The notes beneath the pieces were generated by a model, which worked only from the letters and a program-made list of their open reading frames with translations, was not told the DNA's origin and did no database searches. Shown here in pieces: positions 1 through 64,000 of a DNA stretch of 64,000 bases. Numbering within the stretch: the stretch's first letter is position 1; each line of letters opens with the position of its first letter. Origin of the DNA: Negativicutes bacterium. GTDB lineage: Bacteria; Bacillota; Negativicutes; UBA1444. Location of the stretch: positions 64,001 to 128,000 of the forward strand of contig CAXXIN010000001.1 of assembly GCA_963665275.2 (NCBI GenBank), written 5' to 3'. Both the position numbers and the translations under genes were made by a program.

Positions 1-1
1 A

Positions 2-421
2 AAACCTGCTACTATTATTTCTCGCGAGTATACAGGATGGGAAAGACTTGATCGAACAATAACTGAAGCGGAACGACTGCTTGGCGTTGCAACAACGGAA
101 GAACAGTTCCAATCTATTGGGTTTATGTGCAGGGAGGCCCTGATTTCATTGGCACAAGAAGTATTTGATAAAGATAAGTACCCATCGATAGATGGAACGG
201 TCATTAGTGATTCTGATGCCAAACGAATGCTGGAAGCGTATTTTGCAGTTGAATTATCAGGGGATAGTAATGAGTTTGCACGAAAACTCTCCAGAGCAGC
301 ACTAGATCAAGCTAATAAAGTGCAACATCGGCGAACAGCTGGTTTTAAAGATGCAGCCTTTTGTTTGAATGCGACAATATTTTTGACAAAGGCGATCTTG
401 ATAGTCAATCAGGATGAGTAA
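2..421 (+). CDS. Hypothetical protein, 5'-truncated by the window edge (possible Abi_C/HEPN-like C-terminal domain)
   Basis: Frame is open from base 2 (KPATIISREYTGWERLDRTITEAERLL...) into the ORF-track 125..421 protein; helical C-terminus with ANKVQHR. Confidence 0.65.
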   Translation, partial: KPATIISREYTGWERLDRTITEAERLLGVATTEEQFQSIGFMCREALISLAQEVFDKDKYPSIDGTVISDSDAKRMLEAYFAVELSGDSNEFARKLSRAALDQANKVQHRRTAGFKDAAFCLNATIFLTKAILIVNQDE

Positions 422-579
422 GGGAATTTCGTTACCGATCTGCTCCGAATGCGTCCCAGGGGACTTTTATCTTTGCCTAATACCTGCCGAAGCATTTGCT
501 CGTAATGTCTGAATTGCCAAATTGTTCTCGTCGTAGAGTTGAGTGGTTGTCTTATGCTTTGGGCCCATCAACCCAAAAT

Positions 580-618
580 AACAACAAAGCCCTCCGACTG
601 ACGGAGGGCTTTGTTGTT
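580..618. terminator. Bidirectional intrinsic terminator
   Basis: Perfect inverted repeat aacaacaaagccctccg / cggagggctttgttgtt between convergent genes. Confidence 0.8.
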
Positions 619-661
619 GTGCGAGACAGATATTGGTGAACATGCAGCAATTTTTTATAAA

Positions 662-1636
662 TCAAACGTTTTCTGCTTTTTTCCTCTTCCGACTTGCCGC
701 GACATTGTCTCTGTTTTTACATCCCGTGCATTTTTTCCAACGAGTGCGTCCTTTATTATCAGTCAAGTCAAAGAACTTTCCGCAGGAAGGACACCATTTG
801 TAAATTCTTTCTTTGGTTACCCCTTGGAAAATTTGTCCCCACATAAATCCTAACAAATTTGAAGGATAATAACACTGAACTAGTTGTTTTGTTTGAAGGT
901 GGTACATCAATCTGGGGGTGGCAGGGAATTTGTCCACCATACTGTTTACTTTTTCCTGGATGGCTATTGTTATTCGGATTATTGGAGTATTGCCTTCGCG
1001 CATAATCCTGTGATAGGGCCTTTTGTCATACAAGGCGCTTCCTACGCGATAACGTACAGATTCAAAATCTATCCATATGCCGGGAATTCCTCTAACCATG
1101 CAAACAGTGGCGTCATTGATCGCTTTTTCCACGCTACGCAAGTCATTTTCCAATTTCGGTTCTAATTTTTGAAGGTCTTTTTCAGTTGCGAATTCTAGAC
1201 CTAATTCTTTAATAGTGCTTTTGGCATTATTGTACTGCTCCAGCCATGCCGTCAGTTGGCAAACATATCTCATGTCAGCAATGCTATTCCACCAAAACTC
1301 TTTGCTTTCGCCCATAAACTTAGGGTGAGTTGGGTCCTCGTCAGTGAAAAACGTATTTTTTGTCAATAGGCCCCATCTATTGGCAAAGGCAATAAGTTGA
1401 GACTCGCTTCTGATCTCTGTAAAATTTTCGAACAACATCGGATTTTTTTTATTCTCAGGATCAAAACAATCGTAATAAGAAAGTTCTTCTACGGGATCGA
1501 CTGGCACAATAAACGGGGGACGTATTGGCTCGACTGGCTTATCGGTTGGCTTAACAAGGGATACTTTATCTGTAATTTGGTAACCGGACGTTTTGCGTGC
1601 CCACATAAATACTGTTGTATCTTTTCCAACGAGCAT
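662..1636 (-). CDS. Hypothetical protein with C-terminal CGNR-type zinc finger (putative DNA-binding regulator)
   Basis: C-terminal CPSC...CTGCKNRDNVAASRKRKK pattern. Start chosen at ATG 1636, preceded by GGAGATGAGG. Confidence 0.65.
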   Translation of the reverse strand: MLVGKDTTVFMWARKTSGYQITDKVSLVKPTDKPVEPIRPPFIVPVDPVEELSYYDCFDPENKKNPMLFENFTEIRSESQLIAFANRWGLLTKNTFFTDEDPTHPKFMGESKEFWWNSIADMRYVCQLTAWLEQYNNAKSTIKELGLEFATEKDLQKLEPKLENDLRSVEKAINDATVCMVRGIPGIWIDFESVRYRVGSALYDKRPYHRIMREGNTPIIRITIAIQEKVNSMVDKFPATPRLMYHLQTKQLVQCYYPSNLLGFMWGQIFQGVTKERIYKWCPSCGKFFDLTDNKGRTRWKKCTGCKNRDNVAASRKRKKAENV

Positions 1637-1789
1637 GTCCTCATCTCCATTTGTAAGCAAAATGTAATCGGATAAAATATAGATTACTGTTACTATCTTG
1701 ATTATTATTATAGGCAGGGGTGGCCTGGTGTGCAAGAAAAATCTATAATGCGTGAGGCATCAGACAAATAAAAGAGAGGAGATGACAAG

Positions 1790-1981
1790 ATGAATAATGT
1801 AGAACTCAGGTCCATACTGGATCGTGCCCGGAAGGAGAATGGCATTTTTGCATACGAAGTGGCTTATTCTCTGGGCGTAAATGATGTGACTTTTTCCCGC
1901 TGGCTCCGCAAAGAACTTACGTCGGAACGGCGAACGCAAATTTTGGCCGCGATTGATAAATTGCAAAAAAAAGTGGGGTGA
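1790..1981 (+). CDS. Cro/Xre-type HTH regulator
   Basis: 63 aa; AYEVAYSLGVNDVTFSRWLR HTH; GAGGAG RBS; divergent from 662..1636. Confidence 0.8.
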   Translation: MNNVELRSILDRARKENGIFAYEVAYSLGVNDVTFSRWLRKELTSERRTQILAAIDKLQKKVG

Positions 1982-2169
1982 CGATGATGGATAAAAAAAC
2001 ATTTACCGTTAAAGAATTCATGGCAGCGGTCGGAATATCAAAGAGTTTCGCGTACAGGTTGATCAATATGAACCAATTCCCAGTAATAAGACTAGGACAT
2101 CGCAAAGTGCTGATCTCTGCCGCAGTCGTGGATAAAATCATCGCAGGCTATGATTTCACAAAGGATTAG
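1978..2169 (+). CDS. Excisionase/AlpA-like HTH protein
   Basis: TFTVKEFMAAVGISKSFAYRLI...FPVIRLG matches the HTH_17/Xis pattern. Confidence 0.8.
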   Translation: MTMMDKKTFTVKEFMAAVGISKSFAYRLINMNQFPVIRLGHRKVLISAAVVDKIIAGYDFTKD

Positions 2170-2181
2170 CAGGATAACACC

Positions 2182-2370
2182 ATGAAAAATCTTTGCACAC
2201 TTCAACAATTTCGAAGGGCGCTGCAAGAAAACATCGATACGAATATTGATAAGCATCACCGTCGAGTTGATATGGTGCTGGTTTTCATTGAAGACGAGGA
2301 ACTTTTGATAGCCGCATGGATCCGCAGAATTGATCGATATGCAAAGTCTCTCAATTTCAGAGGAAAATAA
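2182..2370 (+). CDS. Hypothetical protein
   Basis: 62-aa ORF with AGGA RBS, in operon order. Confidence 0.55.
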   Translation: MKNLCTLQQFRRALQENIDTNIDKHHRRVDMVLVFIEDEELLIAAWIRRIDRYAKSLNFRGK

Positions 2371-2421
2371 AGCGCGCCAATGTCCCTGCAAAGGTTGACG
2401 GCGCGCGAGGAAGGGATAATT

Positions 2422-2619
2422 ATGCCACGCGATCGAAGCGAGTATTTCAAAAAGCTTCACATTCGAAAGCAGATGGAAAAATCACTCGACCGGACAGATA
2501 TCTGCGGAAAGGACGACTCGACTCCCGCATTGGCTGTGGCGAGGATGCGGGAAAAGGGAGAACATTTAGGTTCAATTTTGCAACAGAATGAACGTGAAGG
2601 CGTTGGTTGTTATGGGTGA
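2422..2619 (+). CDS. Hypothetical protein
   Basis: ORF in the operon; GAGGAAGGG upstream of ATG 2422. Confidence 0.5.
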   Translation: MPRDRSEYFKKLHIRKQMEKSLDRTDICGKDDSTPALAVARMREKGEHLGSILQQNEREGVGCYG

Positions 2620-2625
2620 TTTGTT

Positions 2626-3393
2626 GTGAGCGCGGCGATTCCGGGCGGCTATATTTTGCTTGCAAGAAAAATCATCGACAGCGAGATATGGAAAAAACCA
2701 CCACTGTATATGAAGATATGGATATACCTTCTAACCCAAGCTCAACACGATCAATACAGAGGATTGCAAAAAGGTCAACTTTATACAAGCATCCCCAAAA
2801 TCCAAAAAGCCTGTGCATGGAAAATTGGCTTCAGCACCGTCACGCCAACCAAAGATCAGGTTTTTCAAGTTATCGATTGGATGCGAAAAACATCTACTAC
2901 ACTAGCAACGATGGAAGCACCAATGATAGCAACGATGAAGGCAACACATGGAATGCTTGTAACCATAGATAAATACTGTGTTTATCAGAACTCGAAACTG
3001 TATGAAAGCAACGATGAACCCGCGATGAAAGCAACGATGAACTACGACAATACAAACAAGAACCACAAAAATAACCAATACTCTCTTGTCGAAGCTAACC
3101 ACATTCGACTTGCCGAACTACTGCGGGATTCAATAACCGCTTGGAAACCAAATGCAAAGGTTGATAAAGATCTTGGCAAATGGGCCAACGTCATCAGGCT
3201 ATGCATGAAGGACGGCAGAACGGAAGCTGAGATTGAAGCCGTCATAATATGGGCAACCTGTGATTCGTTTTGGCAGGTTAATATTCTTTCTGCCGATGCT
3301 CTTCGTCGAAACTTCGATAAGCTTCAGGCTAAGATGATGCAATCAAAACCAACACAATCACCAAGTCGAGATTATTCAACTATACGGATGTGA
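2626..3393 (+). CDS. Phage replication initiator with lambda-O-like C-terminal domain
   Basis: N-terminal GYILLARKIIDSEIW...IWIYLL winged-helix type region; C-terminal WANVIRL..DGRT...W...DSFWQVNILSADALRRNFDKL resembles the lambda O C-terminus; internal iterons. Confidence 0.8.
   Translation: MSAAIPGGYILLARKIIDSEIWKKPPLYMKIWIYLLTQAQHDQYRGLQKGQLYTSIPKIQKACAWKIGFSTVTPTKDQVFQVIDWMRKTSTTLATMEAPMIATMKATHGMLVTIDKYCVYQNSKLYESNDEPAMKATMNYDNTNKNHKNNQYSLVEANHIRLAELLRDSITAWKPNAKVDKDLGKWANVIRLCMKDGRTEAEIEAVIIWATCDSFWQVNILSADALRRNFDKLQAKMMQSKPTQSPSRDYSTIRM
2904..3075. repeat. Iteron array / putative replication origin inside the initiator gene
   Basis: AGCAACGATG exact at 2904, 2928, 3007 and 3030, degenerate copies between (about 12-bp period), then an A-rich tract. 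Confidence 0.75.
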
Positions 3394-3400
3394 TGCTGCT

Positions 3401-5176
3401 ATGAACCCTTACGAATTCGCCAGAGCTCACCTTGGAGAATTCAAACAACACGGTAATGAGATTGTTCCAAAGTATTGCCCGTTTTGCCAAGGTGGACCCA
3501 ATAAAGATAAAAATTCCTTCGCTTTGAATGTTGCTAAAATGACGTACAACTGTAAGCGCGGATCATGCGCCGAACAAGGTCACTTCACACAACTTTGTAA
3601 GCGATTCGGAGTTGAAGCTGACAGAGAGCCTGGATATGAAAACTATCGGCCGGTACCAAAGGTTTATAAAAAGCCGGAAACCGTTATCGAAACGCCCCGA
3701 CAGAAAGTCGAATCCTATTTAAAGCTTCGAGGATTTAGCCCGTCGACATGGGAACGGCGCCGAGTTGGAGAAGCGGCCGGCAATATTTGTTTTCCATACT
3801 ATGAAGATTCCAAAGTCGTTTTGGTGAAGTTCCGGAAGCCTGAAAAATATACCGGCCATGGGCAAAAGGCTTGGCGTGAAACTGGTGGCAAAGACATTCT
3901 ATGGGGAATGGACTTGTGTGATCCTCAAAAACCGCTGGTGATAACTGAAGGAGAATTTGACACGCTGGCTTTAGACGAAGCCGGCATTTTTAATGCCGTA
4001 TCAGTTCCATCGGGCGCAGCAAGCATGGAATGGATTGAGAACTGTTGGGACTGGCTGGAACAGTTCAGCAAAATCATCATCTGGGGGGATGCCGACGACC
4101 CAGGGCGGGAGATGGTCCGGAAGGTTGTTTTAAAACTTGGAGAATGGCGCTGCTTCCTCGTTGATTCCGGGCGCCATAAAGATGCAAACGAAGCATTGGC
4201 AAGAGAAGGCAAGGAAAAGACGGCTGCCTATGTGGCACAGGCAAAGCCGATTCCGATTCAAGGGCTCATTGATCTTGCCGATGTGACGCCGGTCGATATC
4301 TCCAACATTGCACGAGTACGATCTGGTATTCCGGGTCTTGATCAAGAGATCGGCGGATTTCTTATGGGGGAACTTTCTGTATGGACTGGCAAGAGTGGAC
4401 AGGGAAAATCAACGCTATTGGGGCAATTGCTTTTGGAGTCCATTCACCAGGATTATGGCGTTTGTGCATATAGTGGAGAACTCCGGGCGGATCGGTTTCA
4501 ATATTGGACAAACCTTCAGGCTGCCGGCCCAAATTACATCGAGCAGTATTTCGATACGGTAAAAAAACGGCCGGTTGGCTATGTTCCCAAGCCAATCAGC
4601 AGCCAGATTCGCGAATGGTATCGGGGAAAGTTCTGGCTCTACGATAACAATATCTTGTCATCAAGCCCTGAAGAAAGCGGGATCATCAAACTATTTACCT
4701 ATGCAGCGCGGCGTTATGATTGCAAGGTTTTCCTTGTGGACAATCTGATGACTTCCCGTTTTGAAGGTGGAAAATCAGACAGCGATTATTACCGGGCGCA
4801 GTCAACTTTCGTGGGGGACCTGGTTCATTTCGCAAAAGCCTACAATGCGCATGTTCATTTGGTGGCTCATCCCCGAAAGACTCAGGGAAAAGTCGATAAG
4901 GAAAGCGTTTCGGGGAGCGGCGATATTTCAAACAGAGCAGACAATGTCTTTTCCGTCGAGAGGGCAGAAATAGGTGCCCCGATCAATACGACGGTTTCAA
5001 TTCTCAAGAACCGATCTGAGGGGATTCAAAATGTCGAAATCGGATTACTGTTTGACGTCGATTGCAAGAGACTCTGGCAGCCTTCAGATGCAGCTGGAAT
5101 GACAAAACTGTATGGATGGGAGACGCAACGAAAAATAACGTGCGCAGATGATTTCGGGCAGGAAGTTAAGTTTTAA
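3401..5176 (+). CDS. Bifunctional primase-helicase (T7 gp4/Twinkle type)
   Basis: Zn finger CPFC...CKRGSC; TOPRIM ITEGEFD and GDADDPG; Walker A GKSGQGKS; LVDNL and VAHPRK SF4 helicase motifs. Confidence 0.93.
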   Translation: MNPYEFARAHLGEFKQHGNEIVPKYCPFCQGGPNKDKNSFALNVAKMTYNCKRGSCAEQGHFTQLCKRFGVEADREPGYENYRPVPKVYKKPETVIETPRQKVESYLKLRGFSPSTWERRRVGEAAGNICFPYYEDSKVVLVKFRKPEKYTGHGQKAWRETGGKDILWGMDLCDPQKPLVITEGEFDTLALDEAGIFNAVSVPSGAASMEWIENCWDWLEQFSKIIIWGDADDPGREMVRKVVLKLGEWRCFLVDSGRHKDANEALAREGKEKTAAYVAQAKPIPIQGLIDLADVTPVDISNIARVRSGIPGLDQEIGGFLMGELSVWTGKSGQGKSTLLGQLLLESIHQDYGVCAYSGELRADRFQYWTNLQAAGPNYIEQYFDTVKKRPVGYVPKPISSQIREWYRGKFWLYDNNILSSSPEESGIIKLFTYAARRYDCKVFLVDNLMTSRFEGGKSDSDYYRAQSTFVGDLVHFAKAYNAHVHLVAHPRKTQGKVDKESVSGSGDISNRADNVFSVERAEIGAPINTTVSILKNRSEGIQNVEIGLLFDVDCKRLWQPSDAAGMTKLYGWETQRKITCADDFGQEVKF

Positions 5177-5209
5177 CAATACAGAAATCAAACAGAAGGA
5201 GGGAACTTT

Positions 5210-5680
5210 ATGGCTAATGCAGATCAAATTATTTTGCGACTTGCTAACGGAACATTAGTGCTCTATCCCCAAGAGGTCTTTGAACTGGTAAGAGAATCAC
5301 CGTCGCTTTTGGCTGCCGCACTGCGGCGAGGAATACGGGAGAGGGATGAAATACTGAAGAAAATCCGAAGCTCGAATGGTGGGGCAATGGAGGCCACGGT
5401 CATAAATGATTGGGGCACATTGATTTGGGTTGATTTTATCGACGGTAAATGGTTGGTTAGCCGGCGAAATGACGATGGAACGCACGCAATATTGAAACGC
5501 TTTGATAAACCCCTTCTTGCGTTCCAGAGCGCCTGTAACATGCGAGATGGTGTCCAGATCGTTTGCCCCAATGGCGACTTTAAGCCGTCGGCGGTGAATG
5601 ATATTTGCCGGACAAAGAGCGCTGCAGATGAAATTGATCGAATGATGGGTGGCCCTGGCTGGTGGCCCTGGCTGGATTGA
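5210..5680 (+). CDS. Hypothetical phage protein
   Basis: AAGGAGG RBS; C-terminal half similar to 6261..6590. Confidence 0.7.
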   Translation: MANADQIILRLANGTLVLYPQEVFELVRESPSLLAAALRRGIRERDEILKKIRSSNGGAMEATVINDWGTLIWVDFIDGKWLVSRRNDDGTHAILKRFDKPLLAFQSACNMRDGVQIVCPNGDFKPSAVNDICRTKSAADEIDRMMGGPGWWPWLD

Positions 5681-5736
5681 AAATGCCAACGAGTTTTCAC
5701 GAAGTGAAGATACGAAAATTAATGGAGGTTGTAGTT

Positions 5737-6264
5737 ATGAGTGAGCAAATGACAGAAGAACAATCTGTAGCATATCTAAAAAAGAGTTTTCGCATTAGGA
5801 CAGACAACAAGGGGTTGGTGCTACTGCGTTCAATCAAGGAAATGCTTCCGAAGGCAGATGAACAGACCCAAAAGAAAATAGGCGGGATTATTATTGGGTT
5901 TGCATCGTTTCATAATCTATCGGATTCGCAGCTGTTAAAGTTCTTTGGGGTAACGCTGGAGGCAGCTAAAGGAGCAGTTGGGGAAGAGTTCTTGCGGGAA
6001 CATGGATTTTATAGGGCATTGGTAGCAAGCCCGTATTTGTCACCGACGTGTAAACTGTTCTTTAATGCGTGGTTTGCCGAGGCAAATGATAAATACCCTA
6101 TGGGGTGTTGCCTACGTCGTGTTGGGATGGATACGTTCCGTCTTGTATCGATATTGCCAAGCGGTGCGGAGATTGAATATCCGGAGGATATGACGACTGC
6201 CCAAGTACTCGAGGCGACGAACTGCCCACGAGATGAACTGCAGGCCATGCCGGTGCTGCAATGA
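5737..6264 (+). CDS. Hypothetical protein
   Basis: GGAGG RBS before ATG 5737; ATGA overlap with the next gene. Confidence 0.7.
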   Translation: MSEQMTEEQSVAYLKKSFRIRTDNKGLVLLRSIKEMLPKADEQTQKKIGGIIIGFASFHNLSDSQLLKFFGVTLEAAKGAVGEEFLREHGFYRALVASPYLSPTCKLFFNAWFAEANDKYPMGCCLRRVGMDTFRLVSILPSGAEIEYPEDMTTAQVLEATNCPRDELQAMPVLQ

Positions 6265-6590
6265 ATAGCCAGGAAAGAACGGCGGCGACAACGTTGAAGG
6301 GTGAAGATATCCGCATTGGATGGATAGATGGCCTATTTTTGGTAGTGACCAAGACAGGAAAAGAAATTAATGGACTGGATGAAGTATTCGTGCTTCGACA
6401 GTTTGATGATCCGGAAAAAGCGTTAGCGTACGGGGCAGCTGTGATGGATGGATTGAAGCTGATGAACGGAGGTGTTTTTACTCCTACCGATGACGGCGAA
6501 GTGCTGGCTTCGCCCGAAGCTATGCTAGCCATGACCGGGATGTTTTTCGAACGAAATAATAAAAGGAGGGAAAACGATGTCAGCAAGTGA
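6261..6590 (+). CDS. Hypothetical protein immediately upstream of the tape-measure gene
   Basis: Overlaps both neighbours; partial paralog of 5210..5680. Confidence 0.7.
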   Translation: MNSQERTAATTLKGEDIRIGWIDGLFLVVTKTGKEINGLDEVFVLRQFDDPEKALAYGAAVMDGLKLMNGGVFTPTDDGEVLASPEAMLAMTGMFFERNNKRRENDVSK

Positions 6591-9500
6591 TGTTCAAATA
6601 CAAATAATCGGCAAGGATTTAGCCTCTGCCGCGTTCAAGTCCGTCGATGCGTCGGCAAAACGGACTGAAGCTCAGATGGCTTCTCTTGGTTCGTCTGCCG
6701 GAAGAATGGGCGGGATGTTTAGAAGCGCCGCTTCTGTCACCGCCGGGATTGCTGGGTACGAAGGAATATCCTCAATAATGCAAAAAAGCGTTGGCGCGGC
6801 GTTCGAATTTGCAACAGGGCTCGAAGCCTCTGCCAACGGCATGGCCGGTATTCTCATGAGCATGGGCCAGGTTGACGGCAGGACGCTTGAATGGGGCGAG
6901 TCGCTATCTGTAGCGCAGGGAATCATTACCCGCATGAATGACGAGGCGCTGCGTACGGCGGCAACCTCTCAAGAACTCGTTCGCGGCGTCCAGGCGCTTC
7001 TGGCTCCCGGCCTTGCATCGGGAATGAATATCACCCAAATTGAAACACTGACCGTAACCGGTGTGAATGCGGTTAAGTTATTACAGTTGCAATCCTATCA
7101 AGTTGTCCAGGAATTGCGTGACCTTGTTGCCGGCGGAATTCAGCCGGCTTCTTCTACTTTAGCGACAGCGTTGGGGTTGAAAGATTCCGACATACAGGCA
7201 GCAAAAGCATCATCGCAAGGCCTGTTCAACTTCCTGATGGAAAGACTGAAAGGATTTGAAGTCGCGTCTGGCGAGTACGCCAAAACCTTCAAGGGCCTTA
7301 ACGAACAAATCAAAGAAGGACTGACACGCGGAGCGGCAACAGGGATGGGAGCTGGCCTTGAATTCGCCAAAGAACAGATGAAAGGCCTTGCCGAAAAAAT
7401 AGTCACGATTGACGAAACGACCAAAACGGTGCAGATAAACCCTGTACTGGTCAGCACGATCGGGGCCATGACTCAAAACACAATCGCATTTGTCGGAGAA
7501 ATGAAAAAGATTGGCGAAATTGTTTCGCCGGTTGTTGTCCCGGCGGTTGAGATGCTAGGGTCTGCAATCGGATATGCTGCACGCAATGCAAGTGACCTGA
7601 CGTTCGCTGTTGGTGGGTGGATGATAGCCAAACAGGCGCAGGTTATATATATGGACGTTGCGGCGGCTACTGCAGGGGCTGCAACGGCGCAGACCCTGCT
7701 GGGAAGAGCGGTTATTGAAACCAATGCGCAACAGACACGACAAAGAGCAATGGCGCTTGAAGCGGCGGCAGTGCAAAAGGCAGCCGTGACAGAGCAGGTT
7801 ATCGCAATAAAATCTCTTCTCGCGGCAGAAGCGCAAAGAACCTCAGGGTTAATGAAAATGACTGCTGGATATGTTGATCAAGCCTCGGTGGTAGATAAGG
7901 CAAGACTTGCACTAATTGGGGCAACACAGGCAGCCAAAAACGGAGAATACAGCCTGGCACAGAGCATTATTTCCACAAACGAAGTTTTGGCAGCACAAGG
8001 GGCCATCGCAACCGCCGTGGCGGAAAAACAAGTCGCTGGAGCCGTGGCCGCTGCGGGAGCGCAAAAATCACTGGCGGCAACTACGGCAACGGCAAGCGCA
8101 TTTAACGCAGGAGCTTCTGTAGGGATGACGGCTGCAAGCTTTGTTGGTAAAGCTGCTTGGAAGGCTGTTAACGGATGGTTCGGCGCCGCAGTGCTGGTAA
8201 GCTATTACGCCTACGATGAAATATGGAAAAACCGCGAAGAAATTAAGCGGATTATGGCCGAAAACTACAACAATAATTTGAACACCCCTCAATCTCCCGG
8301 AGAGGATTATTTGTTTGGGCCCAAGGACAAAACCCCGGTCGCTAATTATGGAGAAAATCGAAAGCCGGACAAGAAAGTTTCTCCCGGCAGCGGCGATCCG
8401 CTCCGCGATCAGCAAGGCCCATTGCAGAAAAACGATAAGCAACTTTCCGAAATCACCGGTAAATATAACAAGCAAAAAGAAGAAATCATGAAGATTGAAG
8501 CTGATCTTCAGACATCAATACTCCAATTACAAGGGTTCACACTGCAAGCAACGCTCAATGGAATTGAAAAAGAGAAAAAGGCGTGGATTGAAAAAGGCGT
8601 CAATAAAGTCGCGGCAGAGCAATGGGCCGCCGCGGCCATCACTAAAGCCAACAAAGACGCCGCCGACAAAATTAAAACAGCCTACGAGCAGGTGAAATCA
8701 TCCCGCGAAAGCGTTGCCAGCACGTTCCAGGGATCGTTTGGATCAGCCATTGACGAAGTGATGCAGAACATCAAGAACAATCGCAGCGAGAACGCCTACG
8801 AAGCGGTTGAAAAGATGCGTAAGGAATTTGAGATCAGGCAGCAAGCCTCAAGGGCCGTGGCTTCGGCGGCAGGGTTTTCTGATGCAGAAAAGTTCGATCC
8901 GGTATCTCCATGGCAGTCGGTCAATAAGTCCATTGAAGCCGCAGCAAAAGCGCAAATAGAGTATTTGAAGATCATCGCGCAGAATACGGCAAGGCCACCA
9001 CAATCCCCGGCTGGGAGTATTCAGAACCCCAAAGATCCTGGTAAGGCAAACAGTTTCCCGCCAATACAGGGAGGCGGGTCAAACCCGAATTATGATGGGG
9101 CATTTGGCGGTGGACAGCAACGTAACGGCGAGGCGATTACTCCAGGAACACTAACCTTTGAACAATATAATAAGGCGACCGGCATGGATAAGTTAATGAA
9201 CATTACGTGGCCGGCAGGGTGGACAGATGAGCGTAAAGAAAAGTGGGGGCGAAATTTAGAGGGGTTCCCAATTCCTGGTCCGTACAACGACTCATCCAAG
9301 AAACCGTTTTGGAAAGCAGATACCCAAGGTGGCATGCTGCAGTCTAACTCCGATCAAGTTGAGCGCGCAAGAATAATCATGGGAAATATGTCTGGCGATA
9401 AAGAGTCAACCAATAGAGTAAGGGCGCTGATGCAGGGGATGAAGGAATCAAGTGGCGATAAATTCGCGCCGCAAACATCCGCTATCGCACCAGTGCAACA

Positions 9501-9663
9501 AGTATCAAATAGCCTTAAATTTGATATCCAGGTCAATGCCAATGGCATGGATCAGGAGTCTGCAAGGCAACTAGGCAACGAAGCGGCAAAGCAAATGCTT
9601 CCTCGCATCGAACAGGCAATTAATCAGTCGCGGACTAGCTTTGCAGGACCAGGACTGAAATGA
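6577..9663 (+). CDS. Phage tail tape-measure-like protein (1028 aa)
   Basis: N-terminus DVQIQIIGKDLAS; long Ala/Gly-rich helical body with hydrophobic segment WFGAAVLVSYYAY; C-terminal FDIQVNANG..ARQLGNEAAKQM, typical of tape measures; AGGAGG RBS. Confidence 0.82.
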   Translation: MSASDVQIQIIGKDLASAAFKSVDASAKRTEAQMASLGSSAGRMGGMFRSAASVTAGIAGYEGISSIMQKSVGAAFEFATGLEASANGMAGILMSMGQVDGRTLEWGESLSVAQGIITRMNDEALRTAATSQELVRGVQALLAPGLASGMNITQIETLTVTGVNAVKLLQLQSYQVVQELRDLVAGGIQPASSTLATALGLKDSDIQAAKASSQGLFNFLMERLKGFEVASGEYAKTFKGLNEQIKEGLTRGAATGMGAGLEFAKEQMKGLAEKIVTIDETTKTVQINPVLVSTIGAMTQNTIAFVGEMKKIGEIVSPVVVPAVEMLGSAIGYAARNASDLTFAVGGWMIAKQAQVIYMDVAAATAGAATAQTLLGRAVIETNAQQTRQRAMALEAAAVQKAAVTEQVIAIKSLLAAEAQRTSGLMKMTAGYVDQASVVDKARLALIGATQAAKNGEYSLAQSIISTNEVLAAQGAIATAVAEKQVAGAVAAAGAQKSLAATTATASAFNAGASVGMTAASFVGKAAWKAVNGWFGAAVLVSYYAYDEIWKNREEIKRIMAENYNNNLNTPQSPGEDYLFGPKDKTPVANYGENRKPDKKVSPGSGDPLRDQQGPLQKNDKQLSEITGKYNKQKEEIMKIEADLQTSILQLQGFTLQATLNGIEKEKKAWIEKGVNKVAAEQWAAAAITKANKDAADKIKTAYEQVKSSRESVASTFQGSFGSAIDEVMQNIKNNRSENAYEAVEKMRKEFEIRQQASRAVASAAGFSDAEKFDPVSPWQSVNKSIEAAAKAQIEYLKIIAQNTARPPQSPAGSIQNPKDPGKANSFPPIQGGGSNPNYDGAFGGGQQRNGEAITPGTLTFEQYNKATGMDKLMNITWPAGWTDERKEKWGRNLEGFPIPGPYNDSSKKPFWKADTQGGMLQSNSDQVERARIIMGNMSGDKESTNRVRALMQGMKESSGDKFAPQTSAIAPVQQVSNSLKFDIQVNANGMDQESARQLGNEAAKQMLPRIEQAINQSRTSFAGPGLK

Positions 9664-9675
9664 GGCGATAGGGTA

Positions 9676-9936
9676 ATGCAGGAACATGACAAAATAATTC
9701 AGTTGACTCACATGGAATCAACCTTGCGTGAAGTTGCAAAACGCGTAATATTGACGGCTGATGTGCTAGAACGGTGCAGGACCATAAGCGATCCTGCACC
9801 GGTACTTCTGGCCTGGACTGTTGTGATTGAACGTCAGTCCAAGGAGCTGGAATGCATTGCAAGGGTAATTCGCCAAGAAGCCGACGCGGTGGAGGTGGCG
9901 CATGGACGAAAAGACGGCAGCAGTTCTGTTGCTTGA
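9676..9936 (+). CDS. Hypothetical protein
   Basis: 86-aa helical ORF in the operon. Confidence 0.5.
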   Translation: MQEHDKIIQLTHMESTLREVAKRVILTADVLERCRTISDPAPVLLAWTVVIERQSKELECIARVIRQEADAVEVAHGRKDGSSSVA

Positions 9937-10438
9937 CTATCCTAAGCGATGGGATGCCCTGCAGGAGCGCCGAGCTCAGATTATTGACGCCTATGGTAAC
10001 GGTAACGCCTATCATGGTGGCGGAGGAGACAGTGGCGGTCATAGTGATAATACTTTCAAAAAAGCCTCGCTGCTGGTTAATATGGGCACAGAAGAAGCCA
10101 ACCTTAAGGTGGTGCGCGAATGGCTTTCTATCGGATTGAACCCTCGGGATTCGAGTGGTATTGATAAATTTATGGAGAGGTTATCCATCAGTTCAGCTCG
10201 ATCGGCACAATATCGATCAGAGCGAGAGCGTAAGCCAGAGAGTGAAAGGCATGGTGAATGGGTTGACTCGCTTTGCTGGACGTGCCTGAGACGAACGTGG
10301 TCGTGCCTATGTCAGTATCCGGAAGAAACGCCGCCAGGACTTGAGACAACTGAACCCAATCCGCAATGTGCTGACCGGATTGTGGTTCGGTGTGGTTGGT
10401 ATTGGCACGATAAGGAAGCGGCACAGGTGCGGAAGTAG
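9902..10438 (+). CDS. Protein with RinA/ArpU-like N-terminus and Cys-rich C-terminus
   Basis: LLDYPKRW..LQERRAQII...GGGG..SDNTFKKA resembles the RinA N-terminal region; C-terminus has CWTC..C..C..C; GGAGGTGG RBS. Confidence 0.6.
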   Translation: MDEKTAAVLLLDYPKRWDALQERRAQIIDAYGNGNAYHGGGGDSGGHSDNTFKKASLLVNMGTEEANLKVVREWLSIGLNPRDSSGIDKFMERLSISSARSAQYRSERERKPESERHGEWVDSLCWTCLRRTWSCLCQYPEETPPGLETTEPNPQCADRIVVRCGWYWHDKEAAQVRK

Positions 10439-10471
10439 GAAGAATAATAAGAGTGTAAGGAGGAATGACAT

Positions 10472-10600
10472 ATGAGAACAATTGATGAAATCCAAAAGGA
10501 GATTGATTCCTTAGTTTTTGAACCTGGGGACCCAAAACGAATTCTACCCGCGCAAGATCAGCCTGCAACTCGAACTACTCATAGCACTGCTGCGAAGTAA
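10472..10600 (+). CDS. Small protein (42 aa), possibly frameshifted
   Basis: Strong TAAGGAGG RBS before ATG 10472; reads MRTIDEIQKEIDSLVFEPGDP... Confidence 0.45.
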   Translation: MRTIDEIQKEIDSLVFEPGDPKRILPAQDQPATRTTHSTAAK

Positions 10601-10641
10601 ATAAGAAGATCGTGAAAAATTCCATGCGAACACAGGTGAAA

Positions 10642-10698
10642 ATGGAATCTGAAGACATCGCAGCCGAGCTGAAAGAAGAAAACCTACTGATAAGGTGA
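10642..10698 (+). pseudogene. Truncated N-terminal paralog of 10950..11369
   Basis: MESEDIAAELKEENLLIR* versus MDPGDVATELKEDYLLIS. Confidence 0.55.
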
Positions 10699-10699
10699 A

Positions 10700-10732
10700 T
10701 GAGGCAGCCCTTTTATGCTAAGGGGCTGCCTC
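10700..10732 (+). terminator. Intrinsic terminator-like hairpin
   Basis: tgaggcagccc / gggctgcctca inverted repeat. Confidence 0.65.
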
Positions 10733-10949
10733 AAGTTTCGTGCCGGTAATTCTCGGCATCCATACCCAATCGATCTTCAAATCCGCAAACGCTTGCGTTT
10801 TTGAAACTTCCAAGCGCTTGGAAGTTTGGCATACATAAGGCATGGTGACCAACGTTTCTGCCGAGACCGACAATCCTTCATAACACAGTAGCGGGTTGAT
10901 ATGGTAGGCAATGCTTCAAACAGTCATGAGAAAGAACGGGAGGAAGCAA

Positions 10950-11369
10950 ATGGATCCTGGCGATGTTGCCACGGAATTGAAAGAGGACTATCTACTCATT
11001 TCAAGTTGGCTGATTTACTACAGTGAACGGAAGCGCAACATAGACATAATGCGGATTTCAACGCAAGACAAGAGGTGGATGGAGGTGTTCGAGCTATTGC
11101 ACCATATGCTTGGACCGAAGAAACGTCTATTACTCGAACTCAGGAGACTAGAGGCAGAGCAACCAGCCGCTCGCAGAACACGAGGAAGGCCCGGCTGGAT
11201 GGTATGGGTGCAACGCCATTGGGTCGAAGCCTACGCGAAGCGATACGGTGATTCTGATGGTGAATGCTGGATATCGGACGGGATGGTCAAGAACATGTGG
11301 AGCGAGATTGTGGCTCGATGCGCAATATTGGCAGGAAAGAGAGGGCTGCTGGCGGGGAGAGCCTCCTAG
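10950..11369 (+). CDS. RinA-like late/packaging transcriptional activator
   Basis: LGPKKRLLLELR...W...ISDGMVKNMWSEIVARCAILAGKRGLL resembles the RinA C-terminal HTH; lies directly upstream of the cos-like site; GGGAGG RBS. Confidence 0.6.
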   Translation: MDPGDVATELKEDYLLISSWLIYYSERKRNIDIMRISTQDKRWMEVFELLHHMLGPKKRLLLELRRLEAEQPAARRTRGRPGWMVWVQRHWVEAYAKRYGDSDGECWISDGMVKNMWSEIVARCAILAGKRGLLAGRAS

Positions 11370-11376
11370 AGGGCGC

Positions 11377-11449
11377 GGGTCCTGTGACGCCCTAAAATGC
11401 GGCAAGGGTCGCGAAGCCCCCGACAATTCGCTAGTGATAGAAAATTTTT
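11377..11449 (+). other. Lambda-like cos packaging site (cosQ-cosN-I2 architecture)
   Basis: GGGTCCT (11377) - 43 nt - TTCGCTA (11427) - 6 nt - GAAAATTTT. Lambda, as recalled, has GGGTCCT - 43 nt - TTCGCTA - 5 nt - GAAAATTTT. Confidence 0.7.
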
Positions 11450-11763
11450 GTGCGCTTCGGATTTCGCTTTTTTGGTGTGCGCTTCTGGTGGGCAAAGCCG
11501 CCGAAAATTCAGTATTTAAAGCACTTGAAGGGGGGTAGCGAAAAACAAAACCAACGGCAAAAGTCGGAAGTAAAGCGAAACTGCGAAAAAAGGGGGGGGG
11601 ATGTGTTTGGGGGTATCTTTTGCGAACTCGATAAAATACGGCGCGGTATCGGGGAAAAAAGCAATGTCAAAAATTAATCAGAAAGGGGCTAAAGATAATG
11701 AACATGCAAAGCGGCGAGGCAATGACAAAAAAAGAAAACGCTAATAATACGGAGGGTAAACCA

Positions 11764-12498
11764 ATGACCGAAAACAGTATGGAAAAGGCCCGGAAAAAGC
11801 TAAATAATGCCTATGCGATGGAATTAGAACAGGCGGCAATCGTCGCAAGTCTAAAGGGTAAAATTAAGGCCGCAGAGGGCGCGACCGTCGAAATCGGCGA
11901 TGACATTGATCTTGTGGCCATTCGGCAGAGAATATCGGAAACGCAGAAAAAACACCAAAACTTGACCGGCGAATTGGCAGCGGCTGAAATGGTGCTGGTG
12001 TCGATTCAAAAACAACGAATCAATGCTTTGATGGCGGTTTATGCGGCGGAACACGAAATCAGACAGGAAGAACGGTCACTATTGATAAAAGAGCGAGCGG
12101 GATTGCAGTCTGAGATAACCAGCCTTCGCGCAAAACTAGAAGTCATTGAAGGAAAGGGTAGACTTCTTGACCGTACATTAGACAGCATGAACCGAGCCGA
12201 GGAAACAGTTGCCGGGAAATGCGCAGCGGCAAGGCTGGCGGGGTATGAAGAATCATTACTGAGGTGTCGTGATCGACAAAAATTTCACGACATAATGGAA
12301 AGCGGCCAGGGCGGCACATACGTAACGATTGACGAGCGCGGCGAATTTATCGAACCGCAACAAACAAGCCGCGACGTTGACCAATGGGGCTATCAAAAGC
12401 CGGTGGCTACGGTTCAGTATAGCGAGCCTAGGCCTATAGAAAATAGGGTTGAAACCCCAAAACGAGAAGTATTTACGGTCGTCCCCATGCAGGCATAA
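11764..12498 (+). CDS. Coiled-coil hypothetical protein
   Basis: GGAGG RBS before ATG 11764; heptad-rich E/K/R/L/A sequence; followed by a terminator. Confidence 0.7.
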   Translation: MTENSMEKARKKLNNAYAMELEQAAIVASLKGKIKAAEGATVEIGDDIDLVAIRQRISETQKKHQNLTGELAAAEMVLVSIQKQRINALMAVYAAEHEIRQEERSLLIKERAGLQSEITSLRAKLEVIEGKGRLLDRTLDSMNRAEETVAGKCAAARLAGYEESLLRCRDRQKFHDIMESGQGGTYVTIDERGEFIEPQQTSRDVDQWGYQKPVATVQYSEPRPIENRVETPKREVFTVVPMQA

Positions 12499-12514
12499 CG
12501 CCGGAAAAGAGGAG

Positions 12515-12551
12515 AACCCCGCGCCGCAAGCTTTTCTTGCGGCGCGGGGTT
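12515..12551. terminator. Terminator hairpin between convergent genes
   Basis: aaccccgcgccgcaag / cttgcggcgcggggtt perfect stem. Confidence 0.8.
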
Positions 12552-12644
12552 TGGATAAAAAGAACCTATCAGTATTATATCATGTTAAATTGCTATGGGC
12601 TATTTAAAAAAACGGCCAATAAGGAGCGGTGGAGACAGCTCGAT

Positions 12645-13043
12645 TTATACTCTCAGTCGTTTTTTCAAGGCGGTTTGCAATATGTTGGAAAAGTTGACCC
12701 CCTCACGTTCGGCCATGGTGTTCAACCATTGAGGGATCGTCAGAGTTTTCTTCACAGCCCGGTTATCGTGCTTCTGTTTATAGGCCAGCATATCCATATC
12801 GACCAGGGCGATGAAGCTGCTGCCCTCCGAGCGTAGTCCGGAAGGATCAGAGGCAGCAGGAAATTCCTTCCCGTCTGCTTCCAGTTCGGTCAAATAAATA
12901 CCTATGGCGTCCCGTGTCATTTCAAAAGCCTCTTCCAGGGTATCACCTTCCGTAATGCAGCCGGGAAGATCAGGAACGGTTACAGAGTAGCCACCGACTG
13001 CTTCCGCTTCGAATATGGCCGGATATACAAACTTTGTTTTCAT
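12645..13043 (-). CDS. hicB: HicB family antitoxin
   Basis: YPAIFE...YSVTVPDLPGCITEGDTLEEA...VKKTLTIPQWLN...VNFS. Confidence 0.93.
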   Translation of the reverse strand: MKTKFVYPAIFEAEAVGGYSVTVPDLPGCITEGDTLEEAFEMTRDAIGIYLTELEADGKEFPAASDPSGLRSEGSSFIALVDMDMLAYKQKHDNRAVKKTLTIPQWLNTMAEREGVNFSNILQTALKKRLRV

Positions 13044-13045
13044 AA

Positions 13046-13252
13046 CTATTCCTCCTTCGGCAGCTGGACCGGCTTCAATCCGGCTTGCTTCATAATCTGG
13101 TTAAAGGTTCCCGGCTTCAGGTCTTTGTTATGGAGAGGAACAACCAGCATACCTGGCTTATCCGTGTGCTTCATGATATGGTGCGATCCATCGATTCGCG
13201 CCACCCGCCATCCATCTTTTTCAAGGATCCTGATCAGGTCTTTGGGCTTCAC
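13046..13252 (-). CDS. hicA: HicA family mRNA interferase toxin
   Basis: LEKDGW...GSHHIMKH...VVPLHNKDLKPGT...IMKQAGL. Confidence 0.93.
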   Translation of the reverse strand: MKPKDLIRILEKDGWRVARIDGSHHIMKHTDKPGMLVVPLHNKDLKPGTFNQIMKQAGLKPVQLPKEE

Positions 13253-13278
13253 GTTATCCCCTCCAAGTGATTACATTA

Positions 13279-13300
13279 TAACACGTGTTAATACGTGCGT
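13279..13300. promoter_or_regulatory. Putative HicB operator
   Basis: Perfect palindrome TAACACGTGTTA overlapping a second ACGTG repeat upstream of hicA. Confidence 0.5.
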
Positions 13301-13388
13301 AAATAATAAAACACATTAGCTTTGCATCTCCTCTATTGATGCAGGAGAGCAAAAAGAAGCCGCCATCTTTGGCGGCGGTACTACTTAT

Positions 13389-13607
13389 CTATCGCCTATT
13401 AAACAGGGAGAGCAATATATCCAAGATGGCTTGAGCGCCGAACCAAACAATGATAGCGGAAAAGACATAGCTGGCTGTTACAGAATACTTGGCAAGGCTT
13501 GCGGGAACAATCACAGGCGCGAGATAGCCCCAAATGACGATAGAGGCCAAATATAATCCGTAACCAATGACGGCAAGGAGTATCCACCTAAATAATGTGC
13601 CGAACAT
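13389..13607 (-). CDS. Small two-TM membrane protein
   Basis: AGGAGGG RBS; 72 aa with two hydrophobic helices; downstream of the Xre gene. Confidence 0.7.
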   Translation of the reverse strand: MFGTLFRWILLAVIGYGLYLASIVIWGYLAPVIVPASLAKYSVTASYVFSAIIVWFGAQAILDILLSLFNRR

Positions 13608-13662
13608 CTTATTCCCTCCTGTGTTTTCTGGGTTGAAATAATAAATACGATCGAGAAGCCTG

Positions 13663-13875
13663 TTAAACTTTCTCTTCTGGAATATACTCCATGAGGTCAC
13701 TGGGTTGACAGTTAAAATACTGGCACAAACGATGAACAACTTCCAGGGAAACATATTCACCTTTACCCATTTTAGCTATCGTTGATGGCGACAGGCTGAG
13801 CTCGATTCTTAATTTCTCTTTCGTTATCCCTTTATCAATGAGCATTTTCCATAAAGGATTGAATGAAAACGGCAT
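13663..13875 (-). CDS. Xre/Cro-C1 (HTH_26-type) repressor
   Basis: FNPLWKMLIDKGITKEKLR..LSLSPSTIAKMGKGEYVSLEV..RLC.YFNCQPSDLMEY. Confidence 0.9.
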   Translation of the reverse strand: MPFSFNPLWKMLIDKGITKEKLRIELSLSPSTIAKMGKGEYVSLEVVHRLCQYFNCQPSDLMEYIPEEKV

Positions 13876-13900
13876 AGGATACACCTCCCTTCTTCTACAT

Positions 13901-13978
13901 ATAATAGTATAAAATATTCAATATGTCAAAGAAAAACTATGCAAACACATTGACGAAACCTTTGACAAGTTGTAGAAT
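13901..13978. promoter_or_regulatory. Divergent sigma-A promoters of the second switch
   Basis: Rightward TTGACG-N17-TAGAAT (13950-13978); leftward TTGACA-N17-TATTAT (13929-13901). Confidence 0.65.
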
Positions 13979-14300
13979 AAATCTAGAAATGCGGAGATAG
14001 TTGGCGAAGATGCTTTGACCCATGTTAAATAATACCCCCCCCACAACCGCAAACATTTTGGTAAGCGAAGGATACGAATCGACACCACGCCTGCATTCTT
14101 ACAAGGGCCGCCGTCAGATCAGAACAATTTGTCAAAGTTGTAGTTGGTTTTCCAGGAACTCTCTCGGCGGTGTTATTGTAAGATTAAGGATAATTACGTA
14201 TTGAAAAGGGGTGGCTTATTGGTGACAACACAGAACAGAGCAGGGCCATAGACCGGCTTCATACGATCAAAAAGGAAATGAATGAAAGGAGAGGCCCATC

Positions 14301-14495
14301 ATGAAAAAACCAATCGTCATACCCCATTACGAAGACCAGGACATTCTCTCAGCCGTTGAGGCGGCGCAGTACATGAAGGTTTCAAAAGACACCGTTTACA
14401 CCCTCGTTGCCGAAAATAAAATTCCGCACCGCTATGTTGGTCGGCAGGTCAGGTTCCCGTTCTGGTTGCTCAAGGCCTGGATGGAAGGGGATTAG
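14301..14495 (+). CDS. Excisionase-family HTH protein
   Basis: LSAVEAAQYMKVSKDTVYTLV..NKIPHRYVGRQVRF. Confidence 0.85.
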   Translation: MKKPIVIPHYEDQDILSAVEAAQYMKVSKDTVYTLVAENKIPHRYVGRQVRFPFWLLKAWMEGD

Positions 14496-14637
14496 GTGTT
14501 CACCGATGGCGTACAAAGAAACTGTTGAATCTTCAGTGGCGCAGAGACAATAGGCCTCATTGTGAAAATCGGCGCCACCACTTTCGGTCAGAGATCCGAG
14601 CGATCAACGAGATTTGACTTGGGAAGGAGCAATAACC

Positions 14638-14808
14638 ATGGCAGTTTATAGAGGAGAAATCATCTGGGTCGAAGAGTTTGGCACGAAACCGCGAAGCGAG
14701 GTTTTCGCCAAGCTCATGAAGATACTGGAAGACGGCTATGCAAAGCAGTTGTTGGAGAAAGACGCGAAAAGGGCAGCAGAAGAAGCGGCGCGAGAATCGA
14801 TTACCTAA
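14638..14808 (+). CDS. Hypothetical protein
   Basis: AAGGAG RBS; followed by a hairpin at 14820-14847. Confidence 0.6.
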   Translation: MAVYRGEIIWVEEFGTKPRSEVFAKLMKILEDGYAKQLLEKDAKRAAEEAARESIT

Positions 14809-14937
14809 AACTAGAAAAGCCCGGCCCCTGTTTTAACAGGGGCCGGGTCAATCGATCAAAGCAGAATTGAATGAAACTGATATGTATATTTTGATTGTAA
14901 TAGAGATATCGGGTGAAAAGAAAGGGGATATATTTTT

Positions 14938-15198
14938 ATGATCGACTGGCAGGAAATTGAAGCACTGGGCACGGAAGCGGAGCAGCTCGCCACGATGGCG
15001 CAAACGGTAGAGGATGCCATAGCGTATGGGCCTTTTACCGAAAAGACTTATCACGGGGCATTGTCCCTGCTCACAGCGCTTATACACCAACATGCGCAAA
15101 AAATTAATGTGGTATTGCATGCAGAATTGAATGAACTGAAATCGAAAAAGAAAGAAAGGCCGTCAATGGTACGGGATACCGCGGCAGCCTCGCAATAA
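14938..15198 (+). CDS. Hypothetical protein
   Basis: 86 aa; AAGGGG RBS. Confidence 0.6.
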   Translation: MIDWQEIEALGTEAEQLATMAQTVEDAIAYGPFTEKTYHGALSLLTALIHQHAQKINVVLHAELNELKSKKKERPSMVRDTAAASQ

Positions 15199-15257
15199 TA
15201 AATATAGTATGGGCGGCTGCTGTCATGCGCCCCCACCATTTTGAAAGGGAGATTATT

Positions 15258-15890
15258 GTGAAACTGATTTGTACGACGGTAGAACCTATCCAATTCAAGG
15301 TTGAGTTTGACTTTGCTACGCATTACCTTCAGGGATTTATTAGGAATCTGCAGCAATTCATTGGTTCCGGCAATATAGACCGCGACGCATTGAAGCGATC
15401 GGTGTTCTATGGCGTGAAGTATGTCGCAGGCAATATAAAAGCCAACAACTCGCAACGAATGCTGGGCCTTGTCACTGGCGTGAAAGTGGCAATTGCGGAG
15501 CTTACACCTGCCGAATTGATTACCATATTCCCCATAACAAAGACATACGATGGGGATCGGACGAAAAGCAAGGATTACTTCTATTCGATAGACCGGCTGA
15601 AGAAACACGGCCTGCAGACCATCATCGGCGATGCGGTGGATGATTTGCTATGGGATATTAGGAATTTGGATCTTGAGCTTTTCACGGTTCGTTGCATGAC
15701 ATTGGTCGACGAGTTGCGCCGGATGGAAGGGAAGCCGGGAATAATTGAGGAATTCTACGGCATTCAACCAAAGTATCTGTGCAAGGATGAGCGCGGCAAA
15801 GAGTTTATGTTTGATCCTGCGACGGGCAAAACCGCAAAGGTGAAAGCGAAGATACGTTTGCACATTGTTGCAAAAAAAGGAAATCATTAA
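15258..15890 (+). CDS. Conserved hypothetical phage protein
   Basis: TPAELITIFPITKTYDG...KDYFY motif recalled from Bacillota prophage proteins; AAGGGAG RBS before GTG. Confidence 0.65.
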   Translation: MKLICTTVEPIQFKVEFDFATHYLQGFIRNLQQFIGSGNIDRDALKRSVFYGVKYVAGNIKANNSQRMLGLVTGVKVAIAELTPAELITIFPITKTYDGDRTKSKDYFYSIDRLKKHGLQTIIGDAVDDLLWDIRNLDLELFTVRCMTLVDELRRMEGKPGIIEEFYGIQPKYLCKDERGKEFMFDPATGKTAKVKAKIRLHIVAKKGNH

Positions 15891-16055
15891 ACGAATACTC
15901 TCCATCAGTGGTGAGTATTCGTACTACACGCCGAGTAATCGCTTTGCAACTTCCTGCAAAATGCTTCGCAGGATGAATTCCAAGTTGAGAAAAACACAGT
16001 GCTGGGGGAAACGAAGAGGAGAAATGGCATAGGATCAAAACAGGAGGTGAATTTG

Positions 16056-17261
16056 ATGGCAAAGCAAAAACCGAAACCCGAAGGACCAGAAACACGAAGA
16101 GGGCATGGTGAAGGAAGTTGGTTGTATCTTGATGATCTGGACAAATGGCAGTTCAGGGTATCAGCCAAAACACCGGATGGTATCACAAAACGGTTTGCAG
16201 TGACAGCATCTACTAAAGGCGAATGCAGGGAGCTTGCTAAGACCCGGACGGAGCAGATCGAAAAAGGGATCGGGTTGAACATTGATACGAAGAATATCAC
16301 AGTTACAGAGTACTTGGAACGTTGGATTGTCGACTACTCAGACCCAGATACTTCTGCATCAACCAAGAGAATATACCGGTCGGTGATTAAGAATCAACTA
16401 GCAGGGGCGATTGGCGCAATTCCCTTGAAAAAGCTGCAGCGAGCTGCATGCCAAAGACACTTCAACAATTTGGCCAAGAGTGGATTGGCTTCAGCGACAG
16501 TTTCATTGGCGCATACGGTACTGCGTGCAGCGTTGAAGCAGGCTGTAAGGGACAGGATCATTGCGGAAAACCCAGCAAGTGAACTGAAGCTGGCACAGAT
16601 TAAAAACGCGCCCAGGATGGCCTACGCATCGGAAGAGGTTTCCAAGATTCTGAAGCTGGCAGAGAATCATGAATTGCGTATCGGCTTTCATCTTCTCTTT
16701 GGGCTTGCTCTACGCGAAGGCGAGATGTTAGGCCTGAAATGGAAAAGGGTTGAACTTCCGGAAGCACAGCGCGATCAGAATGGCCAGATGGAAGGAAAAG
16801 TTCATATCGTAGAGCAGTTGAACAGAAATAAGGGCGAAACCTACGCTTCCCTAAAAACGGAGGAATCTGAACGGACCTTGCCAATATCGCCAGCGCTGGT
16901 CATTGAGCTACGAGCACAGATGCTTCGTCAAAAAGCAACGCTGTTAAAAGCCGGCATAGCCTGGAACGAAGATTTCCCTGTATTATCTGATGCGATTGGC
17001 GGACCGGTCAGGCATACGATTTTTTTGGCAGCATACAAGGAAGTTATGCAAGCTGCTGGTCTGAAAACTACCGGGACGCATGACGCCAGACACACACGAT
17101 TAACTATGTTGGCCAATAGCGGGATGGACCCCAAAACCCTGTCGAGATTCGCAGGGCATGCCGATGTCGCTTTCACACTGAATGTATATGTAACACCATC
17201 GGACGAGAAGGCTGCTGCGGCGGTCAATCAATTGGATCAAGTCATTTATAAGGCAAAATAA
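16056..17261 (+). CDS. int: Tyrosine recombinase / phage integrase
   Basis: N-terminal RRGHGEGS arm-binding region; catalytic R (LREGE), HxxR (HDARHT), H (GHAD) and Y (NVYV); AGGAGGTG RBS. Confidence 0.95.
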   Translation: MAKQKPKPEGPETRRGHGEGSWLYLDDLDKWQFRVSAKTPDGITKRFAVTASTKGECRELAKTRTEQIEKGIGLNIDTKNITVTEYLERWIVDYSDPDTSASTKRIYRSVIKNQLAGAIGAIPLKKLQRAACQRHFNNLAKSGLASATVSLAHTVLRAALKQAVRDRIIAENPASELKLAQIKNAPRMAYASEEVSKILKLAENHELRIGFHLLFGLALREGEMLGLKWKRVELPEAQRDQNGQMEGKVHIVEQLNRNKGETYASLKTEESERTLPISPALVIELRAQMLRQKATLLKAGIAWNEDFPVLSDAIGGPVRHTIFLAAYKEVMQAAGLKTTGTHDARHTRLTMLANSGMDPKTLSRFAGHADVAFTLNVYVTPSDEKAAAAVNQLDQVIYKAK

Positions 17262-17286
17262 AATCGTTTTGGTAATCGTTTTGGTA
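17262..17286 (+). repeat. Tandem 12-bp repeat; putative integrase arm-type sites at the attachment end
   Basis: AATCGTTTTGGT x2 immediately after the integrase stop codon. Confidence 0.6.
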
Positions 17287-17333
17287 GTTTGAAAACACAG
17301 GCACGCGCAAAGCCTATAATATAAAGCCTCAAT

Positions 17334-17361
17334 TGTTATGGAAATGTTAAGGTTGGGTTAA
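17334..17361. promoter_or_regulatory. Pho-box-like triad upstream of pstS
   Basis: TGTTAT / TGTTAA / GGTTAA at 17334, 17345 and 17356 (11-bp period; reverse complement of PhoP-type TTAACA). Confidence 0.65.
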
Positions 17362-17456
17362 CATCATTCCGGAAGCATTGCGACCGCGCTGGTGATTCGT
17401 TATTATGAAAACAGGGAAAATAAATTTGCGAACATATGATGGGAGGAAGAATTCAA

Positions 17457-18320
17457 ATGAACATGAAAAAAGGCTTAACGCTGGGGCTGTCCATAGTTGT
17501 GGCGGCAACATTACTGGTAGGGTGCGGCGGGGCTCCCGAAAAAAAAGCGGAAGCGCCGAAACCAGCAGCTGAAATTACCGGTACTGTTAAAGCTTCGGGC
17601 TCTACTGCCCTGCTGCCGTTGTTAAAAGCTGGCCAGGAAGAGTTTCAGAAGAAAAACGCTAAAGTTACGATCAATATCGCCGGCGGCGGATCTTTCACCG
17701 GTCAGAACCAAGTTGCCAGCGGCGCCGTTGATATTGGCAACTCCGACGTGGCACTCGACACGAAGTTGAACGACAAAGGTCTGGTTGAACATAAACTTGT
17801 GGGAATCCCGTTTGTATTTGTAGTCAACAAAGATGTCGCAGTAGATAACCTCACAACAGCGCAATACATGGGAATCATGACAGGGAAAATCACTAACTGG
17901 AAGGATGTTGGCGGACAAGATCTCAAGATCACCTTGATCCATCGTGCGCCATCATCAGGTTCACGCGCTACCATTCAAGCCTTGGTTCTCAAGGAAAACA
18001 AATTTACTGATAATGCAGTAATCCAGGATTCCAACGGCGCCGTCCGGGCCGCAATTGCCAGCACTGCCGGCGGATTCGGTTATGTCGATGCCGCTTATGC
18101 TGACGCAACAGTGAAGATGCTGGCCGTCGATGGGGTCAAATACTCTCTGGCTGACGTTGCCAGCGGCAAATACAAAATCCTCACCTTTGGCCGCATGTAC
18201 ACGAAAGGACAACCGACCGGCGCTGTCAAAGCCTTCATCGATTTCGTGACAGGCAAGGACTTCCAGGAATCCTATGCTGAGAAGAATGGTTTTGTTCCTC
18301 TCACCAAAATGCCCAAGTAA
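17457..18320 (+). CDS. pstS: Phosphate ABC transporter substrate-binding lipoprotein
   Basis: Lipobox LLVGC; GSTAL, GGGS, VDIGNSD and SSGSR motifs. Confidence 0.93.
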   Translation: MNMKKGLTLGLSIVVAATLLVGCGGAPEKKAEAPKPAAEITGTVKASGSTALLPLLKAGQEEFQKKNAKVTINIAGGGSFTGQNQVASGAVDIGNSDVALDTKLNDKGLVEHKLVGIPFVFVVNKDVAVDNLTTAQYMGIMTGKITNWKDVGGQDLKITLIHRAPSSGSRATIQALVLKENKFTDNAVIQDSNGAVRAAIASTAGGFGYVDAAYADATVKMLAVDGVKYSLADVASGKYKILTFGRMYTKGQPTGAVKAFIDFVTGKDFQESYAEKNGFVPLTKMPK

Positions 18321-18433
18321 AAGTTTCCCAACGGAGTGTTGAAGGTGTATGCCGGTAGTGCCTTAAGGCCTCCGGCGTACACTTGTTTTTAAAAGAATGC
18401 GGGATAAAAATCCCTGGAAAAGGTGTGAAGAGA

Positions 18434-19330
18434 GTGAGTTCCATATCAGGAACGCAAACAACAGATCTTCGGTTGGCCTATGATCGATATATTCGCTATC
18501 TGTTTCTCGCCAGTGCAATCCTTATGTCGGTCATTGTACTCTCGATCCTGTTTTTCATGGGTCAACAGGGATTGCAGACCTTTCGGGAAGTGAGTTTCAG
18601 CGAATTTTTCTTCTCGACGAAATGGGATCCGATGGATGAAAAATTCGGGGCGGCCAGTTTTATCGTAGGATCGATATATGCCGCTATTCTTGCGGTGCTG
18701 TTCGGTGCGCCGCTGGGCCTCGCCGGTGCTGTCTTCATGGCCAAGGTGGCGCCCAAGAGGGTGCGTGATATCATGCGTCCGGCCAATGACCTGTATGTGG
18801 CGATTCCGTCGGTCGTTTACGGTTATCTGGGATTGACGGTGCTGGTCCCGTTTCTGCGGGATGATTTGAAACTCGGCATGGGGTTCGGGCTGTTTGCGGC
18901 GGGTCTGATTCTGGGAATCATGATTTTGCCGACCGTGATCAGTATTTCCGAAGATGCCCTGCGCTCGGTTCCGGCTTCTCTGGAAGAGGCTTCAGTGGCT
19001 CTGGGCGCCACCCGTTGGCAGACCATATGGCATGTTCTCATTCCCGCGGCTTTGCCCGGAATTCTGACGGCGATTATTTTGGCGTTGGCGCGCGCTATTG
19101 GCGAAACCATGGCAGTTCAAATGGTTATTGGCAACACGCCGCTTCTGGCTAAATCACTATTCAATCCGACATCTACTCTGACGAGCGAAATCGTCGTGGA
19201 GATGGGGAATGCCCCCTTTAATTCGGCTTATGGAAACTCGCTGTTTTTGATGGCTTTGGTTTTATTGGTTATTTCTCTGCTGTTGATCGTAGCGATCCGC
19301 GGGTTGATCCGGAAGGGAGAGGCAGCATGA
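18434..19330 (+). CDS. pstC: Phosphate ABC transporter permease PstC
   Basis: AIPSVVYG, EAS.ALGATRWQT and RAIGETMAV motifs. Confidence 0.93.
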   Translation: MSSISGTQTTDLRLAYDRYIRYLFLASAILMSVIVLSILFFMGQQGLQTFREVSFSEFFFSTKWDPMDEKFGAASFIVGSIYAAILAVLFGAPLGLAGAVFMAKVAPKRVRDIMRPANDLYVAIPSVVYGYLGLTVLVPFLRDDLKLGMGFGLFAAGLILGIMILPTVISISEDALRSVPASLEEASVALGATRWQTIWHVLIPAALPGILTAIILALARAIGETMAVQMVIGNTPLLAKSLFNPTSTLTSEIVVEMGNAPFNSAYGNSLFLMALVLLVISLLLIVAIRGLIRKGEAA

Positions 19331-20184
19331 ATGCAAAGCAGATCGACCGATTGGTGACAGTCGTCCTCTGGGGGGCTGGAGTGATCATCATTGGAGTGCT
19401 GACTGTTTTTCTTGGATATATCTTGTTCAAGGGAGTGCCGGTTCTTAGCGGCCACTTTATTTTCGGTCAGTCCAGCGATACCTCCGCCGGGAGCGGGGTC
19501 GGCGCCCAACTCTTCAATACATTCTATATTTTATTTTTGTCGCTGATTGTATCAACTCCGATTGCGATCGGCGCAGGAATCTACTTGGCGGAATACAGCG
19601 CACGCGGCCGGTTGGCGGACATGATCCGGCTCAGCGTCGAATGTCTGGCATCAGTGCCCTCTATTGTACTCGGTTTGTTCGGGATGATTATTTTCATCAA
19701 TCTGATGGGCTTTGGCATCAGTCTCGGAGTTGGTGCGATGACACTGGCATTGATGAATCTGCCGATTATCGTGCGCGTGACGGAAGAGTCGCTGAAAACG
19801 GTGCCCCGAGAATACCGCGAAGCGAGTCTAGCGCTTGGCGCCACCAAATGGCAGACCATCGCCCGGGTTGTGCTGCCTGCGGCCATGCCAGGGATTGTCA
19901 CGGGAATTACCCTGACCGCCGGCAGGGCTGTTGGGGAAACGGCTATTTTGATTTTCACGGCGGGAACTACCGCCTCCCGCATGATACCAGACTTTTCTCT
20001 GTCAGCAGGCGGCGAGACGCTGGCTGTTCACATGTGGTACGTCATGGCCATCGGACTTGTGCCTGATCGCATTGACATCGCCAACGGAACTGGTGCATTA
20101 TTGATTATCGTGATCCTGATGTTCAATCTGGTTCTGGCATCCAGCAGCAAATACTTCCGCAAATGGATGACTGGCGTGCAGTAG
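19327..20184 (+). CDS. pstA: Phosphate ABC transporter permease PstA
   Basis: IYLAEY, VPSIVLGLFG, REASLALGATKWQT and GRAVGETA motifs. Confidence 0.93.
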   Translation: MNAKQIDRLVTVVLWGAGVIIIGVLTVFLGYILFKGVPVLSGHFIFGQSSDTSAGSGVGAQLFNTFYILFLSLIVSTPIAIGAGIYLAEYSARGRLADMIRLSVECLASVPSIVLGLFGMIIFINLMGFGISLGVGAMTLALMNLPIIVRVTEESLKTVPREYREASLALGATKWQTIARVVLPAAMPGIVTGITLTAGRAVGETAILIFTAGTTASRMIPDFSLSAGGETLAVHMWYVMAIGLVPDRIDIANGTGALLIIVILMFNLVLASSSKYFRKWMTGVQ

Positions 20185-20214
20185 AAATGTAGTCCGCATC
20201 AGTGATTCAAAAAT

Positions 20215-20256
20215 AAAAATCCCTCTCAGCCGGTTTTGGTTGGTGGGGATTTTTTT
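20215..20256 (+). terminator. Terminator of pstSCA
   Basis: aaaaatccc...gggattttttt hairpin with T-tract. Confidence 0.7.
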
Positions 20257-20437
20257 AACATGTTCCAAAATAAAAACGGAAAAATGACGAAACGATAATA
20301 ATGAGTTATTTGTAATGCTTTCCCAAAGGTTTTTAATGGACTGTCGCGAAACTCTTATATAGAAGAAAGGATGGATGTTGCAGTTTCGACGAATTCGAAA
20401 CAGTAAGGTGGATTACCGACGACACGAAAAACAATAA

Positions 20438-20549
20438 GGGCAATGTAGCGGCTTGCGCTTGGAGTGAAGAAGCGGGGCCGATTTTTTATCTCCAAATAAT
20501 AATTGTAAAATTCTTAATATTAACCCGCGCAGTCCAGGCTACAGTGCCC
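20438..20549 (+). ncRNA. Candidate structured 5' leader RNA (unclassified) upstream of a chemoreceptor
   Basis: Nested stems gggcaatgtagc/gctacagtgccc, ggcttgcgc/gcgcagtcc and ttggag/ctccaa; loop gcggg is complementary to cccgc. Confidence 0.45.
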
Positions 20550-20580
20550 AGAAAAAGACAAACAGGAAGATATATGAAGG

Positions 20581-22335
20581 ATGGTTAGGAAAATGAAACT
20601 AAAAGTGGGAGCAAAAATCGCTCTGGGGTTCGGGATCGTGCTGATAATCATGTTTGTTATGGGGGGATATTCCTATTATTCGTCGGAAGATACCCGAGTA
20701 CAACTGGCGGAGCTTGATCGGGCCAGTCAGCGCAGCGATGCGGCGGGGATCGCGAGGGATCATTATATCAATGGTGTATTGGCTGCCCGCGGGTATATGC
20801 TGTATGGGGACGAGTCGTTTGCCAAGACAACTATGGACCGGTTTGACGCCGCGCTGAAAGCGGCTGAAACGGTAAAAGCCAAAACAGTTCAGGCAGGAGT
20901 AAAGGCAGAAACAGACAAGATCATCGAGGCAATCAAAAAATATCGCGAGGGATTGGAAACCCGCCTATTTCCAGCAGTAAAGGCGTATCATCTGGAGAAG
21001 AAATCTCCGAATGTTGATATGGCAACACTGCGAAGGTTGGATGCCGGCTTCGTCAGTCTGGGAAATGATCTGCGGCCATTCACGGAAACAATTTCAAAGG
21101 GCATAGAGACGATCCAGGCCGAAGCGAATCAAGCGAATGATGAACGGTTGGCCAAGTTGCAGTCCAATGCGTTGGCTGTGGAAAGATTGATGCTGATTCT
21201 TACGTTGGTTGCACTTGGCATCGGCATTGGCATCAGCATTGTGTTGACACGCGGTATTACCCGCCCATTGTTGGCTATGCGGGGGAGGGTGGATGAGCTG
21301 GCCGAAGGCCATTTCAATAGGGATATCGAGAAAGCATTTCTGGAGCGGAGCGACGAGTTTGGTGAAATATCGCATTCGTTCGACAAGATGATTCGAAGTC
21401 TTCGCGGTTTGATTAAGCAAGTATCGCAGTCAGCCGAGCATTTGGCGGCTTCCAGCCAGGAGTTGACAGCCAGCGCGCAACAGTCGGCAGAGGCATCCAA
21501 CCAAGTTGCCGGTTCGATTACACAGATGGCGGAGGGATCGGAACGTCAGGTTACTGCAGTGAACGAAACATCAGCAGTGGTTGAAGAAATTTCGGCAACG
21601 ATCGAAGAAGTGGCGGCTACGGCGCAGGATATGGCCGGAGTGGCCGGCAAAACTTCCGCTGCGACAGCATCCGGCCAGATAGCGGTCGATTCGGCGGTGG
21701 CCCAGATGGCCAGTGTCGGTGAAGGATCGAAAAAAGCCAAGTCAGCGGCAGGAAACCTGGAAACGGGGTCCCGGCAAATTGCCGAGATCGTTGGGTTGAT
21801 TTCCAGTATCGCCGGGCAGACAAACCTGCTGGCTTTGAATGCGGCGATTGAAGCGGCTCGGGCTGGGGAAGCCGGTCGAGGGTTTGCCGTGGTGGCCGAG
21901 GAAGTGCGGAAATTAGCGGAACAGTCCGAACATGCGGCAACTCAGATCACTCAATTGATCGGCAAGAATGATGCCAACATCCGGAATGTGGTTGGCGTGG
22001 TGGATTCCACGATCAATGATATTGATCAGGGAATTAAGCTTGTTAACACTGCCGGCGCCGGTTTCGGCGAAATAGGCAAGTTGGTCAAAGATCTGTCACA
22101 GCAGGTGAATCAGATATCTACCGCGCTTAGTGAGGTTGCAACCGGCAGCGAACGCATTGTGCATTCGATCCGGGATGTGGAAAAAATCAGCCGTGCAGCA
22201 TCGGCAGAGGCCCAGAGTGTGTCGGCAGCCACAGAAGAGCAGTCCGCATCGACGGAGGAAATTGCTTCGTCCAGTCAGGCTTTGGCCAAGCTGGCTACTG
22301 ACCTGCAACATGCGATGACCAAGTTCCGCGTGTAA
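20581..22335 (+). CDS. Methyl-accepting chemotaxis protein
   Basis: Two TM helices, [41 protein letters not shown]. Confidence 0.95.
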
Positions 22336-22363
22336 GTATGCGGTTAGTAATAATGGCTGCGAT

Positions 22364-22391
22364 GTTACAAAAACATAACAAAGGCTTAACA
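22364..22391 (+). promoter_or_regulatory. Pho-box-like triad upstream of the second chemoreceptor
   Basis: GTTACA / ATAACA / TTAACA at 22364, 22375 and 22386 (11-bp period). Confidence 0.55.
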
Positions 22392-22469
22392 ACCCCACAA
22401 TATATAAACGGTAAGATAGGAGTGAGCGATCTGACATATAAAGTGTAGGAAATTGAAGGAGAGAAGTCG

Positions 22470-24161
22470 TTGCGACATTCAATCGGCGCAAAAATACTCG
22501 GGATCTGCATGCTCGTTGTGACGGTTTTTACACTGCTTAATGTTTATTCCTATGTCAAGTCTCAACAAGTCACCGCAGGCTACCGTAATGTGATCGACCG
22601 AAATGCTTCATTGATTTTCAGGGTGTATGCCGCCGACGTCGAACTGGCCAAGCAGTCGGTATTGCTGCAGAAGTATTTGATGTCGAAAAACGAGAAAGAC
22701 CGCCAGGATTTTGAGGAATCAAAAGTTAACATGGAAGCGGTTTTCAGCAGTCTGGATAAAGAACTGATTACCCCGGAAGGCAAAGAGGGCTTGGCGCAGG
22801 TCCGTACGGCTGTGGATGCGTGGCATCTGTCGGCAATGCAAGGTTTGAAAAATTCTCTGGAAAAAGGCGCGTCCGCAACTACGACAGTTACAGATCCCCG
22901 CCTGGAAGCGGAAGCGTTGGCAGCGGAACAGGAAATTAATGCTTATGTACGTTTCCTGCGTGGGAGGATGCACGAGCGAACGGAAGAAAACCTCATGATC
23001 GGCGAGGAGACTCAAAAGTACATTGTTGGCGGCAATGCGGCGGTCGTGATTTTGGCGACGGGGCTGTCGATTTGGCTGTGGCGGCGCATATCCAAGCCGC
23101 TAAGTGAGCTAAATCGCAGGGCCCATGCAATCGCTTCCGGTGATCTTCGGCTGAAAGAGCTGAACTATCGAAATAAAGATGAAATTGGCCAGATCGTCGA
23201 CGCGCTTGGGTCCATGAACCAAAGCTTGCACCACTTGGTCAGTCAAGTGATGGCGGATGCGGGGAAGGTTACCCAGGCCTGCGCTGCATTTACGGTCGCT
23301 ACCGAGGGGTCGGCCGAAGCGGCGGCTCATATCACTGAAAACATGACGGAAGTTGCGGAACGGGCAGAGGCGATATTCAGGGAGGCGGAGGAAGTGAGGA
23401 GGAAGATGGAAGCGATTTCGGCGCGGATCGAACAAGTTACGGCGCATGCCGCCGGGGCAGCGGCGGTGGCACGGTCTACGGAGGAATCCAGCATCGCCGG
23501 ACAGGCCGCAATTGACCGGGCTATCGGACAGATGCGGGTCATCAGCGACTCAACCGAAAATACTGGTAAGGCTGTGGTGAAACTCTCGGCAGGGTCTGAC
23601 CGAATTGCCGAATTTGTCACGGTTATCAACGGGATTGCTGAGCAGACCCACCTACTGGCGTTGAACGCTGCAATCGAAGCGGCACGGGCCGGAGAGTCCG
23701 GCAGGGGATTTGCCGTGGTAGCGCAGGAAGTTAACAAGCTGGCTGCCGAGTCGGCGAAATCCGCCAAGGATGTTCAGTCGATGATTCAGTCCAATCGTCA
23801 GGACCTTGCTGCCGTGGTTTCTTACGTTCGTGCGGGCCGGGACGGCGTGCTGGCCGGAACAGAGATGGTGGGAGCCGCCGGTGCGGAATTTGGGAGAATC
23901 GCTCAAGGCGTCGAGCAGGTATCGGAGCGGATGCGGGGTATTTCACAGGCAGTATCGGAGCTTTCGGATGGCGGCAGAGATATAGTCGCCGCAGTGCAGC
24001 GGGTCGAAGAAAAATGCAGCGAAACTGCCGGCAGAACGCAGGCGATTTCCGCTGCAGTTCAGCAGCAGGCCGCATCTCTTCAGCAGATGGCCGGATCGGG
24101 CCGCTCGCTGGATGGGTTGGCGCAACAAATGCAGGGAGTAGTAAAAAAATTCACCCTGTAA
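22470..24161 (+). CDS. Methyl-accepting chemotaxis protein
   Basis: Two TM helices, [34 protein letters not shown]; TTG start with AAGGAG RBS. Confidence 0.95.
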
Positions 24162-24166
24162 TAACG

Positions 24167-26689
24167 CTACCAGCCATATTTGGCGAAGAACCAGCGTTTC
24201 ACGAAATCGACGAGGATTAGATAGCAGACAACCAGGCCGCAGATTGCCACGATAAAGGCAAGCGGCAACGGCGTGAATCCGAAAAACAGACCGAACGGTG
24301 TATAGGGGATGATAAAGCCTGCCAAAGCAACGCCGACAGTACTCAGGGTCAGCCAACGGCTGGCTCTGCTTTTCATGATGTTGTAACGGGATCGGATGAT
24401 ATGAACCACCAGAACCTGGGTAGCCAGTGATTCGATGAACCAGCCGGTCTGGAAGGAGGCTTCGTCGGCCCGGAAGAAATATAGCAGCAGCGCGAAGGTC
24501 AGAATGTCGAACAGTGAGCTCACCGGTCCAAAGACCAGCATAAAGTGCTTGATGAATTTGATATTCCAGCGGCGGGGTTTCATCACGGCTTCATCATCCA
24601 CGTTGTCTGATGGAATCGTAATCTGCGAAAAATCGTATAGGAGATTGTTCAACAGGATTTGCACCGGCGCCATCGGCAAGAAAGGAACCAGCACTGAAGC
24701 GATCGCCATGCTGAACATATTGCCGAAATTTGAGCTGGTTCCCATCATAATATATTTCAATGTATTGGCATAAGTCCGGCGGCCTTCCACCACTCCGTCC
24801 TTGAGCGCATCCAGATCTTTTTCCAGCAGAATGATCGAGGCGGATTCTTTGGCCACATCCACCGCATTGTTTACGGAAATTCCGACATCGGCCACATGGA
24901 GCGAGGGGGCGTCATTGATCCCGTCACCGATATATCCGACCACATGTCCTTTGCGTTTCAGCAGGTCCATGATCCGGTTTTTCTGTGCCGGGGACAACCG
25001 GGCAAAAATGGGGGTTTCGTCAATATTGCGGGAAAGTGCATCATCGGACATGGTATCGATATCATTGCCGGTCAGGATTGGTTCTGCTGCAATTCCGATG
25101 TCAGTGCAAACTTTTTTGGTGACCAGCTCATTGTCACCCGTCAGAATTTTTAACGTAACCCCCAGTTCCTTTAGGCCCATGATGGTTTCGCGCACCGAAG
25201 CCTTGGGCGGATCAAAGAAGGCCAGATATCCAAGTAAAGTGACATCTGTTTCGTCAGCCGGCTCAAAAGTGGATTTGGTTGTGGGGTACTCCTTGAAGGC
25301 AACTGCAATCACCCGGTAGCCTTTGGCGCTGTAGTCCTGAAATTTTCGGGTAACATCCGCCAATTCTTGACCGGATAGTTCCACCGGTCCATTCTTCGTC
25401 ATATGGCGGGTTGAAATCTTCAGAATGCTTTCCGGCGCGCCCTTAGTTATCATCAGGACTGAACTAGCGTCGGCCTTTTCCACAATGACCGACATCATCC
25501 GCCGGACAAAATCGAAAGGAATTTCCTCTTTTTTTCGGTACAAGTCAGCAGTTTCCGGCGCTTGCAGGGCAGCGATGGTCATATCCAGAGGATTTTTCAT
25601 GCCGCCTTGCAGAGTACTGTTCAGCCAGGCGTAAAGGAACACCTGCGGGTCTTCGGTGCCGTCAACATTGGTCGATTCGACCAGCTTGAATTCGCCTTCC
25701 GTCAATGTGCCGGTTTTGTCTGAACAAAGAATATCCATGCTGCCGAAATTCTGGATAGATTCCAGTCGTTTGACGATTACGCCTTTTTTCGACATGGAGA
25801 GGGCGCCTTTGGCCAGGGTTACGGTCATGATGACAGGCAGAAGCTCCGGCGTGAGACCGACCGAAACGGCTAACGCAAACAGAAATGATTCGAAAAAGTT
25901 ATGCTTGAGTAACGCATTGACCAGAAAAATCAGTAACACCAAAGATGAGATTACTTTGGTCAGCATCAGGCTGAAGTCATGGATTCCATGCTCAAATTCG
26001 GTTTCCGGCGGTTTCCTCGTCAAGACATGGGCAATATTGCCGATTTCTGTATTTCGCCCGGTGGAAACCACTACTGCTGTGCCCATGCCGCTGGTAACAC
26101 TGCAACCCATAAACACGGCGTATTTCATGTCGGTCAACTGGGTGGATCCTTCTTCCTCCAGTGATAGGGTTTTGGATACGGGAAAGGATTCTCCGGTTAC
26201 CGAAGCCTGATTGACATAAAGATTATTGGTGTGAATCAGTCGGGCATCGCCGGGGATGATGTCGCCGGCGGAAAGTTGGACAATATCGCCGGGAACAACT
26301 TCCGGCAGGATGATATCCTGATATTTGCCGTCACGCAACACGGTCGCGTGCACAGCCACTTGCTTGCGGAGAGCGGCGGCCGCTTGGTTGGAACGATGTT
26401 CGTGGAAAAATTGTAATGATGCGCTGAGGGTGACCAGCACGATAATAATGATGGCGCCGTGCACCTCGCCGAGAAAATAGGACAAAATCGCCGACGCCAA
26501 CAAAATCAAAACCAGAGGATTGGAAAACATTTTAAGGAAAGTGGCGAACGCATTCTGTTCGCCTTTCGTTTCGAGTTCATTGCGGCCATAAACAGCGAGG
26601 CGCTTTTTGGCCTCCACAGAGCTCAGACCGGCCTCGGACGATTGAGTGTGAGCATATATGTCGGTTAGTTTTTCATTTAAAGGATGCAT
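24167..26689 (-). CDS. mgtA: Magnesium-translocating P-type ATPase
   Basis: TGES, VGLTPE, DKTGTLT, KGAPE, GDGINDAP, SSNFGNMFS and NNLLYD motifs. Confidence 0.93.
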   Translation of the reverse strand: MHPLNEKLTDIYAHTQSSEAGLSSVEAKKRLAVYGRNELETKGEQNAFATFLKMFSNPLVLILLASAILSYFLGEVHGAIIIIVLVTLSASLQFFHEHRSNQAAAALRKQVAVHATVLRDGKYQDIILPEVVPGDIVQLSAGDIIPGDARLIHTNNLYVNQASVTGESFPVSKTLSLEEEGSTQLTDMKYAVFMGCSVTSGMGTAVVVSTGRNTEIGNIAHVLTRKPPETEFEHGIHDFSLMLTKVISSLVLLIFLVNALLKHNFFESFLFALAVSVGLTPELLPVIMTVTLAKGALSMSKKGVIVKRLESIQNFGSMDILCSDKTGTLTEGEFKLVESTNVDGTEDPQVFLYAWLNSTLQGGMKNPLDMTIAALQAPETADLYRKKEEIPFDFVRRMMSVIVEKADASSVLMITKGAPESILKISTRHMTKNGPVELSGQELADVTRKFQDYSAKGYRVIAVAFKEYPTTKSTFEPADETDVTLLGYLAFFDPPKASVRETIMGLKELGVTLKILTGDNELVTKKVCTDIGIAAEPILTGNDIDTMSDDALSRNIDETPIFARLSPAQKNRIMDLLKRKGHVVGYIGDGINDAPSLHVADVGISVNNAVDVAKESASIILLEKDLDALKDGVVEGRRTYANTLKYIMMGTSSNFGNMFSMAIASVLVPFLPMAPVQILLNNLLYDFSQITIPSDNVDDEAVMKPRRWNIKFIKHFMLVFGPVSSLFDILTFALLLYFFRADEASFQTGWFIESLATQVLVVHIIRSRYNIMKSRASRWLTLSTVGVALAGFIIPYTPFGLFFGFTPLPLAFIVAICGLVVCYLILVDFVKRWFFAKYGW

Positions 26690-26784
26690 TGTTTCAACCC
26701 CTCCTTGCCTTAAGGGCGGATTTGCCGAACGTTAAGCTTATTGAACAGTATTCCGTTTTATTCGTATAGTTTCCTGCAAGGGAA

Positions 26785-26830
26785 AAGCGCCCAAAGCTGG
26801 AATTCAAGTGAATCCAGGCTTTGGGCGCTT
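26785..26830 (-). terminator. Terminator downstream of alaT
   Basis: aagcgcccaaagc / gctttgggcgctt stem with a T-run on the minus strand. Confidence 0.65.
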
Positions 26831-26860
26831 AGTATAAAATCTGGAGATTGTTGAAATTTA

Positions 26861-26975
26861 TCCATCGCACAGCCTGTTTATCCCCGCCCTCCTAGGTCGG
26901 GGATAAACAGGCTGTAACTCGAAGTAAATTCGACTAAGATTCAGGTGGCGTTAAAACACCATCTGAATCAAGTCT
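26861..26975. repeat. Palindromic dispersed repeat (MITE/REP-like), copy 1
   Basis: Near-identical to 36535..36700; two long hairpins (acagcctgtttatcccc/ggggataaacaggctgt and gattcaggtgg/ccatctgaatc). Confidence 0.8.
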
Positions 26976-26979
26976 GCAT

Positions 26980-28149
26980 TTATTTCAGTAAGGGTTTTAC
27001 GAAACGACCAATGCGGTCAAGCGCCTCTGCCAGGTTTTTCGAGGAAGCGGCGTAGGAGCAGCGGACGTAGCCTTCGCCGCAGGCGCCGAAGGCGTCACCG
27101 GGGACCAGCGCTACTTTTTCGGCCTGAAGTAGTTTCTCGGCAAACTCCAGTGAAGTGAGTTCGGTATTTTGGATGGAAGGGAAGACGTAGAATGCGCCTT
27201 TCGGTTCGAAACAGTCCAGCCCCATGTTGCGGAACCCTTCGACCATCAGGCGACGTCGCTTGTCATATTCTGCGACCATGCGCTCCCGGCTGGATTTTCC
27301 CTGCTGAAGGGCTTCCACAGCAGCGATTTGAGCTGTGATTGGAGCGCAGAGCATGGTGAACTGGTGGATTTTGGTCATGGCGGCGATGAAATCCTCATTG
27401 CCAAGGGCATAGCCGATACGCCAACCGGTCATTGCATAGGCTTTGGAGAAGCCGTTGAGCAGAATCGTGCGGTCGCGCATTCCCGGCAGCGAGGAAAAGC
27501 AGGTGTGTTCTCCGTCGTACGTCAGATTGGCGTAGATTTCATCAGAAATTACGATAAGATCATGCTCCTCGGCAAATCGCGCGATGGTAGCTATCTGTTC
27601 CCGTGGCATCACGGCCCCGGTCGGATTGTTCGGATACCCGATCAGCAACGCTTTGGTCCGTGGTGTCAGCGCCGCAGCCAACTGATCGACAGTGACGCGG
27701 AACTCATGCTCGCGGGTGCAGCAAACACTCACCGGCACGCCGCCGGCCAGAGTGACACACGCTTTATAGGAAACATAGCAAGGTTCAGGCACCAGCACTT
27801 CATCGCCGGGGGAAAGGATAGCGCGCATGGCGAGGTCCAGGGCTTCGCTCACCCCAACAGTTACCAGAGCTTCGCATTTCGGATTGTACGAAACGCCGTA
27901 ATCGGTTTCGATCATATGGGTGATTTCCTGGCGCAGTTCCAGCAGGCCATAGTTCGACGTATAGGAGGTATAGCCGCGCTGAAGCCCGTGCACACAGCTT
28001 TCCCGTATGTGCCAGGGGGTCACAAAATCCGGTTCGCCGACGCCTAGTGAAATGACGCCTTTCATTTCAGCGACGATGTCAAAGAATCGCCGGATACCTG
28101 AGGGCGGGATCGAACGGACGAGCGGGGAGACGCGTTCAGCCCAGTTCAT
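26980..28149 (-). CDS. alaT: Class I/II PLP aminotransferase (YugH/AlaT-like)
   Basis: SGIRRFFD, LGVGEPDF, PNNPTG, SDEIY and GFSKAYAMTGWRIG motifs; coupled to an Lrp gene as in Bacillus yugG-yugH. Confidence 0.85.
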   Translation of the reverse strand: MNWAERVSPLVRSIPPSGIRRFFDIVAEMKGVISLGVGEPDFVTPWHIRESCVHGLQRGYTSYTSNYGLLELRQEITHMIETDYGVSYNPKCEALVTVGVSEALDLAMRAILSPGDEVLVPEPCYVSYKACVTLAGGVPVSVCCTREHEFRVTVDQLAAALTPRTKALLIGYPNNPTGAVMPREQIATIARFAEEHDLIVISDEIYANLTYDGEHTCFSSLPGMRDRTILLNGFSKAYAMTGWRIGYALGNEDFIAAMTKIHQFTMLCAPITAQIAAVEALQQGKSSRERMVAEYDKRRRLMVEGFRNMGLDCFEPKGAFYVFPSIQNTELTSLEFAEKLLQAEKVALVPGDAFGACGEGYVRCSYAASSKNLAEALDRIGRFVKPLLK

Positions 28150-28649
28150 GGCGTCACCAATAGACGGCGGTCTGCTTCCTCATCATCGATGATGACGCCT
28201 TCTTCTTTATATTTTTTTAGCACAAAATGCGTGGTGGTGCTGACGACGCCGTCGATGGTGGCCAGTTTGGTGGAAACGAACTGGGCGACTTCCTTGAGGT
28301 TGGTTCCTTCGACTGTCACCGCCAGGTCATAGGCGCCGGACATGAGATACAGGCTGCGGACTTCCGGAAAACGGTAAATGCGGGCTGCAATCGCATCGAA
28401 TCCCACTTCCCGCTGCGGCGTGATCTTGACTTCGATGAGCGCCGAAACGTCATCCAGACCGGCTTTTTCCCAGTTGATGATCGGTTGGCATTTGACCAGT
28501 ATTCTATCTTCTTCAAGTTCCTTCATCCACTGGGCGATCTGTTCCGGGCCGACTGCCAGTTGGCGTGCCAGTTGGTCATGGGTCTGATGATAATCCTGAT
28601 CCAATAATTTGAGTAATTCCTGTTTGGCGGTTACTGCTTGGTCATTCAT
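28146..28649 (-). CDS. alaR: Lrp/AsnC family regulator (YugG/AlaR-like)
   Basis: ALIEVKITPQR..GFD.IA.RIYRFPEV.S.YLMSGAYDL...THFVLKKYK; GAGGGG RBS before ATG 28649. Confidence 0.85.
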   Translation of the reverse strand: MNDQAVTAKQELLKLLDQDYHQTHDQLARQLAVGPEQIAQWMKELEEDRILVKCQPIINWEKAGLDDVSALIEVKITPQREVGFDAIAARIYRFPEVRSLYLMSGAYDLAVTVEGTNLKEVAQFVSTKLATIDGVVSTTTHFVLKKYKEEGVIIDDEEADRRLLVTP

Positions 28650-28734
28650 GAGAAATCCCCCTCTTTTATTATCAAGTCTGTTGTTCGTCTTGCCCGGGAA
28701 AATAATTTCTGGAGTGCGACAGGATGAAAAAAGA

Positions 28735-28972
28735 ATAAAAAAAGTTCCCGCCCGATTGCTCGGACGGGAACTTAACTGTCCCGTGGTACCACCCAGATTT
28801 AGCCTAAAAGGCCCTCTCATCCCGCTAACGTTGGGAACACGTCGGACTTCAGGATGGTTCGCATCCTTCCTCCGCAGCTCCGGGCTGGCTACGCCTCTGC
28901 AACCACTCCGCCGGATTTCACCCTGCCGGCTCTCTGTAGGAAGTGCAGAAACTTTGTCCCTTCATCGCATGG
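28735..28972 (-). ncRNA. T-box riboswitch, probable Ala (GCC) specifier
   Basis: Stem I with AGAGA bulge and GGTGAA loop; T-box GGGTGGTACCACGG (28794-28781); terminator with U-tract; GCC at 28889-28887. Confidence 0.88.
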
Positions 28973-29218
28973 TCTATATTGAGTTTTTGTCAGCTATCGT
29001 AATTTATTATAAAGGCCCGTGACGAATGTGGCAAGAAGTTTTTGCCGCAAAATGATCATGGGACCAAAATCCCGGTCAAAACAGGACTCGGTGCTCATAG
29101 CAATTGAGACGTTGGCCAGATGTTGGAAATCACCGGAAAGTGCTACACTGAATCTGGAAATCTATACTTTTGCAGATAGAGTTGCACGGGTGGAATAGGA
29201 CGCCGGGAGGATAAGAGA

Positions 29219-30568
29219 ATGGCACTGCTGGAGAGAATGGAAGGTCGCAAACATATTGAGCAGGCTGCGGGAACCAAGATTGGAGATCGGCCCAAAGCGG
29301 CGACTTCATTGCGGAGTGACCCTTTTCAGTCGCTGAAGAGTAAAATCCATAAACGCGTTGTCGATGAACTGGGTGCGGCTGAGATCGGGCAACGCCAGCT
29401 GGAAGAAGCGGTCACGCGAATCGCTGATTATACGATGGACGAGGAACCTATTCCGGTTCCCCGCTTTGAACGCGGACGTATCATTTCGGAAGTCGTGGAT
29501 GAAGTGCTCGGATATGGGCCGATTCAACCGCTGTTAAAGGATGAGAGCGTCACCGAAGTCATGGTCAACGGACCGAATCAGGTCTACGTGGAACGAAAAG
29601 GCAAATTGGTTTTGACCGATGTCCGGTTTCGCGATGATGCACACGTGATGCATGTGATTGAAAAAATCGTTTCACCGCTCGGCAGGCGGATCGACGAGAG
29701 TTCTCCCATGGTGGATGCGCGTCTCCCCGACGGTTCGCGTGTTAACGCGGTAATCCCCCCTCTGGCGCTGAAAGGTCCCACGATCACCATTCGTAAGTTT
29801 GCCAAAGACCCGTTTACGGTACATGATTTAGTGGGATTCGGGACCTTCACGCAGGAAATGGCGGATTTTCTCCTTGCCTGTGTGGAAGGGAAACTCAACG
29901 TCGTGGTTTCCGGTGGAACCGGTTCAGGCAAGACAACGACATTGAACGTGCTGTCCTCGTTTATCCCGTCGGACGACCGGATCGTAACGATCGAGGATGC
30001 GGCTGAGCTGCAGTTGCGTCAGGAACACGTCGTGACTCTCGAGACCCGTCCGGCCAATATCGAGGGAAAAGGCGCCATAACGATGCGGGATCTCGTGCGA
30101 AATTCACTTCGGATGCGGCCTGACCGTATAGTCGTAGGCGAGGTTCGCGGCGGGGAAGCGCTGGATATGTTGCAGGCCATGAATACCGGACATGATGGAT
30201 CTTTGACGACCGGTCACGCCAATACACCGCGGGATATGCTCTCCCGTCTTGAAACGATGGTGCTGATGGCCGGGATGGACCTGCCGGTCCGGGCGATTCG
30301 GGAACAGATTTCTTCGGCGGTTGATCTGATTGTACAACAGTCGCGTCTGCGGGACGGCAGCCGCAAAATCACGCATCTGACGGAAGTGCAGGGGATGGAG
30401 GGCGAAATCATTACCTTGCAGGATATTTTTGTGTTCGAACAGAATGGTTGTGATGAAACCGGTAAGGTGATCGGGCGGTTCAAACCGACCGGTATTCGGC
30501 CCAAATTCCTGGAGAAATTGTCTGCTTCCGGGACCAACATTCCCAATGAACTTTTTTGGCCCAGGTGA
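29219..30568 (+). CDS. cpaF: Tad/Flp pilus assembly ATPase CpaF/TadA
   Basis: [32 protein letters not shown] and AMNTGHDGS motifs. Confidence 0.93.
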
Positions 30569-30581
30569 GGAGTGTGAGATA

Positions 30582-31508
30582 ATGCTGGGGTTGATTGTCG
30601 CCTTGAGTTTTCTCACTGTGTTCATTTTGGTATACATAGCGCTCAAGACGTATGCACCGATGGAAGGCGCGGCTGATTTTCGCCTCAGGGCCTTGGATTC
30701 TCTTATGGAAAACCGCACAGATTTGGACGAGGAACTTTCGAAGCCTTTCGCCCAGAGGATACTTTCGCCGCTAACAGGGTCTGTGGCGGCCCGCCTCACT
30801 CGGTTCACCCCTCACGCCATCCGCGCCATGGTCGAGGATAAACTGGCAGCGGCTGGGGGGCTGGGCGGTATGGGGGTCAATGAGTTTTTGTTGATGATCT
30901 TGTTTCTGGGAATCGCGATGCCTTTGATCACAGCTCTATTGCTTACGCTGATGCAGGCGCCGCTTTATCGGGCGATCGGCTTCTCATTCTATGCACTGGC
31001 TGCCGGAGTTTACTTACCCTTCATGATCCTGAAACGCAAGATAAAAAGCCGGCGACGCAGTATGGTTCGTGACTTGCCTGACGTGCTGGATCTTTTGACC
31101 GTCAGTGTGGAAGCAGGACTGGGGTTCGACGGGGCGCTGCACAAGTTGTCGGAAAAGATGAAAGGCGCCTTGGTCGAAGAGTTTTCAAGGCTGCTTAATG
31201 AGATGCGCGTTGGCGTTCCCCGCCGGACTGCGTTGCTGGCTATGGCATCCCGCTGCAATCTTGAGGATGTATCGGTTTTCACGACCTCGTTGGTGCAGGC
31301 GGATCAACTGGGCGTAAGTATTGGAAACGTGTTGCGGGTTCAGTCAGCCGCCATGAGGGAGAAACGTCGTCAACGAGCGCAAGAGGCGGCGATGAAGGCC
31401 CCGGTCAAAATGTTGCTGCCCTTGGTGTTGTTCATTTTCCCTACGATTTTCGTGATTTTGCTGGGCCCGGCAATGATTAACCTGATCGGAACTTTTGGCA
31501 CAAAATAA
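30582..31508 (+). CDS. tadC: Tad pilus platform protein TadC (T2SS-F family)
   Basis: LPDVLDLLTVSVEAGLGFD...AMKAPVKMLLPLVLFIFP. Confidence 0.88.
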   Translation: MLGLIVALSFLTVFILVYIALKTYAPMEGAADFRLRALDSLMENRTDLDEELSKPFAQRILSPLTGSVAARLTRFTPHAIRAMVEDKLAAAGGLGGMGVNEFLLMILFLGIAMPLITALLLTLMQAPLYRAIGFSFYALAAGVYLPFMILKRKIKSRRRSMVRDLPDVLDLLTVSVEAGLGFDGALHKLSEKMKGALVEEFSRLLNEMRVGVPRRTALLAMASRCNLEDVSVFTTSLVQADQLGVSIGNVLRVQSAAMREKRRQRAQEAAMKAPVKMLLPLVLFIFPTIFVILLGPAMINLIGTFGTK

Positions 31509-31527
31509 TGAAGCAAGGTGAAGCGGT

Positions 31528-31872
31528 ATGCAACTATGGAATCAGACCCGGGGGCGGGTCATGGCGGAAAAACTGAAGATTGCGGACTCGTTCTGGAGCC
31601 GGCTCAAAGGGCTGCTGGGCACGAAAGAACTGCCGAGTGGCGAGGCCTTGTTGATCAGGCCTTGTAATAACATTCACATGTTCGGCATGAAGTACTCCAT
31701 TGACGTCGTTTTCGCTGATGCAGCGAACCAAGTTCTAAAAACAGTTGCCCATTTGACGCCGGGAAAGATTGCAAGCTGCAGGGGAGCTGCCTATGTTGTG
31801 GAGATGCCTTGTGGAACGCTGCAGAATACGGGGACGGAGCCAGGGGACCTGATCGAAATGAAGGATGCGTAA
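31528..31872 (+). CDS. DUF192 family protein
   Basis: ADSFWSRLKGLLG...PCNNIHMFGMKYSIDVVF. Confidence 0.85.
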   Translation: MQLWNQTRGRVMAEKLKIADSFWSRLKGLLGTKELPSGEALLIRPCNNIHMFGMKYSIDVVFADAANQVLKTVAHLTPGKIASCRGAAYVVEMPCGTLQNTGTEPGDLIEMKDA

Positions 31873-31886
31873 AACTGGATGATACA

Positions 31887-31936
31887 AAGGGGCTGTTTCG
31901 CAATAGGTTTTTTCAACCTATTTGAAACAGCCCCTT
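31887..31936. terminator. Bidirectional terminator
   Basis: aaggggctgtttc...gaaacagcccctt long hairpin between convergent genes. Confidence 0.75.
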
Positions 31937-31984
31937 ATTTTGTTTTCTACCCATATGAATGAAAGTGAGCGTTAGACTGGTATT

Positions 31985-33415
31985 TTAAAACATTCCGACC
32001 CATTGCCAGTAGGTCATTGCGCATGCCGCGTAAACGACGCAACCGATGGCGCAGACAACGACTCCAACTTTGGGGAAGTCCTCCACCCGCATTCTCCCTG
32101 TGCCGTAAATGAGGATGTTGGGCAGTGTATTATAAAACATCAACAACGGATATCCACCGATAATCATCCCTGCCGGTAGTGCGAGAACCATGGGCGGGAT
32201 GTTCGCCGTCTGAGCCATCGCGAGCACGATGGGGAGAAAGGCGGTGGCCATGGCCGTAGTACCGACGAACAAAAGATGCATGTATTGGATGATAAACATC
32301 AGGACGATCAAGATCACCAGCATCGAAGCGCCAGCCAATCCCAACGCTTTGAAGATGCTTACAGCCAACCATTTGGCGGCGCCGGTTTTCATCAGAATGT
32401 CGCCGAGGGAAATTCCGCCGCCGGCAATCAGGATGATTTGCCACGAAATCCCTTTGTTCGCGTCATTCCAGTCGAGCACGCCGAATTTGGGCAGGAAGAA
32501 GAGCCCGGATGCGGCGAGGCAGGAAGTTGTCGGGTCGATTTTGGTCCATTTTCCGGTAGCCCACAGAATCACAACCAGAACGAACACGGAGAGTGCGCGC
32601 CATTCTTGTGAACTCATTGATCCCATTGAACTCAGCTTATTCTGAATGAACTCAGTGCCGCCGGGAATTTCTTTGTGTTCAGGTTTATAAACCCATTGGA
32701 TGAAGCCCCAGGTGATGAAAGTCATGAGGAGGGCTGGCGGAAAACCGTATAGCAACCAATCCGTATAAGAAATCAAAGGGCCGCCGGCTTTTACAATAAA
32801 ATCGATTGTAACCGGATTGGGCACCGTGGCAGTCAGGATGCCGGCGCCAATGGTGGCGTTCGTAAAGGCTAGCGTCAATAATAAATTAATGGCGAACTTT
32901 GAACGTCCTTCAGTTTTGAACAGTTCAATGATACTGATACATACCGGCAGGAGGATCGCTGTCCGGGCTGTTGATGAAGGAACCAGAAAGGCCAGACAGA
33001 TGTTGGCCATCATGACTCCGAGAGTGATATTGCGGGCGGATCCACCGATCGTCGAAAGGATTTTATACGTAATCCGTTCGGCAAGCTTTGTCTTCACCAT
33101 AGCCGTAGCTAGGAGGAACGCTCCCACGATCAGATATACGGAGGACGATGAAAATCCCTCCAATGCACTCTTCAAATTCACGACACCCATCAGCACCGCA
33201 GCCGGCACAATGAGCAGACTCGTAATGGGCAGCGGCATCGCTTCGGTAAGGTAAAGAACAAATACACCGACAAAAAGGGACAAGGCTTTTTGCCCCACGA
33301 TGGAAAGTCCTGTTTGCTGCGGCATGAACCAGACCGCCAGCATGAGTAGTAGGGCCAGGGGGAGACCGATCTTGTGACGGATTTCATCGACGCGGCTGTT
33401 ACCGGGAGCGCTCAT
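31985..33415 (-). CDS. DASS (SLC13) family anion/dicarboxylate transporter
   Basis: Many TM helices; VPSSTART, TATVPN and W.IILIAGGGISLG motifs. Confidence 0.88.
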   Translation of the reverse strand: MSAPGNSRVDEIRHKIGLPLALLLMLAVWFMPQQTGLSIVGQKALSLFVGVFVLYLTEAMPLPITSLLIVPAAVLMGVVNLKSALEGFSSSSVYLIVGAFLLATAMVKTKLAERITYKILSTIGGSARNITLGVMMANICLAFLVPSSTARTAILLPVCISIIELFKTEGRSKFAINLLLTLAFTNATIGAGILTATVPNPVTIDFIVKAGGPLISYTDWLLYGFPPALLMTFITWGFIQWVYKPEHKEIPGGTEFIQNKLSSMGSMSSQEWRALSVFVLVVILWATGKWTKIDPTTSCLAASGLFFLPKFGVLDWNDANKGISWQIILIAGGGISLGDILMKTGAAKWLAVSIFKALGLAGASMLVILIVLMFIIQYMHLLFVGTTAMATAFLPIVLAMAQTANIPPMVLALPAGMIIGGYPLLMFYNTLPNILIYGTGRMRVEDFPKVGVVVCAIGCVVYAACAMTYWQWVGMF

Positions 33416-33441
33416 TTTTTCTCCTCCTATAATTTAAAAAT

Positions 33442-34383
33442 TTAGGACTTCACGATGTCGCTGCATTTTCCTGCGCGTAGGATCGAACTGTCTGTCTGTC
33501 GTCCTAGGATCTCCTGAATGGTCCGCCCGATGGCCAGTACCGCGTCGAGATCGTATCCGGTCGTCACTTCCATTTCATGGCACATGTGAACGACGTCTTC
33601 CGTGGCGATATTGCCTGATGCGCCCGGCGCGAACGGGCAACCACCCAGCCCGGCGAAACTGGCATCGAAGCGGGTGATTCCGGCCAGCATCCCTGCAACC
33701 ACATTGGACAGGCCCATGCCGCGGGTATTGTGAAAATGCAGGTTCCAGATGACACCCGGGTATTTTGCCAGCACCTGTTTGCCATAGGCATAAACTTGTC
33801 TGGGATTGGCCATGCCGGTAGTGTCGGACAGGGAAAGTTCGCTGACCCCGATTTCCAGGAAGCAGTCGGCAACGGACAACACCTGTTCCAGAGGAACTTT
33901 GCCTTCAAGGGAACAACCGAACGAGGTGGGAATGGCGCCGGACAGCTCCATGCCGTGTGCGGCCGCATAGTCGGCGCATTCCTTGAAGCTGCGGACAACC
34001 TCTTCCGGTGTCCGGTTGCTGTTAGCCTGTGAGTGGGCCCTGCTGGCAGAGGCTGTGAGCTTTGCTTTCGTGACGCCTGAGGCTTCAGCCCGTTCCAACC
34101 CTTTGAGGTTCATGACCAGCGCCCGGTATTCGACGCCCGGCAGTCGCTGGATGCGCCTGGCCACTTCATCGGTGTCCGCCATCTGGGGTACGGCCTTTGG
34201 GTGGACGAAGGAGCCGATTTCGATGATCTTCGCGCCAGCCTGTGCGGCTCGTTCGATCAGTTCGACTTTTTGTTCGGTGGAAAACATCGTCTTTTCATTC
34301 TGCAGACCGTCCCGCGGGCCCACCTCGCTGATGGTAACTTCCGAAGGCCAGGATCCAGTAACCGTTTCAAATGTGTTCATCAT
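33442..34383 (-). CDS. HMG-CoA lyase-like (DRE-TIM) acyl-CoA lyase
   Basis: EVGPRDGLQNE, SFVHPKAVPQMAD, LHFHNTRG and GLGGCPFAPGASGN motifs. Confidence 0.9.
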   Translation of the reverse strand: MMNTFETVTGSWPSEVTISEVGPRDGLQNEKTMFSTEQKVELIERAAQAGAKIIEIGSFVHPKAVPQMADTDEVARRIQRLPGVEYRALVMNLKGLERAEASGVTKAKLTASASRAHSQANSNRTPEEVVRSFKECADYAAAHGMELSGAIPTSFGCSLEGKVPLEQVLSVADCFLEIGVSELSLSDTTGMANPRQVYAYGKQVLAKYPGVIWNLHFHNTRGMGLSNVVAGMLAGITRFDASFAGLGGCPFAPGASGNIATEDVVHMCHEMEVTTGYDLDAVLAIGRTIQEILGRQTDSSILRAGKCSDIVKS

Positions 34384-35579
34384 ATAACACCCTCCGTCTT
34401 CAGCGCCTCGATTTCCGACACCGCCAGGCCGAGGAGACCCTGGTACACTTCCAGATTATGAGCGCCGAGATCAGGACCCGCCCATTTGATTTCTCCGGGG
34501 GTTTCGCTGAATTTCGGCACGATTCCCGGCATTTTGATCGTTCCCATCCGGTTGTACGGAACTTCCACGATGTTTTCCCGCGACGCATAATGGGGGTCTT
34601 CATAAATGTCGGCGATGCTGTAGACCAGATTTACCGGCACGCCTGCGTCGTCCACGATTTTTTTCAATTCAACATAGTTTAGGGAAGCAACCCAGTCGCT
34701 GACGATGGTGTTCATCGCCGCATCATTGCAAACCCGGTTTTTCATCGAGCAGAATAGGGGATCTGTGAGGAGGTCGGGCCGATTCATTGCCCGGGTCAGA
34801 TATTCGTAAGTTCTGTCCGTGCTGCAGACCAGCACGACCCATTTTCCGTCTTTCGTCTGATAGGTGCCGCCAGGGCTGGACGTTCCACTGAGTTTGGGCG
34901 TTCGTTCTTTGATGACTCCGTTTTTGTGATAGTCGGCGACCGGGATTTCCATCATGCGGAAGATGCTCTCATACAAACTGACATCGATTTCCTGAGGTAC
35001 TCCGGCGAGACAGTCCCTGTGGTACAGAGCCATCATGGTTGACATGGCGGCGTACAGTCCGCTGATATAGTCGGCGAGGGAGAATGACGGACTCACGGGC
35101 GGACGGTCCTTGTATCCGGTGATATAGGTCATGCCGGAAAAAGCGGTGGCAGGAGTGCCGAAGCCGGCGGTAAGCGCGTTGGGGCCAGTCTGGCCGTACC
35201 CCGTGACTCGCGTCATGATGATTCGTGGGTTGGCTTTTTTCATCGTTTCGTAATCCAGTCCCCATTTGTCCAGCGTACCGGTCCGGAAGTTTTCGATCAC
35301 AACATCGCACTGTTTAATAAGTTCCAGGCACAATTCCTTACCCTTTTCCTTGCGCAGATCCAATGTTATGCATCTTTTGTTTCGGCCCATGGCAGCCCAT
35401 CTTACAGATTCTCCGTTGTGATAGGGGCCCAATGCACGGAATGGGTCACCACCCACGGGTTGTTCGACTTTGATGACATCCGCGCCAAAATCGGCCATGA
35501 GGCCAGCTGCGAATGGGGCTGCAATAACAGTGGACAGATCGAGTACCCTGACACCTGCCAATAGAGACAAATCCTTCAC
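34380..35579 (-). CDS. CaiB/BaiF family III CoA transferase
   Basis: GVRVLDLS..IAAP...ADFGADVIKVE, RNKR.ITLDL, ENFR and GYGQTGP motifs. Confidence 0.92.
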   Translation of the reverse strand: MKDLSLLAGVRVLDLSTVIAAPFAAGLMADFGADVIKVEQPVGGDPFRALGPYHNGESVRWAAMGRNKRCITLDLRKEKGKELCLELIKQCDVVIENFRTGTLDKWGLDYETMKKANPRIIMTRVTGYGQTGPNALTAGFGTPATAFSGMTYITGYKDRPPVSPSFSLADYISGLYAAMSTMMALYHRDCLAGVPQEIDVSLYESIFRMMEIPVADYHKNGVIKERTPKLSGTSSPGGTYQTKDGKWVVLVCSTDRTYEYLTRAMNRPDLLTDPLFCSMKNRVCNDAAMNTIVSDWVASLNYVELKKIVDDAGVPVNLVYSIADIYEDPHYASRENIVEVPYNRMGTIKMPGIVPKFSETPGEIKWAGPDLGAHNLEVYQGLLGLAVSEIEALKTEGVI

Positions 35580-35763
35580 TCCTTTTTCATTGGGTAAAAA
35601 TCAATTTCGTTTAATAAAAAAATATCATATTGAGGTTGCAAATGCAAGATGTTTTTTGAATTATTCCAACTACTTTCTTTTCTGCCGTAGAAAGGAGTAT
35701 GAATCGCCAAGCCCGAATATTATAACCTGGCAATTGCTGTTCAAAACTGGAGGACGATTTTCC

Positions 35764-36516
35764 ATGAAAATGATCGACGACACCGCCACGAATTCGGCCG
35801 GACTACGCACACTCGAACGGGGGCTGGATATTCTGGATATATTCAGTCACGGCGCCACCAAACTAACCCTGACCGAAATCGCGGCCAAAATAAATTTATC
35901 ACCCAGCACAGCTTCACGGCTTTTGCATACTCTTTTGAACCGAGGCTATCTCTCCCGTGATGCGGAGACCAAAAAATATGTCATCGGCTCTCAGGCCTTG
36001 CGACTGAACGCATCTTCCTTCCGAACCTTTGATCTGCGCCCGCTGGCGGAGCCGATTATGCGTAGGCTGGCTGAACGATATAACGAAAGCATCACTCTGT
36101 ATGTCGCGTTGGATGGGCAGCGCGTATGCATTGACCGAGTCGAAACCACTCACGCCCTGCGTCATGTCGTCAATATCGGAGATCGACTCCCACTGGTCCG
36201 TGGCGCCGGCGGCAAGGTTCTGTTGGCTTGGGTGTCGGCAGAAGAGAGAAAAATGGTGGATTCTTTTGCCGAAAAAGTTTCTGCCGCTGAATTGGCCCAG
36301 ATCAGAAAACAAGGCTTCGCCATCAGCCTGGGGGAACGGGATCAGGGCGTCGGCGCCATTGCCGCGCCTGTTTTTGATGCCGAAGGCCGCATCCAGTGTT
36401 CCCTGTCGTTGTCAGCACCTTTGGTGCGCCTGGATCGGGAAGGGTTTGAAAAGATCGCGCCAGATATTGTAGAAGCAGCCTTTCAAATTTCGGCCGGCTT
36501 GGGATATGTGAAATGA
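35764..36516 (+). CDS. IclR family transcriptional regulator
   Basis: RTLERGLDIL..F...LTLTEIA..NLSPSTASRLL; GAGGKVLLA; AIAAPVFD; GGAGG RBS. Confidence 0.92.
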   Translation: MKMIDDTATNSAGLRTLERGLDILDIFSHGATKLTLTEIAAKINLSPSTASRLLHTLLNRGYLSRDAETKKYVIGSQALRLNASSFRTFDLRPLAEPIMRRLAERYNESITLYVALDGQRVCIDRVETTHALRHVVNIGDRLPLVRGAGGKVLLAWVSAEERKMVDSFAEKVSAAELAQIRKQGFAISLGERDQGVGAIAAPVFDAEGRIQCSLSLSAPLVRLDREGFEKIAPDIVEAAFQISAGLGYVK

Positions 36517-36534
36517 TTGCTGCGGCTCATTTTT

Positions 36535-36700
36535 TCCATCGCACAGCCTGTAAGACCCTGCCTCCTAGGTCGGGGATAAACAGGCTGTAGCTCGAATCCC
36601 TAAAGGAAAACTTCGGCTTCGCGAAATCAGAGATTTCGAGCCTCAGTCTTAAATTCGACTAAGATTCAGGTGGCGTTATAACACCATCTGAATCAAGTCT
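36535..36700. repeat. Palindromic dispersed repeat (MITE/REP-like), copy 2 with internal ~50-bp insert
   Basis: Shares both ends with 26861..26975; extra hairpin-containing segment at about 36597-36650. Confidence 0.8.
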
Positions 36701-36766
36701 ACATTTATTGTAGAAAAGTTTGCGGCTGTGATAAAATATAAAGATAATCACAAGGAGGCTGCCAAT

Positions 36767-38233
36767 TTGCGCACGTATCGCGCTACTCAAATGCCACTGC
36801 TGGCAGCCATGCAGGGATATCTGGCGGAGCAGGTGCTGCCGTTTCATACTCCGGGGCACAAAGCCGGTAAAGGTGCGCACGAAAGCCTCCAGCAATATTT
36901 GGGGCCTGACGCTTTAGCGATGGATCTCGCCGTTGTGCCAGGCTTGAATGATCTATTTGACAAACAGGGACCAATCCGCGAATCGCAACAACTCACCGCT
37001 TCCCTTTATGGCGCGGATGAAAGCTATTTTTTGATCAATGGAACTACCGGCGGCATTTACGCCATGATTCTGGCGACTGTCGGACCGGGGGAGAAAATCA
37101 TTGTTCCCCGCAATATCCATCGATCCGTGATGGGAGCCTTGATTCTTGCGGGGGCTGTTCCTGTCTTTGTCCGACCTGAAGTGGATGACGCCTTGCAAAT
37201 TGCGATGAACGTTCCACTTGAATCTTACGAATTGGCGATCCGCCAAAACCCCGACGCGAAAGCGTTACTGGTGATCAACCCCACGTATTATGGAGTAACG
37301 GCTGATATCGCCGCTATCACGGCTTTATCGCATCAATACGGGCTGAGCGTGCTGGTGGATGAAGCCCACGGCCCGCACTTCCACTTTTCACAGCAACTGC
37401 CGGTCCAGGGTATCACCGCAGGCGCCGACCTCGTTGTGCAGAGCACTCATAAAATTTTGGGCGCGTTGTCGCAGGCATCTCTCTTGCACTGCCGACAGGG
37501 TAGGATCAATGTCCCCCGGCTGGAAACAATGCTGCAGCTGGTGCAGTCGAGCAGCCCCAACTATATTCTTCTGGCGTCACTCGAAGCGGCGGTCACTCAG
37601 ATGCGTGAATCCGGCGAGTTGCTGGTGGGTCGATCGCTGGCGCTCTCACATACGGCGCGCAGTTGCATCAACGAGATCCCCGGCCTGTATTGTTTTGGGG
37701 CCGAGAAGCTCGGCGGGCCTGGCGTCTTCGGTCTCGATGCGACAAAGCTGGTTGTGAATGTGAGGGGTCTCGGGATTCATGGCAATGATGCCGAAATCTG
37801 GCTCAGGCGTTTCGGCAAAGTTCAGGCTGAACTTTCGGATATGAATAATCTATTGTTTCTGGTCACGCTGGCCGATGACGAAGCGTCTATGAAACAACTT
37901 CTGCAGGCGCTCACGGCTCTGTCGGCAGAATATGCAGACGGGATGGAAAAAACCGCGGAGCCATTGGCAACGTTGCCTGACGCCGCGACTGCGCTTTTCC
38001 TGTCGCCCCGCGAAGCGGTATTCAGCAAACAGGAACGGGTGAGTTTTTCCGATTCTGCTGGCCGCATCTGCGCCGAAACCATTACCAGTTATCCGCCGGG
38101 AATCCCGATCCTGTTTCCTGGCGAACAGATTACTCCGGCAGCGATCACCTATTGTCAGGCGCTGCAACGACAAGGGTTTACTATTCTCGGGCCCGAAGAC
38201 CCGGCGTTGAATACCGTGGAAGTGGTGGCATAA
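36767..38233 (+). CDS. Orn/Lys/Arg decarboxylase family protein (YaaO-like)
   Basis: FHTPGHK, PRNIHRS, DEAHG, QSTHK and YPPGIP motifs; TTG start after AAGGAGG. Confidence 0.9.
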   Translation: MRTYRATQMPLLAAMQGYLAEQVLPFHTPGHKAGKGAHESLQQYLGPDALAMDLAVVPGLNDLFDKQGPIRESQQLTASLYGADESYFLINGTTGGIYAMILATVGPGEKIIVPRNIHRSVMGALILAGAVPVFVRPEVDDALQIAMNVPLESYELAIRQNPDAKALLVINPTYYGVTADIAAITALSHQYGLSVLVDEAHGPHFHFSQQLPVQGITAGADLVVQSTHKILGALSQASLLHCRQGRINVPRLETMLQLVQSSSPNYILLASLEAAVTQMRESGELLVGRSLALSHTARSCINEIPGLYCFGAEKLGGPGVFGLDATKLVVNVRGLGIHGNDAEIWLRRFGKVQAELSDMNNLLFLVTLADDEASMKQLLQALTALSAEYADGMEKTAEPLATLPDAATALFLSPREAVFSKQERVSFSDSAGRICAETITSYPPGIPILFPGEQITPAAITYCQALQRQGFTILGPEDPALNTVEVVA

Positions 38234-38887
38234 TTGAGAGGAATCTTTATCACGCTGGAAGGTCCCGATGGGTCAGGAAAAACAACTCAGATCAATCTGC
38301 TGCGGGCGCTATTTGAACGGGAGGGTTTTGCGGTGGTGCAGACCCGCGAACCGGGCGGGACTCCGATTGCCGACCGGATTCGGGCACTGATTCTCGATCC
38401 GTCGCACGGCGAGATGACGGCGCGGACGGAAGCGCTCTTATATATGGCGGCGCGGGCGCAGCACACGGCAGAACTCATCAGGCCAGAGCTGGAACGGGGC
38501 GCAGTGGTGATTTCTGATCGTTATGCCGACTCAACACTGGTCTATCAAGGGGTTGCCCGAGGGCTGCCGGTAGATGACCTCCTTTGGCTGAACCGTTTTG
38601 CCACTGAGGAATTGGGCCCGGATCTCACACTGTTACTCACTGGGAATACCGACCGGCTGGTGCAGCGATTAGCCAACCGTGGACAACAAGACCGGCTGGA
38701 TAGTGAGGGACTGCAGTTCCACAGGAAAGTGCGCGAAGGCTTTCTGGCGCTGGCGGCGCAAAATTCGCAGAGATTTCGCGTGATTGACGCTGACCGGTCG
38801 ATTGAAGCGGTTCAGGCTGATATTGAAGTCCACGTGATGGAGTATCTGCAGAAAAGAGGGCGGCAGCATGGCAATGCGAATCGATAA
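38234..38887 (+). CDS. tmk: Thymidylate kinase
   Basis: FITLEGPDGSGKTTQ, TREPGG and SDRY motifs. Confidence 0.96.
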   Translation: MRGIFITLEGPDGSGKTTQINLLRALFEREGFAVVQTREPGGTPIADRIRALILDPSHGEMTARTEALLYMAARAQHTAELIRPELERGAVVISDRYADSTLVYQGVARGLPVDDLLWLNRFATEELGPDLTLLLTGNTDRLVQRLANRGQQDRLDSEGLQFHRKVREGFLALAAQNSQRFRVIDADRSIEAVQADIEVHVMEYLQKRGRQHGNANR

Positions 38888-39320
38888 GAGTCAGAGCCGG
38901 ACTCCGGCGACGGCGCCTGAAACAGAGAATCGCCAACGGGTTGAATCGTCGCAGCATGGATTTTCCGTTGACTTGTCGAAAGAGTCGGATCAACAGGTGC
39001 GCCAGCATCTGGAAGAATTGCTGGGCAAAATTCAGCAGCAGGGGAAACGACTGGGAGAAACGCCGACGTTCAGTGAATTGAAGTCTTATCGCGAACTGGT
39101 GAAAAAATTCATGTCCGAAGCGGTTGGAAAAATGTATGATGTTGAATCCGGGGCTGGCTGGGATCGGCGGGGACGCCAGAAAGCCTATACGCTGGTCAAA
39201 ACCGTTGACGCGACGCTGGAATCGCTGACGGAAGATGTCCGTCATGGGCAGGAGCGACAGCTCACCATCCTCGCAAAGATGGATTCCATCCGGGGAATGT
39301 TGGTGGATATGTATACATGA
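38868..39320 (+). CDS. yaaR: YaaR/DUF327 family protein
   Basis: QGKRL...YRELVKKFM...IRGMLVDMY; synteny between tmk and holB. Confidence 0.85.
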   Translation: MAMRIDKSQSRTPATAPETENRQRVESSQHGFSVDLSKESDQQVRQHLEELLGKIQQQGKRLGETPTFSELKSYRELVKKFMSEAVGKMYDVESGAGWDRRGRQKAYTLVKTVDATLESLTEDVRHGQERQLTILAKMDSIRGMLVDMYT

Positions 39321-40237
39321 GTAATGCAAAGCGCCCTGCCGTGTGGGAAGAAATACTCGGCCATCCGGCGGCTGTTAAGCGGCTTCGCCGAATGCTCCAA
39401 ACTGACCGACTGCCCCATGCCCTGCTTTTTGCCGGACCGTCCGGAATTGGAAAACGTATCGTGGCTGATATCTTTGCTGCCGAGATATTGAAAACAGAAC
39501 CCTCGTTGCTGGAAGCCCATCCGGATTTTTTTTCGGTAACACCTGACGGTGCGCAGATCAAGATCGGGCAAATCCGTGAAATCCAGCGACTGGTGGGATT
39601 GGCTCCGGTCAGGGGCGCGAATCGCATCTGCATTATTGAACCGGCAGACTGTATGGAGCCGCCGGCAGCCAACAGCTTGCTGAAAATTCTGGAGGAACCG
39701 CCGGAGGGTCTGGTTTTTATCCTGATTACGGCCTTTCCCCACGCTCTGCTTTCCACGCTGCGTTCGCGTTCAGCCATGGTCCGGTTCATCCAGCCTGCCC
39801 AAGGGATATTGGTGAGGGAGGAACTGGAGACGGAAGCGGCTGATCAGGATCTGGCCATCGAATTCCTGCGAAATGTCGAACGCCCTGACCTGGAGTGGCT
39901 TTGGCCCACCTTGGCCGGCATGGATGAGATGGAAAATAGCCGGATTCTTGGTATAATCAAACAATGGATTCGGGTGTTGCGGGATGTAGGGGTGCTATTG
40001 ACTGGTTGTACCGCCGTGGAAGCCTTTAACGAGGAACGACGGGAGGAGCTGCGGTCATTGACCGGGAACTGGAACATGCCCGGTATCATAGCTGCCATCC
40101 GGCTCGCGGAAGATACCCGGAGATACTTGCAAAGAAACGCCAATGCACGGCTGATGTTGGAGGCCCTGCTGATTCGGTCAGCAGATTTATATAGAGGAGG
40201 AAATATTGATGCAAACCATCGTGGGAGTTCGGTTTAA
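39317..40237 (+). CDS. holB: DNA polymerase III delta' subunit
   Basis: HALLFAGP.G.GK, HPD, AANSLLKILEEPP and TLRSR motifs. Confidence 0.9.
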   Translation: MSNAKRPAVWEEILGHPAAVKRLRRMLQTDRLPHALLFAGPSGIGKRIVADIFAAEILKTEPSLLEAHPDFFSVTPDGAQIKIGQIREIQRLVGLAPVRGANRICIIEPADCMEPPAANSLLKILEEPPEGLVFILITAFPHALLSTLRSRSAMVRFIQPAQGILVREELETEAADQDLAIEFLRNVERPDLEWLWPTLAGMDEMENSRILGIIKQWIRVLRDVGVLLTGCTAVEAFNEERREELRSLTGNWNMPGIIAAIRLAEDTRRYLQRNANARLMLEALLIRSADLYRGGNIDANHRGSSV

Positions 40238-41036
40238 GAAAGCCGGCAAGATATACTATTTTGATCCGGGTACCCTGGGCCTTCAAAAAGAGGACCCGGT
40301 GATTGTTGAAACGGCCAGAGGGCTCGAGTATGGCAATGTAGTCATTGCACAGCGCCAGATGGAGGATGCGGACGTTGTGACGCCGCTGAAACCCGTACTG
40401 CGCAAGGCAACCGAGAAGGACACCGCCAAAGTGGCTGAAAACGAAGCCAAAGAGGCGGAAGCGCTGCGCATCTGCGCCCAAAAAATCACGGCGCATAAAC
40501 TGGACATGAACCTGGTCAGCGTTGAATACACGTTCGATGTGTCCAAAATCATTTTTTATTTTACGGCTGAAGGACGCGTCGATTTTCGCGATCTGGTGAA
40601 GGATTTGGCCGGTATTTTCCGGACCCGCATCGAATTGCGACAGATCGGAGTTCGCGATGAAGCCAAAATGCTCGGTGGTATCGGTTGCTGCGGGCGCAGT
40701 CTCTGCTGCTCGACTTTTCTCGGTGATTTCGAGCCGGTTTCGATCCGCATGGCCAAGGAACAAAACCTGTCGCTGAACCCTGCGAAAATATCAGGAATCT
40801 GCGGACGCCTGATGTGTTGTCTGAAATATGAAAGCAACCTTTATGCGGGGGGGTCTGGCTGCCGCAAACAAGCTGCGCCCAAACCGGGCGCCCGCGTCAT
40901 TGCCCCCGATGGGGAAGGCAATGTCGTAGCCGTTGATGCCAGCCACAAAACCGTTTCTGTGAAACATAACGACGGCAGAGTTTCCAAGCTCCCGCTGAGT
41001 GAAGTGGCGGAAAAAGACGATGCCGGCACTCCCTGA
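40206..41036 (+). CDS. yaaT: PSP1-domain stage 0 sporulation family protein YaaT/RicT
   Basis: GVRFKKAGKIYYF, RVDFRDLV, RIELRQIGVRDEA and KISGICGRLMCCLKYE motifs. Confidence 0.93.
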   Translation: MMQTIVGVRFKKAGKIYYFDPGTLGLQKEDPVIVETARGLEYGNVVIAQRQMEDADVVTPLKPVLRKATEKDTAKVAENEAKEAEALRICAQKITAHKLDMNLVSVEYTFDVSKIIFYFTAEGRVDFRDLVKDLAGIFRTRIELRQIGVRDEAKMLGGIGCCGRSLCCSTFLGDFEPVSIRMAKEQNLSLNPAKISGICGRLMCCLKYESNLYAGGSGCRKQAAPKPGARVIAPDGEGNVVAVDASHKTVSVKHNDGRVSKLPLSEVAEKDDAGTP

Positions 41037-41760
41037 GCTTCAGCCAGGAGAACGTCTTGACGAAGTCGGGATCCGGGGGTGGCGTATCCTCCAACGAACC
41101 GATGAATTTCGGTTTTCGATCGATGCCGTGTTGCTCGCGCACTTTGCTACGGTGCGCAAGGCTGCGAAAGCAGCGGATTTGGGAGCAGGCACCGGCGCCG
41201 TGGGAATGTTTCTGTTGTCGCGCGGGGCGGCTTCCGTATCCGGTCTGGAGCTGAATCCCCGTCTGGCGAACTTGGCGGGAAGGACGGCGGTACTGAATGG
41301 AATAGCCGACAGGATGGAAATCCGCTGCGGCGATGTCACCCAAGTAGGCGCTTATTATGCTGCCGGCGCCTTTGACCTGGTGGCCGCTAATCCTCCATAC
41401 CGCGTGCCTTCTGCAGGCAGGATCAGCCCGTTGACAGGCGTGGCGATGGCGCGTCACGAAACCGCGGCCGGGCTGCGCGATTTCGTGCAAGCCGCCGCAT
41501 TCCTGCTGCGGAACCGCGGTCGTTTGGCCATGATCCATCTGCCGGAACGACTGACCGATCTATGCATTGAAATGCGGAACGCTGGGTTGGAGCCCAAACG
41601 GCTGCGTTTCGTTCACCCCTTTAGTAACAGTATTCCCCGGATGGTGTTGATCGAGTCTGTGAAGGGAGCTGCTCCCGCCGGGCTGACGGTACTGCCGCCG
41701 TTGGTGATATATCAGGCGCGCCAGGTATACCACCCGGAAGTCCTGGCCTATTATCAGTAA
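41020..41760 (+). CDS. yabB: tRNA1(Val) adenine-N6 methyltransferase family (YabB)
   Basis: FSIDAVLLAHF, DLGAGTG, NPPY and ARHE motifs; synteny. Confidence 0.88.
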   Translation: MPALPELQPGERLDEVGIRGWRILQRTDEFRFSIDAVLLAHFATVRKAAKAADLGAGTGAVGMFLLSRGAASVSGLELNPRLANLAGRTAVLNGIADRMEIRCGDVTQVGAYYAAGAFDLVAANPPYRVPSAGRISPLTGVAMARHETAAGLRDFVQAAAFLLRNRGRLAMIHLPERLTDLCIEMRNAGLEPKRLRFVHPFSNSIPRMVLIESVKGAAPAGLTVLPPLVIYQARQVYHPEVLAYYQ

Positions 41761-41786
41761 TTAGCGCAAAGAAGAGGGGAACTCTA

Positions 41787-42644
41787 TTGTCTAACGGAAC
41801 CGGAACTTTATATTTATGCGCCACGCCGATAGGAAATTTGGGCGACATGACCTTCCGGGCCGTGGAGATTCTGAAAAAAGTCTCGCTGATTGCTGCGGAA
41901 GATACTAGGCACACGCGTAAGTTAATGAGTCATTTTGACTTGCACGTTCCCTTGACCAGCTATCATGAGCACAACAAAAAAACCAAAGGGCCCGAGCTGG
42001 TGGCCAAATTGCTGGCAGGGCAGGATATTGCTCTCGTTAGTGACGCCGGCTTGCCCGGGATTTCCGATCCAGGGGAGGATTTGACCCGACTGGCTATCGA
42101 GGCAGGCATTACGGTGACGCCGATTCCCGGCGCCTGTGCGGCGCTCACAGCCTTGATGGCCTCGGGACTGCCGACAGGCGGATTCCTGTTCGCAGGCTTT
42201 CTGCCCAAGGCTTCCGCCGAGCGGCGCAGCCGTCTCCATGCCTTGCGTAATTATACGGAAACATTGCTGTTTTATGAGTCGCCTTATCAATTGCTCAAGA
42301 CCTTGGCTGATTTGCAGACCGTCCTGGGTGACCGGTCCGCAGTCATCGGACGCGAGCTGACCAAAATCCATGAAGAATTCCTCCGGGCGCCGCTTTCGGA
42401 GTTGGCCGCAGCCTTTCGGCAGCAGACCCCGCGCGGTGAGTTCGTGGTTCTTGTTTCGGGTCGACAAGAGAATGAAGAATTGCCGGAAAACTTGAAAGTC
42501 GAGATAACAGATGCCACGATCCGACAAGAAGTGGAACGGCGAATTGCAGCGGGTGAAAACAAAAAAGACGCCATCCGCATGACAGCGTCCCAATGGGGTT
42601 TATCTCGCCGCCGGGTGTACCAGCTGGCGTTGGATTCGGGCTAA
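41787..42644 (+). CDS. rsmI: 16S rRNA C1402 2'-O-methyltransferase
   Basis: LYLCATPIGNLGD, AAEDTR, VSDAG.P.ISDPG and RELTKIHEE motifs. Confidence 0.95.
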   Translation: MSNGTGTLYLCATPIGNLGDMTFRAVEILKKVSLIAAEDTRHTRKLMSHFDLHVPLTSYHEHNKKTKGPELVAKLLAGQDIALVSDAGLPGISDPGEDLTRLAIEAGITVTPIPGACAALTALMASGLPTGGFLFAGFLPKASAERRSRLHALRNYTETLLFYESPYQLLKTLADLQTVLGDRSAVIGRELTKIHEEFLRAPLSELAAAFRQQTPRGEFVVLVSGRQENEELPENLKVEITDATIRQEVERRIAAGENKKDAIRMTASQWGLSRRRVYQLALDSG

Positions 42645-42646
42645 TC

Positions 42647-42895
42647 TTACTTTTTGCTCATTTCTTTCAGACAGTCAGCACAGATGTTTTTGCCGCGAAA
42701 CTGAGTCACATTGTCTGCGTTGCCGCAGAACACGCAGGCGCATGTTGGTTCATACTTTTTGAGGATAATCCGGTCGTTATCCACGTAAATTTCCAATGCG
42801 TCTTTTTCATTGATACTCAAAGTGCGGCGGAGTTCGATAGGAATCACAACACGCCCCAACTCATCAACCTTGCGAACAATTCCCGTTGATTTCAT
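42647..42895 (-). CDS. abrB: Transition-state regulator AbrB
   Basis: MKSTGIVRKVDELGRVVIPIELRRTL. Confidence 0.96.
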   Translation of the reverse strand: MKSTGIVRKVDELGRVVIPIELRRTLSINEKDALEIYVDNDRIILKKYEPTCACVFCGNADNVTQFRGKNICADCLKEMSKK

Positions 42896-43059
42896 TATAT
42901 CGTTTCCCCCCCTTTTTATGATATGAACACTTGGTGCTCATATCCAAAATAACACAAAAGAAGGGTAAAAGTCAACCTGTTATTTCCAATTGAAGCGTAG
43001 AACCCCAATAAAAAGCGTTTGAATGTCCATTTGAAAAGGACAAAAACAGGAGGTACAAA

Positions 43060-45015
43060 GTGAACAAAAAACCTTTTTTCATCAGCACTCCCATCTATTA
43101 TCCGAGTGATCGCCTGCACATCGGTCATGCTTATTGTACGACCATTGCGGACGCCGTAGCCCGATTTCAGCGATTGGCCGGGCGGGACGTTTTTTTTCTG
43201 ACAGGTTCGGATGAACATGGCCAAAAAATTCAGCGCAAAGCAGCAGAAAACGGTCAGAGTCCCATCCAATACGTGGATCATATCGTGGCTTCCTTCCAGA
43301 TGCTATGGAAAAAACTCGGCATCAGCAATGACGATTTCATTCGGACTACCGAGAAACGTCATCATGAAGTCGTACAAAATATATTTCAAAAAATATATGA
43401 TCAGGGCGACATTTACAAAGCTGCTTACGAAGGCTGGTACTGCACTCCCTGCGAAACTTTCTGGCTGGAGCGCCAGCTGACGGATGGCAATTGCCCAGAT
43501 TGCGGCCGGCCGGTGGAGAGGGTACAGGAAGAAAGCTACTTCTTCCGCATGGGCAAATATCAGGACCGTCTGCTGCAGCACATCGAAGCGCATCCTGAGT
43601 TCATCCAACCGGTGTCCCGCCGCAACGAAATGATCAACTTCATCAAGCAGGGACTGGAAGACCTGTGCGTATCCAGGACCACCTTCGACTGGGGAATCCA
43701 GGTTCCCTTCGACAGCAAGCATGTGGTTTACGTCTGGTTCGACGCACTTACCAACTACATTACCGCGGCTGGATATCTGCATGACAAAGAAAAATTCGCC
43801 AAGTACTGGCCGGCTGACATCCATCTGGTCGGCAAAGAAATCGTGCGTTTTCATAGTATCATCTGGCCGATCATTCTCATGGCACTGGGCATCGAGCTGC
43901 CGAAAAAAGTCTACGGTCATGGCTGGCTGGTCGTCGAAGGCGACAAGATGTCAAAGTCCAAAGGGAACGTCGTCGACCCGGTACAGCTCATCGAAGAATT
44001 CGGCGCCGACGCGATTCGCTATTTTCTGTTGCGGGAAATCAATCTGGGACAAGACGGCAATTTTTCACGCGAGGCCCTGATCAAACGGATCAATTCGGAC
44101 CTGGCGAATGACCTCGGCAATTTGCTGCATAGAACCTTGAACATGATGCAGCGCTACAACGGAGGCGTTCTCGGCGCCACGGAAGCTCCACTTCCTGTCG
44201 ACTCCGGCCTTTTGGATCTCGCCCGGCTGGCGACGCCTCGTTACAGAGACATGATGGAAGCGATGGACATCAACGGCGCAATCAAGGAAATTTGGCTGCT
44301 TATCGGGCGGGCCAACAAATATATTGACGAAACAGAACCTTGGATTCTGGCCAAGGATCCAGCCAAAGCAGCCCGATTGAATACGGTGCTTTATCATTTG
44401 CTGGAAGTCCTCGCCATCGTGTCCGTGCTTGTCGAACCTTTCATTCCAGTGACTTCCGGCCGCATCCGCAGCCAGCTGGGTCTGCCGGTGGAAGTCTTGC
44501 CGGGGGCTTTGGAAAATCTCGGTGTGTTTGGAACGCACGGCTTGATCAAACCCGGACACCAGACCGGCAAGCCGGAGCCGATTTTCCCGCGCATCGAAGA
44601 AAAGACGGAAGAGGAAGCTGTGGTGGAAAAAGTGGAAGTTGTAAAAGCAAAAACTGAATTGGTGAAAGCCGCGCCGGTCGAGACTCCCAGCGAAATTTCC
44701 ATCGACGACTTTGCGAAACTTGACTTGCGGACTGCGATCGTCACAGCAGCAGAAAAAGTCGAAAAAACGGAAAAACTACTCAAGCTGACCATCGACATGG
44801 GCGCCGAACAGCGGACGATCATCTCCGGCATCGCCCAGCACTATACTCCTGAAGAAATGGTCGGCCGGACCGTCATCGTGATTGCCAACCTGAAGCCCGC
44901 CAAAATCCGCGGGATTGAATCTCACGGCATGTTGCTGGCGGCTTCCGACACTGATCGCACGATGCTTTCCCTGGTCACTGCACCTAGCCTTCCGGCCGGT
45001 TGCAAGGTGAAGTAA
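43060..45015 (+). CDS. metG: Methionine--tRNA ligase
   Basis: HIGH, KMSKS, YVWFDAL and a C-terminal tRNA-binding domain. Confidence 0.97.
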   Translation: MNKKPFFISTPIYYPSDRLHIGHAYCTTIADAVARFQRLAGRDVFFLTGSDEHGQKIQRKAAENGQSPIQYVDHIVASFQMLWKKLGISNDDFIRTTEKRHHEVVQNIFQKIYDQGDIYKAAYEGWYCTPCETFWLERQLTDGNCPDCGRPVERVQEESYFFRMGKYQDRLLQHIEAHPEFIQPVSRRNEMINFIKQGLEDLCVSRTTFDWGIQVPFDSKHVVYVWFDALTNYITAAGYLHDKEKFAKYWPADIHLVGKEIVRFHSIIWPIILMALGIELPKKVYGHGWLVVEGDKMSKSKGNVVDPVQLIEEFGADAIRYFLLREINLGQDGNFSREALIKRINSDLANDLGNLLHRTLNMMQRYNGGVLGATEAPLPVDSGLLDLARLATPRYRDMMEAMDINGAIKEIWLLIGRANKYIDETEPWILAKDPAKAARLNTVLYHLLEVLAIVSVLVEPFIPVTSGRIRSQLGLPVEVLPGALENLGVFGTHGLIKPGHQTGKPEPIFPRIEEKTEEEAVVEKVEVVKAKTELVKAAPVETPSEISIDDFAKLDLRTAIVTAAEKVEKTEKLLKLTIDMGAEQRTIISGIAQHYTPEEMVGRTVIVIANLKPAKIRGIESHGMLLAASDTDRTMLSLVTAPSLPAGCKVK

Positions 45016-45016
45016 C

Positions 45017-45781
45017 ATGCTCGTTGATTCGCATGCCCATATTGATGACGCGCGCTTCGACACGGACAGATCGGAAGTGGTTGCCCGGGCGGCGTCAGCT
45101 GGTGTGGCACTGATCATCAATGTTGGCGCCGACATGGCATCTTCCGCCCGATCGGTGGCGTTGGCCGGACAATATCCAGGGATCTACGCGGCGGTGGGCA
45201 TGCATCCTCATGACGCAAAAGACATGCAGGAAAGCGACTACGTGCAGTTGGAAAAGTGGACAACCCATCCCAAAGTTGTGGCAATCGGCGAGATCGGATT
45301 AGACTACCATTATGATTTGTCGCCCCGGCCGATCCAAAAAGAAGTGTTTTTGCGCCAACTTGATTTAGCACGGAAAACAGATAAGCCTTTTATCATCCAC
45401 GAACGGGAGGCGCATGCCGATACGTTGGATATCGTCCGCACGGCGGCCCGCGGCTTGCGCGGCGTTTTTCACTGCTTTTCCGGAAGCGTGGAGACGGCCA
45501 GGGAGTTCTTGAAGATGGGATTTTACATTTCGTTGGCAGGGCCTGTGACTTTTTCCAATTCAGGTAAAACAAAGGAGGTAGCTAAGTTCGTACCGATTGA
45601 CAGGCTGCTGGTAGAGACGGATTCGCCGTATCTTACGCCGCATCCGCATCGGGGGCATCGGAATGAACCGGCTTATGTGCGGATCGTGGCCGCAGAGATC
45701 GCCACTCTGCGCAATCTCTCGCTTGAAGAACTGGCGGCTGCGACAACGGCTAACGTACGGCGCTTGTTCAATATTCCATAA
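45017..45781 (+). CDS. tatD: TatD family hydrolase
   Basis: DSHAH, GEIGLDY, HCFSGS and ETDSPYL motifs. Confidence 0.95.
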   Translation: MLVDSHAHIDDARFDTDRSEVVARAASAGVALIINVGADMASSARSVALAGQYPGIYAAVGMHPHDAKDMQESDYVQLEKWTTHPKVVAIGEIGLDYHYDLSPRPIQKEVFLRQLDLARKTDKPFIIHEREAHADTLDIVRTAARGLRGVFHCFSGSVETAREFLKMGFYISLAGPVTFSNSGKTKEVAKFVPIDRLLVETDSPYLTPHPHRGHRNEPAYVRIVAAEIATLRNLSLEELAAATTANVRRLFNIP

Positions 45782-45797
45782 AATGGATATTTCCCAT

Positions 45798-45827
45798 TTG
45801 ACAGGGAGAAAATTACTGTGCTATAAT
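45798..45827 (+). promoter_or_regulatory. Sigma-A promoter of yabE
   Basis: TTGACA-N18-TATAAT with extended -10 TG. Confidence 0.75.
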
Positions 45828-45858
45828 CCACTTTGTCCGAAAAAAGGAGGGGAGTCCT

Positions 45859-46854
45859 GTGAATCAAAGTCAAAACAACAGGCAGAACTACTTAAACGGC
45901 AGAGTTAAGACAGTCGCGGCAGTATTGCTTCTCACAGCGGCAGTATTAGTCAGTGGCTTCGTATGGGCGAACTCCAAAGTCGTCATCCTGGTGGATGGAA
46001 AAACCATGAATGTCAATGCATTAGCATTGGATCCAAAGGCGGTACTGTCAGAAGCCGGGGTATATCTGGGACCACAGGATGAATTTCGGGTAACGGCCAA
46101 TGATCCGGGAAAATCCAGTATTATCGAAGTTCTTCGTGCCATTCCGGTAACTTTGTCCAGCGGGGTGAAAGTCAGTGCCGTGTGGACAGGAAAATTCACG
46201 GTGGGAGAGGTGGCAGAGAGTCAAGGCTATAGTGCCAAGTCTTTCAAGACGGTTCCTGATGCAGCCACCCGTCCAACGCCGAACATGAATATCCGATTGT
46301 TGGTTCTGTCAGATAAAGTTGTGGAAAAAGAATTGCCCGTTCCTTTTCCAGTCGTTCAGCAACCTGATGCCAGGATGGAAAAAGGCATGGAGGTCGTGGA
46401 GGAATACGGCGCGCCAGGTAAAAAACTGGCAATGGTGCGGCAAATGTATGAAGGTGGCCAGGAAGCTGGATTCGACATTTTGAGCGAAAAAATCATTGAA
46501 GAACCCAAGCCGGAAGTGCTCCGTGTGGGAACCCGTGAGGCGAATGATCCAAGCCGGGGAACTATCCGCTTCAAGAAGATGCTGGTGATGGAAGCGTCGG
46601 CTTATACGCCGTTTGATGGTGGACAATCCGGCATTACCGCTTCCGGAATTCCAGCGCGGCGCGGCTTGATAGCCGTTGATCCGCGGGTGATCCCTCTGGG
46701 AACAAGGGTGTATGTAATGGGGTACGGCCCTGCGCTCGCGGCTGACACTGGGGGCGCTATCAGGGGGGCCAAGATCGATCTCTGCATGGAAGACTACAAT
46801 GAAGCAATGCGCTTCGGACGCCGCAATGTGGAAGTCTATATTCTGGCTGAATAA
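45859..46854 (+). CDS. yabE: YabE-like G5/3D domain cell-wall protein
   Basis: N-terminal TM helix, G5 region, 3D domain IAVDPRVIPLGT...AADTGGAIRGAKIDL. Confidence 0.88.
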   Translation: MNQSQNNRQNYLNGRVKTVAAVLLLTAAVLVSGFVWANSKVVILVDGKTMNVNALALDPKAVLSEAGVYLGPQDEFRVTANDPGKSSIIEVLRAIPVTLSSGVKVSAVWTGKFTVGEVAESQGYSAKSFKTVPDAATRPTPNMNIRLLVLSDKVVEKELPVPFPVVQQPDARMEKGMEVVEEYGAPGKKLAMVRQMYEGGQEAGFDILSEKIIEEPKPEVLRVGTREANDPSRGTIRFKKMLVMEASAYTPFDGGQSGITASGIPARRGLIAVDPRVIPLGTRVYVMGYGPALAADTGGAIRGAKIDLCMEDYNEAMRFGRRNVEVYILAE

Positions 46855-46878
46855 AAAGACGATAATTGGCGATCATTA

Positions 46879-46928
46879 AAGAAGAACCCCTGTTTGCTGA
46901 ACTTGCTCAGCAAACAGGGGTTCTTCTT
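46879..46928. terminator. Bidirectional terminator
   Basis: aagaagaacccctgtttgctga / tcagcaaacaggggttcttctt perfect stem. Confidence 0.85.
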
Positions 46929-46940
46929 GTTTGTGTTACC

Positions 46941-47600
46941 TTAATGCGGATCTGCTACCACTTTATATGAGACATCAGGGCCATCATATACTGGCTCGTA
47001 ATAGTTGGTCCCGTCGTAAATATAGGTGGTCTCATGGATGATTACCGTTTCACTATTGTCCGGTTCATCGGCGATGATTGCTCCGATAACCATACCGCCG
47101 ATGAAGGCTCCGGCGCCACCATAATAACCTCCGTAATAACCGCCACCATAATAACCGCCGCCGGGAACTCCATAATTATGATCCACGTTACGGTTCACGT
47201 TTCGGTTTACATCACGGTTTCGGTTTACGTCACGGTCTCGGTTCGCATCGCGATCCCGGTTCATATCGCGATCCCGGTTTGCAGTTTGGTCCCGATTCGC
47301 ACCGCGGTCACGATTCGCAGCCTGATCCCGGTTTCCACCTCTGTCAGCTTGCTGCCGTTGCGCCTGTTGGTTCGAAGGTTTTACCTGACGGTCTGCTGGA
47401 CGTTGCGCTGGTCGGTCTGCAGGGCGGCTCTGAACCTGCCTGCTGCCGCCACCGCCGCCTCGCGAACCACCGCCGCCACCACCTCGGGATCCACCACCGC
47501 CTCCTCCTCGGGCGGCTTCTACGATCGGCAAACTCGTTGCCAACAGCATAGCTGCAATGACCAGCCCTGCCATGATATTGCGAGATTTCAATTGAAGCAT
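46941..47600 (-). CDS. Exported Gly/Arg-rich low-complexity protein with small C-terminal domain
   Basis: Signal peptide; GGGGSR repeats; (A/V/M)NRDRD hexapeptide repeats; GGYY repeats; AAGGAGAG RBS. Confidence 0.8.
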   Translation of the reverse strand: MLQLKSRNIMAGLVIAAMLLATSLPIVEAARGGGGGGSRGGGGGGSRGGGGGSRQVQSRPADRPAQRPADRQVKPSNQQAQRQQADRGGNRDQAANRDRGANRDQTANRDRDMNRDRDANRDRDVNRNRDVNRNVNRNVDHNYGVPGGGYYGGGYYGGYYGGAGAFIGGMVIGAIIADEPDNSETVIIHETTYIYDGTNYYEPVYDGPDVSYKVVADPH

Positions 47601-47619
47601 ATTCGCTCTCTCCTTCCTG

Positions 47620-48432
47620 TTACTTTGCTGCTGAAACCGGCTGAGTGGAAGGTTTCAGGAACTCAATCTTTTTCATGCCCGCTTTGGGAACAAATTCGGT
47701 CCAGCCCTCAGGCAACACCGGCGCCAGGTTCCAGTCTGTGATTTCGGCAGTCCAGCTGGGCATCGCCGGATTGCTCTTAAGAGTCACAGTGAATTTGCGC
47801 AGGAAGGGTTTGTCCCCTTCTTCGATCCAAAGCTGGTAGGAAAGATCTTTCTTCGCGAATGCCACATGGTGGCAGGAAATGTCTCCAACGCTTGACAGAC
47901 CTACGTACGCGGATTTGACCACATCCTTGAGCAGGTTGTCGCCGAAGTTGCTGCGGCCCACATCCAGAAGCGCCAACATCAGTTTGTGTTCTTTCGCCTT
48001 GTCCAGCATCTCATCGATGCTCAGGGTGGACGGGGATTCGATCACTGCATACATCGCTTTATCCGCATCATAGATGGTGAGGGTTTTCCCATTGAACAGA
48101 ATTTGTTTGTTCTGTTCGTCGCCGTCGAGGTTGAGTTGGAAAGAACCCGGCCGTTTCACGTAATAGTCGAAATCAAAGGAGTACAGGATCTTGTTATTAT
48201 CCGGAAAAATCTTGTCGTAATCGACTTGGCCGGCGACATAAAACTGCGGCAGGGCTTTCATGAAGGTGGTCATGGAATGAACGAGCGCTTCCGGACTGGT
48301 TGCCGATTCACCTTGTATGGAAAACTTGAAGGGCTTAGGGGTGGCTTCCTGATCCGGCGCCGCCGATACTGTCTGAGCCATCAGACAGAAGAGGGCGAAG
48401 AAGAGCAGGCTGACGATGATTTTGTGTCTCAT
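47620..48432 (-). CDS. DUF2092-like periplasmic protein
   Basis: Signal peptide; VKRP..F, FNGKTLTIYD, CHHVAF, QLWIEEGDKP and WNLAP motifs. Confidence 0.75.
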   Translation of the reverse strand: MRHKIIVSLLFFALFCLMAQTVSAAPDQEATPKPFKFSIQGESATSPEALVHSMTTFMKALPQFYVAGQVDYDKIFPDNNKILYSFDFDYYVKRPGSFQLNLDGDEQNKQILFNGKTLTIYDADKAMYAVIESPSTLSIDEMLDKAKEHKLMLALLDVGRSNFGDNLLKDVVKSAYVGLSSVGDISCHHVAFAKKDLSYQLWIEEGDKPFLRKFTVTLKSNPAMPSWTAEITDWNLAPVLPEGWTEFVPKAGMKKIEFLKPSTQPVSAAK

Positions 48433-48473
48433 GGGAAACCTCCTTGCAATTCTATTTTTCTCTATTGAGTTGA

Positions 48474-49040
48474 CTATTTCAAATCACCATCTTTGTAATA
48501 GCGGGTCCCCTTGGCTGTGATTTCTGCCGCCAGGCCTTTTTTGGTCAACTGGTACATCCACACGCCCGGAGATACCGAGGCGGCGCCTGCCATGGATCCG
48601 CCGTTAACGTTATCCGTGGCCGCGAGAGTGGCCTGACCGCCAAACTCCCAACCTTGGTTCACGAAGGTATTCAGGGCCTCTTCGGTTTCAAAAACAAAGA
48701 TAACGCTGAACTCCTTTACGCCAAACCCCAGTCCAACTTGAAATTCAACCATTTTCATAAAGGTTTCGGCCTTGTCATTGTTGTTTACCGCGAGACCTTT
48801 TCCTTTGCCGCCGCCAGTAATGAAAATTTTTGTGCCGATGTTGTTGAACACGGCATACCCCGCATTCCCTTCGACCGCATCTTGGGCGGCAGGCTGAAGC
48901 TTATAGAGACTTTGCAGAGTCTCTGCCACCGCTTTGCGTACGGCATCTTTCTTTTCGTCCACGGTAGCAGCGCTGGCGGCCGAACTCATCAACGTGAGCA
49001 TTGCGGCAAGCATCAAGCAGGCAAGCAGTCTTTTCATCAT
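48474..49040 (-). CDS. YSC84-related (SYLF) putative lipid-binding exported protein
   Basis: Signal peptide; GYAVF, GGGKGKG, GLGFG, GWEFGGQA and TKKGLAAE motifs. Confidence 0.78.
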   Translation of the reverse strand: MMKRLLACLMLAAMLTLMSSAASAATVDEKKDAVRKAVAETLQSLYKLQPAAQDAVEGNAGYAVFNNIGTKIFITGGGKGKGLAVNNNDKAETFMKMVEFQVGLGFGVKEFSVIFVFETEEALNTFVNQGWEFGGQATLAATDNVNGGSMAGAASVSPGVWMYQLTKKGLAAEITAKGTRYYKDGDLK

Positions 49041-49085
49041 GATTTCCCTCCTTCTTAATATGTTCGAAATGCAATAATTTAGTAT

Positions 49086-49102
49086 AGCAATAAGCGTGCC
49101 AA
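49086..49102 (-). promoter_or_regulatory. Sigma-54 (-24/-12) promoter 1
   Basis: TTGGCACGCTTATTGCT on the minus strand (GG-N10-GC). Confidence 0.85.
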
Positions 49103-49240
49103 GCTTCTGCCTTTTAAACGTGTCGGTTTTATCAAATTGGAAAATTGATTAATAAGCTTGGCATTTCGCCATCTAGAGGACACCGGTATTTTTTAAAATA
49201 TTGCTGGAGGTGACGCAAAGAGAAATAAAAAAACGAATCA

Positions 49241-49286
49241 TCTCACAAAAACTTCCCATCAGAGAAGTTTTTGTGAGAAGTTTTTG
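49241..49286. promoter_or_regulatory. Palindromic upstream activator sequence, copy 1
   Basis: tctcacaaaaacttccc-atca-gagaagtttttgtgagaagtttttg; centre about 160 bp from the promoter GG. Confidence 0.75.
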
Positions 49287-49453
49287 AAACATCTCCGTGA
49301 AAATTGTTCGGCTTTTTCGTGTTTCACTAGTGCATAATCGTACTGGGGTTAGGATAATTCTGGCAAAGGAATCTGTTCAATAAACGCGAATAATAAAGCT
49401 ATTAAATATACTATAGTCTAACTATCGCAAAATTTCCAGGGCGCTTATAAATT

Positions 49454-51787
49454 TTGAAAGGTGTCATCAACTTGCATCATTCGAATGGGAAGACATTATT
49501 GCTATTTGGGTTATTGATTTTGATTCTTTTTAGCTCTTTTCAGTCTGCTTTTGCGCAAGAATCGGCGGATCAAAAAAGAGTTTTGATTCTTTGCGCTGAT
49601 GAACTGAAGTTCCCGGCTTACAAATTGTTTATCAATGGATTCGAAGAAAGGATGAATCAGCTTGGAGTCAATTCGTTGAACTACTCCTATGAGTACCTGG
49701 AATGGACGCGGCATTCATCCGACAGGAGTTATCCGGCAAAAGTCGTTGCCTACTTACAGGGAAAATACGTCCATCCGAAGCCTGACCTTGTCATAGTTCT
49801 TGGCGGACAGATCGCGCAGTTTTTTTCGGACCGCAGTCAAGACCTGTTTCCTCAAGTTCCCGTGATTTTCGCCGGCAACACCTTGTCAGCTCCCAATCCG
49901 CCGCAGATTCCAGCCACCTCTACAACGCTCCTTGCGTCGTATGACATCAAGAAAGCGATCGAAGTGATTCTGAAAATCCAACCGAAAACGAACAAAATCC
50001 ATTTGATCTATGGTGACTCTGAACCGGAACGTAGCTTGCAAGCCCAAGATTTTCGCGTATTGCAGTCGGTTGGCAATCAGGTGGAATTTATATACCTTAC
50101 GAAATTAACCGTAGCGCAGTTGCTGGAAAATGTTCGGTCGATCGAGGGTGATTCAGTCATTTTACTGCGTTCTTTGTTTCAGGACGTTTCGGGAAATTCG
50201 TTTGTGCCTGCCGATGTTGCCCGCAGGGTAAGTCAGGATTCACGAGTGCCTGTTTATGGCTCCAGTGACTCCTTCGTAGGAACAGGAGTTCTGGGAGGAT
50301 ATGTCGGCAGTAATCGGCTGATGGGGGCACGGGCAGCAGAAATGGGAATAAAAATACTTGAAGGAAAAATAGATGCTACGACGCATCGCGACGCAATCGA
50401 AAATGCAGAGTATCTATTTGACTGGCGCGCTATGCAGAGATGGGACATTAGAGAAGAACTGCTGCCGCCGGAGCGCAGGATCGCGCATAGAGAAGCTGAT
50501 ATGTGGCAAATGTATAAATGGTATATTCTCAGTGGCAGTGGATTGCTGCTGTTACAGAGTATCCTTATTTTCGCTTGGCTCATAAATAGAGCCAAGCGAA
50601 AATGGGCGGAAAGAAAACTGCAGGAAAATCAGGCAGATCTGGACAAAGAGCGTTTGCGCATCAAGCTGCTCACAGCTGGATTGGAAACGAGTTCCAACAT
50701 AGTCGTTGTATTGGATGCACAGCGAAACATCTGGTGGGCCAATGAAGCGTTTGAGTCTTTGTCCGGCTTTTCGCCGGAGGAGATTGTGGGTAAAGACGCC
50801 AAGATCCTCTTGTCTTCCAACAATCATCAGGAGATGCTTGAACAATTAAAGGACAGTTTTATAAGTCAGAGTGAATGGCGGGGTGAACTCATTGCACGTC
50901 ACAAGGACGGGAGCACCTATGTTGATGAAGTGATCGTCACACCGATTCTTGGCGAAGATAAAACAGCCTCATATTTTCTTATCGTCGGACGGGATATTAC
51001 CGAGAAGGTGAAAGCACGAGAAGCGATTCGCGCTGCGCAGGAAGCACAAATAAAGGCGGAAAAGATCTTTTCCATCGGTACCATGGCTGCAGGAATCTCC
51101 CATGAGATCAACCAGCCGCTGAATTCAATAAAAGTGATTTCCGGCGGAATTCTATATTTGCTTGCACAAGGTGAAAAACTGCAGGCAGAGGAATTTAACG
51201 AGAGCATTAAAGAAATTTCCAACCAAACCGACCGAATTTCGAATATCATTAAGCATCTGCGTTCTTTTTTCCGACGGGATGAAACCCATCTTGTGCCTTG
51301 TGATATCAATGCTTCGGTCGAAATGGCTTTTGAATTGGTGGGAAAACAGATTGCAGATCATGGAGTGATAGGGCATAAGGACTTGCAGAAGAATCTGCCA
51401 CAAGTAATGGCCAGCCCGACCGGACTGGAGGAAATCATAGTCAATTTGCTGGTTAATGCTCTGCAAGCCTTGGATACGGTGGATGGGATCGATAAAACAA
51501 TTACAGTGCGAACGTATTTCGCCGAAAATGTTATTTTAGAAGTCAGTGACAATGGTCCCGGAATTGATCCTAGCTTAAAGAAGAAAATCTTTGAAACTTT
51601 TGTGTCAACCAAACCTCAGAGTGAAAACCTGGGGTTGGGCTTGGCTATTGTTAACAACATCGTTCATTCTTATTTTGGGACTATACAGGTGTCTTCCAAC
51701 GAGCGGGCAGGCGCCACCTTTACCGTATCATTACCGGTTGTGCAGAATGTGGAAGAGGAGGCGGGTAATGAAAATGTTGCCGATTGA
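49454..51787 (+). CDS. NtrB-like sensor histidine kinase (periplasmic ABC-substrate-binding-like domain, TM, PAS/PAC, HisKA, HATPase)
   Basis: GISHEINQPLN, NLLVNA, DNGPG and GLGL motifs; PAS region ANEAFESLSGFSPEE. Confidence 0.92.
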   Translation: MKGVINLHHSNGKTLLLFGLLILILFSSFQSAFAQESADQKRVLILCADELKFPAYKLFINGFEERMNQLGVNSLNYSYEYLEWTRHSSDRSYPAKVVAYLQGKYVHPKPDLVIVLGGQIAQFFSDRSQDLFPQVPVIFAGNTLSAPNPPQIPATSTTLLASYDIKKAIEVILKIQPKTNKIHLIYGDSEPERSLQAQDFRVLQSVGNQVEFIYLTKLTVAQLLENVRSIEGDSVILLRSLFQDVSGNSFVPADVARRVSQDSRVPVYGSSDSFVGTGVLGGYVGSNRLMGARAAEMGIKILEGKIDATTHRDAIENAEYLFDWRAMQRWDIREELLPPERRIAHREADMWQMYKWYILSGSGLLLLQSILIFAWLINRAKRKWAERKLQENQADLDKERLRIKLLTAGLETSSNIVVVLDAQRNIWWANEAFESLSGFSPEEIVGKDAKILLSSNNHQEMLEQLKDSFISQSEWRGELIARHKDGSTYVDEVIVTPILGEDKTASYFLIVGRDITEKVKAREAIRAAQEAQIKAEKIFSIGTMAAGISHEINQPLNSIKVISGGILYLLAQGEKLQAEEFNESIKEISNQTDRISNIIKHLRSFFRRDETHLVPCDINASVEMAFELVGKQIADHGVIGHKDLQKNLPQVMASPTGLEEIIVNLLVNALQALDTVDGIDKTITVRTYFAENVILEVSDNGPGIDPSLKKKIFETFVSTKPQSENLGLGLAIVNNIVHSYFGTIQVSSNERAGATFTVSLPVVQNVEEEAGNENVAD

Positions 51788-51861
51788 TGGTGAACACCAT
51801 AGCCGGCAGGAGCGTTATGGTTTCTAAAGCACAGAACAAGGAAGTGAAAAAATGGGAGAGC
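51768..51861 (+). pseudogene. Decayed N-terminal remnant of a response regulator
   Basis: GAGGAGG RBS and ATG overlapping the kinase end; MKMLPIDGEHHSRQ, then with frameshifts SV.WFLK.QNKEVKKWES, resembling a REC beta1-alpha1-beta2 start. Confidence 0.55.
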
Positions 51862-51871
51862 GAACTGGGTA

Positions 51872-51921
51872 CAAAAACTTCCCACAAAAACTTCCCATGT
51901 GGGAAGTTTTTGTGGGATTTT
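51872..51921. promoter_or_regulatory. Palindromic upstream activator sequence, copy 2
   Basis: caaaaacttcccacaaaaacttccc-atgt-gggaagtttttgtgggatttt; centre about 161 bp from the promoter GG. Confidence 0.78.
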
Positions 51922-52056
51922 CCGCTTGTGTTTTTTTCTGACGCCACTAAAAAACGAAATTTATATAATATCTACTTTGGCTATATTGGTGAAATTACAA
52001 GGATGCCGTGGTTTTTCAAAGCAATAAGGAAAGTGGTAAGCAAAAAAGCATGTTTG

Positions 52057-52073
52057 TTGGCATGCTTTTTGCT
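52057..52073 (+). promoter_or_regulatory. Sigma-54 promoter 2 (sulfatase operon)
   Basis: TTGGCATGCTTTTTGCT (GG-N10-GC). Confidence 0.85.
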
Positions 52074-52170
52074 TATTAACATACATTGGCATGAATAATT
52101 GGGTATTCGAGTATAAGATTGGCTGCATTTCAAGCAGTCGATTTTAAATAGAAAGAAAGGGGAATGTAGA

Positions 52171-54591
52171 ATGCTGAAACGACACTTGGCTACCGCCACC
52201 GCCTTTTCACTGGGCCTCAATGCCCTAATGGCGCCGATCGCGTTTGCGGAAAACATCCTGCCACATCCGCCGCCCGTTTTCAAGGGTAAGATTGAATTGC
52301 GAGCCAAAGATTCGACCCCGGATTTCCCCAAACCACTGACGGCAAAACCTGGGTCCCCTAATGTTCTGATGATCCTGATCGATGACGAGGGTTTTGGAGC
52401 TTCCAGCGCCTTCGGCGGACCGGTATCGACCCCCAATCTGGATAAGTTAAAGGCGGAGGGAGTGGCATACAACCAGTTTCACACGACGGCCCTGTCCTCT
52501 CCAACCCGCGCGGCGTTGATCACCGGCCGCAACCATCATTCGGTCCATACCGGCGTTATTACAGAAGCCGCCACAGGCTTCCCCGGTTATGACACGTTGA
52601 TGAACTTCGAGACGGCGACCATCGGTGAAATCCTCAAGGACAACGGCTATTCCACCGCCTGGTTCGGCAAGAACCACAACGTCCCGGACTGGCAGACCAG
52701 CCAGGCCGGCCCGTTCGACCTGTGGCCGACCTCTCTCGGTTTCGAACATTTCTACGGCTTCCTCGGCGGAGAAACCAACCAGTGGACGCCGATCCTGTTC
52801 AACGGCACCGTTCCCATCGAGCCTTACATGGGTAATCCGGACTATCACCTGACGACCGATCTGGCCGACCAGGCGATCGCCCATATCCAGCTGCAACAAG
52901 CCCTGGATCCCAGCAAACCGTTCCTAGTCTATTTTGCACCCGGTGCAACTCATGCGCCGCACCATGCCCCGCCTGAATGGATTGCCAAGTTCAAGGGGCA
53001 GTTCGATCATGGCTGGGACAAGCAGCGCGAGATCACCTTCGTCAAACAGAAAGAAATGGGCATTATCCCGGCCGACGCTGTGCTGACCCCGCGGCCGAGC
53101 CAGATTCAGGCCTGGGATAGCGCCACCCCGGAACAGCAAAAAATGTACGCCCACATGATGGAAGTATATGCTGGATTCCTCGCCCATACCGATTACAATG
53201 TCGGCCGCGTCCTTGACCAGCTGGAAAAATCAGGCGTCAAGGACAATACCTTGGTCATCCACATCAGCGGCGACAATGGCGCCAGTGGAGAGGGCACGTT
53301 GCAGGGCTCCTTCAACGAAGCCAACTTCTTCAACGGCATTCCGGAACCTCAAGCGCTTTTAGAGAAATATATCGATCGTTGGGGCAGCAATTACACGTAT
53401 CCGCACTACCCGGTAGGCTGGGCCTGGGCGATGGATACCCCGTTCCAGTGGGTGAAGCAGGTCGCCTCCCACTACGGTGGCACCCGCAACGGCCTCGTTA
53501 TCTCCTGGCCAGCCAAAATCAAGGATGTCGGAACTATTCGCTCACAGTGGCACCATGTCATCGATATCGTGCCGACGATCCTCGAAGCCGCCGGCATCCC
53601 GCAGCCGGACATCGTGAATGGCGTTAAGCAGAAACCCATCGAGGGCGTCAGCATGGTTTATACGTTCAATGACGCCAAAGCGCTGAGCCGCCACACTACC
53701 CAATATTTTGAGATGCTAGGCAATCGCGGCATTTATCACGAAGGCTGGGTCGCCTGTACCACGCCGGCTTCGCTTCCGTGGGAAATCGGTTCATCCAAGA
53801 CCGATCCAGAAGTAATCTCCGGGTACAAGTGGGAGCTATACCATGTGGACATGGATTTCTCCGAAGCGGTGAACATGGCGGACAAGTATCCTGAGAAACT
53901 GAAAGAGTTGCAGAACCTTTTCTACGCCGAAGCTAAGAAATACAACGTCCTGCCGATGGATAACAGCAAGTTCGCGCGCCTTAACCCGATGATAAGACCG
54001 AGCCTGACCCGGGGGCGTGACACGTTCACGTACTATGCCGGCATGAACAGGATCCCGAACGGAGCATCGCCTGATGTGTTAAATCGTTCCTTCTCTATCA
54101 CTGCTGACGTGGTGATTCCGCAGAACGGCGGCAATGGAATGCTCATCACTCAAGGCGGCCGGTTCGGTGGCTATGGACTCTACATGCTGAACGGAAAACT
54201 CGTGTACACGTTCAACATGGACGGAATCTACAGCGCTGACATCGTTTCCACTGACAACGTGCCAGCCGGACGGCACACAGTCACCATGGACTTCAAATAC
54301 AACGGCGGAGGCATCGCCAAGGGCGGCACAGCCACACTGTTGGTCGACGGTGCGCAGGTCGGGCAGGGAATCGTTGCCCTCACCACCCCGGTGACCATCG
54401 CGCTCGACTCCACCCTGGATATCGGTATGGACACCGGCACGGGAATCAGCGAGACGTACACAGTTCCGTTCCGTTTTAACGGGACGCTTGAACAGGTTAC
54501 GATCAAACTTCAACCCATTGATCCGGTCGCCGAAGAAGAACTCGGAATCGTCAAACCAGCAGCAGAAATGAAAAAAAAGATCAGTGACTGA
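52171..54591 (+). CDS. Exported Ser-type arylsulfatase
   Basis: Signal peptide; PNVLMILIDDEG; SSPTRAALITGR (S-x-P-x-R); FGKNH; GDNG. Confidence 0.93.
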   Translation: MLKRHLATATAFSLGLNALMAPIAFAENILPHPPPVFKGKIELRAKDSTPDFPKPLTAKPGSPNVLMILIDDEGFGASSAFGGPVSTPNLDKLKAEGVAYNQFHTTALSSPTRAALITGRNHHSVHTGVITEAATGFPGYDTLMNFETATIGEILKDNGYSTAWFGKNHNVPDWQTSQAGPFDLWPTSLGFEHFYGFLGGETNQWTPILFNGTVPIEPYMGNPDYHLTTDLADQAIAHIQLQQALDPSKPFLVYFAPGATHAPHHAPPEWIAKFKGQFDHGWDKQREITFVKQKEMGIIPADAVLTPRPSQIQAWDSATPEQQKMYAHMMEVYAGFLAHTDYNVGRVLDQLEKSGVKDNTLVIHISGDNGASGEGTLQGSFNEANFFNGIPEPQALLEKYIDRWGSNYTYPHYPVGWAWAMDTPFQWVKQVASHYGGTRNGLVISWPAKIKDVGTIRSQWHHVIDIVPTILEAAGIPQPDIVNGVKQKPIEGVSMVYTFNDAKALSRHTTQYFEMLGNRGIYHEGWVACTTPASLPWEIGSSKTDPEVISGYKWELYHVDMDFSEAVNMADKYPEKLKELQNLFYAEAKKYNVLPMDNSKFARLNPMIRPSLTRGRDTFTYYAGMNRIPNGASPDVLNRSFSITADVVIPQNGGNGMLITQGGRFGGYGLYMLNGKLVYTFNMDGIYSADIVSTDNVPAGRHTVTMDFKYNGGGIAKGGTATLLVDGAQVGQGIVALTTPVTIALDSTLDIGMDTGTGISETYTVPFRFNGTLEQVTIKLQPIDPVAEEELGIVKPAAEMKKKISD

Positions 54592-54623
54592 TCGAAACTG
54601 CAGCCTGAAGAAGCTCCTTATGT

Positions 54624-54664
54624 AGTTAGTGCCCGCCCCGCTGGCTTCGGGGCGGGCACTAACT
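54624..54664 (+). terminator. Stem-loop after the sulfatase gene
   Basis: agttagtgcccgccccg / cggggcgggcactaact perfect stem. Confidence 0.7.
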
Positions 54665-54770
54665 CTTCATCCGTGCAGTCGAGCGCATTGCGTCCGGAAG
54701 GAAAAGCGTTCCTGATTAGCGAAGATAGGCAATGGGAAACAAATCGCAAAGCGGAAAGAACGGTGAAATA

Positions 54771-55214
54771 ATGAGAAGTTTCTCACGTATAAAATTCGGA
54801 CTATGCATGGGATTGTTGTTGATGCTGGCGCTCTGTGTGATGCAGGTGGCCTATGCTGAGGCGCCAAACGTCTGGATGGTTGTGGAGAAAGACGCCGGGC
54901 AGACAGTTCTGGTCGACCGAGCTAACGTCAAAGACCTCGGGGAGGGAATCCGGCAGGCATGGGTCCAGTTCGTTTACGCGAAAAGGACTTCGGAAGGGGC
55001 CACATCGAGCATAGGACTGTTTCATTTTGTCAGAAACCCGGACCGGTTGCGCAACGTTCAAGATGCGTTATTCGATGCGGCCGGCAATACTATCTATGTC
55101 CGCCGGCCGGAAAAAATTGAGGATTGGAGCCCGATCCCGCCTGATTCCACAGGCCTGGCAGTGATCAACTACGTTTATTCCGTTCAACCCGCCGACGCCG
55201 CCGATGGGAAGTAA
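54771..55214 (+). CDS. Exported hypothetical protein (possibly surface-adhesin-E-like)
   Basis: Signal peptide ending AYA; W...VD......W pattern and WSPIPPDS. Confidence 0.6.
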   Translation: MRSFSRIKFGLCMGLLLMLALCVMQVAYAEAPNVWMVVEKDAGQTVLVDRANVKDLGEGIRQAWVQFVYAKRTSEGATSSIGLFHFVRNPDRLRNVQDALFDAAGNTIYVRRPEKIEDWSPIPPDSTGLAVINYVYSVQPADAADGK

Positions 55215-56583
55215 TCGAACGATGTTCGCGCAGAAACCTCAGGTGCTGAACCTGCTGGTCAAACCGGTCGGTTCCGATTGCAATTTAAACTGCACCTACT
55301 GCTACTATCTTGAAAAAGAAAAACTCTATCCGGCGAAGGGCGGTCGGGTTATGAGCGACGCATTGCTGGAAAAATACATCCGGGAGTTCTTCGCATCCCA
55401 GGATTCCTCCGTCGTCCGTTTCGACTGGCACGGTGGCGAGCCAACGTTACTCGACACCGACACATTCCGCAAGATCGTGCGTTGGCAAAAGCAGTACGCT
55501 GGAGGGCGGCAGGTGGTTAACTCTTTGCAGACCAACGGTACGTTGCTGACACATGAATGGGCCAATTTTTTTCACGAGCATGGGTTTCTGATCGGCATTT
55601 CAATCGACGGGCCGAGGCACATTCATGACCGGTATCGACGGGACAAGGCTGGTGAACCAACCTTTGACCGGGTGATGCAGGGCATTGAGCTTTTAAAGCA
55701 GCATGGAGTCGAATTCAATACCCTGTCTGTAGTCAATGACTACGGAGCGGAATATGGGGTAGAAGTATATCAGTTTCTGAAAAGCATTGGCAGCCGCTAT
55801 ATGCAGTTTTCGCCGGTTGTCGAGCGGATTGACCGCGAAGCAGGACCAGGAGAATTGCGGTTGGTCGCGCCTGAGGTGGATGGCGCCATGCTGGCTCCAT
55901 GGTCAGTCGCCGCCGAAGCGTACGGGCGTTTTCTGTGCGCAATTTTCGATGAATGGGTCCAAAATGATGTTGGTTATTGCTATGTCATCACATTCGATGC
56001 AGTGCTGGCCAAATGGTGTGGGGTTGAGCCGCCCAATTGCGCGTTCGCCGACGTCTGCGGCGGTGGACCGGCTATGGAAGCCAACGGCGACATCTACATG
56101 TGCGATCATTTCGTTTATCCGGATCACCTGCTGGGGAATTTGAACGATGCCAGTATTCTCGATATGCTGGTATCGGAACGACAACTCCGTTTCGGGCAAA
56201 ACAAACAGGACTCGCTACCCAAGTATTGCCGCCGCTGTGAATATGTTTCGATCTGTGCCGGCGAGTGCCCCAAACATCGGATATCCACAACTCCCGACGG
56301 AGAAACCGGACTGAACTATCTGTGCCCAGGCTTGAAGCTGTTCTATGAACATGCCGCTCCGTATATGGATTTCATGAAACAACAATACGATGCCGGTGGT
56401 GCACCCGCCAGTGTAATGGCGTGGGCACGCCGCCTTCTCAAACCCATTGTGCCTAACTCGGTTGCCGCAATTGACTTTTCTGCCATTGGCCCATACGATC
56501 CCTGCCCCTGCGGCAGCGGGAAAAAGTATAAATTCTGCTGTCTGCCCGAAAATCGGCACACTTGCCGTACGACCAAACACTGA
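55204..56583 (+). CDS. Anaerobic sulfatase-maturating radical SAM/SPASM enzyme with SEC-C tail
   Basis: KPVGSDCNLNCTYCYY, WHGGEPTL, QTNG, SIDGP, SPASM cysteines and CPCGSGKKYKFCC. Confidence 0.94.
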   Translation: MGSNRTMFAQKPQVLNLLVKPVGSDCNLNCTYCYYLEKEKLYPAKGGRVMSDALLEKYIREFFASQDSSVVRFDWHGGEPTLLDTDTFRKIVRWQKQYAGGRQVVNSLQTNGTLLTHEWANFFHEHGFLIGISIDGPRHIHDRYRRDKAGEPTFDRVMQGIELLKQHGVEFNTLSVVNDYGAEYGVEVYQFLKSIGSRYMQFSPVVERIDREAGPGELRLVAPEVDGAMLAPWSVAAEAYGRFLCAIFDEWVQNDVGYCYVITFDAVLAKWCGVEPPNCAFADVCGGGPAMEANGDIYMCDHFVYPDHLLGNLNDASILDMLVSERQLRFGQNKQDSLPKYCRRCEYVSICAGECPKHRISTTPDGETGLNYLCPGLKLFYEHAAPYMDFMKQQYDAGGAPASVMAWARRLLKPIVPNSVAAIDFSAIGPYDPCPCGSGKKYKFCCLPENRHTCRTTKH

Positions 56584-56610
56584 GATCCTGCTTTTATCTC
56601 TAAACAGATC

Positions 56611-56668
56611 AACAAAAACTTCCCACAAAAACTTCCCGTATGGGAAGTTTTTGTGGGAAGTTTTTGTT
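56611..56668. promoter_or_regulatory. Palindromic upstream activator sequence, copy 3 (perfect 27-bp arms)
   Basis: aacaaaaacttcccacaaaaacttccc-gtat-gggaagtttttgtgggaagtttttgtt; centre about 163 bp from the promoter GG. Confidence 0.8.
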
Positions 56669-56799
56669 TGTTTCATTGCCGGACGAAGACGAACCCAAAG
56701 TTCACCAACGCCTACTTAATAGATTATTGTAGCGGAATATATAGATTTTCAGCGCTATATCAAAGCAGAAAACAAATACATAGTGAACAGCGTGTTCGG

Positions 56800-56816
56800 T
56801 TGGCATGCTTTTTGCA
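56800..56816 (+). promoter_or_regulatory. Sigma-54 promoter 3
   Basis: TTGGCATGCTTTTTGCA (GG-N10-GC). Confidence 0.85.
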
Positions 56817-56854
56817 ATGTTAACTTAATATTGGCGTGAAAGGTTGGGCACGGC

Positions 56855-57256
56855 GTGAAAATATTGTTGGTTGATGATGATGCCGGTTCCCTGCGGGGAA
56901 TGCAATTGGCGCTTACAATGTTGAAACATGATTGCGACGCCTACAGTGATCCTGTTGAAGCCGTTGCAAATTATCCCTGCTATGAATATGACCTGGTCAT
57001 TACTGATATTTGTATGCCGGTAATGAATGGCTTTGCCCTGGCAGAACAGATAAGGGGCGTTGCTTCTACATCTAAAATCATCTTCATATCGGGATATGCA
57101 GCAGAAATGATGGAAAAACAAGAGGCAGGTGAAGGCGGGATATTTCTACAAAAACCGGTTGAATTTTGCCAATTAAAAGAAGTTCTCGACAATGTTTTTG
57201 CCGAGAGCGAATTGAAAAAGGGAACAAACCTGATATCTGACAGCGATAGTAGATAA
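56855..57256 (+). CDS. Stand-alone receiver (REC) domain protein
   Basis: KILLVDDD, DLVITDICMPVMNG, ISGY and KP motifs; no output domain. Confidence 0.9.
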   Translation: MKILLVDDDAGSLRGMQLALTMLKHDCDAYSDPVEAVANYPCYEYDLVITDICMPVMNGFALAEQIRGVASTSKIIFISGYAAEMMEKQEAGEGGIFLQKPVEFCQLKEVLDNVFAESELKKGTNLISDSDSR

Positions 57257-57277
57257 ATAGAGAAAGGAGAAGCGATC

Positions 57278-58564
57278 ATGAAATTGAAAAAGGACCCATT
57301 GAAAAACACCGCAGGACTCATCGCACTACTTATTTGCACGCTAGTTTTCGTTCCTGCACAGGCAAGCGGCATCCTCATGTACGAGATGGGAACACCAGGC
57401 GTGGGACTCGGGAGCGCTGGTTATGCAGCGGGTGCATCGGATGCATCAACAGTTTATTACAATCCTGCCGGAATGATGCGCCTGGGGAAATCGGAATACC
57501 TGATCGGAGCCCAGGCCTTGTCGGCCTCCATGAAATTCCAGCCGGCCGCCGGCAGTGCAGCTGCGGGGAGTGGCGGAGAATATCCCCTTGGCTGGCTTCC
57601 AGGCGGCAGCTATTTTTATGTAGGTTCAACCAGCTCCAATACGAAAGTCGGCTTTGGCGTCTTCAACAATTTCGGGGCGGTCGCGAACTATCAGAAGGAT
57701 TCGGCGGAGCGTTACGCTCTGATGGAGGGCGCGTTGGTTGGCATCACCTTTATGCCGGCCATCGCCCATCGCTTCAGTGACCAGTGGTCCGTGGGCGCCG
57801 CACTGAACGCGACCAATGGAATACTGCGCAAAAAGTCGGCCCTCAGCAATGGAGAACGGGACACCGACGGCACTATGGAAATGAATGACAATAAATGGGG
57901 TTTCGGCGGGAATCTTGGCTTCCTGTACGAACCGAACAAACAAACTCGGATCGGTTTGACCTATAATTCAGCAGTCAATTTTAATTTCTCGACCACGCCT
58001 TCCTATTCAAACCTCGGGACAGGGCTGGAAGACCTTCTCCGTCGTTCTGGATTACTGGACCGGTCTATCGACCAGTCGGTGAAGATTCCCCAGCAGGTGA
58101 TGCTCGGATTTTCCCGGGATCTGGATTCCCGCTGGACCTTGCTGGGTGATGTGGGCTGGCAGAATTGGGCTAATTTTGGCTACAAGGAAGTCACGGTCAA
58201 TCCCAACCGTTTGCTTATTTCCGATCCGACTACGCTGACCCGGGAGCTGAAGGGACAGGATACCTGGCACGCGGCGCTCGGTGCGAAGTACAAAGCTTCC
58301 CCGAAGTGGACCCTGACCTTCGGCGTCGGTTATGATACCAGCGCATTCGACGATGCCAACCGCCCGGCGCTGATGCCGATCGGTGCTTCCTGGCGGGTCG
58401 GCGTGGGCGCGAGCACCGCGATCAATCCCACGAGCACGCTCAACTTCGGCTATGAGGCTCTCTTCACTGGAGATCTGCAACTGCAACAGCAGGGCGTCAC
58501 CTCCGGCAGCTACGCGCAAGGTGTAATGCACTTCTTTACAGTCAACTATCAGCGCAAGTTCTAA
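57278..58564 (+). CDS. FadL/OMPP1/TodX family outer-membrane transporter
   Basis: Signal peptide; AG.AA.ASDASTVYYNPAGM hatch motif; amphipathic strands; terminal Phe. Confidence 0.88.
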   Translation: MKLKKDPLKNTAGLIALLICTLVFVPAQASGILMYEMGTPGVGLGSAGYAAGASDASTVYYNPAGMMRLGKSEYLIGAQALSASMKFQPAAGSAAAGSGGEYPLGWLPGGSYFYVGSTSSNTKVGFGVFNNFGAVANYQKDSAERYALMEGALVGITFMPAIAHRFSDQWSVGAALNATNGILRKKSALSNGERDTDGTMEMNDNKWGFGGNLGFLYEPNKQTRIGLTYNSAVNFNFSTTPSYSNLGTGLEDLLRRSGLLDRSIDQSVKIPQQVMLGFSRDLDSRWTLLGDVGWQNWANFGYKEVTVNPNRLLISDPTTLTRELKGQDTWHAALGAKYKASPKWTLTFGVGYDTSAFDDANRPALMPIGASWRVGVGASTAINPTSTLNFGYEALFTGDLQLQQQGVTSGSYAQGVMHFFTVNYQRKF

Positions 58565-58608
58565 CAACTATATCCACCGAGAAATAAAAAAATAAAGGGG
58601 TAGAAAAA

Positions 58609-59247
58609 ATGAACAAACACGTTAAGTCTGGTATTGTCCTGATGGTAGCGGCGCTGCTGCTATGTACCCTGGTTCCCGCAATGGCTGCGGCGCCGGAAAG
58701 TCTCCCATCCGCGGATGGGATCGTAGCGAGTGAAGCCGCTGAAATGCAGTTCACCGTAGTATCCGTGGGCGTGGTTGAACGACCAGCCGACCCGGCGATG
58801 ATGGACGGATCGGCGGGAATGACCAGAAGTACGCGCGAAGTGGTTTTGGAAGATAAAGACGGTAATAAGAAAACGATTACACTCGGTAAAGAAGTGAAAA
58901 ATTTTGATCAGATCAAAAAAGGCGATATTGTTACCATCGCCCTGAAGTCCCAAGTTGCTGTTTTCATCGGGAAAATGGGTCTGGTTCCAGGCGCTGGTCA
59001 GTCCAAAATGGTTTTTTCAGCACCGAAGGGGATGAAACCAGGTGCATTGGAAGTAGAGAAACAGTTTATTACCCTGACGATCACCAACCTTGACGCAGAC
59101 AAGAAAGAAGTGACTGTGCGCATGCCTGATAACTCCATCAAGAAGATCAACACACCGAATTTGAATTTTGCGGCAGTCAAAGTCGGCGATGAAGTGATCG
59201 TAGGTGTAATGAATGAAACGAGCATTCAAGTAACTGCTCCACAATGA
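58609..59247 (+). CDS. Exported hypothetical protein with internal beta-rich duplication
   Basis: Signal peptide; two repeats NFDQIKKGDIV / NFAAVKVGDEV. Confidence 0.75.
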   Translation: MNKHVKSGIVLMVAALLLCTLVPAMAAAPESLPSADGIVASEAAEMQFTVVSVGVVERPADPAMMDGSAGMTRSTREVVLEDKDGNKKTITLGKEVKNFDQIKKGDIVTIALKSQVAVFIGKMGLVPGAGQSKMVFSAPKGMKPGALEVEKQFITLTITNLDADKKEVTVRMPDNSIKKINTPNLNFAAVKVGDEVIVGVMNETSIQVTAPQ

Positions 59248-59350
59248 AATAGCTGGTCAAAAATTCCAGAAAGCAGGAATATGGTCGCAGCGATGTAGAA
59301 AATATATGTGCGGACTTAATGATTCGTAAAAATAGTGTGGAGGGATTCAA

Positions 59351-59875
59351 TTGAAACTAGTTGTCATGAGAAGTGTCGCGTTCCTTTTTGCCTTCGTATT
59401 GTTGCTGTCCTCAACCGGATTTTGCGCGCCCCAATCCTTGATGAGTGAGCAGGACAAGCAGACGATCCTGCAACAATCCGCCGTTCAACCGCCAGAAAAC
59501 GCCAAAGTGAGCGACGTATGGCTGGAACCGTCCGACATGGCATTGGAAACGAGAACTGTTCAGGCCTCTATCGGTGAATACCTCCGCATCGTGTTGGTAA
59601 GCCCGCCAAATAAAAATAGAGAATGGCAATATGTTGACGATAAGCCGCGCTTTCTTGAAAAATTGCACTCGCAACAGCTTGAATTTTCTCCCAATAGGTC
59701 AGCTGCTGAGCAGCAAACCGTAAGTTTGTTCCTATTCAAGGTTCGAAACAATGCAGCTGGCGATGACCGTTTGACATTTGTGCAGTATCAGATGTCAGAG
59801 GGGGAAAAAACGGCTGTAAGCATGCTGGACATCGGAGTAAGGTATTTTAACCCGGAGCTTCAGAAAAAACTTTAA
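59351..59875 (+). CDS. Exported hypothetical protein (weak chagasin/I42-like resemblance)
   Basis: Signal peptide; GGAGGG RBS; beta-rich C-terminus. Confidence 0.6.
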   Translation: MKLVVMRSVAFLFAFVLLLSSTGFCAPQSLMSEQDKQTILQQSAVQPPENAKVSDVWLEPSDMALETRTVQASIGEYLRIVLVSPPNKNREWQYVDDKPRFLEKLHSQQLEFSPNRSAAEQQTVSLFLFKVRNNAAGDDRLTFVQYQMSEGEKTAVSMLDIGVRYFNPELQKKL

Positions 59876-60011
59876 TTACGTGACAACTCAGTAATTTGGG
59901 AACCAAGGAGATAGTGAAGAAACCTGACCCCGAAACCATTACAGGCTGTTTCAAGCTGCGGCAAGAAATAAAACAAATGGATTCCGAAAACGCGAAAAGA
60001 GGCGAAGGCGT

Positions 60012-60398
60012 ATGGAGGAATTATTTAACTGGCTGGTTGAGCGGGTGATAGGGCGTGTCGACGGACCGTTCAATTTCAGGTTTTATTTGCAACCCTTCAT
60101 GGCGATCATTCTTGCGGTTCGGGATGGAGGAGCCGATGCGAAAGCAGGGCGAGTGCCTTTTTTTTGGGCGCTGTTCACAGAGCCTGAAAATCGCGGGAAA
60201 CGAATCAGGGAAGGCTGGAAATCGGTACACAGAGTTTTTTGGTTCGCCATTGCAATCGATTTGGCCTATCAATTCATGGAAATGCCGCAGATCCGGCCGC
60301 TAGGGGCAATCCTCGTTGCCATCTTCCTGTCTATCATCCCGTATCTGCTGATTCGGGGACCAGTCAATAGGATCCTGACGGCTGTCAATAGGAGGTAG
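60012..60398 (+). CDS. Conserved small membrane protein
   Basis: Three hydrophobic segments; GPFNFRFYLQP and PYLLIRGPVNR. Confidence 0.72.
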   Translation: MEELFNWLVERVIGRVDGPFNFRFYLQPFMAIILAVRDGGADAKAGRVPFFWALFTEPENRGKRIREGWKSVHRVFWFAIAIDLAYQFMEMPQIRPLGAILVAIFLSIIPYLLIRGPVNRILTAVNRR

Positions 60399-60402
60399 AA
60401 GA

Positions 60403-61704
60403 GTGAATAAACATTTCTTTGACTGGCGTACCCGTTACCGGATCAGGAATTTTTTACGCAGTTCGTTTTGCCTTATTCCTGTTTTAGCCATTGTTGCTGC
60501 GATTGTAGCGGCCCCGATGATTCGACATATCGATGAAATCACACGGTGGAGCTTAATTGAGATAAGCCCGGATGCGGCCCGTTCGATGATTGGTACGCTG
60601 CCATCGGCATTGCTCGCGCTTATTGTTTTTTCTCTGAGTATTCTTCTGCTTGCGGTCCAGATGATGAGCAGCCAGTTCTCTCCAAGGGTCATCGGCCGCT
60701 TCTTTGAAAATCGCATGTTGAAATGGATATTGGGAATCTTCGTTTTTTCGCATACGTATTCCATTTTCGCATTAGGGAGGATTGAAGAACGGGTGCCGGT
60801 GCTTCCCATTTTGGTGGCGTTAACTTTGAATCTGATCTGCCTGGCGGTGTTTCTTTACATGATCCAGTTTGTCGGCAGGGGATTTCGCGCCATCAAAATC
60901 CTGACCGGTATTGCCGCTGACACGAAACAGGTGATCCTGACGCTGTTTCCCCATCCATTTTCGATAGACAAGGCAACGGTGGTAGAAGGAAAAGTGGATT
61001 GGGGTCATCCCTGCCGAGTCATCCGGAATCAGGAGCCATCCGGCGTTTTTGTCGCCTTCGACCAAGTGGGACTGGTCGCGTTGGCGACCCAGCACGACTG
61101 CGTGCTGGAATTGGCGGCGGCGGTGGGGGAATTCGTCGCTGAGGAGCAGCCGTTGTTCCGTGTATACGGCGCCGGAGGCGCCAATATCGATGCAAAGAAA
61201 CTGCAAAGCTCTGTAGCGCTCAACTTGGAACGGACTTTGGAGCAGGACCCTGACTTTGGCTTCCGCATGATTGTCGACATAGCCGCCAAAGCGCTATCGC
61301 CTGCTATCAATGATCCGACGACTGGAGTTTTGGCCATCGACCAGCTGCAGCATCTGCTGGGACAACTCGGAAACAGACAGCTGAACGAAGGGTTCGCCAA
61401 AGATGCGGCGGGGACGATTCGATTGGTTTTTCCGTTTTGCAGCTGGGAGGACTTTGTCGTGCTGGCCGTCACCGAAATTCGCCATTATGGGGGTCTGAAT
61501 CCGCAGGTGACCCGGCGTCTGCAGGCTATGTACGGTTATCTGTTGAATGTTTTGCCTGAGCCGCGCAAGGCTGCGATCCGGCGGGAAGTATTGTTGTTGC
61601 GGCAAACAGTCGAACAGTGCTACCCCAACCAGCAAGACCGTGAAATTGCCGCAACTGCCGATTTGCAGGGGTTTGGTCCAAGCCGGCGCGAAATCGGCGA
61701 ATAG
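60403..61704 (+). CDS. DUF2254-like membrane protein
   Basis: Four N-terminal TM helices; SSQFSPR, RTLEQD..FG and DIAAKALSPAINDPTT motifs. Confidence 0.82.
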   Translation: MNKHFFDWRTRYRIRNFLRSSFCLIPVLAIVAAIVAAPMIRHIDEITRWSLIEISPDAARSMIGTLPSALLALIVFSLSILLLAVQMMSSQFSPRVIGRFFENRMLKWILGIFVFSHTYSIFALGRIEERVPVLPILVALTLNLICLAVFLYMIQFVGRGFRAIKILTGIAADTKQVILTLFPHPFSIDKATVVEGKVDWGHPCRVIRNQEPSGVFVAFDQVGLVALATQHDCVLELAAAVGEFVAEEQPLFRVYGAGGANIDAKKLQSSVALNLERTLEQDPDFGFRMIVDIAAKALSPAINDPTTGVLAIDQLQHLLGQLGNRQLNEGFAKDAAGTIRLVFPFCSWEDFVVLAVTEIRHYGGLNPQVTRRLQAMYGYLLNVLPEPRKAAIRREVLLLRQTVEQCYPNQQDREIAATADLQGFGPSRREIGE

Positions 61705-61864
61705 TTTGGACCCTTTGGACTTGTTGAACTTACACCCTCTGTTGCGTCGATTTCTTATACAATGATGATAATGCAGTACTGAATTATTGGGGATAAAATA
61801 TAATAAGTTGACATGTCTGGTCAAAGCAAACTGCGTATCTCGCATTGAAAGGAAGTGCGCGAAT

Positions 61865-64000
61865 ATGACCAACGAACATAAACGGCTTGAAGAGGCCCGC
61901 AAGGGCTCGGCTAACTGGAAGAAATGGGGACCGTATCTGAGTGAACGACAATGGGGAACCGTGCGCGAGGACTATAGCGCAGAAGGTGATGCCTGGAACT
62001 ACTTCACGCATGATCATGCCCGTTCCCGGGCATATCGCTGGGGTGAAGATGGCCTCGCCGGAATTTCTGATGATAAGCAATTGACTTGCTTTGCGCTTGC
62101 CCTTTGGAACGGGAAGGATGCCATCCTGAAAGAGCGGCTTTTCGGTCTCACCAACAGCGAAGCCAACCACGGTGAGGACGTGAAAGAGTACTATTTCTAT
62201 CTTGACAGCACGCCGACCCACTCCTATATGAAATATCTCTACAAGTATCCCCAGGCAGCTTTTCCCTATGAAGACCTCGTGAAAACAAACAAGAGCCGCA
62301 CGCGAAAAGAAATGGAGTTCGAGCTCCTGGACACCGGCGTATTCAACGAGGACCGCTATTTTGACGTCTTCGTGGAGTATGCCAAGGCAAGTCCGCAGGA
62401 TGTTCTGGTGAAGATCACTGCCTTCAACCGGGGACCGGAAGAGGCTGAACTGCATCTCTTGCCGACCCTGTGGTTCCGAAACAACTGGGCCTTGTGGACG
62501 GCAGCGCCAGCGGAGAAACCGATGCTCAGCCAGATTGCTCATCCGGCGGGTGCAAGCGTAGTGAAGATAGTGCATCCCAAAATGGGGGAAGCTGTTTTCT
62601 ATGCGGAAGGGGATGCGAATCTTCTCTTTACCGATAACGAGACGAACTACGAACGTCTGTTTCCCGATTCGCCCAACGCCAGAACTAGGTATGTGAAAGA
62701 CGGCATCAACGATTGTGTGATTCATGGTCAAACGGAAAAGGTCAACCATGAAAAGACCGGCACGAAGGTATCGGCCCACTATCGACGCATGATTGCGTCC
62801 GGACAGTCGGTGACGGTGCAATTGCGCATCAGAAATGCAGCGCTGAGCGGATCGGCGGTCTTCGGACCCGAATTTGACGCAATCTTTGCCACACGGCTCC
62901 AGGAAGCGGATGAGTTTTACAAGTCAGTGACGCCTCCTTCGGTATCTGCGGATCAAGCCGCCGTGATGCGTCAGGCCTTGGCGGGAATGCTATGGAGCAA
63001 ACAATTCTACTATTTTGACGGAGATCTATGGCTGAAAGAGCATCTCGCCCATCCCTTCCAGCATGGCAGCCGCAGATCGCGGAACTTCGAATGGTTTCAC
63101 ATGCTGAACGAACACATCATTTCCATGCCCGACAAATGGGAGTATCCTTGGTATGCGGCCTGGGATCTGGCTTTCCACACGTTGCCACTCTCCATCGTGG
63201 ATCCTGACTTTGCCAAGGAACAGCTGGAAATTATGCTTCGCGGAGCCTATCTGCATCCCAGCGGACAAATTCCTGCTTACGAGTGGAATTTCAGCGACGT
63301 GAATCCGCCGGTCCACGCATTTGCAACCATGTTTTTGAATCGGACAGAGCTGGCTCTGCACGGTGAATCGGATATTGAATTCCTCAAGGAGTCATTCAAC
63401 AAACTGATGCTGAACTTCACCTGGTGGGTGAACCGCAAGGATCGTTTCGGCAAGAATGTGTTCGAGGGAGGGTTCCTCGGTCTCGACAATATCGGTGTTT
63501 TCGACCGCAGCGCTCCGCTTCCTACAGGCGGCCATCTCGAACAGGCGGACGGCACGGCCTGGATGGCTCTCTTCAGCCAGAATATGATGGAACTCGCTAT
63601 CGAAATTGCCACCCATGATAAACACTATGAAGACATGGTCGTCAAGTTCGCGGAACACTTCGCCTATATTGCCGCTGGCATGAATCGCCCCGGCGAGGAC
63701 AGCATGTGGGACGAGGAAGACGGCTTCTACTACGACCTTTTGCGGCGTCCCGACGGCAGCTTCCAACGACTGAAGGTGCGTTCCATGGTCGGCCTTCTGC
63801 CGCTGTGCGCGACAACTGTGATTGAAGCGAGTCAGCGGGAAAAGATTCCGAATGCCATGAACGAACTTTTTGGCCGTTTGCGCCGGATTCCCGAACTGCT
63901 GGATTCGATCCATCCCACGGGCCCGGGACACTTGGGCGTAGCGGAAAGGGGAATCCTGGCCCTTGTTAACCCGATGAGACTCCGCAGGATCCTGTCAAAA
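61865..64000 (+). CDS. MGH1-like (GH63-related) glycoside hydrolase, 3'-truncated by the window edge
   Basis: Not in the ORF track because it has no stop in the window. Reads MTNEHKRL...WKKWGPYLSERQWGTVREDYS...SMPDKWEYPWYAAWDLAFH...GGFLGLDNIGVFDR. Confidence 0.88.
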   Translation, partial: MTNEHKRLEEARKGSANWKKWGPYLSERQWGTVREDYSAEGDAWNYFTHDHARSRAYRWGEDGLAGISDDKQLTCFALALWNGKDAILKERLFGLTNSEANHGEDVKEYYFYLDSTPTHSYMKYLYKYPQAAFPYEDLVKTNKSRTRKEMEFELLDTGVFNEDRYFDVFVEYAKASPQDVLVKITAFNRGPEEAELHLLPTLWFRNNWALWTAAPAEKPMLSQIAHPAGASVVKIVHPKMGEAVFYAEGDANLLFTDNETNYERLFPDSPNARTRYVKDGINDCVIHGQTEKVNHEKTGTKVSAHYRRMIASGQSVTVQLRIRNAALSGSAVFGPEFDAIFATRLQEADEFYKSVTPPSVSADQAAVMRQALAGMLWSKQFYYFDGDLWLKEHLAHPFQHGSRRSRNFEWFHMLNEHIISMPDKWEYPWYAAWDLAFHTLPLSIVDPDFAKEQLEIMLRGAYLHPSGQIPAYEWNFSDVNPPVHAFATMFLNRTELALHGESDIEFLKESFNKLMLNFTWWVNRKDRFGKNVFEGGFLGLDNIGVFDRSAPLPTGGHLEQADGTAWMALFSQNMMELAIEIATHDKHYEDMVVKFAEHFAYIAAGMNRPGEDSMWDEEDGFYYDLLRRPDGSFQRLKVRSMVGLLPLCATTVIEASQREKIPNAMNELFGRLRRIPELLDSIHPTGPGHLGVAERGILALVNPMRLRRILSK

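What the first reader, a model, noticed from the sequence alone, without database searches (positions are those of the whole stretch)
662..17290. Satellite-like element with its own tape-measure protein and a cos site, but no head or terminase genes
Seen: a compact rightward operon Cro - Xis - initiator/ori - primase-helicase - three small genes - 1028-aa tape measure - RinA-like - cos-like site - coiled-coil gene, then HicAB and an integrase module. No capsid, portal, terminase, tail tube, baseplate or lysis gene is recognisable, and the large ORFs are intact. Established: PICIs carry int/xis/pri-rep plus a helper-type packaging site; in normal phages the tape measure sits inside a tail module, not between replication genes and cos. 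Inference: a Negativicutes satellite packaged by a helper with a lambda-type terminase that substitutes its own tape measure to hijack or jam tail assembly. As I recall, satellite-borne tape measures are reported only for a few unrelated satellites, so this may be a new family. Caveat: the left end is not visible.
Basis: partly seen in the sequence, partly recalled or inferred. Interest (0 to 1): 0.88.

Follow-up and report, generated by a model that had tools for sequence, protein, structure and literature searches.

The report
Phage satellite carrying its own tape measure
A 19.6-kb mobile element in a Negativicutes chromosome has its own integrase, replication genes and a phage tail tape-measure gene but no head, terminase or other tail genes, so it most likely rides on a helper phage and puts its own ruler protein into that phage's tails, a trick only recently shown for cholera-phage satellites.

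Summary
The element is bounded by an exact 27-bp direct repeat (window -2277 and 17333). It is 19.6 kb, host genes lie on both sides, and the site is empty in two congeners. So no head or tail module lies to the left.

It carries a tyrosine integrase, a DnaD-like initiator with internal iterons, a primase-helicase and a 1028-aa tape-measure homologue. No capsid, portal, terminase, tube or lysis gene was recognised.

The tape measure's N-terminal ~40-50% matches those of complete prophages with lambda-type (GpA) terminases. Its C-terminal half is nearly orphan.

That prophage also has the closest tape measure.

The same genome holds a second 12-kb element at tRNA-Val with the same layout but an unrelated tape measure plus a Dit-like gene. 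Related elements elsewhere carry a tape measure, another tail protein, or neither.

Best reading: a PICI-like satellite family with swappable tail-initiation cassettes, working like the Vibrio PLEs' chimeric tails (Nature 2026). It is a new variant of a known kind. No resident helper was found, and nothing is tested experimentally.

The parts
2..421 (+). 3' part of a 268-aa accessory ORF that starts left of the window (L003:19612). It follows a SocA/Panacea-domain gene and a 139-aa gene at the element's left end.
   Evidence: no family hit
662..1735 (-). 357-aa gene, divergent from the rightward operon. It has a C-terminal Cys4 ribbon and is conserved in related elements. Candidate master regulator; function unknown.
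   Evidence: Homologues stand at the same divergent position in G196:C30 (8e-21), and through that protein it links to the G003:C53 408-aa ORF. No Pfam, PHROG, NCBIfam or PADLOC hit. Atlas lead only.
1790..2619 (+). Four small ORFs: 1790-1981, 1978-2169, 2182-2370 and 2380-2619. The first two are conserved in sister elements and are Cro-like and Xis/AlpA-like by position only.
   Evidence: no family or PDB support for the names
2626..3393 (+). DnaD-like replication initiator with internal iterons (2903-3042), the likely origin
   Evidence: phrog_2514 9e-40; repeat families D2, D4 and D7
3401..5176 (+). Primase-helicase (Toprim + DnaB-like ATPase)
   Evidence: phrog_239 6e-89; Toprim and AAA_25/DnaB_C Pfam hits
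5210..6264 (+). Two unassigned genes of 156 and 200 aa, translationally coupled
   Evidence: No hit in Pfam, PHROGs, NCBIfam or PADLOC; overlapping stop and start codons
6261..6590 (+). 109-aa gene directly upstream of, and overlapping, the tape-measure gene. Candidate tail-assembly chaperone by position only.
   Evidence: 51% identical to the 95-aa ORF at the same position in G003:C53. No homologue in full phages. No slippery heptamer. No PDB hit. Poor single-sequence model.
6577..9663 (+). 1028-aa mosaic tape measure protein. Residues 1-~520 are of the type found in GpA-terminase/Phage_tube_2 siphophages. The coiled-coil middle resembles TMPs of other genus prophages. The C-terminal half is nearly orphan.
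9902..10438 (+). As assembled, the window fuses the two through a 1-nt indel near 10150.
10776..10805 (.). 26-30 bp palindrome (TTCAAATCCGCAAnCGCTTGCG..TTTGAA) found once in each of three sister elements. Candidate protein-binding site or terminator.
10911..11369 (+). 152-aa unassigned gene
   Evidence: no hits
11404..11426 (.). Candidate helper-type packaging (cos) motif inside the G-rich intergenic region 11370-11697
   Evidence: A 21-bp BLAST match at 95% identity. The exact 17-mer also occurs at G007:C9:41371-41387, 106-122 bp upstream of the 173-aa ORF that precedes the GpA terminase. These are the only exact hits in 12 genus genomes.
11698..12498 (+). 266-aa coiled-coil gene followed by a bidirectional terminator (12515-12551)
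   Evidence: no family hit
12645..13252 (-). HicB antitoxin (12645-13043) and HicA toxin (13046-13252)
   Evidence: PF15919 9e-17; PF07927 7e-24; phrog_497 and phrog_353
13663..14495 (.). Second regulatory switch: an XRE-family HTH gene (13663-13884, minus strand), divergent promoter-like sites and an inverted repeat (13953-14144), and a 64-aa Xis-like gene (14301-14495, plus strand)
   Evidence: PDB 3tyr 7e-16; no PDB match for the 64-aa ORF
15225..15890 (+). 221-aa gene of a phage family of unknown function
   Evidence: phrog_6329 6e-39; homologue in G051 element
15999..17261 (+). Tyrosine integrase
   Evidence: PF00589, PF14659, phrog_1 7e-59
17333..17359 (.). attR: exact 27-bp copy of attL, which lies at window -2277..-2251 (C1:61723-61749, L003:17723-17749)
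   Evidence: An att-like core stands upstream of the same PBP gene, with no integrase-panel hit in the neighbouring DNA examined, in G007 (25/27) and G002 (23/27).

Best explanation
This is an integrated, helper-dependent phage satellite of the PICI type, 19.6 kb long.

Shown by computation:
- It sits between 27-bp att repeats, upstream of a phosphate-binding-protein gene.
- It can presumably excise and replicate on its own. It has an integrase with a small HTH/Xis-like module, a DnaD-like initiator with iterons, and a primase-helicase.
- It has no gene for capsid, portal, terminase, tail tube, tail tip or lysis.
- Its one recognisable virion gene is a 1028-aa tape measure. The N-terminal half belongs to the tape-measure family of siphophages with lambda-type (GpA) terminase, lambda-type portal and Phage_tube_2 tube.
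- Its G-rich intergenic region carries a motif identical to one just upstream of the terminase genes of such a prophage in a sister species.

Inferred:
- A phage of that lineage is the helper. Its terminase recognises the satellite's cos-like site and packages satellite DNA into helper capsids.
- The satellite's tape measure, perhaps with the 109-aa protein encoded just upstream, replaces the helper's in the tail-initiation complex. Satellite particles would then carry chimeric tails of about the helper's length (1028 aa against 1011-1021 aa, depending on the start codon taken).
- This is what Vibrio PLEs do with their own TMP, chaperone and hub protein.
- The private C-terminal half may make the satellite's tails independent of, or resistant to, factors that act on the helper's tape measure.
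For: **Boundaries and mobility.**
- An exact 27-bp direct repeat brackets the element, with the integrase next to attR.
- Host genes flank both sides.
- An att-like core stands upstream of the same gene in G007 and G002, with no integrase-panel hit in the neighbouring DNA examined.

**No virion genes other than the TMP.** Pfam, PHROGs and NCBIfam found none in the ORFs scanned.

**TMP homology.**
- 183 relatives were found.
- 57% identity over residues 1-404 to the TMP of the full prophage G007:C9, and 47% over residues 1-511 to the G003:C53 TMP.
- Of 80 IMG/VR loci with this TMP type, 56 carry G007-prophage-like structural genes and none carries a satellite-panel gene.
- Of 19 GTDB-representative loci, 8 carry such structural genes and 1 is satellite-like.

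**Candidate helper.**
- The G007 prophage has GpA ATPase and nuclease domains, a lambda-type portal, ClpP, capsid protein E, Phage_tube_2, DUF2460 and a gp84-like hub.
- It is the only GpA terminase in 12 genus genomes.
- It alone shares the exact 17-mer, and a 21-bp BLAST match at 95% identity, 106-122 bp upstream of its putative small-terminase ORF.

**Recurrence of the architecture.**
- The same genome has a 12-kb element at tRNA-Val, bounded by a ~90-bp near-identical repeat that includes a 46-bp exact stretch. Its gene order is DnaD-like, DnaC-like, 105 aa, TMP_3 tape measure (PF20155, 8e-63), Dit-like (PF21821, 4e-32), marker, integrase.
- G003:C53 has rep, DnaC-like, 95 aa and a 1093-aa TMP.
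- G196:C30 has a primase-helicase, the marker, a TerS-like gene and a 917-aa TMP (phrog_12798, 1e-84). G051 carries a phrog_400 tail protein (1.5e-101) instead.

**Precedent.** PLEs incorporate their own TMP and hub into chimeric tails. Putative tmp genes are reported in other satellites (PMC12987554: section 8 read in full, plus passages).
Against: - No helper-type prophage is in this genome. There was no hit for four terminase families, one portal family and one capsid family; the assembly is 92.6% complete.
- No excised or circular form shows in the contigs of three public runs, although contigs cannot show rare forms.
- The cos assignment rests on one 17-22 bp motif. The other full phages of this TMP family could not be checked upstream of their terminase genes, and the motif was not found within two mismatches in the five genomes searched.
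- The 109-aa protein has no detectable likeness to known tail chaperones and no G/GT-type slippery site.
- The TMP's C-terminal half, the part that should dock in the tail tip, is unlike the candidate helper's. The protein might therefore poison rather than build tails.
- At 19.6 kb, and with a structural gene, the element departs from classical PICIs.
- Only 2 of the 99 TMP-family loci collected are satellite-like, so this TMP type on a satellite is rare.
Confidence: 0.62

Rival explanations
1. Anti-phage island that jams tails. The element is mobile, or was once, but its tape measure is not used to build its own particles. It acts as a decoy or poison subunit. Its helper-like N-terminal half enters the invading phage's tail-initiation pathway, and its foreign C-terminal half blocks completion. 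That protects the population, as Tab, Tai or Rta do by other means.
For: - The TMP is a chimera: the N-terminal half is helper-like and the C-terminal half is almost without relatives.
- No chaperone, Dit or hub gene is recognisable beside it in this element.
- The element carries other defence-type cargo: HicAB and a SocA/Panacea pair.
- Blocking tail assembly through the TMP is a documented defence principle (PMC10884400 passages; PMC12987554).
Against: - Sister elements carry complete, ordinary TMPs, together with a Dit-like protein in one and a TerS-like protein in another. That looks like building rather than blocking.
- The cos-like motif shared with the candidate helper argues for packaging.
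- The length is almost the same as the helper-type TMP (1028 against 1011-1021 aa), which suits substitution.
Confidence: 0.17
2. Decayed prophage. The element is the remnant of a complete temperate phage that lost its head, most of its tail and its lysis genes. The tape-measure gene survives by chance.
For: - Relatives of the TMP mostly sit in complete prophages: 56 of 80 IMG/VR loci and 8 of 19 GTDB loci show the structural genes.
- No helper is present in the genome.
- The window assembly shows a frameshift in the regulator gene.
Against: - The gene order rep-TMP-cos cannot be obtained from cos-head-tail by deletion alone.
- Only the TMP's N-terminal part is shared with those phages.
- All large ORFs are intact, and the genes are tightly coupled.
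- The same compact layout recurs with three unrelated TMP families and different replication modules, twice in this genome.
- The frameshift is absent from the contigs of three public runs.
- The att repeats are perfect.
Confidence: 0.12
3. Integrative element moved by some route other than phage particles, for instance mobilisation by a conjugative element. Its TMP-like protein would then serve as an envelope-spanning or cell-wall protein.
For: No packaging gene is recognised. The TMP has hydrophobic segments and no Pfam hit.
Against: - No relaxase, coupling protein or other transfer family appeared in any scan.
- TMP homology to virion proteins of complete phages is strong.
- Sister elements carry Dit-like, TerS-like and tail-protein genes.
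Confidence: 0.04

Closest known systems
PLEs of Vibrio cholerae (PLE11, PLE1, PLE4), which build chimeric tails from their own TMP, tail-assembly chaperone and baseplate hub (PMC12987554)
   Same: - An integrated satellite without tail tube, sheath or fibre genes that encodes its own tape measure, with a small gene beside it.
- The sister element on C7 adds a tail-tip (Dit-like) gene, as PLE11 adds BhuB.
- The satellite's TMP is close in length to the helper's.
- The predicted dependence on the helper for all other virion parts is the same.
   Different: - No sequence relation to PLEs was tested or seen, and the host phylum is different.
- The candidate helper is a temperate lambda-like siphophage, not the lytic myophage ICP1.
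- The TMP here is a chimera whose N-terminal half is about 57% identical to the helper-type TMP. PLE11's TMP is about 20% identical to ICP1's.
- No Rta-like inhibitor, chaperone or hub has been identified in the window element.
- Nothing has been shown experimentally.
PICIs and SaPIs, including cos-type SaPIs such as SaPIbov5 (recalled, not read here)
   Same: - Integrase with a specific att site.
- A divergent regulatory region, followed by an operon with a replication initiator, origin and primase/helicase.
- No capsid or lysis genes, accessory cargo at the ends, and a helper-type packaging site instead of a terminase.
   Different: - It carries a virion structural gene, the TMP.
- At 19.6 kb it is larger than the usual ~15 kb.
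- The integrase is at the far end from the regulatory region and has its own HTH/Xis-like switch.
- No Stl, Str, AlpA, Ppi, Cpm or TerS homologue was found.
cf-PICIs with putative tmp genes, and EPIPs of Mycolicibacterium (PMC12987554 Extended Data Fig. 10 legend; PMC12822802 abstract and passages)
   Same: Satellites reported to encode a tape measure. EPIP particles have tails of altered length, which suggests the satellite's TMP is used.
   Different: Those elements also encode capsid, scaffold, adaptor or small-terminase proteins. Here no head or packaging protein is recognisable. EPIPs use a serine integrase, and this element uses a tyrosine integrase.
Tape measure proteins of lambda-like siphophages with Phage_tube_2 tubes (for example the G007:C9 prophage)
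   Same: Residues 1-~400 are 57% identical (G007:C9) and residues 1-~510 are 47% identical (G003:C53). Overall length and helical, Ala/Gly-rich composition are similar.
   Different: The gene stands between replication genes and a cos-like site, not inside a tail module. The C-terminal half is unrelated to theirs.

Membership tests
PICI (phage-inducible chromosomal island; criteria recalled from the PICI literature) | Integrase and a specific attachment site, with direct repeats at the ends | tested here: met
   PF00589 integrase. Exact 27-bp repeats bracket 19.6 kb. In G007 and G002 the att-like core stands upstream of the same gene with no integrase-panel hit nearby.
PICI (phage-inducible chromosomal island; criteria recalled from the PICI literature) | Own replication module (initiator or primase-helicase with origin) | tested here: met
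   phrog_2514 and phrog_239; iterons at 2903-3042
PICI (phage-inducible chromosomal island; criteria recalled from the PICI literature) | No phage structural or lysis genes | tested here: not met
   No head, terminase, tube or lysis genes, but a tape measure, which is a virion protein, is present.
PICI (phage-inducible chromosomal island; criteria recalled from the PICI literature) | Helper-specific packaging determinant (own TerS, or the helper's cos or pac site) | tested here: inconclusive
   An exact 17-mer is shared with the region upstream of the terminase genes of the G007:C9 prophage. No cleavage data and no second helper for comparison.
PICI (phage-inducible chromosomal island; criteria recalled from the PICI literature) | Induction, replication and high-frequency transfer by a helper phage | not testable with these tools
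   No helper is resident. The contigs of the runs show only the integrated form.
Tail tape measure protein | Homology to tape measures of complete tailed phages | tested here: met
   The G003:C53 homologue hits TMP PHROGs.
Tail tape measure protein | Encoded in a tail module after tube and chaperone genes | tested here: not met
   The upstream genes are replication genes and three unassigned ORFs. No tube or chaperone family was found.
PLE-type chimeric-tail satellite | Satellite-encoded TMP together with a chaperone and a tail-tip protein | tested here: inconclusive
   The TMP is present. The 109-aa neighbour is unassigned. The Dit-like gene is present only in the sister element on C7.
PLE-type chimeric-tail satellite | Satellite TMP found in transducing particles and needed for transfer | not testable with these tools
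   Needs virion proteomics and deletion mutants.
cf-PICI / EPIP | Own capsid, scaffold, portal or small-terminase genes | tested here: not met
   None was recognised in any ORF scanned.
RinA/ArpU-class small sigma-like late activators (for the 9902-10438 gene family) | ~130-150 aa protein with a C-terminal sigma region-4-like helix-turn-helix | tested here: inconclusive
   Family model has pLDDT 76. In the VIA-wide search the top rows are sigma factors, at Z 5.1-6.2. BFVD rows are named sigma-70 region 4, transcriptional activator or DUF1492, with probability 0.97-1.0 but E from 6e-3 to 1. No Pfam, PHROG or NCBIfam hit.

The most novel reading that the evidence does not exclude
Negativicutes harbour a family of minimal PICI-like satellites built on one backbone: a divergent 357-aa-type gene, small HTH genes, a replication module, a sigma-like regulator, an XRE/Xis-like switch and an integrase. 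Into this backbone interchangeable tail-initiation cassettes are plugged, each tuned to a different helper: a tape measure alone, a tape measure with a Dit-like protein, a TerS-like gene with a tape measure, or another tail protein.

The tape measure of the window element would be a purpose-built chimera. Its helper-type N-terminal half keeps it compatible with the helper's tube and termination machinery. Its private C-terminal half gives satellite particles their own tail tip or entry behaviour, or makes them immune to a TMP-directed blocker carried by the satellite itself. Two such satellites with unrelated cassettes coexist in one genome, each waiting for a different helper.
Probability: 0.3. 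Interest if true: 0.78.

Novelty: new variant of a known kind. Interest (0 to 1): 0.62.

Why it matters
Satellite-made chimeric tails were shown for the first time in Vibrio PLEs. The authors of that work noted only in passing that other satellites may do the same.

This locus gives an independent, much simpler case in a distant phylum. The satellite's only virion gene is the tape measure. A concrete candidate helper lineage and packaging motif are in hand, along with a sister satellite in the same cell carrying a different tail cassette.

If confirmed, it would show three things:
- Tail piracy is a general and modular satellite strategy.
- Satellite finders that exclude elements with structural genes miss such elements.
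- Tape-measure halves can be recombined to separate tube compatibility from tip or entry functions.

Tried and rejected
- **Chaperone test for the 109-aa protein.** The single-sequence fold was poor (pLDDT 50). The word-based homologue search found only the protein itself. A profile against PDB sequences gave nothing. No X_XXY_YYZ slippery site lies in any of the overlaps upstream of the three TMP genes.
- **Complex prediction** of TMP residues 1-520 with the 109-aa protein: no verdict.
- **TMP against PDB sequences:** no match.
- **Marker family against PDB** by sequence and by Foldseek: nothing significant.
- **Marker alignment for an IMG/VR scan:** I scanned with the TMP alignment instead.
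- **PADLOC** on ten accessory or unassigned ORFs: no hit.
- **NCBIfam** on ten ORFs: only chance-level rows.
- **Rfam:** one sub-threshold row (BSnc120, 28.8 bits against a cut-off of 114), taken as chance.
- **Cos motif within two mismatches** in five genomes holding full phages of the TMP family: only background-level hits.
- **Sequencing runs:** no RNA holder listed. Contigs from three runs show the integrated form and no joints. The raw-read run X8 laid nothing.
- **Simple prophage remnant** was rejected, for the reasons given under rivals.
- **Small autonomous phage** was rejected. No ORF is left unassigned that is large enough for a terminase or portal, apart from the 357-aa divergent gene.
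- **Supplementary tables and Extended Data gene maps** of PMC12987554 could not be seen. They may list Bacillota satellites with tmp genes, which bears on novelty.

Full report
**Where the window lies, and the element's limits.** The window is G000:C1:64001-128000 of a 3.97-Mb assembly in 20 contigs.

Comparing the DNA left of the window with the zone after the integrase found one exact 27-bp direct repeat. One copy is at window -2277..-2251 (C1:61723, L003:17723-17749) and the other at window 17333-17359. No other repeat was longer than 15 bp. The integrase gene ends 72 bp before the right copy.

The 20 kb left of the window encodes ordinary cell proteins: an MFS transporter, a CoA-transferase, an HTH-cupin regulator, a chemoreceptor, a PAS-GGDEF-HD protein and a PAS-SpoIIE-kinase-like protein. 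To the right stands a phosphate-binding-protein-type gene (PF12849).

That right-hand gene, with the att core just upstream, is conserved in 7 of 11 congeners from the first or second base of the repeat. In G007 (25/27 identical) and G002 (23/27) the neighbouring DNA gave no hit to my integrase or element-gene panel.

In G011 and G010 the contigs stop at the att core, which is uninformative.

So the element is a 19.6-kb insertion.

**Contents.** From the left, the element holds:
- a SocA/Panacea-domain gene with a 139-aa partner
- a 268-aa ORF
- a 357-aa gene on the minus strand
- four small rightward ORFs
- a DnaD-like initiator (phrog_2514, 9e-40) that contains 18-26-bp iterons at 2903-3042
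- a Toprim/DnaB-type primase-helicase (phrog_239, 6e-89)
- ORFs of 156, 200 and 109 aa
- the 1028-aa ORF
- ORFs of 86 and 178 aa
- a short ORF and a 152-aa ORF
- a 330-bp G-rich spacer
- a 266-aa coiled-coil ORF ending in a strong bidirectional terminator
- HicB/HicA and a small membrane protein on the minus strand
- an XRE-family HTH gene (PDB 3tyr, 7e-16), divergent from a 64-aa ORF
- a phrog_6329 gene
- a tyrosine integrase

Pfam, PHROGs and NCBIfam recognised no capsid, portal, protease, terminase, tube, sheath, baseplate, fibre, holin or endolysin in any ORF scanned. PADLOC recognised nothing. The names 'Cro' and 'Xis' have no family support.

**The tape measure is real, and it is mosaic.** The 1028-aa protein has no Pfam hit and only one PHROG of unknown function. 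The large protein search nevertheless found 183 relatives. They include 1281-1400-aa SLT-domain proteins of Megamonas on 40-47 kb contigs and one named 'tail tape measure protein'. tblastn also hit annotated tape measures of two Nitratiruptor phages.

All these matches cover only the first 35-69% of the protein. The C-terminal 469 residues searched alone found a single relative. A coiled-coil stretch (about 616-788) resembles the 672-706-aa tape measures of two other prophages of the genus.

**Where relatives of this tape measure live.** In one genome per species (GTDB), 19 loci were confirmed. Eight carry homologues of the G007:C9 prophage's terminase, portal, capsid or tube genes. One (G003:C53) is satellite-like. 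Ten, mostly Betaproteobacteria with >2000-aa proteins, matched nothing in my panel.

In IMG/VR, 80 loci were kept. 56 carry those structural genes (54 with terminase, portal or tube) and none carries any gene of the satellite panel.

The G007:C9 prophage has GpA ATPase and nuclease domains, a lambda-family portal, ClpP, capsid protein E, a Phage_tube_2 tube, DUF2460 and a gp84-type hub. Its tape measure is 57% identical over residues 1-404 and is 1011-1021 aa long, depending on the start codon taken.

Apart from the tape measure's N-terminal part, a HicB fragment and one 86-aa ORF, this prophage shares nothing with the element.

**The cos-like site.** Comparing window 10440-11700 with all fetched DNA gave a 21-bp match at 95% identity at 11406-11426 to G007:C9. 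It lies 106-122 bp upstream of the 173-aa ORF that overlaps the start of the GpA terminase gene, which is where lambda-like phages keep cos.

The exact 17-mer occurs in only these two places in the 12 genomes of the genus. The two-mismatch hits are as frequent as for the reversed control pattern. By my own arithmetic, about 0.004 exact hits would be expected in that much DNA.

GpA terminase occurs in 1 of the 12 genomes, and that one is this same prophage. Two independent likenesses therefore point to one phage lineage as the helper type.

The evidence is still thin. It rests on one motif with no end mapping, and the five other genomes with full phages of this family gave only background hits.

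**No resident helper.** The element's own genome gave no hit for GpA_ATPase, TerL_ATPase, Terminase_6N, Terminase_3, Phage_portal or Phage_capsid. The assembly is 92.6% complete, and the controls rang.

**The architecture recurs.** tblastn of the element's proteins against its own genome revealed a second element on contig C7. It is bounded by a ~90-bp near-identical direct repeat that includes a 46-bp exact stretch. The repeat is the 3' end of tRNA-Val(TAC), and the element is 12.0 kb long.

On its coding strand the C7 element reads:
- 223 aa
- small HTH gene
- DnaD-like
- DnaC-like
- 83 and 105 aa
- a 617-aa tape measure of a different family (PF20155 TMP_3, 8e-63; phrog_339, 1e-79)
- a Dit-like tail protein (PF21821, 4e-32)
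- 123 aa
- a homologue of the window's 178-aa gene
- XRE HTH gene
- HIRAN-domain gene
- integrase

G003:C53 is a 15.7-kb contig of a congener. It reads: 408-aa divergent gene, small HTH, replication initiator, DnaC-like, 143/221/95 aa, then a 1093-aa tape measure. The N-terminal half of that TMP is 47% identical over residues 1-511 (46-56% over the best BLAST segments). The 95-aa neighbour is 51% identical to the window's 109-aa protein.

A profile of the 178-aa gene family, searched in 401 genomes of the class (G000 included), found it in four other genomes from three families. All four lie in small integrase- or replication-bearing regions:
- G196:C30: a 357-aa-type gene, divergent from Cro-like and small HTH genes, then a primase-polymerase/helicase, the marker, a TerS-like gene (phrog_5110, 1e-10) and a 917-aa tape measure (phrog_12798, 1e-84).
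- G051: DnaD-like, DnaB-like, the marker and a phrog_400 'tail protein' (1.5e-101), then HIRAN and an integrase. No tape measure.
- G132 and G014: integrase, marker and primase. No tape measure was seen, though both loci reach contig ends.

There is thus one backbone with variable tail cargo.

**A conserved palindrome.** A 26-30-bp palindrome (TTCAAATCCGCAAnCGCTTGCG..TTTGAA) occurs once in each of the three genus elements. In the 3.97-Mb genome its 18-nt core matches exactly only in the two elements; the only other hits, on C13 and C17, have two mismatches.

**The 'RinA-like' gene.** Homologues are ~145-aa proteins, and 30 were found in 1.8 billion representatives. The window ORF matches them for 83 residues and then continues in another frame. 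The homologous continuation (…WRG…RFAG) lies in the +1 frame.

Contigs from three public runs in two studies lack one base at window ~10150. That restores the usual form, so the fusion is an assembly difference, not biology. They also lack one base at ~10515.

A Cys-rich small ORF overlaps the gene's 3' end in another frame in five genomes.

A model of the family (pLDDT 76) resembles sigma factors and their region 4. Seven of the nine best rows are sigma factors, at Z 5.1-6.2, which is below the level that excludes a common helical arrangement. It also resembles small phage proteins named sigma-70 region 4, transcriptional activator or DUF1492.

**Mechanism.** Shown by computation: the element is an integrated, self-replicating element without virion genes other than a tape measure. 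Both the tape measure and a candidate packaging motif tie it to one phage lineage.

Inferred: that lineage supplies terminase, heads, tube, tip and lysis, and the satellite supplies the tape measure for its own particles.

The published precedent is the PLEs of Vibrio cholerae. They encode a TMP, a chaperone and a hub, incorporate their TMP and hub into otherwise ICP1-made tails, and lose 96-99.9% of transfer when tmp is deleted. In PLE11 this lets the satellite block the phage's own TMP with Rta (PMC12987554, section 8 read in full). The same paper's discussion and Extended Data legend mention putative tmp genes in PLE-like elements and some cf-PICIs. A preprint describes TMP-bearing EPIPs with altered tail lengths (PMC12822802, abstract and passages).

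[quoted passage not shown] That makes the private C-terminal half here worth testing.

A search for 'PICI' with 'Negativicutes' found nothing relevant. Searches for 'phage satellite' or 'PICI' with 'tape measure' gave the papers above. Supplements were not available.

The kind of thing, a satellite with its own tape measure, is already in print. The lineage, the minimal gene set, the chimeric tape measure, the modular cassettes and the two co-resident satellites are new.

Weak points:
- There is no helper in the genome.
- The packaging site rests on a single motif.
- The 109-aa neighbour is unassigned.
- There is no experimental handle.

Noticed in passing
G000:C7:320041-332051 (L013:4041-16051): A second satellite-like element, 12.0 kb, sits in the same genome at the 3' end of tRNA-Val(TAC). 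It carries a 617-aa TMP_3 tape measure, a Dit-like tail protein, DnaD-like and DnaC-like genes, a HIRAN-domain gene and an integrase.
   Followed up: yes
window ~10150 and ~10515: Contigs from three public runs (two studies) each lack one base here relative to the window assembly, in a TT run and a T5 run. The first difference removes the apparent fusion that makes the 178-aa ORF.
   Followed up: partly
window 10776-10805; L013:9607-9636; L012:12963-12987: A 26-30-bp palindrome is conserved in three otherwise unalignable elements. Its core has no exact or one-mismatch copy elsewhere in the genome. Its role (operator, terminator or packaging signal) is unknown.
   Followed up: partly
window 10250-10438; L013:8976-9266; also G014:C5, G051:C1, G132:C81, G196:C30: A small Cys-rich ORF (CWxCxRRTWxCLC…) overlaps the 3' end of the sigma-like regulator gene in another frame in five genomes. 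One homologue (P0132) has both parts in one frame. This may be a programmed frameshift or an overlapping gene.
   Followed up: partly
L003:18253-19330 and window 12645-13252: Two toxin-antitoxin-type pairs are carried as cargo: a SocA/Panacea-domain protein with a 139-aa partner at the left end, and HicB/HicA near the right.
   Followed up: no
G011:C73 end, G011:C285 end, G010:C99 end: Contigs of two congeners break exactly at the att core upstream of the phosphate-binding-protein gene. Related insertions may exist there.
   Followed up: no
window 13848-15136: Four copies of a 21-nt direct repeat (…GGAnTGAATGAAA) are spread over the XRE/Xis-like/integrase-proximal region. They may be arm-type or regulator sites.
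   Followed up: no
L012:198-2527: An IS21-type pair (529-aa transposase and IstB/DnaC-like ATPase) sits at the end of the G003:C53 contig, next to the sister element.
   Followed up: no
L046:10543-11529 (G051:C1): A related element without a tape measure carries instead a 328-aa 'tail protein' (phrog_400, 1.5e-101) right after the sigma-like regulator gene.
   Followed up: partly

Follow-up and report, generated by a model that had tools for sequence, protein, structure and literature searches.

A predicted lambda-type cos site in a terminase-less integrative island of an uncultured Negativicutes bacterium

Why would Bacillota DNA that carries no terminase gene be laid out like the packaging site of phage lambda? 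The question is raised by a 64,000-nucleotide stretch of the genome of an uncultured Negativicutes bacterium (hereafter the window), in which the interval between two genes, P0001 and P0002, resembles the cohesive-end junction of lambda. A first-pass annotation, working from the letters alone, had proposed a cos architecture here. We followed up this proposal by comparing the site with those of phages that use GpA-type terminases, by delimiting the element in which it lies, and by weighing the readings that could account for it.

Layout of the candidate packaging site

All motif positions in the first-pass annotation are exact. GGGTCCT (11377-11383) is followed after 43 nt by TTCGCTA (11427-11433) and, 6 nt further on, by GAAAATTTT (11440-11448), and a G9 run occupies 11592-11600. 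The lambda junction, as given in that annotation, also agrees with the lambda record (NC_001416): the right end of lambda closes with GGGTCCT plus 23 nt, and its left end opens with the 12-nt GGGCGGCGACCT, then 8 nt, TTCGCTA, 5 nt and GAAAATTTT. The spacing from GGGTCCT to TTCGCTA is 43 nt in both, and the last spacer is one base longer in the window (6 nt) than in lambda (5 nt). The window contains the combined motif pattern once; of 100 dinucleotide-preserving shuffles, none does. Between the blocks, 16 of the 43 nt are identical to lambda, as are 6 of the 12 positions of the cohesive end (counted by eye); the likeness to lambda is therefore one of discrete blocks and not of overall sequence. 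When 11250-11750 was compared by blastn with 50,697 phage records, it drew 10 short matches, each covering <=6% of the query at E >=0.5 and none of them to lambda. A DNA search of 40 relatives yielded no real match, and the exact 12-mer at 11407-11418 is unique in the genome. The segment that follows it would correspond to lambda I2, the segment between cosN and cosB, which is described as required for termination (PMC4669245).

The downstream TTCGC/GCGAAA motifs, suggested in the first-pass annotation to be cosB-like binding sites, are truly enriched, and a cosB-like role can be predicted for them. TTCGC or GCGAA occurs 6 times in 11420-11660 against 0.74 expected, a count that only 0.13% of the 241-nt windows of the 64 kb reach. 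The region also holds a direct repeat of TGTGCGCTTC (11449 and 11476), two copies of GCGAAAAA (11538 and 11583), and an R3-like 9-mer, TTTCGCTTT (11462-11470), that recurs without mismatch in inverted orientation at 11572-11580, the pair being placed like R3 and R2 of lambda. Counted from the predicted end, the R3-like 9-mer covers bp 56-64; in lambda, R3 is reported to span bp 50-65, with TerS contacts at bp 55-63 and R2 inverted relative to R3 (PMC9026076). TTTCC/TTTCG elements stand at the corresponding place in members of the cos family described below.

The upstream gene had been labelled 'RinA-like', a label that could not be confirmed: P0001 has no Pfam, PHROG or NCBIfam match, and the neighbouring ORF at 9902-10438 scores E 0.14 and 12.4 bits against the RinA family TIGR01636, for which the cut-off is 31.9. 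P0001 has only nine homologues in 5.8 billion clusters, with 49 invariant columns, and matches in 28 of 401 genomes of the class. Protein-pattern scans of genome contigs returned just two weak partial matches, in other phyla, and the 1.5 kb flanks of 19 P0001 homologues from class genomes contain no exact cosQ beyond the window's own locus. VIA-align related an AlphaFold model of P0001 (pLDDT 69.9) to sigma region 4 and a Q antiterminator at Z 5-6.8, below the tool's advised trust level, and Foldseek against the PDB found nothing at E <=0.001; a sigma-region-4-like late-gene regulator is a plausible reading of this model. P0002 has no homologue in 5.8 billion clusters, no Pfam or PHROG match and no recognisable DNA-binding domain. 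Predicting its complex with the TerS of a same-genus prophage gave no answer (score 0.01), which speaks neither for nor against binding.

Table 1. Features of the candidate cos site and of the surrounding island, in window coordinates unless a contig position is given
Feature	Position	Strand	Basis or remark
attL copy of 27-nt repeat	G000:C1:61724-61750		2.25 kb left of window
Replication module: DnaD/O-like initiator (iterons 2914-3042 inside gene) and primase/helicase	2626-5176	+	phrog_2514 9e-40, phrog_239 6e-89
109-aa ORF and 1028-aa tape-measure-like gene	6261-9663	+	relatives named 'phage tail tape measure protein', 'tail tape measure protein'
P0001, conserved small gene	10911-11369	+	ends 8 nt before cosQ; true start probably Met14 at 10950
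cosQ-like heptamer GGGTCCT	11377-11383	+	23 nt upstream of predicted top-strand nick, as in lambda; heptamer identical to lambda's
Predicted 12-nt cohesive end GGTCGCGAAGCC (cosN core)	11407-11418	+	register with lambda left end
I2-like segment: TTCGCTAG box and A/T tract GAAAATTTTT	11427-11449	+	family consensus here TTnTCTAG..AAA...TTTTT
cosB-like region: direct and inverted repeats, G9 run	11449-11600	+	repeat analysis; predicted
P0002, first gene after cos, 266-aa orphan	11698-12498	+	weak coiled-coil-type NCBIfam matches only
HicB/HicA toxin-antitoxin pair (cargo)	12645-13252	-	PF15919 9e-17, phrog_497, phrog_353
Recombination end of island	14301-17261	+	four genes, HTH_17 to integrase
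HTH_17 (AlpA/Xis-like) gene	14301-14495	+	
86-aa gene	14938-15198	+	homologues in phages L006/L007 (80-81% identity)
phrog_6329 gene	15225-15890	+	
Tyrosine integrase	15999-17261	+	
attR copy of 27-nt repeat	17333-17359	+	between integrase gene and pstS

Relatives of the site and the predicted cut

The first-pass annotation had named absence of the motif upstream of terS in related phages as one of the results that would speak against it. The motif set is in fact conserved upstream of terS/terL in related GpA-type phages; the loci checked include a prophage in a Bacillota MAG (L021), an IMG/VR phage with a P0001 homologue (L007) and a prophage from the same genus (L154), in all of which the cos site directly precedes terS, a GpA terL and a lambda-family portal gene. 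Both L007 and a second IMG/VR phage, L006, carry the P0001 homologue upstream of cos-terS-terL: some 0.8 kb after it come genes for a terS-like protein of 170 aa, a large terminase of the GpA type (631 aa) and a portal of the lambda family. Just 5′ of terS, L007 reads GGGTCCT, 23 nt, GGGTCGCGAAGCCCCC, a TTTTCTAG box and an A-rich tract, which is the site of the window with one extra spacer base. GGGTCGCGAAGCCCCC is common to the window, L007 and L154, and GGGTCGCGAAGCC to the window and L021.

A pattern scan of 596 Gb of genomes for GGGTCCT-N23-GGTCGCGAAGCC yielded three exact matches (L019, L020 and L021). In L021, CGGGTCCTTCCGG...GGGGTCGCGAAGCC lies 45 nt before a Nu1-like helix-turn-helix gene, which is followed by a GpA terL and a lambda-type portal. 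The matches at L019 and L020 are probably due to chance, since about four are expected by our own arithmetic and neither locus matches the cos profile. The exact pattern was met 0 times in viral contigs because the spacer of L007 is one base longer. A set of 80 IMG/VR loci with GpA relatives was gathered. Exact GGGTCCT stands on the coding strand <=1.5 kb upstream of terL at 20 of 82 loci, and on the opposite strand at 3; at 19 of the 20 it occurs in the same cos context, 519-766 nt upstream of terL. Many phages and prophages, those of Bacillota included, have this layout 520-770 nt ahead of their GpA terminase genes.

A MAFFT alignment of the window, lambda and the 19 loci reveals a shared order: CGGGTCCTTCyGG, about 20-23 nt, GCGGGT...GCGAGCCCCG, TTnTCTAG, AAAAATTTTT and a TTCCG/TTTCG element. 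Across a 42-sequence alignment (A4), GGT.CT is invariant and the cosQ flank reads GTGA in the window versus TTCyGG in the family. An nhmmer profile was then made from lambda and 19 uncultured GpA-terminase phages, with the window excluded. Run against the 3.97 Mb genome, this profile had a single significant match, window 11372-11457 (E 2.4e-6), the next having E 4.5 and 6.6. It also matches 37 of the 80 IMG/VR loci (17 of these being training sequences) and, in an independent set of 30 prophage loci from the host class, 13; many of these carry the cosQ variant TAGGTTCTTCC or AAGGTACTTCC. Homology and position-specific conservation thus predict that the flagged stretch is a functional-looking lambda-type cos.

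Genome records also bear on the position of the cut. The first-pass annotation had set the start of the cohesive end at 11407, and this base is homologous to the first base of three independent IMG/VR contigs (L057, L099 and L101) and of the record of Paenibacillus phage Lily. As in lambda, the conserved TAG follows 25 nt after the start of the three contigs (register by eye) and of the Lily record. The Lily GenBank record opens with GGTGCGCGTGAG at the homologous position and its last bases are a cosQ variant plus spacer; 5′ cohesive ends with 12-bp overhangs are reported for this phage (PMC6070908). The record of Roseburia phage Shimadzu has an 11-nt terminal repeat at the same place, with one G fewer. 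Aligned to the left end of lambda, the family consensus reads TGCG^GGTC...GAGC^CCCG and the window CAAG^GGTCGCGAAGCC^CCCG. Two-fold symmetry about the presumed nicks, measured in 52 family members, is highest by a narrow lead at a stagger of 12 nt (4.79 of 10, against 4.5 for 14 nt and <=3.6 for the others). From the homologous genome starts, the Lily overhangs and this symmetry, 11407-11418 is therefore the best prediction of the cohesive end, and a 12-nt stagger would hold for the island as well. Against this prediction, AG and CC flank the predicted nicks in the window, where the family consensus and lambda have CG and CG; Feiss et al. call this CG pair highly conserved (PMC4669245).

The island, its candidate helpers and the competing readings

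The site lies in a 19.6 kb island (G000:C1:61724-81359) of the uncultured Negativicutes host, bounded by 27-nt direct repeats. A search for att-type repeats limited to window 1-19000 found none, the left copy being outside the window, and a search of the window for tRNA genes was likewise negative. Near-matches to the att core (3-5 substitutions) occur upstream of pstS in 6 relatives with the right-hand DNA conserved; left of the core, the DNA is unrelated in 5 of the 6 and resembles the integrase end of the island in the remaining one. The host PstS shares 86-88% identity with that of MAGs carrying a Veillonellaceae or Negativicutes label, and 65-73% with that of Sporomusa. In order, the island comprises a gene pair of the Panacea-domain kind, leftward genes without known function, the DnaD/O-like initiator, the primase/helicase (Toprim and DnaB_C in Pfam, the module also holding repeat families D1 and D4) and three small ORFs. 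From there it continues with the 1028-aa gene through P0001, cos, P0002, HicAB, HTH_17, the 86-aa gene and the phrog_6329 gene to the tyrosine integrase. In contigs of three sequencing runs the island is seen only integrated and continuous with host flanks, and neither joints nor piled-up ends occur over the whole island in these contigs. Omitting the single letters that the run contigs lack (window 10150 and 10515) gave no longer ORF.

That no terminase follows the site, as stated at the outset by the first-pass annotation, is upheld by Pfam and PHROGs in the ORFs tested and by the lack of a GpA match genome-wide. Among 34 ORFs of the island compared with Pfam, 20 of them also with PHROGs, none belongs to a terminase, portal, capsid or lysis/lysin family, several ORFs being unannotated. 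The host genome (92.6% complete, 20 contigs) gave 0 matches to GpA terminase and contains no helper prophage; in the class, 82 of 401 genomes have a GpA match above the cut-off. Having no packaging enzyme of its own, the island most likely spreads with borrowed helper-phage machinery. It has features by which satellites are recognized, namely (i) a tyrosine integrase with att repeats at a specific site, (ii) a replication module of its own and (iii) an AlpA-type (HTH_17) regulator. A further feature, the absence of structural or lysis genes, is contradicted by a tape-measure-like gene. The 1028-aa protein has 567 relatives, some named tail tape measure and some with an SLT domain; its Atlas lead is TMP_3 (0.96), and its N-terminal 405 aa are 57% identical to a protein of the same-genus prophage in G007.

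A candidate type of helper occurs in the genus of the host. Genome G007, from another species of the same genus, contains at locus L154 a prophage with cos, terS, GpA terL and portal, and this prophage has a 17-mer, GGGTCGCGAAGCCCCCG (cosN core, 11406-11422), in common with the window. Phages with the same cosN core therefore exist within the host genus. The L154 TerS is 86% identical to that of L007, and its TerL 39-43% identical to those of Lily, Shimadzu and Lagaffe. Other island genes have counterparts in these phages too: P0001 is 41-43% identical to its homologues in L006/L007, and the 86-aa gene product, so close to those of L006/L007, is 50% identical to that of G007. The cosB region of the window is unlike those of L154 and L007.

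Similar islands occur elsewhere in the class. A sequence-only site model (R1), built from 42 sequences including the window, matches 35 of 151 class genomes, and 8 of these 35 have no GpA match (G000, the present host, and G010, G014, G033, G041, G092, G112 and G114). Four of the seven others were inspected (G010, G014, G092 and G114), those with weak matches (G033, G041 and G112) being left out. The G014 island begins with a primase-like gene (DUF927) and small ORFs; after cos come an ORF of 96 aa and an integrase, and then host genes. In G092 the integrase is followed by genes for Fic, a repressor of the HTH type and a Rep protein, by an ORF of 156 aa and by cos, beyond which lies a host MatE gene. 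The G010 island (L187), from the same genus as the present host, has Phg_2220_C and DnaC-like genes ahead of cos; three ORFs come after it, and then a gene for a homologue (1093 aa) of the 1028-aa protein, with the 109-aa ORF and tape-measure-like pair conserved; a 115-aa ORF at about +80 after its cos includes a Nu1-like stretch that looks like a helix-turn-helix by eye. In G114 both matches are at contig ends and uninformative. Judged by gene content, terminase-less islands that pair this predicted cos type with integration and replication genes are recurrent in the class, and function is therefore favoured over decay.

We thus consider it rather probable (about 0.65) that 11377 to about 11600 is a functional-looking lambda-type (Nu1/GpA) cos, and that the 19.6 kb integrative island to which it belongs is most probably a phage satellite. 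Induction would come from a helper of the L007/G007 type, whereupon the island would excise and replicate from its own origin into concatemers. The GpA-type terminase of the helper would nick cosN, probably 12 nt apart from 11407, and packaging would proceed to the right, taking in P0002 and the integrase end, then the att junction, and after it the replication and tape-measure-like genes, to terminate at the next cosQ-cosN. In a head made for about 45 kb, two 19.6 kb units would amount to 39 kb; packaging of multimers has been proposed for EcCICFT073 (PMC6092414). What the sequences show directly is that the site is homologous to phage cos sites and conserved position by position, where the island ends, that it lacks a terminase, and that phages of the host genus have its cosN core. 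For the island we infer the cutting itself, the 12-nt stagger, the identity of the helper, recruitment of TerS to a differing cosB and the filling of a head by the 19.6 kb unit. Several observations count against the satellite reading: the host genome contains no helper, the nick-flanking bases and the cosQ flank deviate from the family, cosB is unlike that of L154 and L007, the post-cos gene is an orphan with no recognisable DNA-binding domain, and a tape-measure-like gene is present.

The strongest competitor is a fossil cos: a decayed and rearranged GpA-type prophage would have lost terS, terL, head and most tail genes recently, and the site would have no present function. We regard this as somewhat unlikely. 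Its main argument is the tape-measure-like gene, because in the SatelliteFinder survey tail components are described as marking phages, not satellites (PMC10085698). Together with its upstream partner this gene would be a leftover tail component, and the order in L187 (cos, three small ORFs, tape-measure gene) could be reached by one deletion. In the window, however, the tape-measure gene is upstream of P0001-cos, an order that no single late-region deletion yields, and two related islands in different species keep cos, replication, an Xis-like gene and the tape-measure pair without a terminase. The P0001 and 86-aa genes that island and phages have in common, and the lack of a helper in the host genome, also suit decay, as do the nick-flanking bases and cosQ flank that deviate from consensus; yet nothing is broken in the replication genes, the integrase, the att repeats or any of the five cos blocks, and in the smaller islands of G014 and G092 the only partners of cos are an integrase and a replication gene.

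Alternatively, the motifs could regulate the operon downstream, as operators bound by the sigma-like protein encoded upstream or by some other regulator, and only look like cos. In favour of this, the region is intergenic, follows a possible transcription factor and is rich in direct and inverted repeats, but the reading is very improbable: a search of 11200-11800 detected no sigma-70-type promoter, the blocks match in order and spacing the sites where related phage genomes physically end, and a profile of terminase-adjacent sites alone finds only this place in the genome. A late promoter overlapping cosB is conceivable, and the regulatory and cos readings are not mutually exclusive. Finally, chance resemblance or contamination of the assembly by lambda or a cosmid vector has a negligible claim: cosmid cos fragments do contaminate assemblies, and the motif was first noticed through its likeness to lambda, but the empty shuffles, the single significant profile match in the genome, the low identity to lambda between the blocks, the lack of a lambda match by blastn and the presence of the same DNA, continuous with host flanks, in contigs of three further runs all stand against it.

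Known systems and significance

Cos-type satellites are experimentally known from E. coli, with lambda-type helpers, and from staphylococci, with HNH-type helpers. The preferred reading, a satellite packaged by a GpA-type helper, places the island beside the enteric cos-type PICIs (EcCICFT073 and relatives, which use lambda/phi80 terminase). Like them, it is integrative, has neither terS nor terL, and combines cosQ and cosN resembling those of GpA-type helpers with a cosB unlike that of the candidate helper. In EcCICFT073, cosQ and cosN are reported to match the helper and cosB not to, and the post-cos gene rpp to retarget TerS (PMC6092414, PMC9026076); in the same manner the island shares the cosN core with L154 but differs in cosB. 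Unlike the enteric PICIs, it resides in a Negativicutes (Bacillota) host, its cosN has the 6/12 identity to lambda noted above, it is larger at 19.6 kb, and it carries a tape-measure-like gene. The winged-HTH gene Rpp of the enteric islands starts about 100 bp after cos, whereas the first gene of the present island begins 291 nt after the predicted end and is an orphan with no match to an HTH family.

Like the cos of lambda (cosQ-cosN-I2-cosB) and those of N15, 21, phi80 and Gifsy-1, the site has a 7-bp cosQ lying 23 nt from the predicted nick and a cosN that is G-rich and partly symmetric. A box containing TA stands 25 nt into the left end, followed by an A/T tract and, near bp 55-64, by an R3-like site. 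It departs from lambda in half of the 12-mer, in the loss of the CG pairs at the nicks and in having no Nu1/A genes after cos. The cultured Bacillota phages Lily, Shimadzu and Faecalibacterium phage Lagaffe, which have GpA TerL, belong to the same cos family: their sites comprise a GGT-type cosQ variant, GCG^GGTG...GAG^CCC, the TAG box and A/T tract, and repeats of TTTCG. Unlike the island, these are complete phages with terS and terL directly after cos.

The helpers of SaPIbov5-type SaPIs are HNH-dependent cos phages whose terminase is of another type and whose cos sequence also differs. These Staphylococcus elements resemble the island as Bacillota satellites described as having the cos of the helper in place of terS (PMC6092414, PMC5052747). 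They are also reported to encode a capsid-size factor, Ccm (PMC8569155), a counterpart of which was not found in the Negativicutes island. In the literature collection searched, phage-inducible chromosomal islands and Negativicutes had a Wolbachia phage paper as their sole co-mention, and a broader search had none among the matches listed; for cosQ in Firmicutes, the matches listed were all unrelated by title.

The comparisons show what appears to be conservation of the lambda cos grammar far outside the enteric phages that served to define it, so that cos sites, genome ends and terminase-less cos islands should be predictable from sequence alone. A simple cos profile indeed picked out three further candidate islands (G010, G014 and G092). 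The present island is most likely an element of the cos-PICI type in a new host class, with unusual cargo, and would bring lambda-type cos piracy into the diderm Bacillota (Negativicutes). Its tape-measure-like gene is an oddity of interest and may be a new kind of satellite cargo. On a speculative and rather doubtful extension of the preferred reading, a Negativicutes satellite family would use helper heads and the GpA enzyme through a copied cosQ-cosN, and would bring its own tape measure and partner to remodel or re-target the tail of the helper instead of its capsid. The targets of such remodelling would be tail length, DNA entry or escape from tail-directed defence. If true, this would be a mode of hijacking undescribed for any satellite, and metagenomes could be searched for cos satellites with a cosQ-cosN-TAG-A/T-R3 grammar that spans GpA phages from distant phyla.

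Gene content of the island

Within the window's island, a 1028-aa tape-measure-like gene is preceded by a 109-aa ORF just upstream, and no other recognisable virion genes were found there. At its N-terminus, the 1028-aa protein is closest to the tape measure encoded by the GpA prophage from the same genus, with 57% identity. The gene pair recurs in L187, a second cos island from this genus that lacks terminase. Iterons of the ATGAAAGCAACGATGAA type, 18-26 nt long, lie within the DnaD/O-like initiator gene; in lambda, the origin is located inside the initiator gene O. Cargo gene pairs are listed in the table. Relative to the assembly, one letter is missing at 10150 and another at 10515 in the contigs of each of three runs. 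Removing these letters yields no ORF of greater length, so the ORF calls from 9900 to 10900 are uncertain.

Coordinates of features in the island and at related loci
Feature	Locus	Coordinates	Remark
SocA/Panacea-domain gene and 139-aa partner	L103	1253-2330 (G000:C1:62253-63330)	cargo, near attL
Iterons	window	2914-3042	
Tape-measure-like gene and 109-aa ORF	window	6261-9663	
HicB/HicA pair	window	12645-13252	cargo, after cos
att core	window	17333-17359	
Candidate cos island	L187 (G010:C53)	5229-12836	
115-aa ORF	L187	7561-7908	
Second tape-measure-like pair	L187	9258-12836	
Candidate cos island	L188 (G014:C5)	7310-15849	
Candidate cos island	L189 (G092:C1)	9671-17248	
cos at contig end	L190 (G114)	8694-8795	
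cos at contig end	L191 (G114)	1-99	

Terminase-less cos islands in the same class

The window's cos type also occurs in three other islands of the same class (L187, L188 and L189), together with an integrase, replication genes or both, and GpA terminase is absent genome-wide from the genomes that hold them. These islands are candidate members of a broader cos-satellite set. In L187, a 115-aa ORF begins ∼80 nt past cos and contains a stretch that looks, by eye, like a Nu1-type helix-turn-helix. This ORF possibly encodes an Rpp-like retargeting protein.

The integration site upstream of pstS

About 100 nt 5′ of pstS, a tandem TGTTAnGG-type element forms the att core. It is kept in relatives (L198-L203), and at one of these loci, L202, the end of a related island lies at this position. 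The core looks like a Pho-box-type regulatory site, so that integration of the island may affect pst regulation.

Predicted cos termini at contig ends

In genome G114, where the search for GpA gave no match, two contigs (L190 and L191) nevertheless share a terminal cos site, after which a terS-like gene begins; a break in the assembly where a phage end is repeated may account for this. Three metagenomic viral contigs from IMG/VR (L057, L099 and L101) start precisely where the left cohesive end is predicted. Mining contig ends could therefore map cos termini without experiments.
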